NCBI RefSeq assembly: GCF_000150275.1 | Contig: NW_002060958.1 | Coordinates: 100,966 to 164,965, forward strand | Source of the DNA: Trichoplax adhaerens | Lineage: Eukaryota; Animalia; Placozoa | DNA length: 64,000 nt | Direction: 5' to 3' | Notes under the pieces: model-generated | Told to the model about the DNA's origin: nothing | Seen by the model: the letters and a program-made list of their open reading frames with translations, nothing else | Database searches by the model: none | In this document: positions 1 to 64,000 of the stretch, in pieces | Numbering within the stretch: position 1 is the first letter of the stretch | Layout: the number at the start of each line of letters is the position of its first letter | Program-made: the position numbers and the translations under genes

Positions 1-66
1 ACTAAGTAAAACTGCTCAAATTGCAATACGTCTTTTAATATATTAAAAGTCTGATTGAATTTTCAG

Positions 67-3000
67 GTGAAAAGAATGTTGAATTCAACTGGCGGCATGA
101 TTGGAATTCGCTTTTAAGCCACGATGAATCTTTAGTGATGGGGCGTTATTCTGATGAGTACTTCCCACATGCAGATGATCTGGTGAGCTCAGTAGCAGAT
201 ATTGCATAAATTCTATATACTTTCTGTCTCATTAAAGCTTACATTCACGTCTAAGTTGGAAGAAATGACAATAGATCTAAAAAATTTTAGGTTACCTACT
301 TCAATGATTATGCAGACAAGCTAAAATTACGAATCAAGTACAACACTGAAGTAAGCAATATTTCGGAAATCAAGGAAGCTAATAGCACCCAAAATGTATT
401 CGAAATGAATGATTCCGAAGGCAATTTATACCGTTGTAACGTGACTATTGTTAGGTAAATAAGAACACTTTCATCAATTACAATTTATTGTAGAGTATGA
501 TCATTTCCCAGATTTTTACCTATCAGAGTAATACAGTATTTCTGTATGCAAATTTACATTATAGTACGGGAATTTCTTTGGCAAATATTCCAAAAGGCGC
601 TATTGGAATCGATAATGCAGTTGTAAGTGATTAATCTTAATGCGGCCTTCTCTTGCAATGCTTCATTTTATCTAGTCTTAAAATTAGATCTAGAAGATTT
701 ACAAACATTATTTTCCACCAACAAACTCTTAGATGTTCAAATGATCTGTTTTTAAGCATTATAGAATTATTAAAGTAGTTAAATATAATTTAAAATCTAT
801 AGGGCTATGAATCCATGTCCATGAATTTAACCACTTATGAGGGTAAAGATGTTCTTATCCTCGGCCAAGGTAAATGAAGCAATGCAATATGATGCATAAT
901 GTTACGGTTTAGAGGACTTCTAACCATGAAACTTTCGAATTTCTGATCATTCCTGAAGAAACGAACTATATCTCATTTACTATTTATTGCATCTCCAATT
1001 TTTTAATCTTCACCTTCTTAAAACAAATCTGAAACTCCTATTTCAGGGAATTCTGCATTAGAAATTGCGAAATTTATCTCTCCGGTTGCGAATAAGATTC
1101 ATTTGGTCGGCAGGTTGGTGAAGTTGAGATTATTAGTTGGAAAGCTGTATTATGCAACTTGTTTAAAGTTGAAAGAGATACAAGTATTACCTCACAGCAT
1201 TAGCTAATGATTTTGAATGTAAATCAAGTAAAAACACTTAAACTTTTGTTTAATTATACATCAGAAATGGACTCCGTCAATCATGGTCAACACATTATGT
1301 TGGAGATGTTAGGTAGAATTATGAAGATGATATGATAATTTTAAATCAAACTAGTAGAATATATGTAACTAGTACTTATTAATCTATAGCTATCGCATCT
1401 CTATAAAGGCTAATTACATAGTTTCTGAGAAAATAGTATACTACTTATTATTCGTTTATGGTAATTGTTATTAAACGATAAAAAACTAACATATTGAAGT
1501 TTAGATGTCCCATTAATTGTATAAGTTTGATGAAAGAAATCAATAGATGAAACTTGAGCTGGATTTTTCAAAATTTCTTAACGAAAATTATTTTGAAATC
1601 TTGTGTGAATAGAGGAATTAACAGAGATTTTCTGGATGGCATGCAACTTCGATTTATGGATAGTATAGCCTGTAAGTGAACTTGATACTATCGAATAGTA
1701 TAAATATTTATAAAGGGTAAGTTATTGATCATAGATTTTCGAAAAATTTTATACCTTCTATTTACTATTCGGCTCAGATATCGAAGCTCAAAATATTGTT
1801 TTTAAGAAAACTTTGAAGAATAAAATTGGTCTAAAATTACGGGATCCTTTTTCAAAGAGAGTCATAGGCAAAGGTATGTTATTAATTATGACTATTATGA
1901 CGAAATAGTACTTTAATTCGCACTTAATTGTCGCTCATTCTAATAAGTAGTTTTTTGATACGACAATGGTAGAATAAGTTTGAGCTTAAAAGTTGCGGCT
2001 CTGGTAAAATGCTATAATGTGAAAACTAATGAAATTTGCTATTAATAGGCAGTAGAACATCAGTTTGTTCAAGGAACATATTAACTATCACAAATTCTTT
2101 ATAAGTTATTAATAGCCTTCCGCGTTTGTTTTTAGGCCAAAATAATAATATTCTACGAAATGAATACGATCATATAATTCGATGCCTCGGATTCCAGGTA
2201 TAAAAGATAATTATAAGCGCTTCGTAATTACACATGCTTATTAGCTAATGAATAAGTGATATAAAAGATATTCCTTCCTTATTCAAATAGTTGAGGCGTT
2301 GCGAAATATCGTATATACTTGCCACAAAATGCTACATAATCAATTTTTTCATTTATGCGACAATCATTTTAGTTTGACGATTCTATATTCAATGGATCGA
2401 CCAAGCCATTCAGGCTGAAAGATGACTTATCTAAATATCCATTTCTACGTGATAGCTATGAGTCTGTAAATGTTCCTAATATGTATTTCGGTAAAAATTC
2501 AATTAATATTTTCGTTAAAATTTCAATAATTACTGCTAACAATTTTAAGTCAGACAAGGTAACTACAGTTCACTTCCATCAATTTTTTAAATCTTAGCGG
2601 GCAGCTTAGCTCATTCACGCGATTATCGTAAATCTTCTGGAGGATTTATTCATGGATTTAGATACTCCAGTAAGTAATAAATTAACTTTATCTTACTGTT
2701 AAGGCTTTATGTAATAATTTGCTTAATGAGGGCCTAGCATTAATCTATTACCATTACAAAATTTCATACTAGTTCGCGCATTACATCAAATGTTGGAATG
2801 GAAGTATCATGGTAACCCATGGCCATCTTCTCGCCTTAGCACAGATGCTTTGCTTTATAAGATTCTAAAAAGAATAAATGAAGCCTCTGTAAGAACTAAA
2901 AATTGTATCTTAAACTTGCAATCAACTTTAATTGAATGCATTGACTACTTTCAGGGAATATATCAAATGTTTGGCGCGTTTGCTGACATTATTGTTATAG

Positions 3001-4267
3001 GTAGAGTCTATATGATACATCTATTTTATGCTTTTCATCAAATGGAAAGCCGATAAAATTTTTACTAAAATCGCAGAAATATAAAGACCATGAACTGACT
3101 AACAATTCATGTCATATAGATGAAAATGGATCCCATTATTATCTCGAAGATGTTCCGATTCATATCATACCTAAACTAGAAGGTAAAATATATATTTTAA
3201 CTCCGAGATAGCCCAGTTCTCGCGCTTTGATATCAACGTAATAGCAGCAGACCAAGCGATTGCATGATGCTATTTTATTTAGTAATTTATCATTCTTTGA
3301 TCAATTACTTATCACGATTTCTTATATCTAGCTGCACATGTAAATGTATCTGAGAATAAATTTAGCTAATGTCTAATCACTTCTTTGAAATTTCATTTAT
3401 TTATAAAGAGCGAACTGGGGTTCCGATTCAGAAAAAAATGTTTGTACTTACTTTTGAATATGGAAAAAAGTTTACTGGAGAACGGTAAAGTAGTAAACAA
3501 ATCCAATATATCGTCATAACAGCTTCGAATGAAAGTAGTTATAAATTGAATGATATGTTAGATGTCCATTTCAAATTCTAATATATTGTTTGTCTATACC
3601 GACAGTACTGACACGCTGTCTCCAGGTCGTATCCATATTAATTGGACAGAAGCTCATAAATGTAATTTTATTCATCCCAAAATTTATTATTATGAAGAGC
3701 CAGTAACTGGTAAGATATCATTATCATCACTCTAATTAGCATATAGCCAATTTTATGCGTATGATACTTTTATATGCGTATTAAAAACTACGATTGCTTA
3801 ATTTTTATCTTATTGGGATTGCTGGACTGTCTACTATGTTAGCCTTAGAAACTTCCGGGGCATTGCCACCACCTACCAAACTTCATCATGTTGTTGAAGA
3901 TTTTTTAACTCACTGGTTTGATTTGATTTTATAGGCTTTAATTTCTTATTTGAAATCATGTATGTCATAATAACGTAACACAATCGCACCTCATCAACTA
4001 TAGGGATAAAATAGGGAGCCATATCATACCTATAAAACGGTTCTTGGCTAATATGCTTAAAGAAGATTTCAACAACTATTATGCTGATTCATGCTTTGAG
4101 GTATTAACAGTAAAAATGCCATCTTTTCGCCTAAAGATGTATTTTTTTTCTTTTTCTCATGAAATATTATGCTTTTTAAGATGATGATGCTACACAAAAG
4201 TGCTCCACCTGGCTGCTACCGAGGACAATTTATGAGCAGACACCCCGTTTTTTATCTGGGTTTTTAA
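67..4267 (+). CDS. FOXRED2: FOXRED2/ERFAD-like FAD-dependent oxidoreductase, array copy 1 (5'-partial; coding exons 4-22 visible)
   Basis: Manually spliced GT-AG exons. Exon 67-182 reads [38 protein letters not shown]. Later motifs: GYESMS..LILGQGNSALE (NAD(P)H Rossmann), [73 protein letters not shown], all matching FOXRED2 motifs as I recall them. Last exon 4181-4267 ends ...RHPVFYLGF-TAA. Confidence 0.93.
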
Positions 4268-6252
4268 ATAGCCAAGTTTACGATACTGTAAAATTTTTGA
4301 ATAAAGTCACATTTATTGTGGTATCTTTCAAGTGACAGATTGGATAGTATAGAAGGCGTTTGCGATCGATATTTGGCATAAGACAATCCCAATGGTCTGC
4401 CAATTTTGACGATCATTGTAAGAAATCAAAGCTACATTATAGATCGATGGCTTCATCAATACAGGCCTCCCATTCCTTTCTAATATCGCGTTTTAGACCT
4501 TTTTTTATTAGAGTTACAAGAAAGCCATGACAATCGTATTTTTCATAATTATTTTTACAGAATGGATGTAATTTCTTCCCTAAATATTGCACTTTAAAAT
4601 TTTTTGCCCCAGTTTATAATCTAGAACAAGAACGAAGGCGATAGATGTGAAATTGATGCAGTTCTGTATTTTAATTAGTCTTACATAAAGAAATTACTCA
4701 GTACAACTTATCGTGGTTTATAACAGACTTTAGAATAGTATCATTATTTAACATGAAGTACGGTACCTTACCCTTGCACCAAATTGCTTAGTTTATAAAT
4801 ATTCCTTAAACGTCAGAGGTTGTGTATAAGACAGAAATTAGTGACATAACCTTATAGATACTACTATACGACCCCAAAAGTTCTATCAACTTGGATTAGT
4901 TATTGAATATATTGTTTTATCCGTTTCCTGTGCAATAAAGTGTTACATGAAATATGAATGAATATTTTGCATTATTCATGCTTTATACATTATCTAGTAA
5001 TGAAATAGATCTAAGAACCTTCTATATTCTAGATTAAGTTATACATTTGAAATAAATTCCCTTATTAATGAAACTCTAGATTCTACTTAAGATTATATCC
5101 AGCCTGACTTACAGAACTATTTTTCCCAAAAATAGTATAATTTCTGAAATGTAATATGGCTATAATCTTTCTACTGTATATTGGAAGGTGATCATAGACT
5201 GCTTTCTGCATTATAGACTTCCGCTTATCTGGATATTAACTTAATATGTACATTCACTCTAATCAGTTGTAAGTACTGTAGCATAATGTGGCTTTAACAA
5301 GTTTCAAGTAATAAAATTTACCTGGAGTAATCCTACCTATCCTACTAAGAGATCATTGCATGCCGCGAAAAAGTTTAATTTCGTGTTAGCATTTTTGGAA
5401 ATGTAACTTAATGAGATTTAAAAGAACTATCCTGTATGGTGGTGAACCATGCAATAGGTGTGCGAATGCTAGACAGGCACTTTAAACGGATTAACATGAT
5501 TCTATTGCAATCTCTTAATTGCAGGTTTTAGCAATATTATACAGCCGTGAAAGTGGTTGCAACATGCAGCAAATAGTATTAGCATTGCGATAGATATCTT
5601 CTGTGATATGAAATGCAATAAATTTAATTTATAGTGTCTACTAATAACACATTCAATTCGATCTGTTGTAACGCAATTGCGGCGTCTTCTAACACCAAAA
5701 TTAGTTTAATCAGGTCTAATTAGATTAAATTGTTGATAAATCAACACATGATGTTCTAACGTAATATTTTATTCTATTAAGCCTAACATAGTGACTATGT
5801 TAATTAATTTCATTAAGTCAATATAAACTTAATTAACGAATAAAATTCTTCCACGTTCTAACAATTTCTCTGTTCATTGTGTGCTGTAGGCAAATACTGA
5901 ATCAATATTGAATTTATTACTGTGATATTTTAGCAATTACTACTATTCCTACAGGGAAATCATAGAGATGTAAATGATTAAGTCAACATCATCGTAGTTA
6001 TCAGAGTGAATATAATTAAAGCGAATCATGACATTATTTGCCATGGAAATTTAAAAATCATTCTTTCATCACCATGTAAATGCTTTAGCAACGAGTCTAT
6101 TGATCTACCCTTATCCTTATTTTAAAGCTTTTAAGTGCAGAAGCTATTATAGAATCTTGATCACGTTAACTCGATCAATATTGTAACTTAGTAGAGCTCA
6201 GTAATCGAAATAAGCGGTCGAATCTGTCATTGAAGATAAAGTTGCAGCTACC

Positions 6253-9200
6253 ATGAGACAATTACTATTGCAAAGAATTAAACTCATTGGGTTTGTCCTT
6301 TACTGTTCAGTCATTATTGCAATTATCGAAGCAAAGACAGAAAATCACGACTATTGCGTAGTAGGTAGTGGTCCTGGAGGTAAGTTAAATTGGAGAAATC
6401 GATATTGAGTCACCATTTAACGGATTATTAGAATTGAATAGTTATCCTTTATCATTTATCCCTTAAACAACAAATGCTTTCTGTCTGAAAGCTACTTAAA
6501 ACTACTGCTTCTGTAGTTTATGAGAAATGAACCAAAACAATTTATTTCATTTATGTATTTATACTTAGTAATTTGCAAAATTTTGCAAATCGTTCTGTAA
6601 CATAATGAAGGAGATGCCAATTTTATATGCTATATGATACCTTTATACCTGGACTACTGCTTTATTATACGCCAGAATATCTTACTTGCTCAATATTCAA
6701 TTAGGATTACAAATAGCGTACTATTTGGAAAGTGCCGGAAGAGATTATGTCGTGTTTGAAAAGAATGATATATCAGGTAGACGGTAGCTATTAATTTGTT
6801 AACTTAAATTAGTTAAATTCGTATGAAATTATATCTATTCGATAATATTTGTTGCTGCTAATGCATACCTTTAAAGGAGGTTAAATAATTGCAATACTGG
6901 AATCATGTATAACGTAGAAGTTATAAGCAATTCATCAAATTACATTAAATAAAAGTTGTTACGGCGAGAATTACGTACGTTTTCGCATATTATGATTACT
7001 AGTCTAGCCCTTTCTCGTGATGCTTCACGAGCTGTCAAGCTACATTTGTACTTTTTACTTTACTGTACTTTATTATCATTAGTACCTTTACATAACAAAC
7101 CCAAAAATCTGTTCACCAGCTCTATGTACTAATAGTATAGAGTTCCATAGTCCAAATTCTACGCAGCCATGAAATCAATTTTCGATTTATAATAGTTACT
7201 AGTTTTAATTTCGAATTCCCTATGCGAAACTATAAGAGACTAAGATTTTCCGTACATAATGCTTACGCCGATTACAAGACAATTGATAGATACTGATTCA
7301 ATGATAAACTCATCAAAAAAAGATTTGATGTTGAACGTTGTTTTATTAAAGCTGCGTTTACAAGAGCGGCATACAATTCTTACTCAGATGACGAGTTGCA
7401 GTTAGGCTCCATTCGAGAAGAAATCAGATTAATTTATGGCGACAAGTATCTACATTTCATTTAATCTTAGTACTGTATAACTACATAAACTTCTTTATCT
7501 ATTCCATTAGCTTATCCAGTTTTATAAAATCTTATAACGGCATGTGAATTAGAAAATATAATCATTATTCCGTATGTCTATCAATCAAAATTTTAAAGTG
7601 TTATCTCTGACGATAATTCTCATCTTGAAAAAGACTCATTTTATTTCTATTTAAAAATTGCAGGGTCATTCTTTACCGTTTACCCGAGGCATCGCAAACT
7701 AATTTCTGTAAATAAATTACATACAGGTAATAAAATCTCGAAAATTTTTGGCGCACCTCCTTTTATCTATGAGCAGCACTATATTGAACTAGTTAAGCAT
7801 TAAAGCACCATTCAAATCCTCAATAAATAAAGAATACACATCTAATATATGCTATCTCTAAATATATATTAATTGACATAATACCATGTTAAGCTGCAGT
7901 GCTGCATATGGCAATAAGACTACATGTTCATAATGTATAAGCGTACACGTATATTTGGATGTATGTCCAACAAGTGATACATACTATCAGTACACAAGTA
8001 TACACTGATTGCATTTCAGTAGATTTTAATAACGTTATTTACTACGCCTAGTCCAAAGCTTTTTGAAAATCGAAAGAATTTTCTTTACCTTATAGTGCTT
8101 ACGAATCTTTGTTGAATTCTATAGGCCATTCAAACAGTGAATTTAATCTGAGACATGATTGGAATTCCTTACTAAGCAAGAATCAATCATTTTTGATGTC
8201 TCAGTATTCGCGAGAATATTATCCAAATGCTGATAAATTGGTAAATTAATTCAAAGTTATGATTGCTAATCATTAATTTGCTATTGTAATCCCCACTACA
8301 AAGTACTTCCTTTACTAATTTTTTATGTATGCAGAAAATGACTGAACCAGTATGATTATACTTATAATCAGCCACGATACCTTCGAGCCTTAGATATTTC
8401 ATTCTTCTAGTGCAGAAAGAGAATTATATTTATAGCAATAGTCATTCCTTCTGATCACTCATATATTATTGAGCTATTATAACGATACTAAGATAAAAGT
8501 GATATCTTTATATAGCAGTATCATCATCAAGGATTACTGTTGCATTTCTTCATGTAATTTATTGAAGATATAACATAGTTGGTACGGTCTACCATTTAAA
8601 TCATTGTATGATATATTGAAAATTACTAAATCATAGCTTATGTGGTGTGATAATGTAAGTTCAGCTCGGTTTAGGATAGTGTTAGAGTTATAAGCAGTAT
8701 TATTTCTCAGTATAGAAAACATGAGAGATACATACATAGTAATTATACTGCTACGTATAAGTATGCTATTCAGGGTTATTCAGTTTAACAAACCATAGCT
8801 CTGTATCTGCTATACATTACTTTCTATAAAGCAAATTAATGATGCTTGGTAATATATTAAAATATTAGCAAAAGCACTAATCAGTTTGATCTGTTTCGAT
8901 GGATTATTGAGTTAATTCATTTTCTCTATGTTTTATTAGGTGGAATATCTCAATGACTATGCAGAACAATTTAAGTTAAAAATTAGATATGACACCGATA
9001 TTTTAACCATTACTCGAGATAGTGAAGATAGTAATGCCAAGTTTAAAATGATGGACAGCAACGACAATACCTATATTTGTAAAGTAGCCATTATAAGGTT
9101 AGAATTGCCTTTCGAAGTAGTAACTGCTAGATTATATCCTAGATAAAATTCTTAACTTCCAGCATATGTAAATCACCTAATCTTTCTCTCCTGATTTCCT

Positions 9201-12200
9201 ATATCGTAGTACCGGAATTTCTGTACCATATGTCCCAGCCGGATTCGTTGGTAACGATATCATTGAGGTTGGCGATAGCCGAATTACAGTCAATTTTTGG
9301 GTTACAAATACTGTAGTTACGATAAAGTTGACTTGATTCAGATCAATACGTGTGCTATAGCTAAATTGCAGAATAAGTTCTAGATAATATTCAAACCTAA
9401 TTCTAGAGGATTATAATTCATTTCTAATTATTAACTCGGTAGTTTAGGTGCGAGAAATATTTTTAAGTACTTTTCCACATTTTTGGTTAATGTTACTTAT
9501 TTAGGGATATGAAACAGTGTCCACCAATCCCTCTAATTTTAAAGGTCAAAATGTCTTGGTTCTTGGACAAGGTGCGATGGAATAGATGAATAGACGGATA
9601 TCTTACATCTTCACTTTTCTCCACTTTTTGTGTGGCAAGATTAAAATATTTTCAGCTGAGGTTTTAAGGTTTATTTGAAGCTAATTGTCGATATTTTTGA
9701 TGTATTTCAAGGCAATTCCGGATTTGAAACAGCGCAAGCTATATCACATACTGCAAATTATATTCATGTGTTTGGCAGGTAACGGTTCTATGAAAATTTT
9801 CAATACCGCGTTTAGTAGGTGCAATTAAGTTAGTACAAGACTCTGATTAAGCCAATACCTCCAATCTGCATGAAAGCGATGCTTGTGCTATTTCGTACAA
9901 TAAATAGTGCAACACTTGTTTACTTCATTAATAGAACTCGCGTTCGCCTTGCCACTTCAACACATTATATCGGGGATGTTAGGTAAGGGTTGTGGTACTT
10001 AGTAATTTCGTAAGAGTGTACGTGCAAATTATTAGAGTTAGATTTCATTTTAAATACTGGCTGAAAATTAGTGGAAGCCTATCATAAAATTAGCCGCAAC
10101 TTATAGAATGAAATTATTGATTCACTGTTTGCTCAGAGCCATCAACAGCAGACATATTGATTCCTACCAATTAAAAACCTTGGACGGAATTTTAGGTAAG
10201 TAACATAAATAATATTTATGTACTGATTGATCTCGATATAGTAAATATATTCCTTAGTTAGGTATAATTTCGATTTAATGACAGCTATGGAAGTCTATTT
10301 AATATCACAACCCTAGAATTAATATAATTCTAGTAGGCTTTAACTGCAATAGATTATACGATATAAGAGATGATTATCTTTTGATTTAGAGGGAGATTTA
10401 AAACTTGTTGCTGTAACTAAAACACGCGAAAATCGCTATCAGATTGGCATTAGAACTTCAGGCAATTACTATCGTAAGTAAATTACTACCGCTTTCACAT
10501 AACTTCTATAGCGGCAATACTACTTATTCTATTATTTATCTCTATGGAATTAGGAGAATACTCTGATCTCTAACTACTATGTTACGAATGATAGTATCAA
10601 AATTTAATCAGATTATGACTATTACTACCGTATTAACCTAATTCTTTTGGATTTGCAATAGGTGGTGCTAAAAATGCACGCAAAGACTACGACCGGGTTA
10701 TTCGCTGTTTAGGATTCAAGGTAGTTATTTACTAAAGCTAGCATTCACTTTATGTCCTTGATATTGATACTTAGATGGATTTTGGAAGATTCAGTCCTTG
10801 ATATGATAATGAATTATGTCCGTTATACTGTTGTCACTTTTTCTTCAGTATGATGATTCTATCTTTGGCGAAAATGCTAAACCTATTAGAGGAAGGCTTA
10901 CATACGAAAGATATCCGATGATGAAAGGCAACTTTGAGTCTTCTAATGTAGATAATATGTATTTCGGTAAGCTAGTTATCTGTAAATACCGGATAAAGTA
11001 TTTCTTGTCTATCTACTTTTTTGTCTTAATTGGAATTAATAAGCAATAATTTATCAAGCAATAAACTTTTAACTATATCAGTATAATGAATACGGTACTT
11101 AATTGATAAAAGTTCTACTGATAGAACTGGTGATTAACGTATTCAGAGAATGTCTTTACACTATAGTATAATACTGTCAATTTATTCTTAGCTGGTTCTA
11201 TGGCACATTATTTGGATTATCGCCGCTCAGGCGGTGGCTCCATTCAAGGCATTCGCTATAATGGTTGGTATTGATTCGATATGAAAAATTCACTTTTGAA
11301 TCACTTCTTTCCATGTTAGAACTACTTCTAAATGGAATTGCTTAACAGCTCTTAGCATGATGCAAATGATCTATACTAAGCATGAACTAGCTAGATAGCC
11401 TCAAAAAATTTTAAACGATCTACTACTATTTAGCTCGTGCCTTGCATCGAATACTTGAATGGCGATATCACAAAATACCTTGGCCTGCAGTGACATTTAG
11501 AGTTAATGCATTGATAGATCATGTTATTACTCGTATTAATCAAGCTTCAGTAAGTCTTTATTGAATGAAATAACAGAAAATAAAATTGCATAAGTATAGC
11601 TTATCACGCTCATACGTAACATAATACATTTAATTTAGGGCTTATATCAAATGTTTGACTCTTTGATAGATGTTATTCTAATCCGTAAGTAAATAAATTG
11701 TTCTGATTGTATCTACTACTGTTAAGGAAATAATTGACATCAGCTGATGACTTTATTTGATCAAATTACTGATATCTTCTAATACTGCTCCTATTCTAAT
11801 TTTAGAAAAACGAAATCGATTTCAATACTTAGAAGAAGTTCCAGTAGGTCTTTTACCCAACCTTGAAGGTGATGAACATTTTAATTTTGAGACGATGTAT
11901 AGCATGATGTAGTTATTGCGATAAATTTTTTAAATTATTCTAATCCTCATTTAACAGTATTCAATATTTTATTATGCTTTCAGAGTTAACAGGAAGAAAG
12001 ATAATACGTGGATTTATAACCTTGCATTACAAATACGGCAAAAATTTTTCTAATCCCGAGTATGAACTAGATTTGCTACATTAAATATCAATGACTAAAT
12101 AAGATAAATTGGATGAGAAGCCTCATTAAATTTCAATTTATTTTCTTTATTTATGAATATTTGTAATAATGATTTAATAAATTTTCAATATAAAAAGAGT

Positions 12201-13742
12201 AAAATGCTTATAGGATGAAATTAATTTTTAAAATACTTACTTTACATGGCAATTTAAAGTATTGAAACAGAGAAAACTTCTAACTAGACTTGTAACGCAA
12301 ATTAATTGGAATTTTTAATAGGAAAATATTATTACAAATTACTTATTATACTTACAGTTCTGGCCAAAGTATTATTGGTTAATTAATAGATGATACGAAT
12401 ATTTAACGATTCGTTAAAAATTCAGAACTATTAAGTCTATATTTCATTATTTGTAGCACCGATACATTGGGCGAGAGATTATTAACCTATTTTGCTAAAG
12501 ACGGCTACAAATGTAAATATCATCACCCAGTCATCGGATACTATAAAAAGCCATTTACAGGTAATATTCACCGAATATGCTTAATAGTTTCAAATATTTA
12601 AGCTATGTAGAAGAACGAGGATTTCGAATTGGTTCGATTTGTAAAAGTAGTATTCTAATTGCTGATTGCCAATGACTGATGCTAATGGCTACCATTATGA
12701 CCTCCAAACTCAGGGTTACCGCATAGTCTAACAAATAGCTAATGTTCTCTTAAGTTATAATAACTCCTTACTTTTGCGATAGCTTAGGTAACGTCTACAT
12801 AATTCTAGTAAAGCATATTTAATAAAATTAGCTGGTATGCATGCTAGATAATACCAATATTCCGGTAAATTAAGCTTAATTTTATGAGCGTACGAAAATA
12901 TCAATAATATGATTTGCTGCAGCTATAGTAATGAATTAACAAAATGTATCTTTATTTTCGTGTTAATACCTTGATGCTAATTAGTGACAACGAAATTGCA
13001 TCATTAAAAGTACCGTAAATAGTAACTTGCGATAGCGTTACTATATAATGAAATCTTTCTACTGTAAATCAGGATTCGAAGTAGAAGTATATTATTCAAC
13101 CATGATAGTAAAGCTCGCTAACATAATCAAAATCGTTTTCTAGAATAATAGCTAGATGTTTATTTATTAATTTAAATAACTTAAAAAGACTCTATACGAT
13201 CTATTTTATCGGCAGCCGCTTTTTAAATAGATATGTTATTATGATATAAAAATAGCAGTTTGGGTAAAGAATCGATATTGAAATGACTATATTACATGCA
13301 GAGCTATCAAAGGATGGAACTTTACCGCAGCCAGATAAGTTATTCCATGTCCTCGAAGATTTTCTAACTGAATGGTACCATAGTAATTGCTATAGCTTTT
13401 TATTAATCTTAATTTCATTTCCCACCTTAAATTATCTATATTCTATTTCTTGTATAAGGTATTTAATGGACGAACACGTATTTCCCTTGAAAAAGTTTTT
13501 GGAAAATATCATCAATAAGGATTTGAACAACTATTTTTCCGACTCATGTTACGAAGTAAGCATAGCACAAGCCCTGCATCGAAATGAATTTTGTTTCTAA
13601 AAGTTTTCAAATTGCTTCGATGATATAGATGGCAATGAAGTATAAAAATCTACCAATTGGATGCTCCAGAAACATTATACAGCGAAAAAAAGAATCTAAG
13701 AAAGAAGAATCGAAGGAAGAAAGACCAGAAGATGAAATATAG
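6253..13742 (+). CDS. FOXRED2: FOXRED2/ERFAD-like oxidoreductase, copy 2 (complete, 22 coding exons; acidic C-terminus ending EDEI)
   Basis: ATG 6253 in an ACCATG context. Exon 1 (6253-6379) reads MRQLLLQRIKLIGFVLYCSVIIAIIEAKTENHDYCVVGSGPG(G): signal peptide plus FAD GxGxxG. Exons 2 (6705-6776), 3 (7664-7726, GSFFTVYPRHRKLISVNK) and 4 (8125-8240, [13 protein letters not shown]) follow. The exons splice in frame. Last exon 13629-13742 ends QRKKESKKEESKEERPEDEI-TAG. Confidence 0.94.
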
Positions 13743-14109
13743 GAAGTTTCAGAACCCCCAAAAGTCCCAGTAAATAAACTTCCTAAGCGATATTGTATTT
13801 AATCATCCACCCTTCATTGTGGTTCATCCGTAATAAAACATTTTACAAATTTACCTATTGGTTAGCTTAACTTTATAAACGATGATGTGACGTATATCCT
13901 ACAATGCAATATATATTACTATTAATAATGAATGTTGTAGATCATATCGTATCTATGTTTTTTTATCATATTAACGGATTTGTACCCATTTGAGTAGTAG
14001 TAATCAATAGCAATAAACATAACCACTGCAAGAATTTGATTATAGCATTTATAGCACCTGAAAGCTTACTAAATTAGAATGATTTGTTACACAATTGTAT
14101 AAGTTAATG

Positions 14110-14610
14110 CTGTAATCACAGGAACTTTTATAGATATACAGTAGATCCTGCATAATCACGAGCCATTCATTCATTGATGGTCCATGTCAATAGTAATCAT
14201 TTTCATAGATAGTGTAATGCAATTCTACAATCATCGATTGTACTATAATAATCACGAGAAGCTTTACAAGAAATAGACCCTTCATAATTACCAGCGATTC
14301 AGCGATAATTTATGTCAATAGTAATCGTTTTCATCGATAGTGTAATGCTATTCTGCAATCATAGACGTTAATACAGTAATCGAAAGAGCTTTTAGTAGAA
14401 ATAAATCTTGCGTAATCAGGAGCTATTCATTGGTGATTCACGTCAACAGTGACTATTTTCATCGGTAATTTAATGCTATCGGTAGTGTAATACTGTCTGT
14501 AGTATAATACTAATCGACGGCTGTAGATTGTAAAAATCACAAGAACCTTTATAGAAATTGACCATGCATAATCACGTGCCATTCATTAATGATACATACA
14601 AGTAGCAATC
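14110..14610. repeat. Degenerate tandem repeat, unit about 128 bp, about 4 copies (intergenic, copies 2/3)
   Basis: tgtcaatagtaatc.ttttcat.gatagtgtaatgc recurs at about 14185, 14313 and 14441; (c/g)ataatcac(g)agccattcat-like blocks recur in phase. Confidence 0.75.
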
Positions 14611-15034
14611 GCTTTGATCAAGAGGAAAGAGAGTAACGACATCATTAATTAAGTTGACAACAATGTTATTCGCTAGTAGTTGGCAACCATATTTATTGAT
14701 GAAAAGACTATCGTCACTAACTTGATAACAATAATAGAGTCTGAATCAGTCCCATTTATGGCTTTGTTTTATTAGATAATACTAATAGATAGGCGTGTCT
14801 AGGTTAAGATGATGAATGGAAAACATATTGAATTGAACAATAAGGGGCTACTGACGTCGCTACCATTATGGGATTATACTATAGAGTGATAGAAATCAAT
14901 CACAACACAATTAGGCATTAAATCCGAGATGTTCAGCCTTAATTGAGATTTCTTCTACTTAATTGAATCGTCAGACCGGGCTAAATCTTGAATTTCCTTT
15001 TACGATTTTATTTACTGATCCAACTTCTTTCACC

Positions 15035-18000
15035 ATGTCAAAATCAGCACGGATAATATCAATCTTCATCATCTCCTGCCTAGCAATTGCGAAAGCTTCC
15101 ACGCGATATGATTACTGCGTTCTTGGTGCTGGTCCTGGCGGTAAGTTAACATGCAATCCAAGTGTCGCTATAATTTTTTATGATGGTCGCCATATTATTA
15201 TCTGCCTCCTTTTTCCGGTTATCTTGGATTGAGATCGGAGTCGGTTTATTGCCGATAGTCCGCGATATAATTATGGAGTATAACCACATGAATTACCAAT
15301 CATTCATGCTCAATCGACGAAATTGAATTTTAGTAATTGATTCAGTATGCGTCCATTTAATTAGAAGTCACTTGTTGTGTTCTTATTCGCACTTGCTGCA
15401 GTTCTCACCTGTTGAATTTTTGTTTAGCTTTATTGTCTTACGGTGACAAGCGACAAGTAAAAAATATCTAGATTGTGATAAGCTTTACCACCCTTTTCTT
15501 CCTACTTTTACAAGCAAAAGAACGAGAATGATCCTAACTGAAGACTTTAGTTAGCTTGTATAATTTGTTACTGTACGTTATCTATCAATTCCTGTACTAA
15601 CTACAGAATTTATTACGGTACTGTAAGGATTTAATTTTATTTTTTCAGGACCAGCAATTTCATTTTAAGGGCGATTGTAATCAAGTTATAATTTATTTAC
15701 GGTATCATTAGTAATTGATAAATTCTGGTCTTCAATACGTAGAAGCTTAGGTTTAGTTTACACGTTGTACGAAATCTTTTTCAATCGGATGAATAAATTT
15801 AAAGAATATTTATACACTACTATTAATGCCCGTTATAACAGCCCTTCTTACCATCCTTATTCCTCCCACAAGTTTTAGAGTGATTCTATGGCATTTATAT
15901 GGGAAAATAGTCATTCTAAATCTTATTCATTTTTTCAATAATGGCCAAAATGTTAACAATCTATTTCTTAATACTTAATAAATTGTTACAGAAATGCAGC
16001 AAGTACTTTTAGATTATCTTTCTATGCTCTGTTCTATATCAAGATGATTTTATACTCACACTGCAACTAAGGCAGCTTAACATTTTGTACCGTAGAATGA
16101 AGTGAAATCGATGCTAAGTGATGTATTTTCGTCACTCATATTTCTTTCTCAGATAAACTAATTTATAAGGATTGTTTCTGGTACTGTTTAGGCAGGGCTA
16201 TGAAATTTTTAATGAGCTAATAGTTAAAATTTAATATAAAATCTTGTTGATTAGTGTAAATTATCATGACTGGATAAGGCATAAAACAAACATTACTTTA
16301 GTGTCAGTCACTCTGTATAAACGAAAATGCATATTTTTTAGAGATAAATTAGCTTCGCAACAGTAAGAATTTCCTTTGGTTGTTTTGCTATCAGTCGCTT
16401 TGCTGCATACTGTATACTGATGAAAATGGTTCAAATTATGGTTTATAATGAGCCGTTTGCTAGTAACTTTATTCAAGAAATTAGATTAATACAACAACGC
16501 TCTCCCTAAATATACTGGACTAAGCCAGTAAACTATAGGTTAAGCTAATAGCAGAATTGACGACATATTGTAGTGGGAGCGCTAAAATCAATTTTCTTTC
16601 CCTTCCTAATCACACAATGATCCATTGCTATAGCCCTATGAATTAATTTTCAAGCCTAAGCCGATAGCAAGTATTAATATATCAATATTTAATTAAGACA
16701 AGCACTGCAAACAGACAATGATTTATTGATTAAACTAGTTCGACCAGACATAGAAAATAATACTTGATAGTGTCCTTTCCTTTTAAATTTAAGAATTCAT
16801 ACAAACGACATCGATGTTATTCTATAAACTCTACTAATCCACTGCTATATAATGACAAACATTTTGCAATAGTATATAAGTTCTAAGAATATTAAGCTTG
16901 CCGAATAACCGGAAGTATAGCTCATAAACATGACCATTAGATCTTATCCTTCATAAATTTTATCCCTATAGGAGATCTTTTTCTACGAACGTTATTGAAC
17001 AGCTAACTTATTAGTATAAATTAAGCCTTCGTAAGGAAAATATCCTTCTTAAACTAATTTTAATTCTTTCCTAATAAATATCAAATTACTCCCTGATTAA
17101 TAAATTGAACAGGCCGACAAGAGGATAATGTTTACCTGATGCGAAACAAGTAGCAATCGATATCTTTAAACAAGGATTTCATAAAGACAGAACAGTGCAC
17201 TACCTAAGCGAATTTACTGCAAATTATGATATTTTAGTACATTGTTACCGACCGACGCTAGTAAAAAATAATAAAGCTTAAATATTAAATTAAAGCATAC
17301 ATATCACTTGTTAGCAGAAGAAATTAATAAGCCGACAAATGCATGCATGTATTAAAATGTAAGGCATCTTATAGGGTTGCCTTAAAGATAGGCTAAATAA
17401 TATAGAAATGACTAAATCCGTACATTCTAAAATCTCCTGATGTGATTTATAACCGGAACTAAAAATTGATACATTGAATTGACACCATTAATATTAATCA
17501 AATGTACAAGTAATGAACGTAAATTTAGAATTTGGCTGACTTTTACATTGATTAATTTCTTTCTTCTAGGATTGCAAATTAGTTATTTTATGCATAAAGC
17601 CAACAGAAATTATATCATATTTGAAAGAAATAGCATAGCAGGTTAGCCAGTCAAATAGAGTATTACAATAAAATATAATTGTTTATGAATGAAGGACTTT
17701 AGCGATTATGGTACCGATTCAACAGTATAGGGCATTAGACTGGTGGTGGTTTATTCTTTTAAAGCTTATAAACTATGACGATATTTTATTTACCTTATCT
17801 GCTTCAGGTTCTAGTTTTACCAAGTTTCCTCGCCATCGCTATTTAATTTCCGCTAATAAAAGATTTACCGGTAAAAATAGATTTTTTCCTTGAAATTATA
17901 TTAAGATTCGAATCAATGATCTAGGCCTATTTTCCGAAAATATTTTAGATATTTATTATGTATTCATATACTACCTTCAAATTAGGAACTAAGAATATCG

Positions 18001-21000
18001 AATTTAACTGGCGGCATGATTGGAATTCATTAATAAGCCATAACGAATCTTTAGTTATGACACGATATTCAGAATTGTACTTTCCACACGCGGATGATTT
18101 AGTAAGTGGAATATTGTTATTGCTGGCCATGATTTGCATATTAGCAATCATTTCCTTGATTAATTTTTTTATGGCCATAAACTCTCTTAATCAGAACTAA
18201 TATTTGACTCATTAAGGTTCGCTACTTTGTGGATTATGCTAACGAATTGAAATTGAACATTCGCTATAACACTCGAATATCTCGTATTTCATCAATCCAA
18301 GATCCAATGAATCAAAATAAAAAAGTCTTTGAATTCCGTGATGCTAATGGCAATACTTATCACTGCAATGCCTCCATCATAGGGTTTGTTTAACACTTTA
18401 CTGGTATAGATAATTATCATTAATACTCAGTATTCTAAACCATCTTGAAACAATCTCAGTTTATGAAAAGATATTAAAATAAGTTTACACTTAGGATAAA
18501 ACTGAAATTATAATTTTTATCAGTTCCAGCTACAGATAGTAAACTACTTCAGTATACTGGTTGTAAAATTACCGAAAGTCCTTGTTACAACTTCCAAATT
18601 TTGTAACAAGTACTAGATCTGCACTCAGCAAGGAGACCCAGTAATTAAGTTGAAGAACTAACTTTATTGTTAAAATAATGAGTTTATATACTTTCTTTAT
18701 TGTGACCTTTGATCTACTGGCGTAGATCACAAGATCATCACTAAGAGAAAGCTTTCCCTAGTTTAGACATTACAAATAGGATATCATACCGAGTATGGCA
18801 ACATGAGAATACATATATAGATAAGCTTAATATAGTACCATAACTACATCTATATACGCATGACGTGATATTATCATCGTGATATTTAACCATATATAGA
18901 AAGAAGGTAACATACTAATTATGTAACTATTACAGAACGTGACAGTCCTGTAACTAAATAACGTCTCTATCGCAACCATACCATCTTATAAGCAATTTAT
19001 ATGGAGGCTGTTATCTAGAAAATTTATAGTCTCACAAATAATATTCTTTCTCATTAGTACGGGTAATGCTGCCGCTAATATTCCTAAAGATGCCATCGGC
19101 ATTGAACATACTGTTGTAAGTTTAGAACGCTTTAAATAGAGCTATATTCAGCATTATTAGTTTATATTTAACGATAAAATAGATTGAATTTTGCTGACTG
19201 AAATTTTAAAATTAAGACTTTGAATTGGCTTCTGGAGGTAAATGGGTCAAAGTAAAACGAATATTCTGTGTAATGTAATAAAATTTATTCGTTTTTCAGG
19301 GCTACGAAAGCGTTTCCACGGACCCTAAAGATTTCAAAGGCCAAAATGTTCTCATTTTAGGAACAGGTACAGCTTACGTTATATCTAGATCATTATGTTG
19401 ATTTTGGCCTATCATACATTAGTGAATTTTATCTCCATCGTATTTAACACCCTCTCCTATAACATACATTGATTAGGTAATTCGGCCTTTGAAATAGCTA
19501 AAGTTATATCTTCTTCTACCAACTATATCCATATTACCGGAAGGTAAATTTACTTCGATAAGCTGTCTTGAATATATCAATTAACTGACAAGCTTTCCTA
19601 TAATTTAATTTCATATTAAAATTTAATCTAAAATTGTTCACAGTTATTGTTAAAATAAAGTATTATATTGACCTGTATAGCTTTTAATAACAAGTTTTGA
19701 AGTTAGAATATTCATTTATCAGCTATTATGAGAGCAAAATAAGGTCATTTAGATCATGAATGAGATCAATATTTATTTCAGAATTATAAAATCATTCCAA
19801 CATGTAAAGTATAATAATTTTTAGACTCTTTAGGCCAAAATTTCTGATCCAGAATACTATCTATTTACCTTGTTCAAATTTACGACTTTATCTAGTCTAT
19901 CTTAGATAGATTATTGTGCTATAAATCAAAGTCTATAATTCTAATATTGGTCATGAATATCCAATTTTCAGGTCTGAACTGCGTCAATCATGGTCTACAC
20001 ACTATGTTGGCGATGTCAGGTGAGGATTCTACATAAATTCTATATTGATAATAAATTATTTACTATATTATCAACTGAGCCTAGCTTATTGCAACTGTTT
20101 ATGTATTTACAGAGGGGTTAATCGACAACATCTCGACGGCAGTCAGTTAAAATCATTGGATGGCATTACATGTAAATAAGAATATTGTAATCCCAAATCT
20201 TTCCTTCAAATAATCAAAAATCACTGAAATGATAGCTTTATAAATTTTAACGAGATCTATTTTATGAATAATATAGATGGCGATATTAATCGATTCGTTA
20301 TTGTGAAAGGAAAAAATAATAAATTGCAAATATATCTCAAAAACGTGACCAATAATCAAGTCCTTGGACCCGGTATTATTCTATATAGAGTACCTCGCTA
20401 AAGTTATAATCAGCTGATATTCAATGAATTGTAGCAAAAATATTTATATTTCTCTCCTTACTCTACGACTTCTAAAAAAATAATATAATTTACTGGCATT
20501 AATGACATATTGATTAATACTATGCTTATGATATCGTATTTTATTTACGACATATCCTTATATTCTTATCATTAATTTCCTATAGTGGAAGAAAATTCTC
20601 CTTTCAGAAAGGAATATGATCATATTATTCGATGCCTTGGATTTACAGTAAGAATTTAAATCTAAATTTAAATTTTAAAAACTAGACTTTAAATGATATT
20701 AGATCTTAATACCAACTACTTAGCCTTCAAAAAATATAGCTCGGTCGTTTCAGTTATGTTAATGAATGTGATATATGATCTTAATTATTTAGCACGATGA
20801 ATCCATTTATGATGCCTCTGCGCATCCTATCAGTGGTGAAGGAAAACTTCGAAAATATCCTAAAATTCATCCAAACTTTGAATCTGTTAACGTCCCTAAT
20901 ATGTTTTTCGGTAAGAAATACTGTAAACAGAAGCAGTAAACTTTAATAAGCAATTTTAAAAACACTTTATCCATGGAACGAGTTTGTATCCCAATATGAA

Positions 21001-23013
21001 ATAAAGCATTCATGCTTATCTATACGCGTACCTTCTATCTAGTTGGAGCTATAGCACATTCTCTAGACTTTCGTAGATCATCTGGAGGTTTCATTCATGG
21101 ATTCCGCTACTCCGGTATTGAAATACTTTTCATTTATAAATAAGTTTTCTACATCTCAATAATTTACACTAAGGTATTTTAATTTGGTCAAATATAATTA
21201 TAATAGCCATTGTAGCACATCATATGATGGAATGGAAGTACCATGGCATTCCTTGGCCGTCGAAAACAATATCTACTAACGGAATGCTTCCAAATTTGCT
21301 CAAAAGAATTAATCAGGCCTCGGTAAAACGCCTAATTCAGATAATGTTGCAAAATTAAATGAAATGTAATTAATGGAAAATTTGTGACAATTGACTTATA
21401 GGGACTATATCAAATGTTCAGTATCCTAACTGATGTCATCCTTATAGGTATGATCATTTGCTTTTGACATTCTGCAGAGATAATGTAAAAATAAATAATT
21501 AATGAATTAGGCCTAAATTGAGCTAATTTTCACTAGTAATCGCTTCGACTAAAGTATTTCGCTCTAGAAGTAGACTTTAAAGAATTTTTTAGTCAATTCT
21601 TACTTCGTACGGTTAAGATATCAGGATCTTTAAGGGTGATATATTTTGATATTTGAAGTTAACTAGTAGTTTCTAATTTTATGAAGTACAATACAGTATG
21701 ATTGTTGTTTTTGACATTCTGCGAAAATGACATAAATAATTAATGAATTTGGCCTAAATTGAGTTAACTTTCACCTACAAACATTTCAATAAATGTTTTT
21801 ACCTGCTAGAAATGGACTTGAAAGAATATATAGTCAAGTTTTACTTTCTATAGTTAAGCTATCAGCATCTTTAAGGGCCATATTTTGGGAAATTTGAAGT
21901 TAGCTCGTGGTTCCTAATTGTGTTTTATTATGATTTATGCATTATTTGCATCTTACACACAGATGATAGTGGGAATCATAAATACTTAGAAGATATTCCA
22001 ATCCGTGCTATACCAAATTTAAAAAGTAAGACCAGCAAATTGCTATTGATACGCAAAAGTGATTATTGGTAATCAATAATTTTCCTAACGTAATCTATAA
22101 TGAAAATATGCATTCTACACTAGAGCTAACTGGTGTTCCTGCTACCAGAAGAATGCTTATTATGGCTTTTGAATATGGAAAGGGCTTTGCTGGTCCCCGG
22201 TAATATAACAGCTCATCAAAATTTATACAGCTATAGTCTTCATCAACATTTTTATATACATTTTGTTCATATTTTCTGTCTTTGATGATAATTACTGGGT
22301 TTTCGCGACCAGAACTGATACTCTTGGCCCAGATCGCGTTAACGCAGAATGGCAAATTGCACATAAATGTAACTTTATCCACCCTAAAATATATTATTAC
22401 GATCATCCATTAACAGGTAAATTTAAGCTTGTTGCTACCTACTACTGTAATTTAGATGGAACAATAATCTCTATTTCTTAACCGAATTGAAAAAATTAGA
22501 ATTAAATCCAGATGGTACATTACCGACACCAAAAAAAATACATCATGTTGTTGAAGACTTTTTGACAGAATGGTAAGCTTCAACTCAGTAATCAGCTATG
22601 TAAAGCTTATCCTATTTTCTTCATGTGATAAATATAGACCATCTTTTGCACCGATATCTAAGCTATCAATGACATATGCATACTCAGTTACCATGGTATG
22701 GCCTAATATTGCATTCTGCTTCTAGGGATAGTATGCAAGATCACGTTATTCCGCTTAAGAAATATCTGCAAACTGTGATGGCTGAAGACCTCACACATTA
22801 TTATTATTATTCGTGCTTAAAGGTAAATCCAATCGATATCATAATTCAAATATAAATACCTTATATTATCGTAATCCTTTATTTAATTATCGTTGTACTT
22901 TTTTGAATATTTAGGCATTTCTAAAGTTTAAATCAGTTCCATATTCTTGCATGAATGAACAAATTTTGCAAAAACCAAAATATAGTAAATATCCTGGGCC
23001 TAAAAGTATTTAG
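15035..23013 (+). CDS. FOXRED2: FOXRED2/ERFAD-like oxidoreductase, copy 3 (complete, 22 coding exons)
   Basis: ATG 15035 (CACCATG). Exon 1 reads MSKSARIISIFIISCLAIAKASTRYDYCVLGAGPG. Intron 1 is about 2.4 kb (15141-17569). Motifs: FPRHRYLISANK, EFNWRHDWNSLI, LGTGNSAFE, LRQSWSTHYVGDVR, DFRRSSGGFIHGFRY, CNFIHPKIYYY. Last exon 22915-23013 ends KYPGPKSI-TAG. Confidence 0.94.
21448..21925. repeat. Tandem duplication (248-bp period) making up most of intron 16 of copy 3
   Basis: gtatgat...ttttgacattctgc...aaataattaatgaatt.ggcctaaattgag.taa.tttcac...tatcag.atctttaaggg...tttgaagtta starts at 21448 and again at 21696. Confidence 0.8.
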
Positions 23014-23970
23014 AAATGATCATGTCACATCATTCATTTCATTTTCTGCTAATTTATACTTGCTTTTTGCTAGTCGTTAAATATTGTTGCGATGGCCTCT
23101 TTTAAGAACTCTCAGTCTAGCAGAGACCTTAATAATATTTCGTAACTGACAAATAATTTATTGAACTTTCGTTCATCGATATCGCAGTTACTTAGCCCTT
23201 CTCAATATATTGAAAACTAAACTTGCTACTGCGTAATTGGTTGTATCGTAAATTTTACTAACTCTTCTGAGACCATATGTTAATAAAAACTAAAATTTTA
23301 CAACTGTTGAAATTTTTGTTTGTCTAAAATATCAAATTTGATTAGATTATTACCGTATAGTTTTGATAATTTAAGACTTGAGCATGGCTTAAAGACTTAA
23401 TTAAATCAATACATTAAATCACAAAATTGATCATTTTTTAATTAGTTTAGCTGCACTATGGTAATCTGCGATTACAAAATAATTAACTCAAAATTATTTT
23501 AGAACATGCCATTGGTGATGCAAGATTCTAATCATGGAGAGACTTAAGTGTTATGTAAAGGCTTTTTCAGTCTATGATACAAAGAGATATAGATTGAAAA
23601 ATCGGAATAAAACCTTAAAAATGAAATTAGTACATGAAAAAGTCTTGCCAAATCTTGACATTAGATCCGCACTCAAAATCCTACTAATTACATAATAATA
23701 ATACGGCTACCAATATGAAATGGGTGTCGAGCTCTAATTGTAATTCTTGGAAAATCGAGTGCTGTAGCATAAACTCATTAAAAGAATAAAAAGATTTATT
23801 TTTATCAATTCTGGCACTGCATGCTGTACAGATAGGGTATCGTTAGATTATACACTACTTGATTCATGTTATTAGCTCATTAATTCGGAAAGTTTGGGAG
23901 CGTAAAGAGCACTGAAAGTAGCAATTCATTCCCGTTCAAGCCTTAAATTCAGAATGAAATAAAAGAAGTA

Positions 23971-24320
23971 TTCCAATTAAACCGTTAGTACTAATTTACA
24001 GTACGTAGCTCCTGTAAATCTTACAACGCTAACTCTAACTACAATTCAACACACAAATCCTATATGAAGTTCAATAACAACTGGACTTAACTTCAGTAAT
24101 AAGAGCGAAGTATCCCTCTATGCCCAATTATTCCGAAGTCAGAAACATTCTAGTTGAACCATTAGTACTAATCTACATTACACAGCTCCAGTAAAATCTT
24201 AGCAACTCTAATTGTAGCTGTAATTCAACACCTAAATTCTATAAGAAATCCATCTGTGAATGGATTGGATTTCAGTATTAAGACTAAATTTTTCTCTATA
24301 CTTAATTATTCTGAAGCAAT
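23971..24320. repeat. Tandem duplication, period about 177 bp (intergenic, copies 3/4)
   Basis: acc.ttagtactaat.taca.tac..agctcc.gtaaa...aattcaacac..aaat.ctata...ttcagta.taaga...aattatt..gaag at 23981 and 24158. Confidence 0.75.
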
Positions 24321-25038
24321 ATCACTAAACGCATTTAGTTCAAAATAGAATTGCAGCAGATTAATTTGAATTGCTGTAAATTATTTTAGTACTTTCGGTA
24401 GTTCAAAACTACTTATAAGACGAATAGTTTTAATCGGAAGTAGAAAGTAACTGGTATAATGGAGATTGATCGATGCTTTATCTGCCCTCTCTATGTACAT
24501 CACAGATTAAATCTGCTAAATTCTAGAATAAATTATTTTTCATTCTAAAATTTACATCAGCGGCGTAAATAGGGCTCATTTAGGGCAGAAGGGGGAGTGC
24601 AGCCGTGAAATGATGATTGAGGCACTAGCCCCTGAGACTGCTTTTTATAGTAAATTCTATAGAAATATTAGAAAAACAATGCAGGGGCATCCTTTATTCC
24701 ATATTTATAGGCTAGTAAAATAAAAGATTTTATAGTAGACGTGAAGCATTCTTCTATACAAATAAATAAATATTATGAAAGAACGCACGATTATCATAAC
24801 AATGATAAGAACCAGTTTGGGGACCGAATTGTTTGCCGTCATTATAATTTTTCATAGTTATACTAAGAGATTCTTTAGGTTTAGGCCATTTTTCCCAATA
24901 CGAAGATTATTCTCAAGAAGAACATTCTTAACTAGCGGTCAAGCACTACTTCTTCGTCATTTAATATTTGAATATTGCTTCCTAGAAATTATTTAGTTAG
25001 TAGTCGCGACCAAACAGCATTAATAATAAAGCAGAACC

Positions 25039-28000
25039 ATGAAGAAAAACATTTTATTAACGCTATCTATACTCGTATTGCTTGAATTACTATCGATGAT
25101 TCAAGCTCAGATAACATTAAAACTTTATAAATATTGCATCGTTGGTAGTGGTCCAGGAGGTAAAATGATTCACTTTTTAAATCATATAGTATAGATGGAA
25201 ATGAAATTGTTTAGTAGAATTTTTAAAGTTAGAATTGCTGAATAATTGTTATTTCTATCAAATTGATGGCTAATATTTTCCCTGAAATAGCTAATGAAAG
25301 ATTTAATGTAGTAATACGAATAATTGACTATTCTGTAGGTCTTCAAATGGCCTATTTTCTAAAGAAAGCCAACCGAAAATATATCGTGTTTGAAAAAAAT
25401 AAGATATCAGGTCAGTCTATCTAATTACAGACTCCATATCGGATTCGCTTTACTTTGATATAGCACCTATAGATCATACGAGACAGAAGAAATAGCGAAA
25501 GTAGTTTGAATTTCTAGCGTTGATCGAAATAGCACTGTGATCGTTACCGTATTTTCTCAACTCTTTAATATGAATTTTAATAGCAACAAAGATATTTTAA
25601 ACCCTTTCTACAAACCAATTAGTTATTCTCATTATCGGTAGAAAAGACGGATCATGCTAGCTTTTAACTTAATTTTCCAATTCAGGGTGGTTCCGAAGCA
25701 ATTTTGTAACTTATTATCATACTATTTCAAGTTGAAGTATCGCATAAGATTTTTTTAATAAGCCCTACCTATCTTAATTCAAGAATAAACTAAAATTTTA
25801 CCTAGTAAATCATCTACAGTGCCGAACTAGAATCGAAATTAGCTCTACTAATCTTCGCCATTACGATTTTTTAGCATATTTTACTTTAGAACTTAAAAAT
25901 TTTACAGTTGGATACTTTTATCAGCCATGTTTTCCCAGTCAATATTTGCTAAATTCAATTTGTTAGCGATAGTTCATTCAAACATTGATCTATTATTTCT
26001 TCCATCTACGTCTGATTTGATATACGGTACTCTTTAGTGTTTCGTAACTGCTGCGTTTATTCAGTTGGTACCCTAAATACGCGTACTCTACACGTTTCGA
26101 TCTCTGCCATTAATTATTAATTACAATAGTTTCGACGCATTCGATTCTTACTTTACTACCAAATAGGATCCATAATAGGTATATTTTAGCTACGTTTCAA
26201 GGATCTGCATCGCTACCAGTATAGGCAACATTAAAATTTTCGGATCGTAAAATAATCTTTCATTCATAAAGAAAAAAATCCTCTTCCACACTAGTAAAAC
26301 TATCTATCAACAGGTGGCATACCGTCTTGATTTAATAGCTATGTCAATGAATTAATAGCCAAAGCATATTTCGATAAAACGCTTTTTAAATAATATGCTA
26401 CGCGAATAAAATAAACTAGCTCATTTTCTTTCTCATTCATTTTTCACTTTAAAGTTCATACATTTGATGATTGTTTTCTCCAAATGGTATAAGTGCTAAT
26501 ATAAATTATTATTAAAAACTAGGGTCATTTTTCACTCATTATCCACGACATCGGCAACTTCTATCCGTCAACAAGAAATTTACAGGTACAGCATCACCAC
26601 TTAAAATATTATCGTTGCGATATAAAAGTAGTCTTATTAGAGAATCGATATTCTAAATTTAAGCCATTATCCCATTGTAAACCTGGAAATGGCTCTAAAT
26701 GACGTTGTAATAAAAGTACCTACATTATTCTATGTAATCTAAAATCAAATTCAGTTATAAAACTATCCTAGCCAAAATAAAATTTTATAAAAGGATTACA
26801 TTAAAGAATAGAATTTGAGAATAGTAGAGCAATAATTAATTAATGGCAAGAATCTAACCTAAAGTAGCGTAAGCTCTAAAAAAGAGGTATAGAAGTGTGC
26901 CCAAACTCATATCTAGACTTCTTAAATACACTTAGTTTATTCTATTAATGGCAATAAAATGTTGTCTTCAATCAGACTTTTGTAATCAAAAAGTCGTTCT
27001 CTTCACGTAAATAATCAAGTTATCAAACGAATCGATTAATTTAAAATATTACCACTTTTTCATTAATTTCCAACACCGTAAGATCGAGCAGTTTACTGCA
27101 ACTTAGGTACCCTGGTACATCAAGTCACCTAAATCATGTACGATATTGTCACCGACTACTTCCTGACAAGTTTACTAGTCTAACGTAAAGCACTAACTTT
27201 GAGTTGATTCTACAGATTACTACCCTAATTTATCGAAAGATCGAATAAGAATATGGTACTGCTACTATAACGCCTAAGAACTACCCATCTAAAAGGCTCA
27301 AAACTAATAGATACGTTGTACTATAATCTACAAAAGTCTATAACACTGAAACACTGTCAGCAACATACTTTCCTAAACTCTATTAATTTGGCAACGTAGT
27401 GTCGTAACATATATTTAATTAATTGGCTAATATTAGCTATCTACTTAATATTAGCTTCGCGATAATATCCAAAATTAGATGTCTAACCGTATCAATTATA
27501 GGTATCAATACAATCAAATATGGGGTACATCACTGCAAAAGTGTAAAAATGATCTTAAGTTATTCTGTATTCAATCCTAATTCATCTTGTATATCTGCGT
27601 ATTTATATTTATCTAGGCGCTAAGAATGCTGAATTCAATTTGAGACATGACTGGAATAGTCTCTTAAGTGATAATGCCAGCTTAATCATGCCAAATTACT
27701 CTGATAAATACTATCCACATGCAGATGAATTGGTAAGCACACTAATGAGTGGATTATAAGAATGTAATTGAAAAGGCTTTGAATTAAGTTATGACACAAA
27801 TTTAAAAAATTGACGGTTTTGTTATTAGTAACTAGTATTTAAGTATTTAAGTCATATATTGTAAGATACGCCGTTCGATTTACATGAATTTAATTAAATG
27901 CCTTTATGAACTTAAACCAACTTATTGACCAAATTTTAAATAGGTTCGCTATCTTAATGATTATGCAAATCAATTCAAATTAAATATCCAATATGATACC

Positions 28001-31000
28001 AATATCGTAAGAATATCTCGGGTCCACTATAAAAAAAAGATTAAATTTAAAATGATGGATCAGCGTAATACCTTAACCTTATGTGATGTCGCAATAGTCA
28101 GGTAATATTATCAGTAAGGCATTGTATAGTGTTTTCAAAACAGAATTAGTTATCACACAATACAATGACAAATCCTATTTCAATCCTTTTGCTAGAAATG
28201 ATAGATTTAGCATTAACGTTACGGTATTTAATATCTTATTAGCACCGGACTATCAGTGCCGTATATTCCACCAAATATTACTGGAATAGATTTGACTGAG
28301 GTAATTTTAGCAGCATTTCACACGACTAACATCAGATTGAAATAAAATGGAAAATATTAAAGTTAATATGCTGAACTTTCGATTTCGGTTATTATTTGCA
28401 TCTTCTTCTTAAACCTTAATCATTTTTATTTCTGGTTAGGGATACGAATCGATATCAACCAATGCATCTGATTATGAGGGTCAATCAGTTTTAATCCTTG
28501 GCCAAGGTAAATCTCAAAGTTTGATAGCATTATCCCAAATCAAAATCAATACTTTTAGATAATGAATTAATTTCAGCTTCATTTACAATCCTTAAATTTA
28601 ATTTTCTACTAATACGCTATTTCTACTTGATCATCTATTGATAGGCAATTCGGCCTTCGAAACAGCTCAAGCAATATCTTCAACATGCAATTTTCTGCAT
28701 ATGCATGGAAGGTAAACCATTTTCAATTAAATTAAAATTATAATAACATCCAAAGCATGAGCATATAATTTAAAAAAAAAAGTATTTAATCGTCTCATCT
28801 AAAAATTCTGAAGGTTTTACATCAATAATTTACGCTCTTATAAATTATTATTCATTCCTAAATATTACTTCCAATACTTTTATAGGGGTGGAGTTAGGTT
28901 GGCTACATCAACCCACTATATAGGAGATGTTAGGTAAAATAATGATAATTGCCAAGTAGAAGTAGCCTAACTTATATTGAGTTTAGTGAAATGTATCAAT
29001 AGTCATATTAATTGAGTAGAAATGTAAGATAAACATCTAAAAAATTAACTCTTGTCAATGTAATTTAGTTATATGCATTCCTAACAGATAAAAATAATCC
29101 TAACATGATCTAGGAGTCACAGATAAAATAGAATATTTACATTAATTTTCTAGCTGGTATACGATTCTGGTACGCTTCATTTCATTTTGTAACTCATTTC
29201 AGTCTGCTAGTTTACTCATCATCCCTTGCAGTAAGCTAAATTCTCCAAGTCCATAAATTTAAGGATTTATATTATTAAATTTTATACGTCTTGGTACAAT
29301 AATATCATGCTATCAGTCATGAACTTCCTTTGATTTAGTAGTACTAACAATTGCTTAGATTGTGGTAGAAATTCAAACATCAACTAGTTATAATACAAAA
29401 AAGGGATTCAACTTTTAATTTATTTCTTGCGATCTAGGGCAGTAAATTCTAAAGTAATTGACTCCTATCAACTGAAAACGCTAGATGGACTTAATGGTGA
29501 GGAAACTTTTTAAAAATGGGAATGTCTTTACATTAGCAATGTACTATCGTTGTATCAAAGTTAGTTTTTATTGCTATCCAAATATCTGTATAATTCATAA
29601 ATTTTTCGTTACTGTGAAAGCATTTATGATTTCAATTAATTAAGATTATGTCGCACCAGATTTACCTTTAAAACTTTACAAGTTTTTAGTCATAACATTC
29701 TATTTCTTTCTAAAAACTTCAAAATCAGTCTTGTTGGATTTCATAGCTATTGTTGAAGCTTACGGGAAGAATCACTAAAAATCTCAGTTATAGTTTATAA
29801 TTACTTAGTAAAGTTTCTACAATTATAATTAGTCATCGAGGCTATAAAAAATTCTTAAGAATACTACTTAGATCTAATAATTTATAATGTGTAGAATGTT
29901 TTAAAAATGGTCCAAATACTCAATCGATTAATGTGATATTAAGACTACTGACTACCATTAGAAAACTGAATAGAACTTTATGCTCTAAGACAACTAGTTT
30001 ATTTATACTATATAATTGTTACTCTAGGGTTATTAATTGTCCTGTAAATATTAATTATTCATTCTATCGTATAGAGCAAGATATTCGAAAGATGGGATTT
30101 GTTAAAACTCCAGACAATAGGATTAAGGATTGTCCAAAAACATCAAAAGGCGATCTCGAGGGTAAATGATAGAGTAAAACTAATCGAGGGAATCTAGGAA
30201 TAAAATTATCGAAGATAAATAAGTCCGTAATTTTGTAATTTCAAATCAAAATGTTTTTATATCAATTGAAGAGTTCAGATTCTAGTTGACTTCGTATTAT
30301 ATAACGACATTCCACGCTACAGCTACCTTTGAATTCCTTATGGAATGTTTAATTTCTAAGAAAATTAATTGATTAAATGTTTCGCTAATCTTTACGATCA
30401 ACGACATTCCTCACTATCCGATATAATGGCTAATTTCATGTCCGCTAGTAGCAGTTTTATCAATTTCGTTAATTGCTTGCTATTTTTCTTATTTAGATGA
30501 CATAAGAAATAGTGGCTATGACCGCGTTATCCGCTGCCTAGGATTTCAGGTTTTACTCAAAATATGAATTAATAAATTAAGCTGCTGCCAATATTTGGAA
30601 TAACAAATAGAAAATTGCTTCTTTTCCAATATCAAGATAATTTATGTCAGTTTCAATTTAGGAAGATTTTTATTAATTTTATCATTAGCAAACACAGTAA
30701 CTAGTTTCACTTGTATATAATTAACTCTACGTCCTGTAAATAAATGCGCAATTACAACATCTGAGATACGACTAAAGTCCGAAATACATAATAGCCAATT
30801 TCGTACCTTCGCCATAATATATGTGTATATTCGTATATTAGTATATGTTGGTTTTTAATTTGTCTAATTTTGTATGATAATTGTAAATTATACCAGTATT
30901 TTTTACCGCGAATTTACTTACAACCCTTCAAATTAGCATGATCGCTCAATATATAGCGTAAATGCTTATCCTAAATCAGGTAGTGGGCGCTTGTATAAAT

Positions 31001-34000
31001 ATCCGGAAATTCGACCGAATTTTGAATCTGTTTCAGTGCCAAAGATGTTTTTTGGTATAATCATAAAGTAAATTTATCTGTTATATTATACTCTATTATA
31101 ATATTATCGTATTAGTAATTATTTATTAGCAATGATATCAAAATAGCTTAAAGGTTTTAGAATACCTAGCTGATTACTTTAAATTATTTTGTCTTCTTCG
31201 GACCCAACAATTGTATCTCAATCCAACTTTTGTTTCAGCTGGTGCACTGACCCACTCTTTGGACTTTCGCCATTCAGGTGGATGTTGCATTCAGGGTTTT
31301 CGATATACAGGTAAATTCCGTTCAATATAACAATTAGTAACTGCAGTAATTAGAAGTACTCTGAAACCGATATCATATTGTCACGGTACGGACTACCGTG
31401 AGAATAAATGATTAAATTTAGTGTTAAACATTTATATATGGAGATAACTATTAATGACTGTTACAAAACAGCTTTGCTACAAGATAACATAATATACGAT
31501 CAATAAGTCAATTCCTTGAACCACGTATCAAGGAACGATATCTGCACTATCACAAACACTTTTGCTCTACTAGCAGACTACACAAAGACTTAAACGCCTC
31601 GTATTTTACGTTAAACACTAAGTTGGAGAATTATCTTTATTTTACGATATACTGCATTTATATACTATTCCTCAATAGTTCATGAGTCATAGTTAATACA
31701 ATTAACCTCGGAATCATTTACTGAATTAGATATTAATTTTAGCTACTGCTCCCTTAATGCAGACAACAGTATTTACCAACATAGACATGTAATGACTAAT
31801 ACAGAATAGTCAGATTACGATATGTCTTATCACGGAACATTTCCATGATAATTTACAGTCTACCATAAGTAAATTACAATCACAATGATTGGAACTGTAA
31901 GCAGATGATTTGCATTCCCTATTATAACTATTAATTTCAGTATGTGTATAAGTGTCACTGTCATAAAAAGTCAGTGCTATATTAAAACACAGTATATCCA
32001 AATTATAAGTTAACTAAATAAGGACTGGCTAACAGAATTATCCTAACATAGTTATTTCTACTGTAATACAGTATATAACACTGTAACAATGACCTACAGT
32101 AAGAACTACTGTAGTTATTATTTTATTACAGTAAATTATGCTGTATTGTAGTAAGAGTTCTCATAAGGTAACTAATATTAATTGATGATATGAGCTAAAT
32201 TTGGTGAACTGTTATGACTCATACATGATAGCTGCTGCCGAAGGGTATTTAAGCTCGGCAGATAGTGGAATAAATGAAGAGTTTTATAGTTGTTTTAACG
32301 TAGAAGCAAAGGCGTCTAAACTCTTGCAAGGTAGTTAAGGGATACTGAATCCCAGAGACTATAGTAATTTAGAGATTTGTTTTACGTTATCTTTGTAACG
32401 AAACTGGTTTGTGACACATATTTACATTTTAATCTTTCGTTTAGTGCGTGCCTTGCATCGTCTTCTGGAATGGAGATATCATAAACAGCCATGGCCTTCC
32501 ATACCAGTTACCTCAGCAAATTTAATAGATCATCTGTTAACTCGCATTAATCAGGCATCGGTTAGACTATAAAGGCTATACTTGTTATTTATTATTTTAC
32601 ATTGCGATATTAATGGACATATCCATTTTAAGTAAACTAATACTACATAATTGTTTTTAGATTAATCGAGGTTAAAGTTAGTAGAATAATGAAAGATTTT
32701 TTTCATTTTATGTCCGAAATTTTTATTCAGGGATTATATCAAATGTTTGGAAAGCTCGTCGATATTATTATAATCGGTAAACATCTGCCTTAGTGTATAA
32801 TAATTGTAAACTGTTTTTGTAATTAAAGTTCTATAAATAAACTATGGCAGCAGGCTAATAGGATGTGTATAATATCTAACAAAATTATAAAATTTTATAT
32901 GATGACCTAAAAATTTAATTTCATCAATTTTAATCGTTACCACACTTAGGGCATAATCACTCGCATCAGTATCTAGAGGAGGTTCCTGTAGGAATTATAC
33001 CGGAACTAAAAAGTTAGCAAAAGTATCATTTGCACAGATATCGTTTTTTCACTAAATTCCAATTTCTATATTTAATAAAAAAATTTTACCATCAATACAG
33101 GCCCTAATTTTATTTAAATTTAAATTTTTAGCCGAAACTGGTAGAGATATAAAGAATGGTTTCATTACTCTTACTTTTGAATACGGTAAAGAATTTTCCG
33201 GGAAAGGGTAAAATGAATATCAGTATTTTTCAAGCATTAATTTAATATCTGAAAATGCTATACCGTGATATACTCGAAATTCTCTAATATTTTAAGTTAC
33301 AGTATTATATTAGTTATACTATAGTTTGGAATTTTCTAGATTTACATTAGTTAACATCATATAGATGATAAGACTAATTAGGATCTTAACATTTTCCACC
33401 GATATCTAAACTGATCAAATATTCCGATTCCCGACTTAAACACACATCTACTTGGATAGTTTTATTTCCTTGTTTACCAAAGAGATTCTTACCATAAATT
33501 TCAGTTTTCGCGATATTTCAAACTGTAGTAAATTTTCAAATACCTTACTTTAAATATATCCTACTATAACAAACATGATCACGCAAATATTAAATATAAC
33601 TGCAGGGTAATAACATTTTCGATCAGCATTTTTACTGGCTAAATGCTATGAAACAGAACCAAGATCATAACGATATAAAAATTTTATTGGGTATTCTAGT
33701 CGATAGTAAAATATTTTGCAATGAATTGGAGTAGTCAACAAATACTTCAATTGATTATCCAGGAATACAATCTAAACTTAAACCAATAATTTACATTGCT
33801 CGAGAATTTTAAATTTAAATTTTCTAATTATACCTTGCTTTGAACTTTAGCAAGGATACTTTGGGTCCTGAAAATTATAATCATACCGCGAAAACAGCCC
33901 ATCGAAGTGGGAATATTCATCCAATAATTCGATATTATAAAAATTTTATAAAATGTAAATAATTACAGTCTTTCTTAATCATCTTAGTAATCGATGAAAC

Positions 34001-34711
34001 TATGAAATATAGCGAATAAAATCATGTCATTACATTTTGTGTTTGATTACATGGATTAAAGATTTGACCTATATACAATAGCTTATAGAATAGAAATACA
34101 GTATGTAATTATCGCATTTTCATATATAATTTTAGTAAAAATTCTAATAGCTATCTTTACTCAACTATAGCTAAGAAAGATGAAGCATCAATACCACCAG
34201 CAAACAAGGAACACCATGTTTTGGAGGATTTTCTGACAGACTGGTTTGACAATGATATATTCTAAGCACGATTACAAAATGAATTTATAGCATTTTCAAT
34301 TTAGAGTAAAAACTACATATCAACCAACTAAATAATCAATTCTGTCGGATAGGAGCGTTTACAATCATCATGGTCATTACATTAATCTATTTATCCAAAG
34401 TATTCTTCAAACCGATCTTCGCCATTTTTATGTCAAATCTTGCTTTGAGGTAAATTGAATCTTAACCGACCTAAATCTAATTGCGATTGGAAAATAGTAC
34501 TACTGTGTCAAATTCCATTTATTTCGATTGAGCTCTAACTTAATTAAGTATAGCCTTCTAGTATTAAGTTCGTAATCTTTGTATGAATCAATTTTTTTGA
34601 TAAATGTATTGACCATAAGTTTCATAATCTAATTAGCTATCCATGACTTTCAAAACTTTACCGACAAGTTGTGATCGCACCGTTATAGAAAGATCAAAGC
34701 TAAAGACTTAA
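25039..34711 (+). CDS. FOXRED2: FOXRED2/ERFAD-like oxidoreductase, copy 4 (complete; GGCCIQG type)
   Basis: ATG 25039; exon 1 reads [40 protein letters not shown]. The 22 exons splice in frame. Motifs: [58 protein letters not shown]. Exon 14 (31239-31310) reads [24 protein letters not shown]. Last exon 34637-34711 ends [12 protein letters not shown]. Confidence 0.94.
31379..32416 (+). mobile_element. Solo-LTR-like element (about 400 bp net), interrupted by a nested second element; in intron 14 of copy 4
   Basis: Termini TGTCAC...GTGACA with a perfect 5-bp TSD CATAT (31374-31378 / 32417-32421). TATA-like TATTTAA at 32246-32252 is followed by AATAAA at 32269-32274 near the 3' end. Its right end, reverse-complemented (tgtcacaaaccagtttcgttacaaagataacg), resembles the end of the nested element. 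Confidence 0.75.
31459..32088 (-). mobile_element. 630-bp solo-LTR-like element, copy A (nested insertion)
   Basis: Termini TGTTACA...TGTAACA with a perfect 5-bp TSD ATGAC (31454-31458 / 32089-32093). On the minus strand, TATATAAA (31664-31657) precedes AATAAA (31641-31636). Near-identical to 43797-44426. Confidence 0.85.
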
Positions 34712-36706
34712 CTTCTTCACAAGCCATCGATTGTTAACACTCTGTTAGCGATGCCGAAATCTTATGACTATATCTTGTTCTTTCAATAATTAATTAATTA
34801 ATTAACGAAATACTTTTATAATTAATATATAAAGTTATTTTTATTAATTATTTTGCTAAATGGTTGTGTATCAGAAATTATTCATTGTCTTTCGTAGCGG
34901 ACGAAATGTTCGAAATAACAGCGCTGAAATACCCATTGATGATATCTACTTAATATGTAACCATACATATCTGTATAAGCCTAAACTAGGTGATAAAATT
35001 AGCATTTAGTTCCATCAATAGATTGGTATCAATTGCTTTTGCATTTTACTAGCTATAGGTACTGGTTTTCGAAAATTAGAGTTGAATCTAATCACCACCT
35101 GAATTTGATACTCTTTCGGGAATTCACTAGTCAATATTGCATATCGAGGGTCAAACACGTATAATAATTTTAATCTTGCTTCATCGGACATTTATAAAGA
35201 TAGTCTCAAACACATAGGAGACGTAAAATAATCCTTATCCCAGCTATTCTAATAGCATATCATGGAAGAATTCTAAAAATTGGCTTTTTATACGGTCGAT
35301 GCAATTTTACCTTATTCTAATATTAAGTAGAAAGTAAAATGATCCATACTCATCATGCATAAAGCTGTCATTTATGTGGTATTTTATCATGTTGTCTAAA
35401 CTTAAATGTAACAATAGTAATATAAACAGTTTAACGGACTCAAAGATAAATCGACAATATGCTTAACTAATCAATCAGTCAACGTGTTAGGCTTATGCCC
35501 TCAAGCCTATCGATAACTTTCCACTTTCTTCTTAACATCTTACGATTTACAGTAATCTTCCTTTATAATAACACTCCTCTCATATCTTGAATTTGACTTC
35601 TAGCGAAGCAAATTACTATATCCATTTATAAGCTATTTCTCAACCTACCTCTGACAGGAGCGGCGAGTAAAACATAGCATCAATACTAATATAGTGCAAG
35701 TACTGTAAACAATTTGTCCTTCTTCTTACAGTAATACTGCACTCTTTAGCAGCTAATTACATGCATAATTACGCATATTATACCCATAAAAAAGAATTAT
35801 TCACCATTTTCACAATATAGCTTCTTGTACTTTATAACGTAAAGCACAATAGGTACTACATTGCTATAAATGGTATCATAGAGTTCTAAGGAAGCACCTG
35901 TTGCATATATATCGTGGTTATAACCATAAGAAATTGATCAGCTTTCCTTCGCTTTTAGCAAGGAAATTTGTATATAAATTGCATTTTACACTTGAAAAAC
36001 AGCTTATACGATCAGTACATTAGAAATCTCTTCAGCTATATTTAGATTAGTTCTCAATAAGGCAAAAGCTAGCGCATATATGCATAGCATCGCCAATGCA
36101 GTCGCATCTTGTAAATAATAACATATCGGAACCTTATAGTAAGTCCTTTATTCTATTTAAGATTATATAGTATATAAAATACTCCGCTGTACGCTGTAGA
36201 CGTTATGTATATAAATAAGATTGACTATATTGTTGTCAGAAACGTCGATATCAACAAAGCATATTGCTTTCTATAAAATTATTGTCAATATACAGTATTA
36301 AGCTATTCATTGTAGATAGAACGGAATTAGAAAGTTACTGTACAGGAAGGATTACGAACGTGAACAATGCATGTCATCAGAAAAGAAGCTTGAATTAATT
36401 TCAATATAGTCCATGTTATAGCTTCATGACTGTAGCTTTCGTGTATGGCTCGTGATTTAAATCATTTCGAATTTTAGGAATATGCAAGAGCAATATTAAA
36501 TACATCGATTAAACCTAGCATACTTTCTATTTTATCTATTAGAAAATCATCTACTATCGAAATAGACACTGCAATATGATAAATGCCTCAATCAATACAA
36601 TTTTAAATTATTTGCATTATGGCCCAAAAATTATTGTTTTTGTTATGCAAACTACGATGAAATAAAGATTACTATAACGCGTTAATGTGAATTATTCAAG
36701 AGACGC

Positions 36707-36970
36707 CAACAATGCTGTTTATTAATTTATTAAATTCTATTGCTACGATCTATTCTATTGAAAAATTAAAGCCTACATAATAATTGTATAGCTTGCAGCA
36801 GAATCCAAATTCAATTTTTAAGTTATCAATCATTCTAAAGATGTCAATCAACAATGCTATCGATTAATTTATAAAATTCTATAGCCACAATTTCTTGTAT
36901 TGAAAATAAAGCTTCCATATAAGGCGTATAGCTTGTAGCTGAGTTACCATTGAACTTTCAAGTTGTTAAA
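36707..36970. repeat. Tandem duplication, period about 142 bp, immediately upstream of the copy 5 ATG
   Basis: caacaatgct....attaatttat.aaattctat.gc.ac.at....tattgaaaa.taaagc...gtatagcttg.agc.ga at 36707 and 36849. Confidence 0.75.
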
Positions 36971-37010
36971 AAGAATCTCTTTTAGAGTGAAGAAGTGGAT
37001 TCAATCCATC

Positions 37011-40000
37011 ATGTTTATAGAGAGGAATAGGCTATTTTATTTCCTTGTTTTATTACTTTCTGCCATCGGAATCCATGCTAAATGTATTCATTATCAGTAC
37101 TGCATTATAGGCGCAGGACTAGGAGGTAAAGGGCATCATTAGATTTTATATACATCATTTTAGGTTAAGTCAAAGCCAATAGAAATTTCAAGATGCTTGC
37201 CTTTATCAAGCTTTAATTAGAGACCAGCTTATCTGTCGAAGTATTTCTAATCTTTCTGTCAAGAAAGTAATCTCCTGCATCTACTCCTTTTAAAAGTCCT
37301 CTATTGATTATTTAATGTACTTGTAGGGTTACAGATGGCTTATTACTTTCAACGTGCAGGCCGAGACTACGTTGTATTCGAACGGAATAATATTTCAGGT
37401 AGCCAAGTAATTCAAACATAGAGTTAATAATAAATAAGTAACTGGGCAATTTTAGTAGTTACCAAAACTTTTAGAGTTAAGTTAGGTAGTCAATGGATTA
37501 AATCTATTTATAATTATGAACGATTGAATTTGAAGCAAAACCTTATTTCATGCATAGAAACTCAATTCCAATGTTAAAACGCTTTCTGAGCATTACGTTT
37601 TAAGTTTTTATCTAAAGTTTCCAGATCATGCACACAAGCTGTGGATGATTACTTTACTAATACCCTTGATCGAAGAAAAGAACAGGGTCTAATATCTGAT
37701 TAAGTATAGTACATTTAATCTAAATTTACGTTAATCTTTCATCTCTGGTTAAATTCAGTGATAACATCAGTGCTTGATAAAACTTTGGATTTTACTACAT
37801 TCCCGATAAAGGGTTGACATGTAAGCAACTGTAGGAGGTTTAATTAAAGTTCACGTTAGTCTTTTATCTCTCGTTAAAATGATCAAGCGCAACAGTATTT
37901 GATGAAATATAGGATTTTACAGCATTTCTTATACAGGGTTGATATCTAATCAACCATAGTAGGTTAGTTTAAGTTTACGTTAATCTTTATCTCTAGCTAA
38001 GTTAATCAAGAACAGCAGTGTTGAATGAAACTTAGGATTTTACTGCATTAGAGTTAATATCGATCGATCTACTCACTTATCCTCTTCGTAAGTACACCGG
38101 CTAGACACTTGATAATTTTAGTACTAAAATCTGTACATTAAAGATAAGGATATCAATAGAAAGATTTAGTTTCTATTAATGTCTGTGGTTCAGTAATCTA
38201 AATCGCACAGCAAACTGTTACTGTACCTTATATTGTATTATCAACCGGAACAACTATCATCAACGAATAAATATGTACGCTCTTACATATAGTCCAACTA
38301 GACTAGCTTATATCAACTGTAATTATCTAAAGTCTTGTACAACTTGTAGCTAATAATTTTAACATTGAAAAGAAGATAGTTATATCTACTTTTCCATAGC
38401 ACTAATAACACCATCTGATAAATGCTCCCGGATCGACCTTTTAGCGTAAGAGGCAATACTATCTTGCAAATGTCTGACGGTATATCAAAACTATTTCGAC
38501 TACCGGCAATTGGCCTCGATTAAAGCGCCTAATCACGTTGACTTAGCGGTATATTACTTAACTGGTACCGGTAGTTGAACATTTGCTTAACTCGTAATCA
38601 AATCTGTAGATTTAGTTTAGCAATTTTAGGTAAAATTAAGGCTTATATTCCATAACTGCGAAAATCTAATCGTTTAAAACGTTATTTAATGTTAGGAATG
38701 ATCTAATAAACTTGTACGGTTACTAAAGATCGTTATAGGGCAAAAAATATCTGTAGTATTATCAATCTTGCTCCTTTCAATTTTAACATTTAACGTTCCA
38801 TATTTCTACCCTGGTAGCCAATTATTGGCAGAAATCTAAGGATTTTACAGTATAGTTAGATGCAGTATTATTTCGTAAGATTTCGTGTAAAATTACACAT
38901 TTTAAATTAAACTATATATTTACAGGATCCTTTTTTACTCACTATCCAAGGCACCGACGTCTACTTTCCATTAATAAAAAACATACAGGTAACGATCATT
39001 ATCTTAATATAATTATAGCAGCCAAATAATACTACCTCGCTTTCGTCCAATGTATTCGCATTACATGATTTGACAAATATGAAGTTAATTTAGAATGCTT
39101 TATTTTTCTCTCCATAGTGTCTGTTATGTAATTCACCTATATTAATCTACTGAGTATTACTAATAAGTAATAATAACCATTTAGGAGCAAAAAATGCTGA
39201 ATTTAATTTAAGACATGATTGGAATACACTTTTAAGCCATAAGAGTAATTTAACCATGACCCGTTATTCCGATGACATTTATCCACATGCCGACGACTTG
39301 GTATGTTGAAAATGTTTAGCGTATTATAGAGTATAGCTTATCATCAGCGATGAGAGCTGCTCCTCAGATTTATCAACGATATTATTTGCATTCCAAAATT
39401 TTTCTCTTCTTCTTTAATTTTTTATTACAGGTCAAATATTTAAATGACTACGCTAACGAGCTGAAGCTAATGATAAGATATAATAAAAACATCACTAGAA
39501 TAACTCGAGTTCACTCCAAGAAGTCTATTATTTTTAAACTAGTTGATCAAAATATGGAATGTTATGTATGCGATAGACTCATTATCAGGTAAACTAGGAT
39601 TGAAATGGTCACTCTTTGTGTACATAACTAATTTAAATTAGCTAATTACAATAATTATCAATGGTCGTTATCGCCGCATAAAATCAGTTATTGGAGACAG
39701 TTAGGGCAGATCTATCGTAATTTATTAAAGAGATACAATTAAATATAGAATGTTGGTAAAGTTCGCCAATACATGTGCGATATAAATCTGGAAGTTGCTT
39801 ACTTACTATATAATATTCCTGTTGATTTCAAATACGACCACAAATTAATCGTAAAAACAATTTTCGTCTAATTTAACGTAATATATAAATGAAATCAGAT
39901 TAAATGTTGCTTATTTTCATGATACTTTAGTATATCGGAATTGAGCGTCATTTCTTGATCCATAACTACAATAATAATCTACGTACCTTCTCATAGATTA

Positions 40001-43000
40001 ACTCGGTTAAATTCGTTTAAATATTATCAACAACTGTAAGCAAATGTACGGTTAATTATTTTTATACAATCTGTTTTGTCCTTGTATCTCTAGTACTGGA
40101 TTGGCAACACCATATATACCGAAATATGTACCTGGAATGGAATACATCGATGTTAGCATACGTATTTCAGCTTTAGCATGAAACTGAAATTATCAATATG
40201 ATAGCAAAAGGCAAATTTATGGACAAGTTTGCCATTATAAGCTCACTTGAGATGATTATATTTGTTCTAAATAATTCCTTTTTATAGGGTTATGAATCAA
40301 TTTCGACAAATGCCTCCGAGTTTATTGGTCAAAACATTTTAATTCTTGGCCAAGGTATGTCATCTATGGACTTAAATAGTATGGCAGTTTTATTAATGTC
40401 CTAAAATATGACTGCCATGCAATAATTAATATTATCTATCCTAAATATGTATACATTTATTATTGTCCAATATAACCAAGCTAATATAACCATATATCAT
40501 CGCAATTTGCTGATATAATTTAAATTTTTGCTAACTGTTTGAAATTTATAAATAATGATTCAATAAATCGAGTACGGTGTCAATCCTAAACGGATTAGTT
40601 CACTATAATATATTGAAATAGTTCAATTTTAATATGGCTTCAAGTAAATATGCCTATTAATTAAGTTATACGAATCTTATAAAGCGAACAGCATTTTACT
40701 ATAAACATGGCAGCGTGATAGCTGAAAACATTAAATGATGTATCCAGTAAATATCACAAAAGTGAATGACATTTTCAGCGAGTTTCGGTAAATTAAATAT
40801 ACAGTACTTACTAGCTATTATTGCGTTCTATAATTGATATAAATCAGAATGCCTTCCTCCTTATTGTAAAAGTTTATAATTATTTTAGACACGAAGTCAA
40901 AATCTTTTATTAAAGTTGAGTTAAAATATGTTTTAATCTTCATATAATCGATAAGGAAGCATCAATAAAATAAATCTACAAATCATACATTCAATCTTTA
41001 CTTGTATTTAACATTTACACATAGCTTGTATTTCAAATGTAATTTAAGCTAAATATTAGCTAATTTAACTTTCTTACCATTTGTATGTTATTATAGGCAA
41101 CTCTGGCTTTGAAACTGCTCAAAGTTTGTCCTCTGTTTCAAATTTCCTTCATGTTTTGGGAGGGTAATTGTGTGATTAATTATAAGTACAGTAATAAAAT
41201 AAATTAAAAGCATTTCCTATTCACCCCTTTAGTACCATTTCTTCATTTTTAATTTATCTTATTATAAATTGTTCTTCCATAATTCAAAATATCTTTATCA
41301 CATATCATATGTTGTGTATTGACATGAATTTTTTGTAGGAGTAATGTTCGATTAGCAACCTCCACCCATTATATAGGCGATGTTAGGTAAATTTTAAAGT
41401 GCTTTATTTCGATATTATGCATGTTTAATCTTATTCTGTACTTAGTTTAATTTAAATCACTATCGTAATGAAAGTAATAGATTTCGATGAGACGTAGTAG
41501 TATCGTGTAATGGCAATTTTGTGACTTTTACTACAAATTTGACTATAAAATTTACTTAACTTAGGGGTATTAACAGCAAGATCCTTGATTCATACCAACT
41601 AAAAACATTGGATGGGCTTTTAGGTACGTAAATAAGATATGAAAGTAAGGACATGCGTATGATTGTGCAGAATTCTATTGGTAAATAGACATTAGCTAAG
41701 AGCTGATTTAGGGTTGAATATTTTGTCGGTTAAAATGGTCTACATATGTTAAAACAATGATCAGTCTTTCGATCCGTTAATATACACCATATGTTAAAAT
41801 GTTAAATAATTTCATCTAAAAAATACTATGCGATAGCACCGTTTGATTATGAGATAATGACAACGATAATACAGAGTAGTTCAGCAACAAGATTAGTCTT
41901 CCAAGGAGATAATTCCATTTAGAAACCACATATTACATTAGCTTGACCATGATAAGGTTTTTGTTACTCAATGCAGTCCAACAAATACCAGTACGTAAAT
42001 AATTTACTGGCTAATTGTAATAAACTATATTTAAATTAATTTGCTACAGACTGCATAACTTTGGTAATTAAATGAGGCAAAAAGCCATTTATAAAATTAA
42101 TTTGGTTAATCGAAGGCATTATAAGTGGCCCATTAATAAAACATACTCTATTGTAGGGTCTATAGTTTTGGTATGATTTCGGACCAAAATTTATTGTACT
42201 GTATGTACTGCAGACATAGTTTAGTTGATTTGCTTGAATATTCATGTGCAACTTAATAATAATTGCAGAAGAACGTATTAGTGCCATTGGTTTTGTTAAA
42301 CGCGAGGACAACAAACTCCATCTTTGTTTTAAGGATGATAACTCCGGCAATTTAACAGGTTATTTACCATTCATTTGCTTTTGCCTGCAGATAATGGCTA
42401 TACTGATTTAATATTGAGGTGTTGCATATCTTTACTCTTGTTATTGATAAAATATATATTTCTATCTTTGGATGAATTTATTAAATAAAATCTTAGAATC
42501 CAAAAGTGATCTTAGATACGATCGTATAATAAGATGTTTAGGATTTCGAGTAAGTAATTAATGTTTTAAAATGTACAATGTATTATATATGTTTTACGTA
42601 GTATCATTCATATGAAACGTTAATATATGGAGTAATATCGATTACAAACATAATCTAGTAAAATGCTATAGACTACTAGGTACTAAACTAGTATTCATTG
42701 CGAATTTGATCTTATTAAGTATGACAAGTCAATATTTAGTGAAAACTCAAGACCACTATCTGGAAGAGGAAAATTATGGAAGTACCCTGAAATTACAGAA
42801 AGTTATGAATCGACATCAACTCCTAACATGTTTTTTGGTATTTATATCTCAGAATTATTTTATACACTGCTTTAAAAATCTATTTTTAGTTCTCACTATC
42901 ACAATGACATTATTTGACTTGATATCAATATTATAAATAATAACTACTCCCATTTACCAAATGGGCCAGGTTTATTTCAATTTCTGAAATACACATATAG

Positions 43001-45768
43001 AACGAATAACTTATTGCGCCGTGAAAATATTTGTTGGCTAAATAGTAAACTCGGTGTTGCTAATTTTGTTATTTTCAATTTCTTATCAGCTGGTGCGTTA
43101 GCACATTCCCTAGACTATCGCATTTCCGGTGGCTGTTGCATTCAAGGATTCAGATATACAGGTGTTACAAAATCAAGCAATTATAAAAAATATTTGAGTT
43201 TAGAGTCAAAGCCTGACTGCTGCCAAATCAATTTATTTAGCTAGAGCATTGCACCACCTGTTAGAGTGGCGGTATCACAAAGTTCCTTGGCCTGCTAAAT
43301 TGCTAACGCCATCAACTCTATATGATGAACTAATAACACGTATAAACCAGGCTTCGGTAAGATTGATCCATTATGTAAAGTTATCATAGATTAAATTTCG
43401 AGCGCTATTTCGTTGAGGTTTTCCTAGTAATTGTTAGATATCTGAACACCGTTAAATTTTTTTATTTGATTTTCCAGCCTAAGAGTTCTTATAAGTGCAT
43501 TAGTCTAAACTACTAAGTAAATTAGACTCAATTCTTTACTTAATATCACTATTAGGGCTTATACCAGATGTTTAGCACATTGGCTGATGTTATATTAATA
43601 GGTAAAGATATTAAAATTTAGTCTTGACAAGCGATTATCTGAAATCAAGCACCCTAATCTAATTTAATGTCTTCTTAGACGCAAAAAATCTTCCTCGATA
43701 TCTTACAGAAGTACCTGTGGCAGTTCTACCAGATCTACAGGGTAGGAAAGGATGATGTCCTTTAATCAATAATTAAAATTATATTGTATGGCTTGGTGTC
43801 ACAAAACAGCTTTGCAACAAGATAACGCAATATACGATCAATAAGTCAATTCCTTGAACCACGTATCAAGGAACGATATCTGCACTATCACAAACACTTT
43901 TGCTCTACTAGCAGACTACACAAAGACTTAAACGCCTCGTATTTTACGTTAAACACTAAGTTGGAGAAATTCTCTTTATTTCACGATATACTGCATTTAT
44001 ATACTATTCCTCAATAGTTCATGAGTCATAGTTAATACAATTAACATTAGAATCATTTACTGAATTAGATATTAAGTTTAGCTACTGCTCCCTTAATGCA
44101 GACAACAGTATTTACCAACATAGACATGTAATGACTAATACAGAATAGCCAGATTACTATATGTCCTATCACGGAACATTTCCATGATAATTTACAGTCT
44201 ACCATAAGTAAATTACAATCACAATGATTGGAATTGTAAGTAGATGATTTGCATTCCCTATTATAACTATTAATTTCAGTATGTGTATAAGCGTCACTGT
44301 CATAAAAGACAGTGCTATATTAAAACACAGTATATCCAAATTAGAAGTTAACTAAATAAGGATAGTCTAACAGAATTATCCTAACATAGTTATTTCTACT
44401 GTAATACAGTATTTAACACTGTAACACTCGGATATCGCTAATCGGATGCCTGCTAATAAGTGGTGTCAAAGATATGTCGTAATACTTAACAATGTAAAAG
44501 AACTTTACTACATTAGAATTCAAAAGTAATTTAGTATAAAGACAATATTTACTCAAATTCACTATTAAATCTGATATGAAAAGCTTGAAAGCGAGCTGCA
44601 TAAACTTTTCTTCTGTAGAATTAACCGGTAGAATGATATCCAATGGCTTTATTACATTAACCTTTGAATATGGAAAGAATTTTTCCGAACGCCAGTAAGT
44701 GAACGAATAAAATATTAATTCGATAGGAAGATACTACTAATAGGGAAGCGATTTCACAAAGTTGCCTTAAATAATAAACAAATAGATATCAATTTTTAGC
44801 TTTTGTACTCGTTATGATTTCATATAGCACCGATACGTTAAGCACGGAAAATTATAGACATACAGCTGAGACTGCTCACCATAGCAAAAATATCCATCCA
44901 GTTCTTCGTTACTATCGAAAATCTACGCTAAGTAATAACACGGAATAAAACCGTAATAGAAGATTTCTCTACGGCTTAATTATTTAGTATATTGACTTTA
45001 AATTTGATATGGAAGAGTGCCATGCTCAAGACATTTATATACATTTACCTAATGATGTAATTTTTAGAAAAATTGTTGGAAAAAAATGAAATGCCCGTAC
45101 CTGATAGAATCCATCACGTCCTTGAAGATTTTTTAACTGATTGGTATGAACGTTTAATTTACTATATAATTTAAAAGATATCTAAAATTAATTTTTAGAA
45201 GGGAGATGATATCACTAAGCTTAAATAGAAGGTTTGAAAACTTGTCTGACTATGGACTTTCAACTTAGGTCTGTCTATTCTCATCACGGTCACTATTTAA
45301 AACTATTTCTTGAAAAAATTTTCAAGTTGGATTTAGACAACTATTATGCAGGAAATTGTTTTGCGGTAAGTAATTTAGAATGACTGTTCATCAAACTTTT
45401 GATAGTAAAATACGCTATAGTTTCTACTTAAACAATCATGTAGAAACCTATATAATACCAAGGTACCAAGACTAAGATAAACAAAAAGCAGTTCAATTTT
45501 CGTTCAGTGCGAGGGCATATATAACGAATTAAGATACTTAGAAAGTACAGTCTATTGTAAATATGATAATTTAATATGACATTAAAATCTAAACATTAAT
45601 AGTAGCTTTAAAATAGTATCAGCTAAGTTCAAAGTGATCATTTTTAATCAAAGTTATTGCCTAACCACTTTATTCTTTGGATAGTTTGCCATGTCCTTCA
45701 AGAAAATGCCAATTACTTGTTCAAAGCCAACTATTCAGAAAATTGAATCAATGATTACTAAAAAGTAG
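37011..45768 (+). CDS. FOXRED2: FOXRED2/ERFAD-like oxidoreductase, copy 5 (complete; GGCCIQG type)
   Basis: ATG 37011; exon 1 reads [38 protein letters not shown](G). Motifs: [77 protein letters not shown]. Last exon 45685-45768 ends IESMITKK-TAG. Confidence 0.94.
37683..38060. repeat. Degenerate tandem repeat, unit about 125 bp, 3 copies (intron 2 of copy 5)
   Basis: agggt....at...tt.acgtta.tcttt.atctct...ggattttac.gcatt units start at about 37683, 37809 and 37934. Confidence 0.78.
43797..44426 (-). mobile_element. 630-bp solo-LTR-like element, copy B; in intron 17 of copy 5
   Basis: Termini TGTCACA...TGTAACA; flanks CTTGG (43792-43796) / CTCGG (44427-44431), a 5-bp TSD with one mismatch. 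Aligns end to end with 31459-32088 with only scattered substitutions, but sits in a non-homologous intron. Confidence 0.85.
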
Positions 45769-46862
45769 CCTGTTATGCAAACAGCAACGAATGCAGATCG
45801 TATACATTACGATTTTTTATTTAAAGAATTGACTTTATATAAATCATACCACTACATAATTTCGGTATATTCGTTTAGAAGGCTAGTAAAACGGCTGGAT
45901 TTTCCAAATACTCAGAAACTCTAGCTACGATGCAACTATACCTGTTTTACTGGCACTTAAAATATTTTGACTTCATCAGCTCAAACTGTAAAACTATTTA
46001 ATGTATTTAATCCAAAATTAAGCGGCTCATGTTATAAACTGATTAGTTATTAAAGGCTATCTATAAAGTATGGCATCATCTAATACGAATTTAATTCTAT
46101 TTCTGACTGTATATCCCGTTCGGATACTGTTACTATGTTGCCTAGCCGAGAAATTATTCCTCTTTCCAATAAATATTCACATAAAGTACGTTATGTATAT
46201 GCAAAAGCACTAGAAAAATGGATAAATAGCTAGGTCTACGAATTTGATCTAAGAAAAAGTAAAGTGATATATTACCAGGTATTTTCTTTAGTGGCTGTCA
46301 TAACATACCGACAATATTGATGGATAAGGCTAAATAAATAGTAAACTATCTTCTATTTCTAATCATCTGCTGCTATAGGCTATATCTATAATGGATTTAA
46401 TCATTCATTTCTTGCTTAAAAGCTAAGATCGTTTACTTCGATATCTTTCGCTTTCTAGAAATAAGCCTAGGAGGGTGTAATGTTAAACTCATGATCATAA
46501 ATTCACTGCTCCTGCAATTTACATCGTATTAAGTGTGTCTCTTCTTTCACATAGTTTCGGAGGAAGGCTATCCTATTCTGTTAAAGTTAGACTAAAATTA
46601 GAACAAACTGAGCATTTTAGATATTGAAGGCTTTCCCAGAAGTGTCTCTGATATTTCTTACATTCAGATATTTTGTAATTACTATTTCTATTCCTTTATA
46701 TCTATAACTAGGTGAACAGTTTTACTCTAGACAAGGATTACAATAAACAATTTGTCTTTCGCGAAATAGCTTTTATGGTTCATATTAGATCGCTAAACTT
46801 AATCCCTAACCGCAATATCAACACCCTAACTCTAACCCAAAAGCCAGAAGAAATATGCTTCC

Positions 46863-47231
46863 NNNNNNNNNNNNNNNNNNNNNNNNNNNNNNNNNNNNNN
46901 NNNNNNNNNNNNNNNNNNNNNNNNNNNNNNNNNNNNNNNNNNNNNNNNNNNNNNNNNNNNNNNNNNNNNNNNNNNNNNNNNNNNNNNNNNNNNNNNNNNN
47001 NNNNNNNNNNNNNNNNNNNNNNNNNNNNNNNNNNNNNNNNNNNNNNNNNNNNNNNNNNNNNNNNNNNNNNNNNNNNNNNNNNNNNNNNNNNNNNNNNNNN
47101 NNNNNNNNNNNNNNNNNNNNNNNNNNNNNNNNNNNNNNNNNNNNNNNNNNNNNNNNNNNNNNNNNNNNNNNNNNNNNNNNNNNNNNNNNNNNNNNNNNNN
47201 NNNNNNNNNNNNNNNNNNNNNNNNNNNNNNN
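46863..47231. other. Assembly gap (369 N)
   Basis: Run of N between copies 5 and 6. Confidence 0.99.
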
Positions 47232-47765
47232 GTTATTTCCTATAGTTATCATTTTTTAATGTGCAGAATAAATTTAGCTGTATGAGAAAGTAGCGTATAG
47301 AAATATAATAATTAACGGACTTGAAGCATTGCAAACTCCTAGCGAAATAAGACTAGTCATCGTATACGAATCTCAGCAGATTTATGTCGACGTTAAGTAA
47401 ACTAACTATAATTATCATACTAAAAGAAAACAATTGCAGGAGGCATAAATATCCAAAGTAATGCTGCATCAACAAAAATTATTGTTTTGTTCTTAATTTA
47501 ATCATTCTAAACTGAATAGTGCCTTTTTATACATTGTTTTCCTACGGGTAAATTCTATAGGAAATGCTAATTTCAAATGTAGTGCTATTTATCTTCGACG
47601 GCCCATAAATATTCAATAGTTACAGATGCCAATTTCGTGGATAAGTTGCGAACTAGTTTGTTTAAGTTTGTGCTATTTAAGTTGGTTATTTTGTAAAGCC
47701 AATAACTGGAGATGATCGTTCTATAACCATTTTCAAAGAATAAATTTAATACAAACTACTAAACA

Positions 47766-50700
47766 ATGATGAAATTGATTTTATCTATCCTAATTTTAAC
47801 GGTTAACTTACTGACTATTTATGCGAAATTAAATCATTATCAGTACTGCATCATTGGAAGTGGACCTGGAGGTAAATTATATAATTACTCCCTTCGCTGT
47901 AGTGTTGAATTTAAAAAAGTACAATATTCCTTTAACTTAACCTGCTTGTATTATATTATTATTAATGCTCAAGGAAAACTTATTTATATGATGTAAAAAT
48001 TTTTAACTAAAATTCACCTTCTCTATTAAAATAGGGCTACAAATAGCCTACTATCTGCAACAAGCTAAAAGAAATTATATCATATTTGAAAGAAATAATC
48101 AGTCAGGTATTATATCCGACGAAGTTCGTTGAGAAATGTTTGAAACGGTGATTTCAGCAAAGATAGACAAATCATTTCAGTCATCTAAACAGAAAATATT
48201 TTTTGGCCATTAGACCATTTTACTGTTCATAATTTTCAGTTGAAAAAAGAAATTGAATCTATTCGAGCGGACTACTTGCGTTAATCTGTCTAGACATTCT
48301 TTCGTTAATTTTAACTAATAGTAAATTTAAATGTCTCTATTGCTATCTAGCTAATGTTCTATAACGAAGTTAACAGAAATTAAATGCACCTTCAGATTCT
48401 GAAATTAAATAGAACTCAGGAGTTATTTATGGTTTTATATTAGCATTTACGTATATATGATAGTTTCGTGCATGAGGTAATGCTTTCAACTCTAATCCCT
48501 TAGAGGTACATAAAATAGAAATTTACAATGATCAGTAGCACTATCAATAACAGAACTAAAAAATATTAATATCTGCAGGATGCACGATTTTGAGATACAG
48601 CAGATACCGTACATCATGAATTAGTAGTAAGAACGTGGAAATTCAAGTATTATTTCAACAGTAATGACTAAGTTACAGCAGTAATTTTTGTTCGCCTTCA
48701 TTTTTTTGTATGGTTATCTTTATAATCTCAAACCCAGGATGGTTATTAATTTTGATACCATTTGCCTGTCGAGATATTTAGTGACGAGTATTCTTTTTCA
48801 ATATGAACTTATGCTTTGCATATTTATCAAGTAATGGTCTGTTCCATTAATAATTTCTAGGTTCATTTTTTAGCCTATATCCTCGTCATCGCAGATTATT
48901 ATCTATCAATAAAATACAAACAGGTAATTTAAAATATCTTACTACCAAGTGCCTTCATGATTTATTGTTACTTTCTACCCTTTCTTATAATACGGTTAAT
49001 CTACGCTACGATTGTTGAGTGAATAGCGAGCTTAATGTTACTGTTCACCAAATTAATGATGAAATAAAGATTTCCAGTTATATGCTACGTACCGTAGGTA
49101 ATTGGAATTACCTTGACGTTGTTCATAGTAGGCTTATTCAATTTTTCCATTTATTCTAATATAGGTAGCGAAAACTATCATTTTAACTTAAGACATGACT
49201 GGAATTCACTATTAAGTCATGATGATTCACTGCGGATGTCTCGATACTCTAAAGACTATTATCCACATGCTGACGATATGGTGATTGATAGTTGTATTTG
49301 CAATAATTTAGCTTTATTTTGCTAAGATACACTAAGGTTGGTGACACTTTGAACCAAGATAGAGATTAAGGAACAACACCAGTTTATTAATATACTTTAC
49401 TTTATAAATTAAAAAGCCGTTTAAGTGAGTCTTGCAATAGGTATAACATTATACTGTCTGACACAATCCTTCCACTATCATCTACACTAATTTGGATATT
49501 ACTTGCAAGTCCTACACTAAAATCTTAAATCATCTTACAATACATTACTAAATAAAGAAATATTCTACGAAGGAGAATACTAAATATTAACCTTCATTAC
49601 ATATTGATATTTAAATCAGCTATAGCTTTAATAGCTTTGCCTTAATTTGTTGTTTATAAGCGTACATGCTTTTATACTGCCTCTAAATCGATTTCCATCA
49701 TCCCTAGGTCCGTTACTTAAATAATTTCGCAAACCGATTGCAATTAAATATCCAATACAACACTAACATAATTCAAATTTCGCGTGGTTTGCATCGTGGC
49801 GTTGTGTTGTTTCTTTTAAGAGACCAAAATAAAACTTTTCATTTATGCAATGTGACTATAATAAGGTTTAAAATGCAATTACGTGAATTAGAAATATTTA
49901 CAAAGTTTAGTCATGTCCACGATTACAAGTCTATTTTTTTCTAGATTATATGAAATAGACTTGAAGATAAATACATAACCTTCTTGATCTTTTAGCACAG
50001 GTCTTTTCAAACCAAATAATTATGAAGACGTAGTAGGTATTCAATATACAGAGGTTAGTTACAGATAATAAGCGTAAGAATTAAGTACTTTTACAGAGCT
50101 CTATCTGAAGTCTAGAAATGATGTAAAAATCTTGGCTGTATCTTATATCAGGCATTATAATTAGAGTAACAAAACCATGCTTATCTAGACTAATTCAGAC
50201 GTAAATAGCTTAACCATCATTTACGTTTAGTTTGGAAATAGGAATTTTCCTCAGTATCCTATATATTTTTTTTTACAAATGAATACAAAACTGTAGTAGC
50301 ATATAACAATATAAATCTTTACAGATCAAAAATATCCAGTAATCTAATGAGATTAAACATTTAGCTTTTATGCATATATTATCCTTATCTGCTTTAGGGA
50401 TATGAATCAGTATCGGTTAATAGTTCCGATTTTATCGACAAGAATGTTTTAATCCTTGGCCAAGGCATGTCAAGTTTTCGTATACATGTTCATTTACCTT
50501 AGACTATTTGTAGATCAACTCTTTATTATAATAATAATAACAAAAATCGCATGTAAATAAAGCCTTGTCAAGATAACCAGTAGAGAATAAACCAAATGAC
50601 AGCTATTAATATGACTTGTTGTAGGAAATTCTGCCTTCGAGACTGCTCAAGCTATATCACATACTGCTGGCCTACTCCATCTTCATGGAAGGTATATCAA

Positions 50701-53700
50701 GCATTTTTTATTTCAAGATAGCTATCAGCTAGTATAAGCAAAGAATTTCTAACCTACACATATAATCTCAAACTAATTTGCAATTGTACTATTCTTATAG
50801 AAATAGACTTCGAATAGCTACATCGACGCATTATATAGGAGATATTAGGTATCGTTAGTCCGCTTTTTGCGACGGTTTTATATTTACAAATAGCCTAATC
50901 ATATGCTTTTAGTAGATATCTCTATATATTGGTTTCGTATATTGCTATTTATAAAATCAAAATTAATTTTCCTTTAAAATATGAATTATACAGGATTAAG
51001 AGCGGTTAATTCTCGAGTTATCGATTCATACCAACTTAAAACCTTAGATGGACTTGTAGGTAAAAAAATTTCAAATATAAAATGATATCTTAACAATTTA
51101 TTCAATCCTGGCTTGAAATATTATGTAATATTTAGTGTGTTAAATCAGACAGGTTACAAGATATTTTAAATTAACCAATAATTTATATTACCTACAGTCG
51201 ACACATTACGCAAAGATGTAGCATAGCTGCAGAAATCATAACCAATCCATGGTGTATAATTAAGATAGAAAATATTTAATTTTGGCAGTGTTAAATTAAG
51301 AGTAATGTACTCCATTCATTTAACGAATTTAATAGATAACATAAAATATTCAGATCAGTAATTCTATCACGTATCAGTAAAGTTTTGACTAGCTTTCTTA
51401 TGAGCCTTTGTAAATGCCGTTGCAGAGGGCGATATAAGAAAATTTGGATTTATCAAAACTGAAGACGGAAAAATTAGAATAGGTCGATTAATGCGCGAAG
51501 GTCACAAAATTATAAGTAAGCTCCACGAAACAATAGTCTTTTATGATATATGAGTAAGTATAGCTTGCAAATACATCTAGCAGTGACTGATTAAATTTGG
51601 CTTGTAGATTTATCAACTCATTATATAATAATTTAGAATATGATTACAATTGAAAAAGCTGAAATAAATTTACCATATCAAATTTATAGTTGATACAGGA
51701 GGTATACGTACAAAATATCACCATGTCATTCGCTGCTTAGGTTTTCTGGTAAGTTAATAAGTTTCTAGTAAATGATACTAAGAAATAAACTGATGCACTG
51801 ACTAAAAATGTTTAAGTTGACACACAAAATTGTACTTGTAATTTTCTCTTACAGTTTGACAATTCGATATTTAAGAAAGGAGCCAGGCCAAAAATGAGGA
51901 AAAGTAATTTGAGCCGTTATCCTAAAATTAGCTCAAGTTACGAATCCGTAACGGTTCCTCATATGTTTTTCGGTAATAAGATTGTTCTAAGTGAATAGCT
52001 TTGATGAAACTTTACGCCTAAAAGACAAAATTTTATCCCTTAATTCAGGGATTATAATCTCTACATTATATAGACTTTACGTCATTCCTACAGTAAATCA
52101 ATTGAGAAATTTGTGCAGTTAATTACAATGAAACTGCACTCTGTAAATTATCTTGCGCTTTTAGAAAAATATGAAATGAGGTTACAAACGAACTCATTAC
52201 ATAACTTATTTAAATACAATGGGAGAGAACTTGACTGATAGGTGTCTTATCTGTAATATTCCTTGAAAGATGATTGAAATCGCCGTTTTATGCAATGACT
52301 AAATATTGAAGCTACTAAAATTTGATTTTGGTACTATTCAAATGTTGACCTGATTTCAGCTGGGTCTTTAGTTCACTCTCTGGATTATCGACACTCTGGT
52401 GGATGTTGTATTCAAGGTTTTCGATATGCAGGTAAAATGATTAAATAGATTTGCTAGCATATACATCCACTTAAGAACATGTTTATTCAAACTATTAGTT
52501 TTTCCACTTTGCAATATTGTTGTATGACGATTTCTAATTTTGCATGATATATTCGAAGGAATGTCGTAGAGAAACAACTGTATCTGAGACGCTAAGCTCA
52601 TATCTAGCTAAATGATAACCTATGTTGCAATATTTACTGTAACTTTTTAACACAGACAAGTGCTTAAAACAATCTTAAGATTCCATTTAATATACAATTT
52701 TACACAAACAGTGTCAATCTTACAATATTACTTTAGCAATTTCTTTAACTAACGATACATATAAGAGCTATTTCTGATATTGTAATTACTTTATCTACAT
52801 GGTGAAATTTATGTTGCTAGTGAATTCATTTATAACACAGTAATCTACTACTTTATCCCATGGGAAGGCTTACGATGCAAGTAAAAAACATTTGCAGTGT
52901 AATTTTCACTTTTAATAAAAATTAACAAAATAATTTTTTAGCTCGAGCTTTGCATTACCTATTGGAATGGCGATATCACCGAAATCCTTGGCCTTCAATA
53001 TCTATCAAGACTACACATCTACTTAATCATGTGATGACTCGTATTAATCAAGCCTCAGTAAGTACATAACTTTTAATTGCAAAATTATTTCGGCATTACA
53101 AATTTTTATACCAAGAAAAAGTGAATAATTTAAAGCATTCTATATCTACCAATTCATAGTGATAAATTAAATAAAAGTTTATTTTGGGGGCTGCAGAGAT
53201 CTCTGAGTAATGTATTTATATCATGATAATTATAGGGGCTTTACCAAATGTTTGCTATTTTGACTGATGTCATTTTAATAGGTAAAATAAATAACTATGA
53301 CAAATAATAAATCGGTTAGCCTAATTAAAGTACAGTCTATATTTTAACTTGGATACATCCTAGAAATAATTTCGCTATAGTAGCTACAAATATTGTACAT
53401 TAGATACGTTAGTAATATAAAAATTTAATCTTTATTTTAGAGTGAATTCTGATATACGCTTAGGATGGCGTTATTTTACTAATCTCTATTCATAAAATAT
53501 GATAGGAGATGATCATCAGCATCAGTACTTGAAAGAAATTCCAATCTTAGTTTTGCCTGAGCTCTCAAGCAAGTTTATTTCATTTTATTTCCATTCTTAG
53601 CATAATTTTTTCAACGTATTATAGTCAAGGGATTTAGTAACTAATGCGTCGATTTTCTATAATCAAAAAAATAGATTTCTCTACAATCTATATAAGTAAA

Positions 53701-55064
53701 TATTAATTTGATCATGATTTATGTAATTTATTAATTTATTAATCTTAATGTAGGTGTTCGGTTTTTATGAGTATTTCCAACTACTTAGAGAACATTCATT
53801 TATTTTTTTCTGCTAAATATCTTTAACACTTAGCTCCCTTAATTTCAGAATTAACGGGTCATATGATCACGCATGGTTTCATTACCTTAACTTTTGAGTA
53901 TGGAAAAAACTTTTCAGAGCCTGGGTAAGTATATTTGAATCATGATTTCTCTAATATAAAATGTAAAATGTCGGACATTATCGTAGTTTTTAAATCAGAT
54001 ATAAGGTTTATAGAGTAAAATTCACGTTCTAATAGCTTGATACGATAATTAATTAGTATTTTCGGTCCCCTTAGCACGGACACATTGGGTACAGACAATT
54101 TTAGCCACACGGCCAAATCGGCTCATCGAAGCAAAAATATCCACCCGATTCTCCGCTATTACAGCCGACCTTTTCAAAGTAGAGAAATTATACTTCTGAA
54201 TTGTATATTAGAATAGCAGTTATTCATATCATTATGATATCCTAATTTTGATCGCTAAAATGTATTCCATTACTTATTACTCATGAAAACACTTCTATTA
54301 GAAACGGAAAGGAACGGAAGACTTCCTACTCCAGATAAAGTGCATCATGTTGTTGAGGACTTTTTATCAGATTGGTATGGAAAAAGTTTTATCCTAATAA
54401 TATTCTTATATTTATTCTAGCTATGTAACGATTTTACCAATCCAGGCTATCTTGTAAAATACCTTATTCGGATTTAAACAGGACCAGCTACAATCACCAC
54501 ACTTATCAGCTGCAACTCTTTCTTCAAACTCTGCTCAAAGTAGATTTAAACGAGTTTTACGCCGATTCTTGTTTCAAGGTAGATACTTATCTAAAGATGA
54601 AATTGATTTTAACCAAACAAATAATACTGAGCTTACCTATATTTAGCTTTATACTTGAGGCGTTAAATTACTTTCAATAATTTGGTATTTAATTTAATTT
54701 AATCCAAATTCTTGTTTTAAACTTACGTTTGGACAAGAATTATATTTTATAGACTGGCTACTGTAATTGATGTGATACTATATCAAATACTGTAGTTAAT
54801 TATGTTATTATTTTGTACAGCGATAATAGCGCTGTAGTATTACCAGCCAGGCTTTCGTGCCCCAGAACCCACATCTTAATAAATTATACGTTTCCGTATA
54901 TAATACTCTTCGCGATTATCTTGTACATTCTTTTGGTACAACATAGACACGAGTATTCTTTAACCTTTAAACTAAATTACTTAATTCACTACATAAAATT
55001 ATAGACTTCCATGATTTCAAAGTCTATGCCTCTAAGCTGCTCCAAACCTATTCTGCAAAGATAG
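47766..55064 (+). CDS. FOXRED2: FOXRED2/ERFAD-like oxidoreductase, copy 6 (complete; GGCCIQG type; two GC-AG introns)
   Basis: ATG 47766; exon 1 reads [35 protein letters not shown]. Motifs: [63 protein letters not shown]. The reading frame requires GC donors at 50465 and 53569. Last exon 55005-55064 ends [14 protein letters not shown]. Confidence 0.92.
50465..50624 (+). other. GC-AG intron (intron 7 of copy 6)
   Basis: Exon ends CTT GGC CAA G|gcatgt where all paralogs have G|gt. Acceptor gtag|GA AAT TCT restores LGQGNS. The nearby GT at 50469 is in the wrong phase. Confidence 0.75.
53569..53848 (+). other. GC-AG intron (intron 17 of copy 6)
   Basis: CCT GAG CTC TCA A|gcaagt at the position where paralogs use A|gt or G|gt. 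Acceptor ttcag|AA TTA ACG GGT gives PELSKLTG. The downstream GT is phase 2 and incompatible. Confidence 0.75.
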
Positions 55065-57174
55065 AAAATATCCTTCTACATCTTTGGTGGTTTTCAATCG
55101 AAGACGAAAATTTAATGATTCTAAATATCTTTTGCGTTCAATATTAGTCAAAGTGACTGTATGATAATGTAGAATGATTAATAATTGACAATAGATTGAA
55201 AATCAATAAAACATCTGGCCAGGTTCGGTTGATATGATTTTCATATTCTTATTCTTGCAAAAAGCCTAAATTAAAGCCAATATCTATATTTCTAAGAATG
55301 CATATTATGTGTTGCAATAACAAATCTACTTTTTCATATGAAGCAGGGGCAACAACAAATTACTTTGTTCTCATCCTTTTAGTCTATAAAGTTATCATAA
55401 TCATCAAGATTAATAAGATATCTCTCCTAGTATATTAGTGTAATGAAGGTTAATTTTTAGAAGTTTCTTTCAAGTTCTTGTTTGGTAATTATCCTAGCTT
55501 AGTTTTTGTATCGTAATAAGTATTCTAGCTTTAAAAAAATATAACTTATTTGGTTGATTAAAATGGTAAAGTTTACTTAGTATCTTAGTATATTGTTGTG
55601 ACATTCATTAATTAATGCATCATCAATATTATAATTTTGTTGTGTGATGAATCATATGTTGACACCTAGCTACTAATTAACTAATATTAAATGTCATAGA
55701 AATGACAGATGGTTATCAGTTGCTAGTCGTAATTGCAAGTTGTGCGTTCAATCGGACATTTTAATAAAATAGCTTCTAGAATAAAGTTTTGATCCTTAAC
55801 GTGAGTAATCTATCGTCTAAGACTCGAATCTAAGTTTGGTTGATTAAAGAGTGCTTAGAGTTAGTTGCTTAGATAGTTAAGTCTACTTTAGAGGAAAGAA
55901 TCCCGTTTAATTCTTGTGTTACAATCTCGGTTGTGATAATTGTAAACCCGACTGCTTTATTCCGGTTAGAAGTAAAGATAATCCGTAGCATAATTTTCGT
56001 TAAGAATCAGATATTATGATTTTGTAATTCAAGCGATATATTTAGTTAATAGAATATATCAGTGCTAATTTTGATCATTAATTACAGTAGAAGTTAATGT
56101 TACTTTTTAATTTCAGACAGTATAAACCCAAAATATTTGATCTGCGATTGTTATTTTGTCTTAGTTTATACTGTAGAAATGTACGGTTTCAAGCTAAACT
56201 ATACTTAGTATTAATTAAGTAGTTTTCGGGAATCTAGGGTATAATTATCTTATCATGTGTGTTTGATTGTTAGTTTAATTTGGAGTACTTTAGAATGATA
56301 GTTGAATAGTCTAACGCTACTAAATACTCTCATATTCTAGCTACTTAATTTAAGATGGTATGATTAAAATAATCAATCAATCGACTATGTCAAAAGCTAC
56401 TAACTTATAATACGTTAGAATTGTTAAAAGTCTGAAATTAATCTGCTATCATTGTTTGTAACTGAATATAAGAAATCACACTATGCTGATAATAGTTTGA
56501 ATGAACAAATATGTAAAATTGAAACAGGACATGTTAAATTACGACACCTTGAACACCTAAAGGCTGATAAAGAAGCTGTAAACATTTTAGCTTCATGAGA
56601 AAAGTTTGGTAATCAGTTACACAGTGGGAACTGGTAAAGCAATTAGAAACAGCATAAATTAGCTGTAAAGGATTAGCCGGCCTCTAATAAGATGAAGACT
56701 TGATAACTGTATTAAAAGACTCAGAGATAGCCTGTACAAAACAAGCAATTCTTACTAGACAAAAATAAACACTTCTTTATACTCCAACAGAATAAGAAGA
56801 AATCAATCATTTATGACTACATCCAATCTAGATCCTCCCCTTTATTTACTTGAAAAGCTTTCAAACTAATTATCATCCATATTGCTTATAAATGAGCTCA
56901 TTTATGGTTTACCACTATTATGGAATAAGCAAATGAATAATTAATTGTAGTCTGAATAATGTGACGAGGAAATATACATAAAATTGTATTGGACATTCCG
57001 TATAACTATGTTAGTGCGGTAATAAGTAACGATAGAACTATAATAATGGAACTATATTATATTTAGGGTCCTACCAAGTTGATTCTGAAAAGTACTTCAT
57101 AATTAGATAGTAACATTAAATTAAGGAAAACGAGTACAGTATAGTGCTTTTAGTAAATTTAATTCTTTTTTATC

Positions 57175-60100
57175 ATGGCAAACATCTTTAGCTTTACCTT
57201 CTTATTATTGGCTTTGCCCTTCATTATTCAATCGAAGTTTATCAAACATCAATATTGTATCGTTGGTGCTGGACCAGGAGGTAATTTTTTATCGTTTTTA
57301 TGTTTAATGATTTAGATTTTAATAGCATCTATGTTGCAATTTAGTTATTGTAAGACATGAAATACGGCAAATTATTTATCATAATAATAAGGTTAGATTT
57401 ATTAAGCCACCTCAATATTATGAAACGATTAGGATTACAAATGGCCTATTTTTTACAGCGAGCTGGAAGAGATTACATCGTTTTTGAAAGGCATAATATT
57501 GCAGGTAATCCATAATATTGTGTAGAAGAAACAATCTTTCCACCGAACAATCAGGTTGTAACACTTTCGGCACCAAATTATGGGCTCGAGTCAATATTTG
57601 ATAGTATAGCGTTAATTATCCATATTTTATTCTTGTTACTAAGCATATCGAAGGTTATAGACGATTGATTACTTTTAGCATGCTCACTTTAAGAGCTTTG
57701 AACGTCAAGATAATTTTATTCTCAAAGCAATCTTAATCTTATCAACTTTGGATAAGTTACATGTTTCAATTAAACTGTGATCAGTGTTGGATATCAGTAT
57801 TTATAATCCGAAGAATTTTATTGTGAGGATATCTGCTGCTTTCAAACTCCACATTACTTGGTTCCTCTTGAATAGAATCATTAACCGCTATTTTCTAACA
57901 CAGATTTCGTAATTTCTCCTATGGATATACTTTTTCTTTTTACAACTGTTGTACGAGAACGAATGAGCAATTTGTGGTAGTAGGAAATATTTTAATTTAA
58001 TCTTTTTCGATCCTTCTAATAACGATTTAATGTTAACTACAAATGAGATCCGAATGAAATCATTCTTCTATATATCTTCGTATTTTTATTAACAGTGTTT
58101 AATAAATGTCAAGGTCTCTGTAGGACTTCATAATCTTCCATCTTGACCAAATTCAATTTATCAAGAGTTAAATTTACAACTTATCGCTTCATTCAAAATT
58201 ATTTATAGAAATTTGACCTTAACTTTCTACAGTAACTGTTTCGCCTGTGTAGAGATAACTACTTGAATAGGAATAGCTATTTTCTACTTTAAATCTCTTT
58301 TTTGATTGCTGTTTAAGTTAATCTATAGTTTTATTAAACCTTCTAGGCTCATTTTTCACCCACTATCCGCGACATCGTCGTTTACTATCCTTAAATAAGC
58401 AGTACACAGGTGAAAAAGCTTATTATTAATAATTTGGTAATATGGCGCGATAATATAGCTATAATGAAAGCATCAGATTACTTAGATGTTTCTTGGCGAT
58501 TAGTATCAAGTGCTGACAAATTGGAAATTAATTGATTTGGCTTGTAATTGTTGATTAGGTTCCTTAAATTCCGAGTTCAATCTAAGACATGACTGGAATA
58601 CTCTTCTAAGCGATAATGATTCTTTAAAAATGACTCGTTATTCCGACGATCTTTATCCTCATGCTGATCAATTGGTAATTTTTGATCGTTAAACAAGTTT
58701 GGATGCCGACATGTTGAAATTTTAGTATTCTGTAGTCCTTGCAATTTAGAAATGTGATATTGATAATAATGTGATGCTAATCTATTGTAAAATTCACCTT
58801 CATTATACAGATTAGAATTTTTTTAACAAGCTAGCCATCAGATCATTAATATCCTCTACATGTCGATCTTAAGTTAATCGTAGTAATTATTCCTAGTAAT
58901 AGTAAGCTTCCAAATTCATAATCAACAGTAAATTAGGAAATGAGCAGTAATAGTTTACCCAAGTGTTATTATCATATCGTATTTTAATCCTCCATTCAGC
59001 TCATTGATCCACTTAAAATCAGTAACGTAAATCAACCATAATATCGCTGCTTAGCCGGAAAGTAATCCTTGTATCATCTTTAAAATTGTACCATTAATAT
59101 GAAATTTGTAAACATTTGCAAATTAACATTAATGGACTAATAGAACTTATAAAATCTGCCTCCTCATTTACACTACATATACACTTATGCTAAACATTTT
59201 TAGTATTCATCAAGTAAAAACATGAGGAAGAATTTGTTCCATCTATCATGATTACATTAATCATCCTCCATACAGAAATGCAGTAAACGGTTTAAAACGT
59301 TTAGTACGCAATTCTTGTAACAAATTTTAACTTCTAAAATAGTAAATTAATATTATTTCATTACATGGACTTTGATTTTCAAATTTCGTATCCAATGGCT
59401 TGAAGTAATCTAAATTCCTAATTACTTTGATCTGATCTCCAGGTTCGTTATCTAAATGATTACGCCAATCGACTACAACTAAATATCCAATATCAAACAG
59501 ATATTGTTAAATTATCCCGAGGATATCTTAATGGTATCAATATGTTTAAGTTAATTGACCAACATCAAAATATCCATTTGTGTAATGTAACCATCATTAG
59601 GTATGCTTAATTGGCTGGAATATCCAAATTCCAAGTCTTGTTACTACACCTGTAGTTTATACTGCACAAGTAGCACTAACATTATTACTATAATTAAATC
59701 TATGCAATTATCCAGCACCGGACTCTCAAAACCTAAAATACCAGATACAACCGGTATGCAATATGCTGAGGTAAGTGAATAGTAACGAGCAAAGGTGGTA
59801 GCAAAACAATATAACTACGCAATTGTTACCATTCTCCTTTGCAATTAACTTAGGGACCTATCGTAGTTGAACTAACTCTCAACTATACAAATAAGCTACT
59901 AATGAGTGATAGGGTTTAAATACTTCACTTTATTTACGTTAATCTTAGTCGTAAAATGTATTAAAGAAAAACGTAAGAATATTCTTAGCAATAATAGTCA
60001 AGTGATCTTGCAAGTGACTAAAAGGAACAGAGCAGCTAAGTTAGTGCTCGGCATTTTATAGTCTCGGCCTACGCCGACGATGCACTTGCGAATATTCTTG

Positions 60101-63100
60101 ACATAGCGACTAACACTGTACAGTATACATATTCTAGTCTATTGCATTGGAGAATAGAATAGTTTTAGTTCAAAATCCAATTTACAATTACGAAGAAAAC
60201 ATAGATACAAATACAATATCTCAAAATTAGTGCAGTATCTTCACTTCATTGTCGCATTATTACGTGAACGATATTTCCCCTTTCGTCGAACTTTCCTATT
60301 AAAATTACATTCGATATTAGCTGCTTTAACTAATTACAATACCTTGGTTATACCTCAATAATTTTAGCAATTTTAATCCTATACACCACCTTAAAATTTA
60401 GCTATATGTTAACAACATTTAAATAATATGAAATTCTTATAATAGAATAATAATGATGCTCTCGGCATTTACAACGTAACGCAAAATCTTTGTATTAATA
60501 TCCGTCTGTATTAAACTAATTGATACTATGATACGTTGAATTTACGATCAATCTATAGCTAAACTTTTAATTTTCCTGCACATATTTATAGGGCTACGAA
60601 TCCATATCAACCAATACTTCTGAATATGTAAATAAAAATGTTTTAATTCTAGGACAAGGTAACCCTAATTCTATACTATTCATATACTTTTGACCTAACG
60701 AAGTTGAAATCGTATTATTTCACGTTTCTTCACGAAATTTCTATCGTACTTGTAAGGTAATTCTGCGTTCGAAACAGCTCAAGCTATATCCAACGTTGCC
60801 GGTCTTGTCCATCTTTATGGCAGGTTTGCATTTATGTGTTGACTCGAGCTAATTAGGTTTACATATTTCAATTTAAGCGCTAGGAGTGTTAGCACCTATG
60901 AATTTTACCTACCTGCTCAATTCTGTATATTGTAAGTGGGTTATCTCTAATTAATTTCATATGTAGGGGTGGTGTTCGATTAGCTACATCAACACACTAT
61001 ATAGGAGATCTTAGGTCAGTTAGATCAACAAATTGCTATAGTTGAAGAATGAAACTAAGCACCAAAAATTTCTGTCAACTATGAATAATAATTTTTCATA
61101 AGCTATTATAAGGATAGAACTGAATTATCAAAAGTATTTTGTAAAGCAAGGCCTCTTTATACAAAAATAAATTTTTAATATGTGCCGTTTATTTCGATAC
61201 ACTCACATATAGAGCCGTCAATTCCAAGATAGTTGATTCTTACCAACTTAAATCTTTAGATGGTATCGTAGGTAATTCACGAAGGATTTAGATATTAGAA
61301 TTTATATTAATACATTAGATATAGTATTTTCAATTTTTTATAAATATGATAAACTGTATCTTTCTCTGAATATCTATAGAAGGACCCTTAGAAAACTTTG
61401 GAATACTTAAACGTAAGAAAGGATTAATTTCCATTGCTCTTAGGGGTACAAAAGATGAACTTTTTCTCGTAAGTTCATTGCATTTATGGCAAAACTAGTA
61501 ATTCAGAACTTGATCTAAATACCAATAATAGAGTAGTAAAATTTATGATCGGCAATTACTTACTTTTATTCAAGACCATGATTATTGATAACTATAACTT
61601 ATAGTTATGTTTATTTCTACTATCAATTTCTATGCGCAGATGATATGACAGGAACACGAAAAGGATATCATCATGTGATTCGATGCTTAGGCTTTGAAGT
61701 TAGTATTTATATTTATGTAAATGAACACCTTAAAATGATGGGTGTTAATCATACATATATAGGGGTATGTGTATCAGCTAATTTTCATCCACTGTTAGTA
61801 GTAATGTTATCCATTTAAAAATATATCAGTAAAGAATGTCGTAGCAACGCTTAGAAATTAAATTATACTTTAGATAAGTTAATTTTCTTACCATCAAGTT
61901 ATGTACAGCCTCACCCAGAAATAATAGAATCAAATTATTTTTTCAAGAAACAAATAAAATGATGATCAAAATTAAAGCCATAAAGTTTACCATCTTTTTT
62001 AAGCTTGATTTCTCATAGTTGGATTAAATGATTAGCGAAATAGTTTATATTTTCGTTTAGTAATAACGTAATGTTAGTTTCTACTAATCGCTATTCATTA
62101 TCCTTGATAGAGGGAAATTATTGGCCTTGTGGTGAATGCAATAATTCATAAACTTACCCGATTTTATTTAAATCTATTAAAATTTAGTACGATAGATCTA
62201 TATTTGGCCAAGGTTGTAGACCAAGATCTGCGAAGAAAGAGTCTATAGAACACTATCCCGACATTAAAGCCAATTATGAAGCGGTTTCTGTAGCTCATAT
62301 GTACTTTGGTATGGATATATTTTCACCTATATAATTACACAGTAAAGTTTTTTAATCTGATAAACTCTTGTGTCTCGTGTTTTAAATTTGCTATCAAGTC
62401 AACTTCATCCGTAAATATATTTATTAGTTTAATCAATCATAATTAACCAAAATATTAGCAATCATTAACATCCAAATATTTACTTCCCTGAACAATTGCT
62501 ATTTTAGCCGGAGCATTAACTCATTCCTTAGATTATCGACATTCTGGCGGATGTTGCATTCAAGGTTTCCGATATTCAGGTACTAAAAAACTATATTTCA
62601 TCTCTCAGCTAAATGATATAATTGATCTCAAGGCATGACAGTATCCCAGCATGCTAAGTCATTGCAAAAATTGCAGTAGCCCAGAGTTACTCTACATGCC
62701 CATGCTTTATTTAATAAAGGCAGTACATTGATACATATTTAAATTTAAACTTTTACACTTATTTACATAGTTGTTAGTGCATGGCAATCATACTTCTAAT
62801 ATAAAATGACTTATCGTTATTTTAATTTTCAAATTGTTAGTTCGTGCATTACATCGCTTATTAGAATGGCGATATCATCAAGTTCCTTGGCCTGCTAAAT
62901 TATTATCAAGCGAACAATTATTATATTATCTTAGCATGCGAATAAATCAAGCTTCTGTAAGAAAGATTGTGTTTGCTTATTTCTGCCAAAGAATAATAAT
63001 TATCGTTTACTAATTCTAAAACACTTATGAAAGTTCAATATATAAAGTTTATATAAAAACAATAATAACTTTACAAATAATATTTGAAACGTTTAAGTAT

Positions 63101-63975
63101 GTAGGATTATTTTCAATATCTTGTATGATTTAATTTAGGGAACTTATCAAATGTTTGGAATGCTAGCTGATGTTGTATTGATTGGTATAGTTTTTCATGA
63201 CAATTTTTTGCAATTTTAATAGCAAATAGAATGATTATTTTGTATAGTACTATAAATCTTGTAATCGAGACTGTTAATGTATTAAAATTAATACAGGTGA
63301 TAACCATCAACATTTGTATCTTGAAGAGGTTCCTACACGAGTTATCCCTAATCTTGAAAGTAAGGATATCTGTTATTCCAGTAAAAATATTTTAATATTA
63401 ATGGTGGTAGTACCGATAGCTGAAATGCCTTTTTTCCACCCATATACTTTAAAAGTAAATTGTTATCTCCGAGTCATTCAATGCTATAATTTATTTATAA
63501 GAAACTTCATTATGTTGCCATTGTGTGGTAGCTTACCCTATTTACCGAGCTATACCGCAAGCAGCCTATATTGCTTACTTTATTATCATGTATTTAAATA
63601 GATTTAGCTGGACGAAAAGTTACTTATGGGTTTCTAGCCTTAACATTTGAATATGGCAAGAATTTCTCACAACCAAAGTAAGTTGAGTATCTACAGAAAC
63701 AACAAATGCTAGATGAAATATTTGAATCATAAATTAATTGATTAGTAATGTAGTGTATTAAATTTAGAACCCATAAGTAGTCTTCGCCAATCCTTGTACA
63801 CAGTCCTTTTCTATTTATCTAATAATAATATTATGTAATAATGATTTATTGATATGCAATATTTTTCACAGTAAAGATACTTTAGATCGGGAAAATTACA
63901 GTTTCACGGCAAGAAATGCTTATCGTAGTCGCAATATCCATCCTATACTACGTTATTACAAACATCACATTCGAG
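57175..63975 (+). CDS. FOXRED2: FOXRED2/ERFAD-like oxidoreductase, copy 7 (3'-partial; exons 1-19 visible; GGCCIQG type)
   Basis: ATG 57175; exon 1 reads [35 protein letters not shown]. Motifs: [73 protein letters not shown]. Exon 19 ends at 63975 and exons 20-22 lie beyond the window. The exon 11 donor is ambiguous (see findings). Confidence 0.9.
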
Positions 63976-64000
63976 GTAAATCAAAAGTATTTTTCATTTT

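What the first reader, a model, noticed from the sequence alone, without database searches (positions are those of the whole stretch)
67..63975. Tandem array of at least 7 diverged FOXRED2/ERFAD flavoenzyme genes: a lineage-specific oxidoreductase cluster
Seen: seven same-strand paralogs fill the window and run off both edges. They share the 22-exon structure with conserved intron phases, have unalignable introns and strongly diverged but essentially open reading frames, so the duplications are old and retained by selection. Known: vertebrate FOXRED2 (ERFAD) is a single ER-lumenal flavoprotein linked to ER-associated degradation (SEL1L/OS-9/ERdj5), and its catalytic substrate is unclear. Inference: a housekeeping ERAD role does not explain seven or more diverged copies. 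The array looks like a neofunctionalised enzyme family acting in small-molecule oxidation or reduction (detoxification, chemical defence, external digestion or secreted redox chemistry).
Basis: partly seen in the sequence, partly recalled or inferred. Interest (0 to 1): 0.85.

Follow-up and report, generated by a model that had tools for sequence, protein, structure and literature searches.

The report
Eight-gene FOXRED2 flavoenzyme array in Trichoplax
The window is filled by a head-to-tail row of old, intact and transcribed copies of FOXRED2, a normally one- or two-copy flavoenzyme of uncertain function, which the simple animal Trichoplax has expanded to eight genes that are its only copies of the family.

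Summary
The window is Trichoplax adhaerens scaffold DNA. It holds five complete and two edge-cut same-strand genes. With the flanks, the array has eight intact 22-exon genes (595-618 aa) plus a two-exon relic.

All intron positions and phases are identical. Only exons align between units. Proteins are 44-61% identical to each other and 41-45% identical to canonical FOXRED2.

The N gap lies in the E-F spacer and interrupts no coding sequence.

No other FOXRED2 homologue was found in the genome. The eight copies form one clade, so the expansion is lineage-specific.

Selection is supported. dS is saturated and dN/dS is about 0.08-0.20. Intact A-type and B-type orthologues occur in metagenome contigs. 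Gene F shows two synonymous and no nonsynonymous differences across strains, against 23 intronic ones.

RNA contigs from three studies reproduce 15 introns of gene F, including two GC-AG introns. Genes B and D have weaker transcript evidence.

A shift to new small-molecule or secreted chemistry is not shown. The lack of KDEL is uninformative. Copies D-H share 14 fixed replacements at otherwise invariant sites, including a new Cys-Cys pair.

The scan has not reported this family before. Interest is moderate.

The parts
67..4267 (+). Gene A, exons 4-22 (exons 1-3 lie upstream of the window at -1022..-349, locus L002). 615 aa, intact. Intron 3 has a GC donor (gcaagt).
   Evidence: Spliced alignment. 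GC donor. An A-type orthologue occurs in metagenome contig L007.
6253..13742 (+). Gene B, 22 exons, 618 aa, intact. Ends in an acidic/lysine-rich tail ...EERPEDEI.
   Evidence: Loose ends of RNA contigs in run X9 carry B exon 13 and 14 sequence. A B-type orthologue occurs in L005/L006.
15035..23013 (+). Gene C, 22 exons, 614 aa, intact. Sister of A.
25039..34711 (+). Gene D, 22 exons, 602 aa, intact. Exons 11 and 12 were set by hand at 30075-30161 and 30497-30549.
   Evidence: Residues 387-602 are 100% identical to XP_002116516 'expressed hypothetical protein' (P0002).
31459..32088 (.). 630-bp interspersed repeat inserted in intron 13 of gene D.
   Evidence: At least 40 full-length copies at 96-97% identity in the genome.
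37011..45768 (+). Gene E, 22 exons, 605 aa, intact.
43797..44426 (.). Second copy of the 630-bp repeat, in intron 17 of gene E.
46863..47231 (.). Assembly gap (N) inside the E-F intergenic spacer (45769-47765).
   Evidence: The stop of E and the ATG of F flank it. Spacer length is within the range of the other spacers.
47766..55064 (+). Gene F, 22 exons, 595 aa, intact, transcribed and spliced as modelled.
   Evidence: 15 introns are reproduced by RNA contigs of 4 runs from 3 studies, and loose ends confirm the exon 3-4 and exon 19-20 joints.
50465..50624 (+). Intron 7 of gene F, GC-AG (gcatgt...ag).
   Evidence: Sequence. The joint 50462>50623 can slide by up to 3 bases; shifted +2 it gives 50464|50625. 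Seen in runs X9, X5 and X7.
53569..53848 (+). Intron 17 of gene F, GC-AG (gcaagt...ag).
   Evidence: Sequence. Joint 53568>53849, 'GC..AG', in all four runs.
57175..64000 (+). Gene G, exons 1-19 in the window (exon 19 ends at 63975). Exons 20-22 lie at 64100-64755 (locus L003). 595 aa, intact.

Best explanation
The locus is a placozoan-specific tandem family of eight functional FOXRED2 (ERFAD) paralogues. They are the only members of the family found in the Trichoplax genome.

Each gene encodes a protein with three parts. The first is an N-terminal hydrophobic leader, which looks like a signal peptide. The second is a two-Rossmann FAD/NAD(P)H module (GxGxxG, then GQGNSAFE) of the type II FMO / low-molecular-weight thioredoxin-reductase fold. 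The third is the roughly 230-residue C-terminal region specific to FOXRED2.

The inferred chemistry is NAD(P)H to FAD to an acceptor, inside the secretory pathway.

The copies arose by old unequal-crossover duplications, in the order ((A,C),(B,(D,E,F,G,H))). All have since been kept under purifying selection.

A and C keep the most ancestral residues, so they most likely carry the ancestral ER-lumenal role. B, and especially D-H, have fixed new residues at positions that are invariant in other animals. This is best read as a change of substrate or partner specificity.

Shown: the anatomy, family membership, monophyly, constraint, and transcription and splicing of gene F. Inferred: the leader function, the cofactor chemistry, which copy is ancestral-like, and any change of specificity.
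For: - Structure and intactness: eight 22-exon ORFs without stops and with identical intron positions.
- Family: the exon 13+14 profile hits proteins named FOXRED2, which carry Pyr_redox_3. Copies are 41-45% identical to Nematostella, urchin, brittle-star and dog FOXRED2 over about 600 aa.
- Conserved sites: copies keep 130-139 of the 166 columns that are near-invariant in 25 eumetazoan FOXRED2 sequences.
- Only copies found: both own-genome searches hit only C1399:101-177 kb.
- Monophyly: SH-aLRT 99 and FastTree 1.000.
- Constraint among paralogues: dN 0.31-0.53 with saturated dS; omega is 0.08-0.20 where it can be computed.
- Constraint in orthologues: A versus L007, 321 codons, 62.9% identity, omega 0.12, ORF and exon lengths kept. 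B versus L005, 80 codons, omega 0.16.
- Constraint in gene F: 2 synonymous and 0 nonsynonymous differences in 1487 exonic nt, against 23 substitutions and 5 indels in about 1.9 kb of intron.
- Transcription: 15 introns of F are reproduced in RNA contigs, including both GC-AG introns. Fragments of B transcripts also appear. Gene D matches an 'expressed' RefSeq model.
- Divergence: 14 positions are fixed-derived in D-H, for example AGGFIHGFRY to [11 protein letters not shown] and C keep the canonical state at many of them, including the G, F and H of that motif.
- Fold: an AF2 model of Nematostella FOXRED2 matches type II FMO 4a9w (TMt 0.80) and YpdA 7a7b (TMt 0.74).
Against: - No enzyme activity, cofactor content, localisation or cell type was tested.
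- Transcription is shown well for one copy only (F).
- dS is saturated, so the omega values are rough. They also cannot separate past from present constraint, except for F, A and B.
- The derived residues in D-H could reflect relaxed constraint on a stem branch followed by renewed constraint, with no new function.
- The bootstrapped 'careful' IQ-TREE runs did not finish. The trees therefore rest on a quick ML search and on FastTree.
- The signal peptide was judged by eye; no predictor was available.
Confidence: 0.7

Rival explanations
1. Same chemistry, partitioned expression. All eight copies keep the ancestral FOXRED2 activity and differ only in where, when or how strongly they are expressed (dosage or regulatory subfunctionalisation), with no new substrate.
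For: 78-84% of the invariant FOXRED2 columns are kept in every copy. All cofactor motifs are kept. Other secreted-enzyme gene families of this genome also stand in tandem arrays (unchecked notes).
Against: Paralogue distances are as large as the distance to vertebrate FOXRED2. There are 14 clade-fixed replacements at positions invariant from cnidarians to mammals, including a new Cys-Cys next to the motif that follows the FAD-binding FFAG(T/S) strand. Such changes are unusual if nothing about the protein's function has changed.
Confidence: 0.22
2. The array is a neofunctionalised family of secreted or granule-stored enzymes that oxidise or reduce environmental small molecules (detoxification, defence, external digestion) and no longer serves ER quality control.
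For: Human FOXRED2 reduces nitroaromatic prodrugs, while no protein-disulfide reductase activity has been demonstrated for it (PMC5751730, PMC4767869). All copies have leaders and none has a KDEL-type end. In Najle et al. 2023, Table S3 reports the ventral/pan-epithelial multi-species module as enriched for Pyr_redox_3, FAD binding, ER lumen and ERAD GO terms.
Against: Non-vertebrate FOXRED2 generally lacks KDEL, so its absence says nothing about secretion. No canonical copy was found elsewhere to do the ER job. The gene-level sheet of the atlas is cut in the stored copy, so the link between this array and the epithelial module is not demonstrated. No secretion or substrate data exist.
Confidence: 0.15
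3. Several copies are decaying or silent (transcribed pseudogenes or dead duplicates), and the array only looks functional.
For: Gene F has lost two canonical GT donors and gene A one. A two-exon relic shows that copies can die. Direct RNA evidence exists for only three copies.
Against: All eight ORFs are open across 22 exons despite saturated synonymous divergence. The two GC donors of F are used in RNA, and two of the three GC donors (A intron 3, F intron 17) match the GCAAGT consensus. Gene F shows no nonsynonymous differences among strains.
Confidence: 0.05

Closest known systems
Vertebrate FOXRED2 / ERFAD (ER flavoprotein associated with degradation; Riemer et al. 2009, as reviewed in PMC5751730)
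   Same: Collinear over about 600 residues at 41-45% identity. Shares the leader, the FAD GxGxxG motif, the second dinucleotide motif, RHDWNSL, THY(V/I)GD, IRCLGF, the GG.I.GFRY region, RIN(E/Q)ASG.YQMF and HH.VEDFLT.W.
   Different: Eight tandem paralogues instead of one gene. No KEEL/RNEL ER-retrieval end. The tail after the last conserved Cys is short. The B and D-H clades have replaced residues that are invariant in canonical proteins. Interaction with SEL1L, OS-9, ERdj5 or ERp90 is untested.
Invertebrate and cnidarian FOXRED2 (e.g. Nematostella P0198, Strongylocentrotus P0166)
   Same: Same architecture. These also lack a KDEL-type end. Occasional lineage-specific two-copy duplications occur in Amphiura, Antedon, Branchiostoma, Babylonia and Pinctada.
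   Different: These proteins are 50-66% identical to each other across phyla. The Trichoplax copies are only 41-45% identical to any of them and sit on long branches. Copy number is eight, not one or two.
Bacterial type II flavin monooxygenases (SMFMO, PDB 4a9w) and YpdA bacillithiol disulfide reductase (PDB 7a7b)
   Same: Nearest solved folds to the N-terminal ~400 residues of a FOXRED2 model (TMt 0.74-0.80), with weak sequence similarity (E 4e-6). They share the two-dinucleotide-binding-domain NAD(P)H/FAD chemistry.
   Different: 13-19% identity. They have no signal peptide and no counterpart of the ~230-residue C-terminal region. The comparison used the Nematostella protein, not a Trichoplax copy.

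Membership tests
FOXRED2 / ERFAD family | N-terminal FAD-binding beta-alpha-beta with GxGxxG directly after a leader | tested here: met
   All eight copies have YC(I/V)(I/V/L)G(S/A)G(P/L)GG spanning the exon 1-2 junction and align to the same motif of canonical proteins. Exon-wise Pfam gives only weak NAD_binding_8 and Pyr_redox_3 hints. The joined protein was not scanned.
FOXRED2 / ERFAD family | Second dinucleotide (NADPH) motif GxGNSxFE and the rest of the Pyr_redox_3-type module | tested here: met
   G(Q/T)GNS(A/G)(F/L)E is present in all copies. Relatives retrieved with the window's exon profile carry Pyr_redox_3 at E 1e-24 to 1e-38.
FOXRED2 / ERFAD family | FOXRED2-specific C-terminal region (RINEASG.YQMF ... 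HH.VEDFLT.W ... SC) | tested here: met
   A profile of exons 13+14 finds 299 proteins at E<=0.001. The full-length ones looked up that carry a source name are almost all called FOXRED2 or FOXRED2-like.
FOXRED2 / ERFAD family | Full-length collinear similarity to named FOXRED2 proteins and placement inside the metazoan FOXRED2 tree | tested here: met
   Spliced alignment to Amphiura FOXRED2-like protein P0007 spans at least its residues 51-628 in every copy. Identity is 41-45% over 580-612 aa. The copies form one clade among metazoan sequences.
FOXRED2 / ERFAD family | Cleavable signal peptide and ER-lumenal location | not testable with these tools
   Hydrophobic N-termini of 20-30 residues ending in small-residue sites (AKA, AQA, IQS ...) can be seen. 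No predictor or localisation data were available.
FOXRED2 / ERFAD family | C-terminal KDEL-type retrieval signal (KEEL in mammals) | tested here: not met
   The eight ends are LGF, DEI, KSI, LKT, TKK, LQR, IAQ and MKL. This feature is confined to the vertebrate sequences compared (dog KEEL, Anolis RNEL) and is absent from Nematostella, urchin and oyster. It does not define the family.
FOXRED2 / ERFAD family | Association with the ERAD machinery (SEL1L, OS-9, ERdj5, ERp90) | not testable with these tools
   Known for the human protein only (PMC5751730).

The most novel reading that the evidence does not exclude
In this reading the D-H clade (perhaps with B) is a new kind of FOXRED2-derived enzyme. 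It replaced the invariant G-F-I-H of the GGFIHGFRY motif, which lies just after the FAD-binding FFAG strand, with C-C-I-Q. That would create a vicinal cysteine pair able to shuttle electrons from the flavin. The enzymes would work in, or be released from, the feeding-side epithelium on disulfides or small molecules of the biofilm prey. A and C would keep the ancestral ER role. If so, Trichoplax would be a natural dissection of the unknown FOXRED2 reaction.
Probability: 0.12. Interest if true: 0.8.

Novelty: new variant of a known kind. Interest (0 to 1): 0.5.

Why it matters
FOXRED2/ERFAD is conserved from cnidarians to humans at 50-60% identity, yet its physiological substrate is unknown. The only demonstrated activity is the reduction of nitroaromatic prodrugs (PMC5751730).

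Trichoplax has no single canonical copy. It has eight selected paralogues, of which two are ancestral-like and five share new residues at otherwise invariant positions. This gives a natural set of variants for asking which residues set the enzyme's specificity and what the ancestral reaction is.

In the protein collections searched, the array is represented only by one 251-residue fragment of gene D. Orthology-based surveys that rely on such collections will therefore have missed it. No paper in the searchable library mentions FOXRED2 together with Trichoplax.

Otherwise this is an ordinary mode of gene-family growth. The same genome holds other tandem arrays of enzyme genes.

Tried and rejected
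- Exon-by-exon Pfam scans gave only sub-threshold hints. Family identity was therefore established through an exon-profile search and its named hits.
- Absence of KDEL as a sign of secretion was rejected after alignment with non-vertebrate FOXRED2.
- GT-only spliced alignment suggested frameshifts in F and an odd exon 3 in A. These turned out to be GC-AG introns at the conserved positions, and the two in F are confirmed by RNA.
- The aligner's exon 11/12 solution for gene D read through intron. It was replaced by hand using the conserved acceptor and donor.
- Nothing family-related lies in the 19 kb upstream of gene A. Downstream of H there is only a two-exon relic.
- YN00 failed, and NG86 dS is undefined for many pairs because of saturation.
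- Bootstrapped IQ-TREE runs were killed or timed out. A quick IQ-TREE search and FastTree were used instead.
- A search with the only annotated fragment (P0002) found nothing useful. Paralogue transcripts could therefore not be traced through protein databases.
- Literature searches for a described expansion were blank.
- The gene-level sheet of the placozoan cell atlas is cut in the stored copy.
- No tRNA or Rfam match lies in the window.
- An assembly artefact is rejected because the copies differ by 39-56% in protein sequence.
- They were not sent to Pfam, HMMER, atlas, structure or look-up tools.
Full report
**Source and setting**

The window is AT-rich (about 30% GC). It lies at G000:C1399:100966-164965 in a 105.6-Mb assembly of 1414 contigs. 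A protein retrieved with a profile from the window, XP_002116516 / EDV20872 'expressed hypothetical protein [Trichoplax adhaerens]', sits on a contig of exactly the same length, 1,633,787 bp. It is 100% identical to part of my model of gene D. The window is therefore Trichoplax adhaerens (Placozoa).

**Checking the observation**

- Stop-to-stop pieces of the + strand fall into 19 recurring families. Each is present six or seven times, always in the same order. More sensitive comparison added two weakly conserved exons. Spliced alignment added the last exon.
- Splice sites sit at the same offset from conserved motifs in all copies.
- I wrote a protein-to-genome spliced aligner and fetched 20 kb on either side. 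This gave eight complete 22-exon reading frames of 595-618 codons without internal stops.
- Coordinates are A -1022..4267, B 6253..13742, C 15035..23013, D 25039..34711, E 37011..45768, F 47766..55064, G 57175..64755 and H 66652..74532.
- Spacers between genes are 1.3-2.3 kb.
- Downstream of H lies a relic holding only exons 3 and 4. Nothing related lies within 19 kb upstream of A.
- At the DNA level only exons align between units, at 60-79% identity. Introns do not align, apart from a young 630-bp repeat in one intron each of D and E.
- The array is real and is not a chance pattern.

**The gap**

The N run at 46863-47231 lies between the stop of E (45766-45768) and the ATG of F (47766). The spacer that holds it is 1997 nt, within the range of the other six. 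No frame crosses it. RNA contigs that reach upstream from exon 4 of F carry exon 3 sequence and extend about 255 nt. That fits exons 1-3 plus a short leader. A whole extra gene could hide in the gap only if its stated size were wrong by more than 7 kb. That was not tested.

**What the genes are**

Exon-wise Pfam scans were only suggestive. I aligned exons 13 and 14 of all copies by reference (A1) and checked that the profile covered both exons. I then searched 1.84 billion representative proteins with it.

- The search gave 299 hits at E<=0.001.
- Nearly all of the full-length hits looked up that carry a source name are called FOXRED2 or FOXRED2-like. Their sources include Amphiura, Scleropages, Babylonia, Convolutriloba, Ciona and Pan. 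They carry Pyr_redox_3.
- The eight Trichoplax proteins are 41-45% identical over 580-612 residues to Nematostella, sea-urchin, brittle-star and dog FOXRED2.
- They keep 130-139 of the 166 columns that are near-invariant in 25 eumetazoan sequences. Both dinucleotide motifs and the family-specific C-terminal motifs are kept.
- An AlphaFold model of the Nematostella protein (pLDDT 81) matches type II flavin monooxygenase 4a9w and bacillithiol disulfide reductase YpdA over its first ~400 residues. The last ~230 residues have no Pfam family.
- By sequence, no close solved structure exists.

**Lineage specificity**

Own-genome searches with the exon profile and with Nematostella FOXRED2 hit only C1399:101-177 kb. 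No canonical copy was found elsewhere.

In a quick ML tree with 38 other sequences, the eight copies form one clade (SH-aLRT 99). The topology is ((A,C),(B,(D,E,(H,(F,G))))). FastTree on a reduced set agrees on the deep splits (1.000, 1.000, 0.996, 0.998). Bootstrapped runs did not finish.

Canonical proteins are 50-66% identical across phyla. The Trichoplax copies are no closer to one another (44-61%) than canonical proteins of different phyla are. The duplications are therefore old, or evolution was fast, or both.

Two-copy lineage-specific duplications also occur in Amphiura, Antedon, Branchiostoma and Babylonia. Pinctada has two genes on one contig.

**Selection**

- Among paralogues, dN is 0.31-0.53 and dS is saturated. 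Where computable, omega is 0.08-0.20.
- Two short representative hits led to ENA metagenome contigs of 29-30% GC.
  - L007 carries exons 11-22 of an A-type gene. Exon lengths are the same and the frame is open. It is 62.9% identical to A against 53% to C, with omega 0.12.
  - L005 and L006 carry exons 12-14 of a B-type gene, 78.8% identical to B, with omega 0.16.
  - The A/C and B lineages were therefore already separate in another, presumably placozoan, lineage and have stayed intact there.
- For gene F, contigs from four runs of three studies differ from the window at 25 substitution sites. 23 are intronic. The two exonic ones are synonymous, CGA>CGG and CTA>CTG.

**Transcription**

RNA-seq contigs reproduce 15 introns of gene F at exactly the modelled junctions (two RNA-Seq runs and two further runs guessed to be RNA). 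These include both GC-AG introns, 50465-50624 and 53569-53848. Loose ends confirm the exon 3-4 and 19-20 joints.

Loose ends in one run carry exon 13 and 14 sequence of gene B. Gene D's 3' half equals a RefSeq model labelled 'expressed'.

**Functional divergence**

There are 14 positions where D-H share a fixed residue different from the near-invariant canonical one. Examples are W>T, Y>R and F>N, and the motif AGGFIHGFRY becomes [11 protein letters not shown] shares several of them. A and C keep the canonical state at many of them, including the G, F and H of that motif, and retain the most invariant columns overall (139 of 166). This fits a shift of specificity in B and D-H, with A/C ancestral-like. 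It is not a test of function.

The absence of a KDEL-type end is uninformative. Only the vertebrate sequences compared have one.

**Literature**

Reviews describe ERFAD as an ER flavoprotein with an NADPH motif. It is linked to ERAD partners. No protein-disulfide reductase activity has been demonstrated for it, but it can reduce nitroaromatic prodrugs (PMC5751730, PMC4767869).

No paper in the searchable library mentions FOXRED2 together with Trichoplax.

One lead comes from the placozoan cell atlas (PMC10580291, Table S3). Its ventral/pan-epithelial multi-species module gc001a is enriched for these terms:

| Term | Genes | p-value |
|---|---|---|
| Pyr_redox_3 | 13 | 1.2e-14 |
| FAD binding | 18 | 5e-8 |
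| ER lumen | 19 | 2.9e-10 |
| ERAD pathway | 17 | 1.4e-9 |

Three of these — FAD binding, ER lumen and the ERAD pathway — fit what is known of human FOXRED2 (ERFAD is an ER-lumenal flavoprotein linked to ERAD), and Pyr_redox_3 is its Pfam domain. The gene-level sheet is cut in the stored copy, so identity with this array is not shown.

**Verdict**

Family membership, age, lineage specificity and purifying selection are supported. New small-molecule or secreted chemistry remains a hypothesis. This is a large, old, previously undescribed expansion of an enigmatic but known enzyme family, of moderate interest.

Noticed in passing
window 31459-32088 and 43797-44426: A 630-bp interspersed repeat is inserted in intron 13 of gene D and intron 17 of gene E. 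The two copies are 95-98% alike. The genome search gave 664 first-look candidates, and all 40 scored were full-length at 96-97%. It is a young, high-copy element, probably non-autonomous.
   Followed up: partly
L004 (window coordinates 75628-75691 and 75812-75940, beyond the window): A relic of a ninth copy holding only exons 3 and 4 lies 1.1 kb downstream of gene H. Both exons are still open.
   Followed up: partly
window 50465-50466 and 53569-53570; L002 (window coordinate -348): Three GC-AG introns sit at otherwise conserved GT positions: two in gene F and one in gene A. The two in F are used in RNA contigs.
   Followed up: yes
L005, L006, L007 (ENA metagenome assemblies ERZ23499241, ERZ27264487, ERZ23499115): Environmental metagenome contigs of 29-30% GC carry intact A-type and B-type orthologues with the same exon lengths. 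An uncultured relative of Trichoplax appears to be present in those samples.
   Followed up: partly
window 14169-14424: A 128-nt unit is directly duplicated (73% identity) in the B-C spacer.
   Followed up: no
window 46790-46862: A few degenerate CCCTAA-type (telomere-like) units lie immediately left of the assembly gap.
   Followed up: no
PMC10580291, Table S3 (not sequence): The ventral/pan-epithelial gene module gc001a of four placozoan species is enriched for Pyr_redox_3, FAD binding, ER lumen and ERAD GO terms. This would fit FOXRED2 paralogues, but gene identifiers were not readable in the stored copy.
   Followed up: partly
protein collections: In the protein collections searched, the array is represented only by a 251-residue fragment of gene D (XP_002116516). 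No model of the other seven genes was found.
   Followed up: partly

What the first reader, a model, noticed from the sequence alone, without database searches (positions are those of the whole stretch)
31283..62557. Vicinal Cys-Cys gained in the flavin-proximal motif of copies 4-7 (SAGGFIHG to SGGCCIQG)
Seen: exon 14 reads DYRKSSGGFIHGFRY (copy 1), DFRRSSGGFIHGFRY (copy 3) and DYRRSGGGSIQGIRY (copy 2), but D(Y/F)R(H/I)[11 protein letters not shown] in copies 4-7. The CC codons are at 31283-88, 43134-39, 52404-09 and 62552-57, with synonymous variation around them, so the conservation is at protein level. Known: this segment follows the C-terminal FAD-binding strand (ESxxVPNM(Y/F)FAG), and in two-dinucleotide-binding flavoproteins the following loop/helix lies near the isoalloxazine ring. 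Human FOXRED2 has GGFIHG here, as I recall it. Inference: this clade may have gained a redox-active vicinal dithiol or metal-binding pair next to FAD, changing the chemistry of the enzyme.
Basis: partly seen in the sequence, partly recalled or inferred. Interest (0 to 1): 0.8.

Follow-up and report, generated by a model that had tools for sequence, protein, structure and literature searches.

The report
Cys-Cys swap in placozoan ERFAD flavoenzymes
Five neighbouring copies of an ER-type flavoenzyme gene (FOXRED2/ERFAD) in the simple animal Trichoplax have replaced residues that are invariant in all other relatives seen, right after the last FAD-binding strand, with Cys-Cys-Ile-Gln; the change is real, old and found nowhere else, but whether the cysteines do redox chemistry is untested.

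Summary
The window is Trichoplax adhaerens DNA, not human. It holds seven tandem FOXRED2/ERFAD-like genes. An eighth intact copy and a partial ninth lie just downstream of the window.

Exon 14 reads [11 protein letters not shown] in copies 4-7 at the stated codons, and also in copy 8. Copies 1 and 3 keep the family motif SSGGFIHGFRY. Copy 2 is intermediate (SGGGSIQGIRY).

About 165 other family members carry the motif, including the sponge brominase OroF. In all of them F-[I/V/L]-H-G-F-R-Y is invariant and none has Cys at either position. A motif-restricted search of 5.8 billion proteins found CC only in T. adhaerens and Trichoplax sp. H2.

Synonymous sites between the copies are saturated while dN is about 0.25, so these are old genes under purifying selection. 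Four of the 14 fixed differences between the canonical copies and the CC clade fall within this six-residue stretch.

In an AlphaFold model the CC pair sits at the N-terminal cap of helix 378-397. That helix superposes on the final helix of thioredoxin reductase, YpdA and a bacterial FMO, which in that fold (from my own knowledge) abuts the flavin.

No Cys-to-flavin distance could be measured, so redox activity stays a hypothesis. The assembly gap is intergenic and touches no exon.

The parts
31283..31288 (+). Cys-Cys codons (TGT TGC), copy 4
43134..43139 (+). Cys-Cys codons (TGT TGC), copy 5
52404..52409 (+). Cys-Cys codons (TGT TGT), copy 6
62552..62557 (+). Cys-Cys codons (TGT TGC), copy 7
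31239..31310 (+). Exon 14 of copy 4 (72 nt, AG/GT, phase 1): ..[17 protein letters not shown]
43090..43161 (+). Exon 14 of copy 5: ..[17 protein letters not shown]
   Evidence: same motif in public models P0157 and P0158
52360..52431 (+). Exon 14 of copy 6: ..[17 protein letters not shown]
62508..62579 (+). Exon 14 of copy 7: ..[17 protein letters not shown]
   Evidence: same motif in model P0160
2598..2669 (+). Exon 14 of copy 1, canonical motif SSGGFIHGFRY
11192..11263 (+). Exon 14 of copy 2, intermediate motif SGGGSIQGIRY (His already Gln, Phe already Ser, Gly kept)
   Evidence: model P0159
21043..21114 (+). Exon 14 of copy 3, canonical motif SSGGFIHGFRY
25039..34711 (+). Copy 4 gene, about 22 coding exons. 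ATG at 25039 (signal-peptide-like N-terminus plus GSGPGG); last coding exon 34637-34708. Exon borders apart from exon 14 are approximate.
   Evidence: exons 1-12 equal public model XP_002116515.1
37011..45768 (+). Copy 5 gene (ATG 37011; last coding exon 45685-45765)
47766..54584 (+). Copy 6 gene (ATG 47766; mapped at least to 54584; last exon not located)
57175..64000 (+). Copy 7 gene (ATG 57175; runs off the window, last exons in locus L002)
1..4103 (+). Copy 1 gene, exons 4 onward (exons 1-3 lie upstream of the window in locus L004)
6253..13682 (+). Copy 2 gene (approximate span)
   Evidence: model P0159
15040..22828 (+). Copy 3 gene (approximate span)
46863..47231 (.). Assembly gap (369 N), intergenic between copy 5 and copy 6

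Best explanation
Shown: the window is part of a placozoan-specific tandem array of eight intact ERFAD/FOXRED2-like genes. These encode secretory-pathway NADPH/FAD two-dinucleotide-binding flavoproteins with a family-specific C-terminal domain. Copies 1 and 3 keep the family's invariant motif. Copy 2 plus copies 4-8 form a fast-evolving, monophyletic offshoot. In copies 4-8 the segment S-A-G-G-F-I-H-G has become S-G-G-C-C-I-Q-G. In the model this segment is the loop and N-cap of the long helix that follows the last FAD-binding strand. Inferred mechanism: in the TrxR/GR-type fold the N-terminus of that helix points at the pyrimidine edge (N1/C2=O) of the isoalloxazine. The clade has therefore swapped the Gly-Phe and His that line this part of the flavin pocket in every other family member for two thiols and an amide. 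I think this most likely retunes flavin reactivity and the shape of the adjoining pocket in a neofunctionalised enzyme subfamily, in the way the sponge paralogue OroF became a brominase. Because these proteins fold in the oxidising ER, the two cysteines are most likely pocket-lining thiols or a local vicinal disulfide, not an obligatory electron relay. The canonical copies 1 and 3 presumably keep the ancestral ERFAD role.
For: Organism and family: exon 4 of copy 4 is 100% identical to T. adhaerens XP_002116515.1. The public full-length models P0155-P0160 are 40-45% identical over more than 90% of their length to FOXRED2 of cnidarians, echinoderms and vertebrates. Pyr_redox_3 scores 104-113 bits against a cut-off of 30. 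Uniqueness: (A/S)GGF[IVL]HGFRY is invariant in about 165 relatives and in OroF. A motif-restricted search of 5.8 billion proteins returns CC only for T. adhaerens and sp. H2, with a drop from 95-110 bits to 74 bits for the next hit. A degenerate DNA pattern found nothing in the metagenome collection. Selection: pS is 0.71-0.85 (saturated) and dN 0.24-0.27 among copies 4-8. All eight exon-14 copies have intact splice sites and phase. Focused remodelling: at 24 positions that are at least 90% conserved elsewhere, none of the CC-clade models has the canonical residue; F377, H379, E421, F506, L507 and Y512 are 100% conserved elsewhere. Four of 14 fixed differences from copies 1 and 3 lie within 6 residues. 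Tree: copy 2 plus the CC copies form a clade (SH-aLRT 99) on a stem of 0.73 changes per site; the CC copies form a clade at 98 (quick tree). Structure: mean pLDDT 84, strand 358-360, loop 369-377, helix 378-397. Model residues 22-397 cover the whole chains of SMFMO 4a9w/4c5o (Z 25, rmsd 2.7 Å over 309 residues) and YpdA 7a7b (Z 24.7), and residues 20-398 cover E. coli TrxR 1tde residues 1-315 (Z 18.6). hhalign puts the FFAG strand on the TrxR GD strand. Precedent for neofunctionalisation in this family: OroF (PMC12833800).
Against: No model with FAD could be inspected, so flavin proximity rests on fold equivalence plus textbook knowledge of the GR/TrxR fold. The loop holding the CC has only moderate confidence (pLDDT about 75). 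A global sequence alignment instead puts CC on TrxR G302/C303, about two turns into the helix, which would place them roughly 10 Å or more from the ring (my estimate). Retention of two residues in five paralogues is not significant by itself, since 49% of columns are invariant. There are no expression, cofactor or activity data for any copy, and the reaction of canonical ERFAD is itself unknown. T. adhaerens and sp. H2 are 99% identical, so they add little independent evolutionary depth.
Confidence: 0.5

Rival explanations
1. The vicinal Cys-Cys is a redox-active dithiol/disulfide (an eight-membered ring) that exchanges electrons with the flavin. That would turn an ERFAD-type protein into an NADPH-dependent disulfide reductase or a thiol oxidase with a built-in redox centre.
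For: The pair sits in a Gly-rich loop at the cap of the flavin-abutting helix, a flexible context that suits a vicinal disulfide turn. Both cysteines are kept in all five copies, with TGT/TGC variation. The NADPH motif [10 protein letters not shown] and the FAD motif GxGPGG are retained. [quoted passage not shown] The closest solved fold, YpdA, is a disulfide reductase.
Against: In TrxR the Cys-Cys is on a mobile C-terminal tail and is fed by a CxxxxC disulfide next to the flavin, not by the flavin directly. No such second centre exists here. The only clade-specific cysteines are these two, and the TrxR CATC site aligns with STNTSE. A helix cap at the N1/C2=O edge is not where flavin-thiol chemistry happens: the GR Cys is 3.4 Å from the ring, and YpdA's Cys at about 8 Å was judged too far. 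No distance could be measured.
Confidence: 0.2
2. The substitutions are structurally tolerated drift in redundant paralogues. The cysteines are ordinary buried small residues and the chemistry of the enzyme is unchanged.
For: Eight paralogues give redundancy. 49% of columns are invariant among the CC copies, so conservation of two sites is expected for any constrained position. Copy 2 shows that Gly-Ser also works at these positions.
Against: The replaced Phe and His are invariant in about 165 relatives from sponges to vertebrates, and in a functionally diverged brominase. The fixed changes are concentrated in this motif. They are accompanied by changes at other positions that are 100% conserved elsewhere, on a long stem branch.
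Confidence: 0.15
3. One cysteine tethers the flavin covalently (S-cysteinyl-FAD), or the pair binds a metal ion.
For: From memory only: the local string S-G-G-C resembles the monoamine oxidase flavinylation peptide S-G-G-C-Y. The pair is probably close to the cofactor.
Against: The MAO peptide lies in a different structural element, upstream of its last FAD-binding strand (my own knowledge). A helix cap at the pyrimidine edge is far from the 8-alpha methyl and C6 positions used for Cys linkage. Two thiols alone make a poor metal site, and no further clade-specific Cys or His was gained; a His was lost.
Confidence: 0.07
4. The motif is an annotation or assembly artefact, or the CC copies are pseudogenes.
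For: Two public models of copy 4 are wrong: one is truncated and one reads exon 14 out of frame. There is an assembly gap inside the array.
Against: Raw sequence shows the codons in an exon with conserved splice sites and phase in all eight copies. About 19-22 homologous exon blocks per copy contain no stops, although not every short exon of copy 6 was located. dN/dS is well below 1. Independent Trichoplax sp. H2 models carry the motif in frame. The gap is intergenic.
Confidence: 0.03

Closest known systems
ERFAD / FOXRED2 (ER flavoprotein associated with degradation) of animals
   Same: Same length class and architecture: signal-peptide-like N-terminus, GxGPxG FAD motif, [10 protein letters not shown] NADPH motif, Pyr_redox_3 domain ending at the FFAG strand, and the family-specific C-terminal domain. 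Identity is 40-45% over more than 90% of the length. Copies 1 and 3 keep the invariant SSGGFIHGFRY.
   Different: Copies 4-8 replace A-G-G-F-I-H with G-G-C-C-I-Q, and at 23 further positions that are at least 90% conserved elsewhere none of the CC-clade models has the canonical residue. No KEEL/KDEL-like end was seen on copies 4, 5 and 8. There are eight tandem copies; no other genome was surveyed for copy number.
OroF, the sponge ERFAD-like FAD-dependent pyrrole brominase (PMC12833800)
   Same: A lineage-specific duplicate of ERFAD in an early-branching animal that took on new chemistry. It has a signal peptide and no KEEL.
   Different: OroF keeps the canonical motif (KSAGAFIHGFRY). Its new activity therefore did not need this site to change, and the Trichoplax clade is a different kind of departure. 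No biosynthetic neighbours were examined here.
Closest solved folds: bacterial FMO SMFMO (4a9w/4c5o), bacillithiol disulfide reductase YpdA/Bdr (7a7b, 7a76), low-Mr thioredoxin reductase (1tde)
   Same: Model residues 22-397 superpose on the whole chains (Z 25.0, 24.7 and 18.6). This includes the final helix, which here starts right after the CC pair. The GD-type strand aligns by sequence.
   Different: Identity is only 14-20%. The extra C-terminal domain of about 190 residues is absent from those enzymes. There is no CATC redox disulfide. YpdA works without an active-site Cys.
Vicinal Cys-Cys / Cys-Sec redox centre of high-Mr thioredoxin reductases
   Same: Adjacent cysteines in an NADPH/FAD flavoprotein of the same superfamily, forming an eight-membered-ring disulfide that is catalytically essential (PMC11508645).
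   Different: There it sits on a flexible C-terminal tail of the partner subunit and is reduced by a flavin-adjacent CxxxxC, not by FAD. Here the pair is internal, at a helix cap, with no second redox disulfide.

Membership tests
FOXRED2 / ERFAD-like flavoproteins | Full-length similarity to animal FOXRED2, including the C-terminal domain | tested here: met
   E-values of 1e-125 to 1e-141 and 37-42% identity over 91-100% of the query (one 60% outlier) for the copy 4 orthologue model. 40-46% identity of P0155 to 113 relatives.
FOXRED2 / ERFAD-like flavoproteins | N-terminal FAD dinucleotide motif GxGPxG and second (NADPH) motif [10 protein letters not shown] | tested here: met
   GSGPGG or GAGPGG, and [10 protein letters not shown], are present in the CC-clade models. 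The Arg of GRGNS is Gln.
FOXRED2 / ERFAD-like flavoproteins | Pfam Pyr_redox_3 above the gathering score | tested here: met
   103.6, 113.4 and 108.3 bits against a cut-off of 30; the profile is matched end to end (2-305/305) and ends at the FFAG strand.
FOXRED2 / ERFAD-like flavoproteins | Invariant helix-cap motif (A/S)GGF[I/V/L]HGFRY | tested here: not met
   Copies 4-8 have [10 protein letters not shown] and copy 2 has GGGSIQGIRY. Copies 1 and 3 meet it. Copies 4-8 are thus divergent paralogues, not orthodox ERFAD.
FOXRED2 / ERFAD-like flavoproteins | Signal peptide and C-terminal KEEL/KDEL-type ER retrieval signal (as in human ERFAD) | tested here: inconclusive
   Hydrophobic N-termini are seen by eye in all copies located, but no signal-peptide predictor was available. 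The C-terminal ends ..KLKT..ITKK and ..TMKL are not KDEL-like. The cnidarian, sponge and echinoderm homologues also show no obvious KDEL-type end.
Low-Mr thioredoxin reductase | Redox-active CxxC (CATC) in the NADPH domain | tested here: not met
   hhalign puts TrxR CATCDG opposite STNTSE.
High-Mr TrxR-type vicinal Cys-Cys redox centre | C-terminal tail x-Cys-Cys-x, plus a CxxxxC disulfide beside the flavin | tested here: not met
   The CC is internal (residues 376-377 of 584). The only other conserved cysteines are C28, C166, C317, C574 and C584, all shared with the whole family.
Flavoprotein with Cys next to the isoalloxazine | Cys SG within a few Å of flavin C4a/N5 | not testable with these tools
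   The model has no cofactor and no coordinates are returned. Only fold equivalence of helix 378-397 to the terminal helix of TrxR/YpdA/SMFMO is available, and the sequence register disagrees with it.

The most novel reading that the evidence does not exclude
The internal vicinal Cys-Cys forms a strained eight-membered disulfide in direct redox contact with FAD. That would be a one-centre NADPH-to-FAD-to-Cys-Cys reductase or thiol oxidase, an architecture not known in any flavoprotein disulfide oxidoreductase. It would have been invented in placozoans by converting the invariant Gly-Phe/His pocket of the enigmatic ERFAD family.
Probability: 0.15. Interest if true: 0.8.

Novelty: new variant of a known kind. 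Interest (0 to 1): 0.5.

Why it matters
ERFAD/FOXRED2 is a conserved animal flavoprotein whose own reaction has never been identified. The first chemistry assigned to the family, bromination by the sponge paralogue OroF, was published only in 2026.

Trichoplax offers a natural experiment inside one 80-kb array: canonical copies, an intermediate copy, and five copies in which the most conserved motif of the family has been rewritten to Cys-Cys-Ile-Gln. Comparing these proteins side by side could show what the invariant Phe and His do in ERFAD. It could also show whether placozoans evolved a new thiol-based flavoenzyme.

It also flags that two public gene models of copy 4 hide the motif.

Tried and rejected
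**Searches that gave nothing useful**
- Per-exon Pfam scans. The exons are too short, so the public full-length models were scanned instead.
- The look-up of encoding contigs for P0001: not on record.
- The original ERFAD paper (PMC2736413): not held.
- Papers naming Trichoplax together with FOXRED2, or the TRIADDRAFT gene ids: none.
- Metagenome scan with the back-translated [10 protein letters not shown] pattern: 0 hits. This is no evidence about other placozoans, which that collection may not hold.

**Sequences set aside**
- P0151, the sp. H2 model of copy 4, reads exon 14 out of frame. It was not used for folding.
- Fourteen of the longer partial representatives (147-585 aa) were tested as possible models of copies 1, 3 or 6. 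None maps to the locus. Those copies have no public full-length model here, so they were left out of the alignment, tree and fold.

**Steps limited or left out**
Copy-to-copy statistics were summed codon by codon from exon-wise tblastn maps.
- The careful tree search did not finish in the time allowed, so the quick IQ-TREE result is reported.
- HMMER against PDB sequences aligned only the N-terminal motifs, not the CC region.
- The Cys-to-flavin distance could not be obtained. Structure prediction returns no coordinates or cofactor.
- Complex prediction was not used, because no protein-protein binding is claimed.

**Considered and rejected**
- The contig is not human: exon 4 of copy 4 is 100% identical to a Trichoplax adhaerens protein.
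- Recent gene conversion does not keep the motif alike: synonymous sites in exon 14 differ throughout.

Full report
**What is in the sequence**

Each lies in a 72-nt exon with AG/GT borders and the same codon phase. The homologous exon exists in all seven copies in the window.

- Copies 1 and 3 read SSGGFIHGFRY.
- Copy 2 reads SGGGSIQGIRY.
- Copies 4-7 read [11 protein letters not shown].

Neighbouring codons differ synonymously from copy to copy. So the identity is at protein level and does not come from recent gene conversion.

**Organism and gene models**

The window has 30% G+C and one N run. Exon 4 of copy 4, searched by reference, is 100% identical to Trichoplax adhaerens XP_002116515.1. 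The contig is therefore placozoan, not human.

I searched exons by reference and then worked with public full-length models returned by the searches:

- P0155 is copy 8.
- P0157 and P0158 are copy 5.
- P0160 is copy 7.
- P0159 is copy 2.
- P0156 is the sp. H2 orthologue of copy 8.

Copy 4 has about 22 coding exons. The ATG is at 25039, the N-terminus looks like a signal peptide, and GSGPGG follows.

**The assembly gap**

The gap at 46863-47231 lies between the last coding exon of copy 5 (which ends at 45765) and the ATG of copy 6 (47766). It is intergenic and no frame crosses it.

**The array is larger than the window**

The window is G000:C1399:100966-164965. Copy 1 starts about 0.9 kb upstream of it. 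An eighth intact copy (TRIADDRAFT_31100) lies 2.6-9.6 kb downstream and also has GGCC. A fragment with only exons 3-4 follows it. So five copies carry CC, not four.

**How unusual the change is**

In a 119-sequence alignment, positions A374, G376, F377, I378 and H379 are at least 90% conserved, and G375, G380, R382 and Y383 are invariant. Across about 165 motif-bearing relatives in three searches, F-[I/V/L]-H-G-F-R-Y never varies outside Trichoplax, and no relative has Cys at either position. The sponge brominase OroF, the only family member with a known reaction, also keeps AGAFIHGFRY.

A search of 5.8 billion proteins scored on residues 350-400 alone returned the five Trichoplax CC proteins at 95-110 bits. 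The next hit was a canonical sequence at 74 bits. A degenerate DNA pattern found nothing in the metagenome collection.

**Age and selection**

I computed codon-by-codon comparisons on exon-wise tblastn maps. Among copies 4-8, pS is 0.71-0.85 (saturated) and dN is 0.24-0.27. Amino-acid identity on well-aligned columns is 64-68%. These are old duplicates under purifying selection.

49% of columns are invariant among the five CC copies, so keeping two residues is not remarkable by itself. The location is what stands out. Of 14 positions where copies 1 and 3 agree and all CC copies share a different residue, four fall within the six residues S/G, G, G/C, F/C, I, H/Q.

Against the wider family there are 24 positions that are at least 90% conserved elsewhere and where none of the CC-clade models has the canonical residue. 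Six of them are 100% conserved elsewhere: F377, H379, E421, F506, L507 and Y512. Copy 2 shares most of these changes but has Gly-Ser where the others have Cys-Cys.

A quick maximum-likelihood tree groups copy 2 with the CC copies (SH-aLRT 99) on a stem of 0.73 changes per site. The CC copies themselves form a clade (SH-aLRT 98). Copies 1, 3 and 6 were left out of the tree for lack of public models, and copy 4 because its models are faulty.

The likely order of events is canonical, then His to Gln and Phe to Ser, then Gly to Cys and Ser to Cys. Each step is a single base change.

**Where the pair sits**

Pfam Pyr_redox_3 ends exactly at the Gly of FFAG. hhalign aligns VPNMFFAG with the IPGVFAAGD strand of E. 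coli thioredoxin reductase.

An AlphaFold2 model of P0155 has mean pLDDT 84 and pTM 0.87. It shows strand 358-360, a short helix 362-368, loop 369-377 and a long helix 378-397. The CC pair is therefore the N-cap of that helix, where local pLDDT is about 75.

VIA-align superposes model residues 22-397 on the entire chains of SMFMO (Z 25, rmsd 2.7 Å over 309 residues) and YpdA (Z 24.7). It superposes residues 20-398 on E. coli TrxR residues 1-315 (Z 18.6). Helix 378-397 is therefore the counterpart of the last helix of that fold.

From established knowledge of the GR/TrxR fold (my own knowledge, not a tool result), the N-terminus of this helix points at the flavin N1/C2=O edge. That supports 'flavin-proximal'. 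A global sequence alignment, however, places CC two turns into the TrxR helix. I estimate the distance as roughly 4-12 Å and cannot narrow it. The tools return no coordinates and no cofactor.

**What it probably does**

The FAD and NADPH motifs are intact. The only clade-specific cysteines are these two. There is no TrxR-type CATC site.

My best reading, at 0.5, is that the flavin pocket was rebuilt in a neofunctionalised subfamily. Phe and His were lost, and two thiols and an amide were gained. In this reading the cysteines line the pocket or form a local vicinal disulfide.

Vicinal Cys-Cys is a proven redox centre in high-Mr thioredoxin reductases (PMC11508645). There, however, it sits on a mobile tail and is fed by a second disulfide. 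The pyrimidine edge is also not where flavin-thiol chemistry normally occurs. In YpdA a Cys about 8 Å from the ring was judged non-catalytic.

The remaining rivals are drift (0.15), a covalent flavin link or metal site (0.07) and artefact or pseudogene (0.03).

**Novelty**

No paper in the library links Trichoplax to FOXRED2 or names these genes. The proteins are in public databases but are not described, and two models of copy 4 hide the motif.

I rate this a new variant of a known kind. It is a real and unique rewrite of the signature motif of an enzymatically unsolved family. The chemistry is still hypothetical.

An earlier first-stage note on the same window (s1-739329) called this a tandem array of at least seven diverged FOXRED2 genes, which my results confirm.

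Noticed in passing
L002 2652-9619 (G000:C1399:167617-174584) and L005 1628-1948: An eighth intact copy (TRIADDRAFT_31100, also Cys-Cys) lies just past the window. It is followed by a fragment with only exon 3- and exon 4-like pieces, probably a decayed ninth copy. No further copies were seen in the 30 kb upstream or in the next 20 kb downstream.
   Followed up: partly
window 31459-32088 and 43797-44426: A 630-bp element is 96% identical between the intron after exon 14 of copy 4 and an intron of copy 5. The surrounding genes are saturated at synonymous sites, so this is a recent repeat or transposon insertion, or a local transfer.
   Followed up: partly
window 25039-31310 (copy 4): Public models of copy 4 are faulty. 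XP_002116515.1 (328 aa) runs into the intron after exon 12 and stops. RDD41257.1 of Trichoplax sp. H2 reads exon 14 in the wrong frame, so the Cys-Cys motif is missing from it. The H2 model of copy 8 (P0156) appears to carry retained-intron inserts.
   Followed up: yes
window 37113-37115 (copy 5, exon 1): T. adhaerens copy 5 reads GAGLGG (CTA) where the sp. H2 orthologue and more than 90% of the family have GAGPGG. This is a Pro-to-Leu change inside the FAD dinucleotide-binding motif. It could be a real difference or a base error.
   Followed up: partly
P0155 residues 483-512 (C-terminal domain; e.g. window about 33852-33953 in copy 4): A second cluster of clade-specific replacements hits residues that are 100% conserved elsewhere: SNFLHPV.YYY becomes S(R/K)NIHPV.RYY. 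E421 also becomes Q in RINEASG. These changes may mark a site shared with the CC motif, but the 3D relation could not be checked.
   Followed up: no
window 21490-21922 and 23963-24292: Short tandem duplications (periods of about 241 bp and about 179 bp) lie in non-coding sequence at the 3' part of copy 3 and between copies 3 and 4.
   Followed up: no
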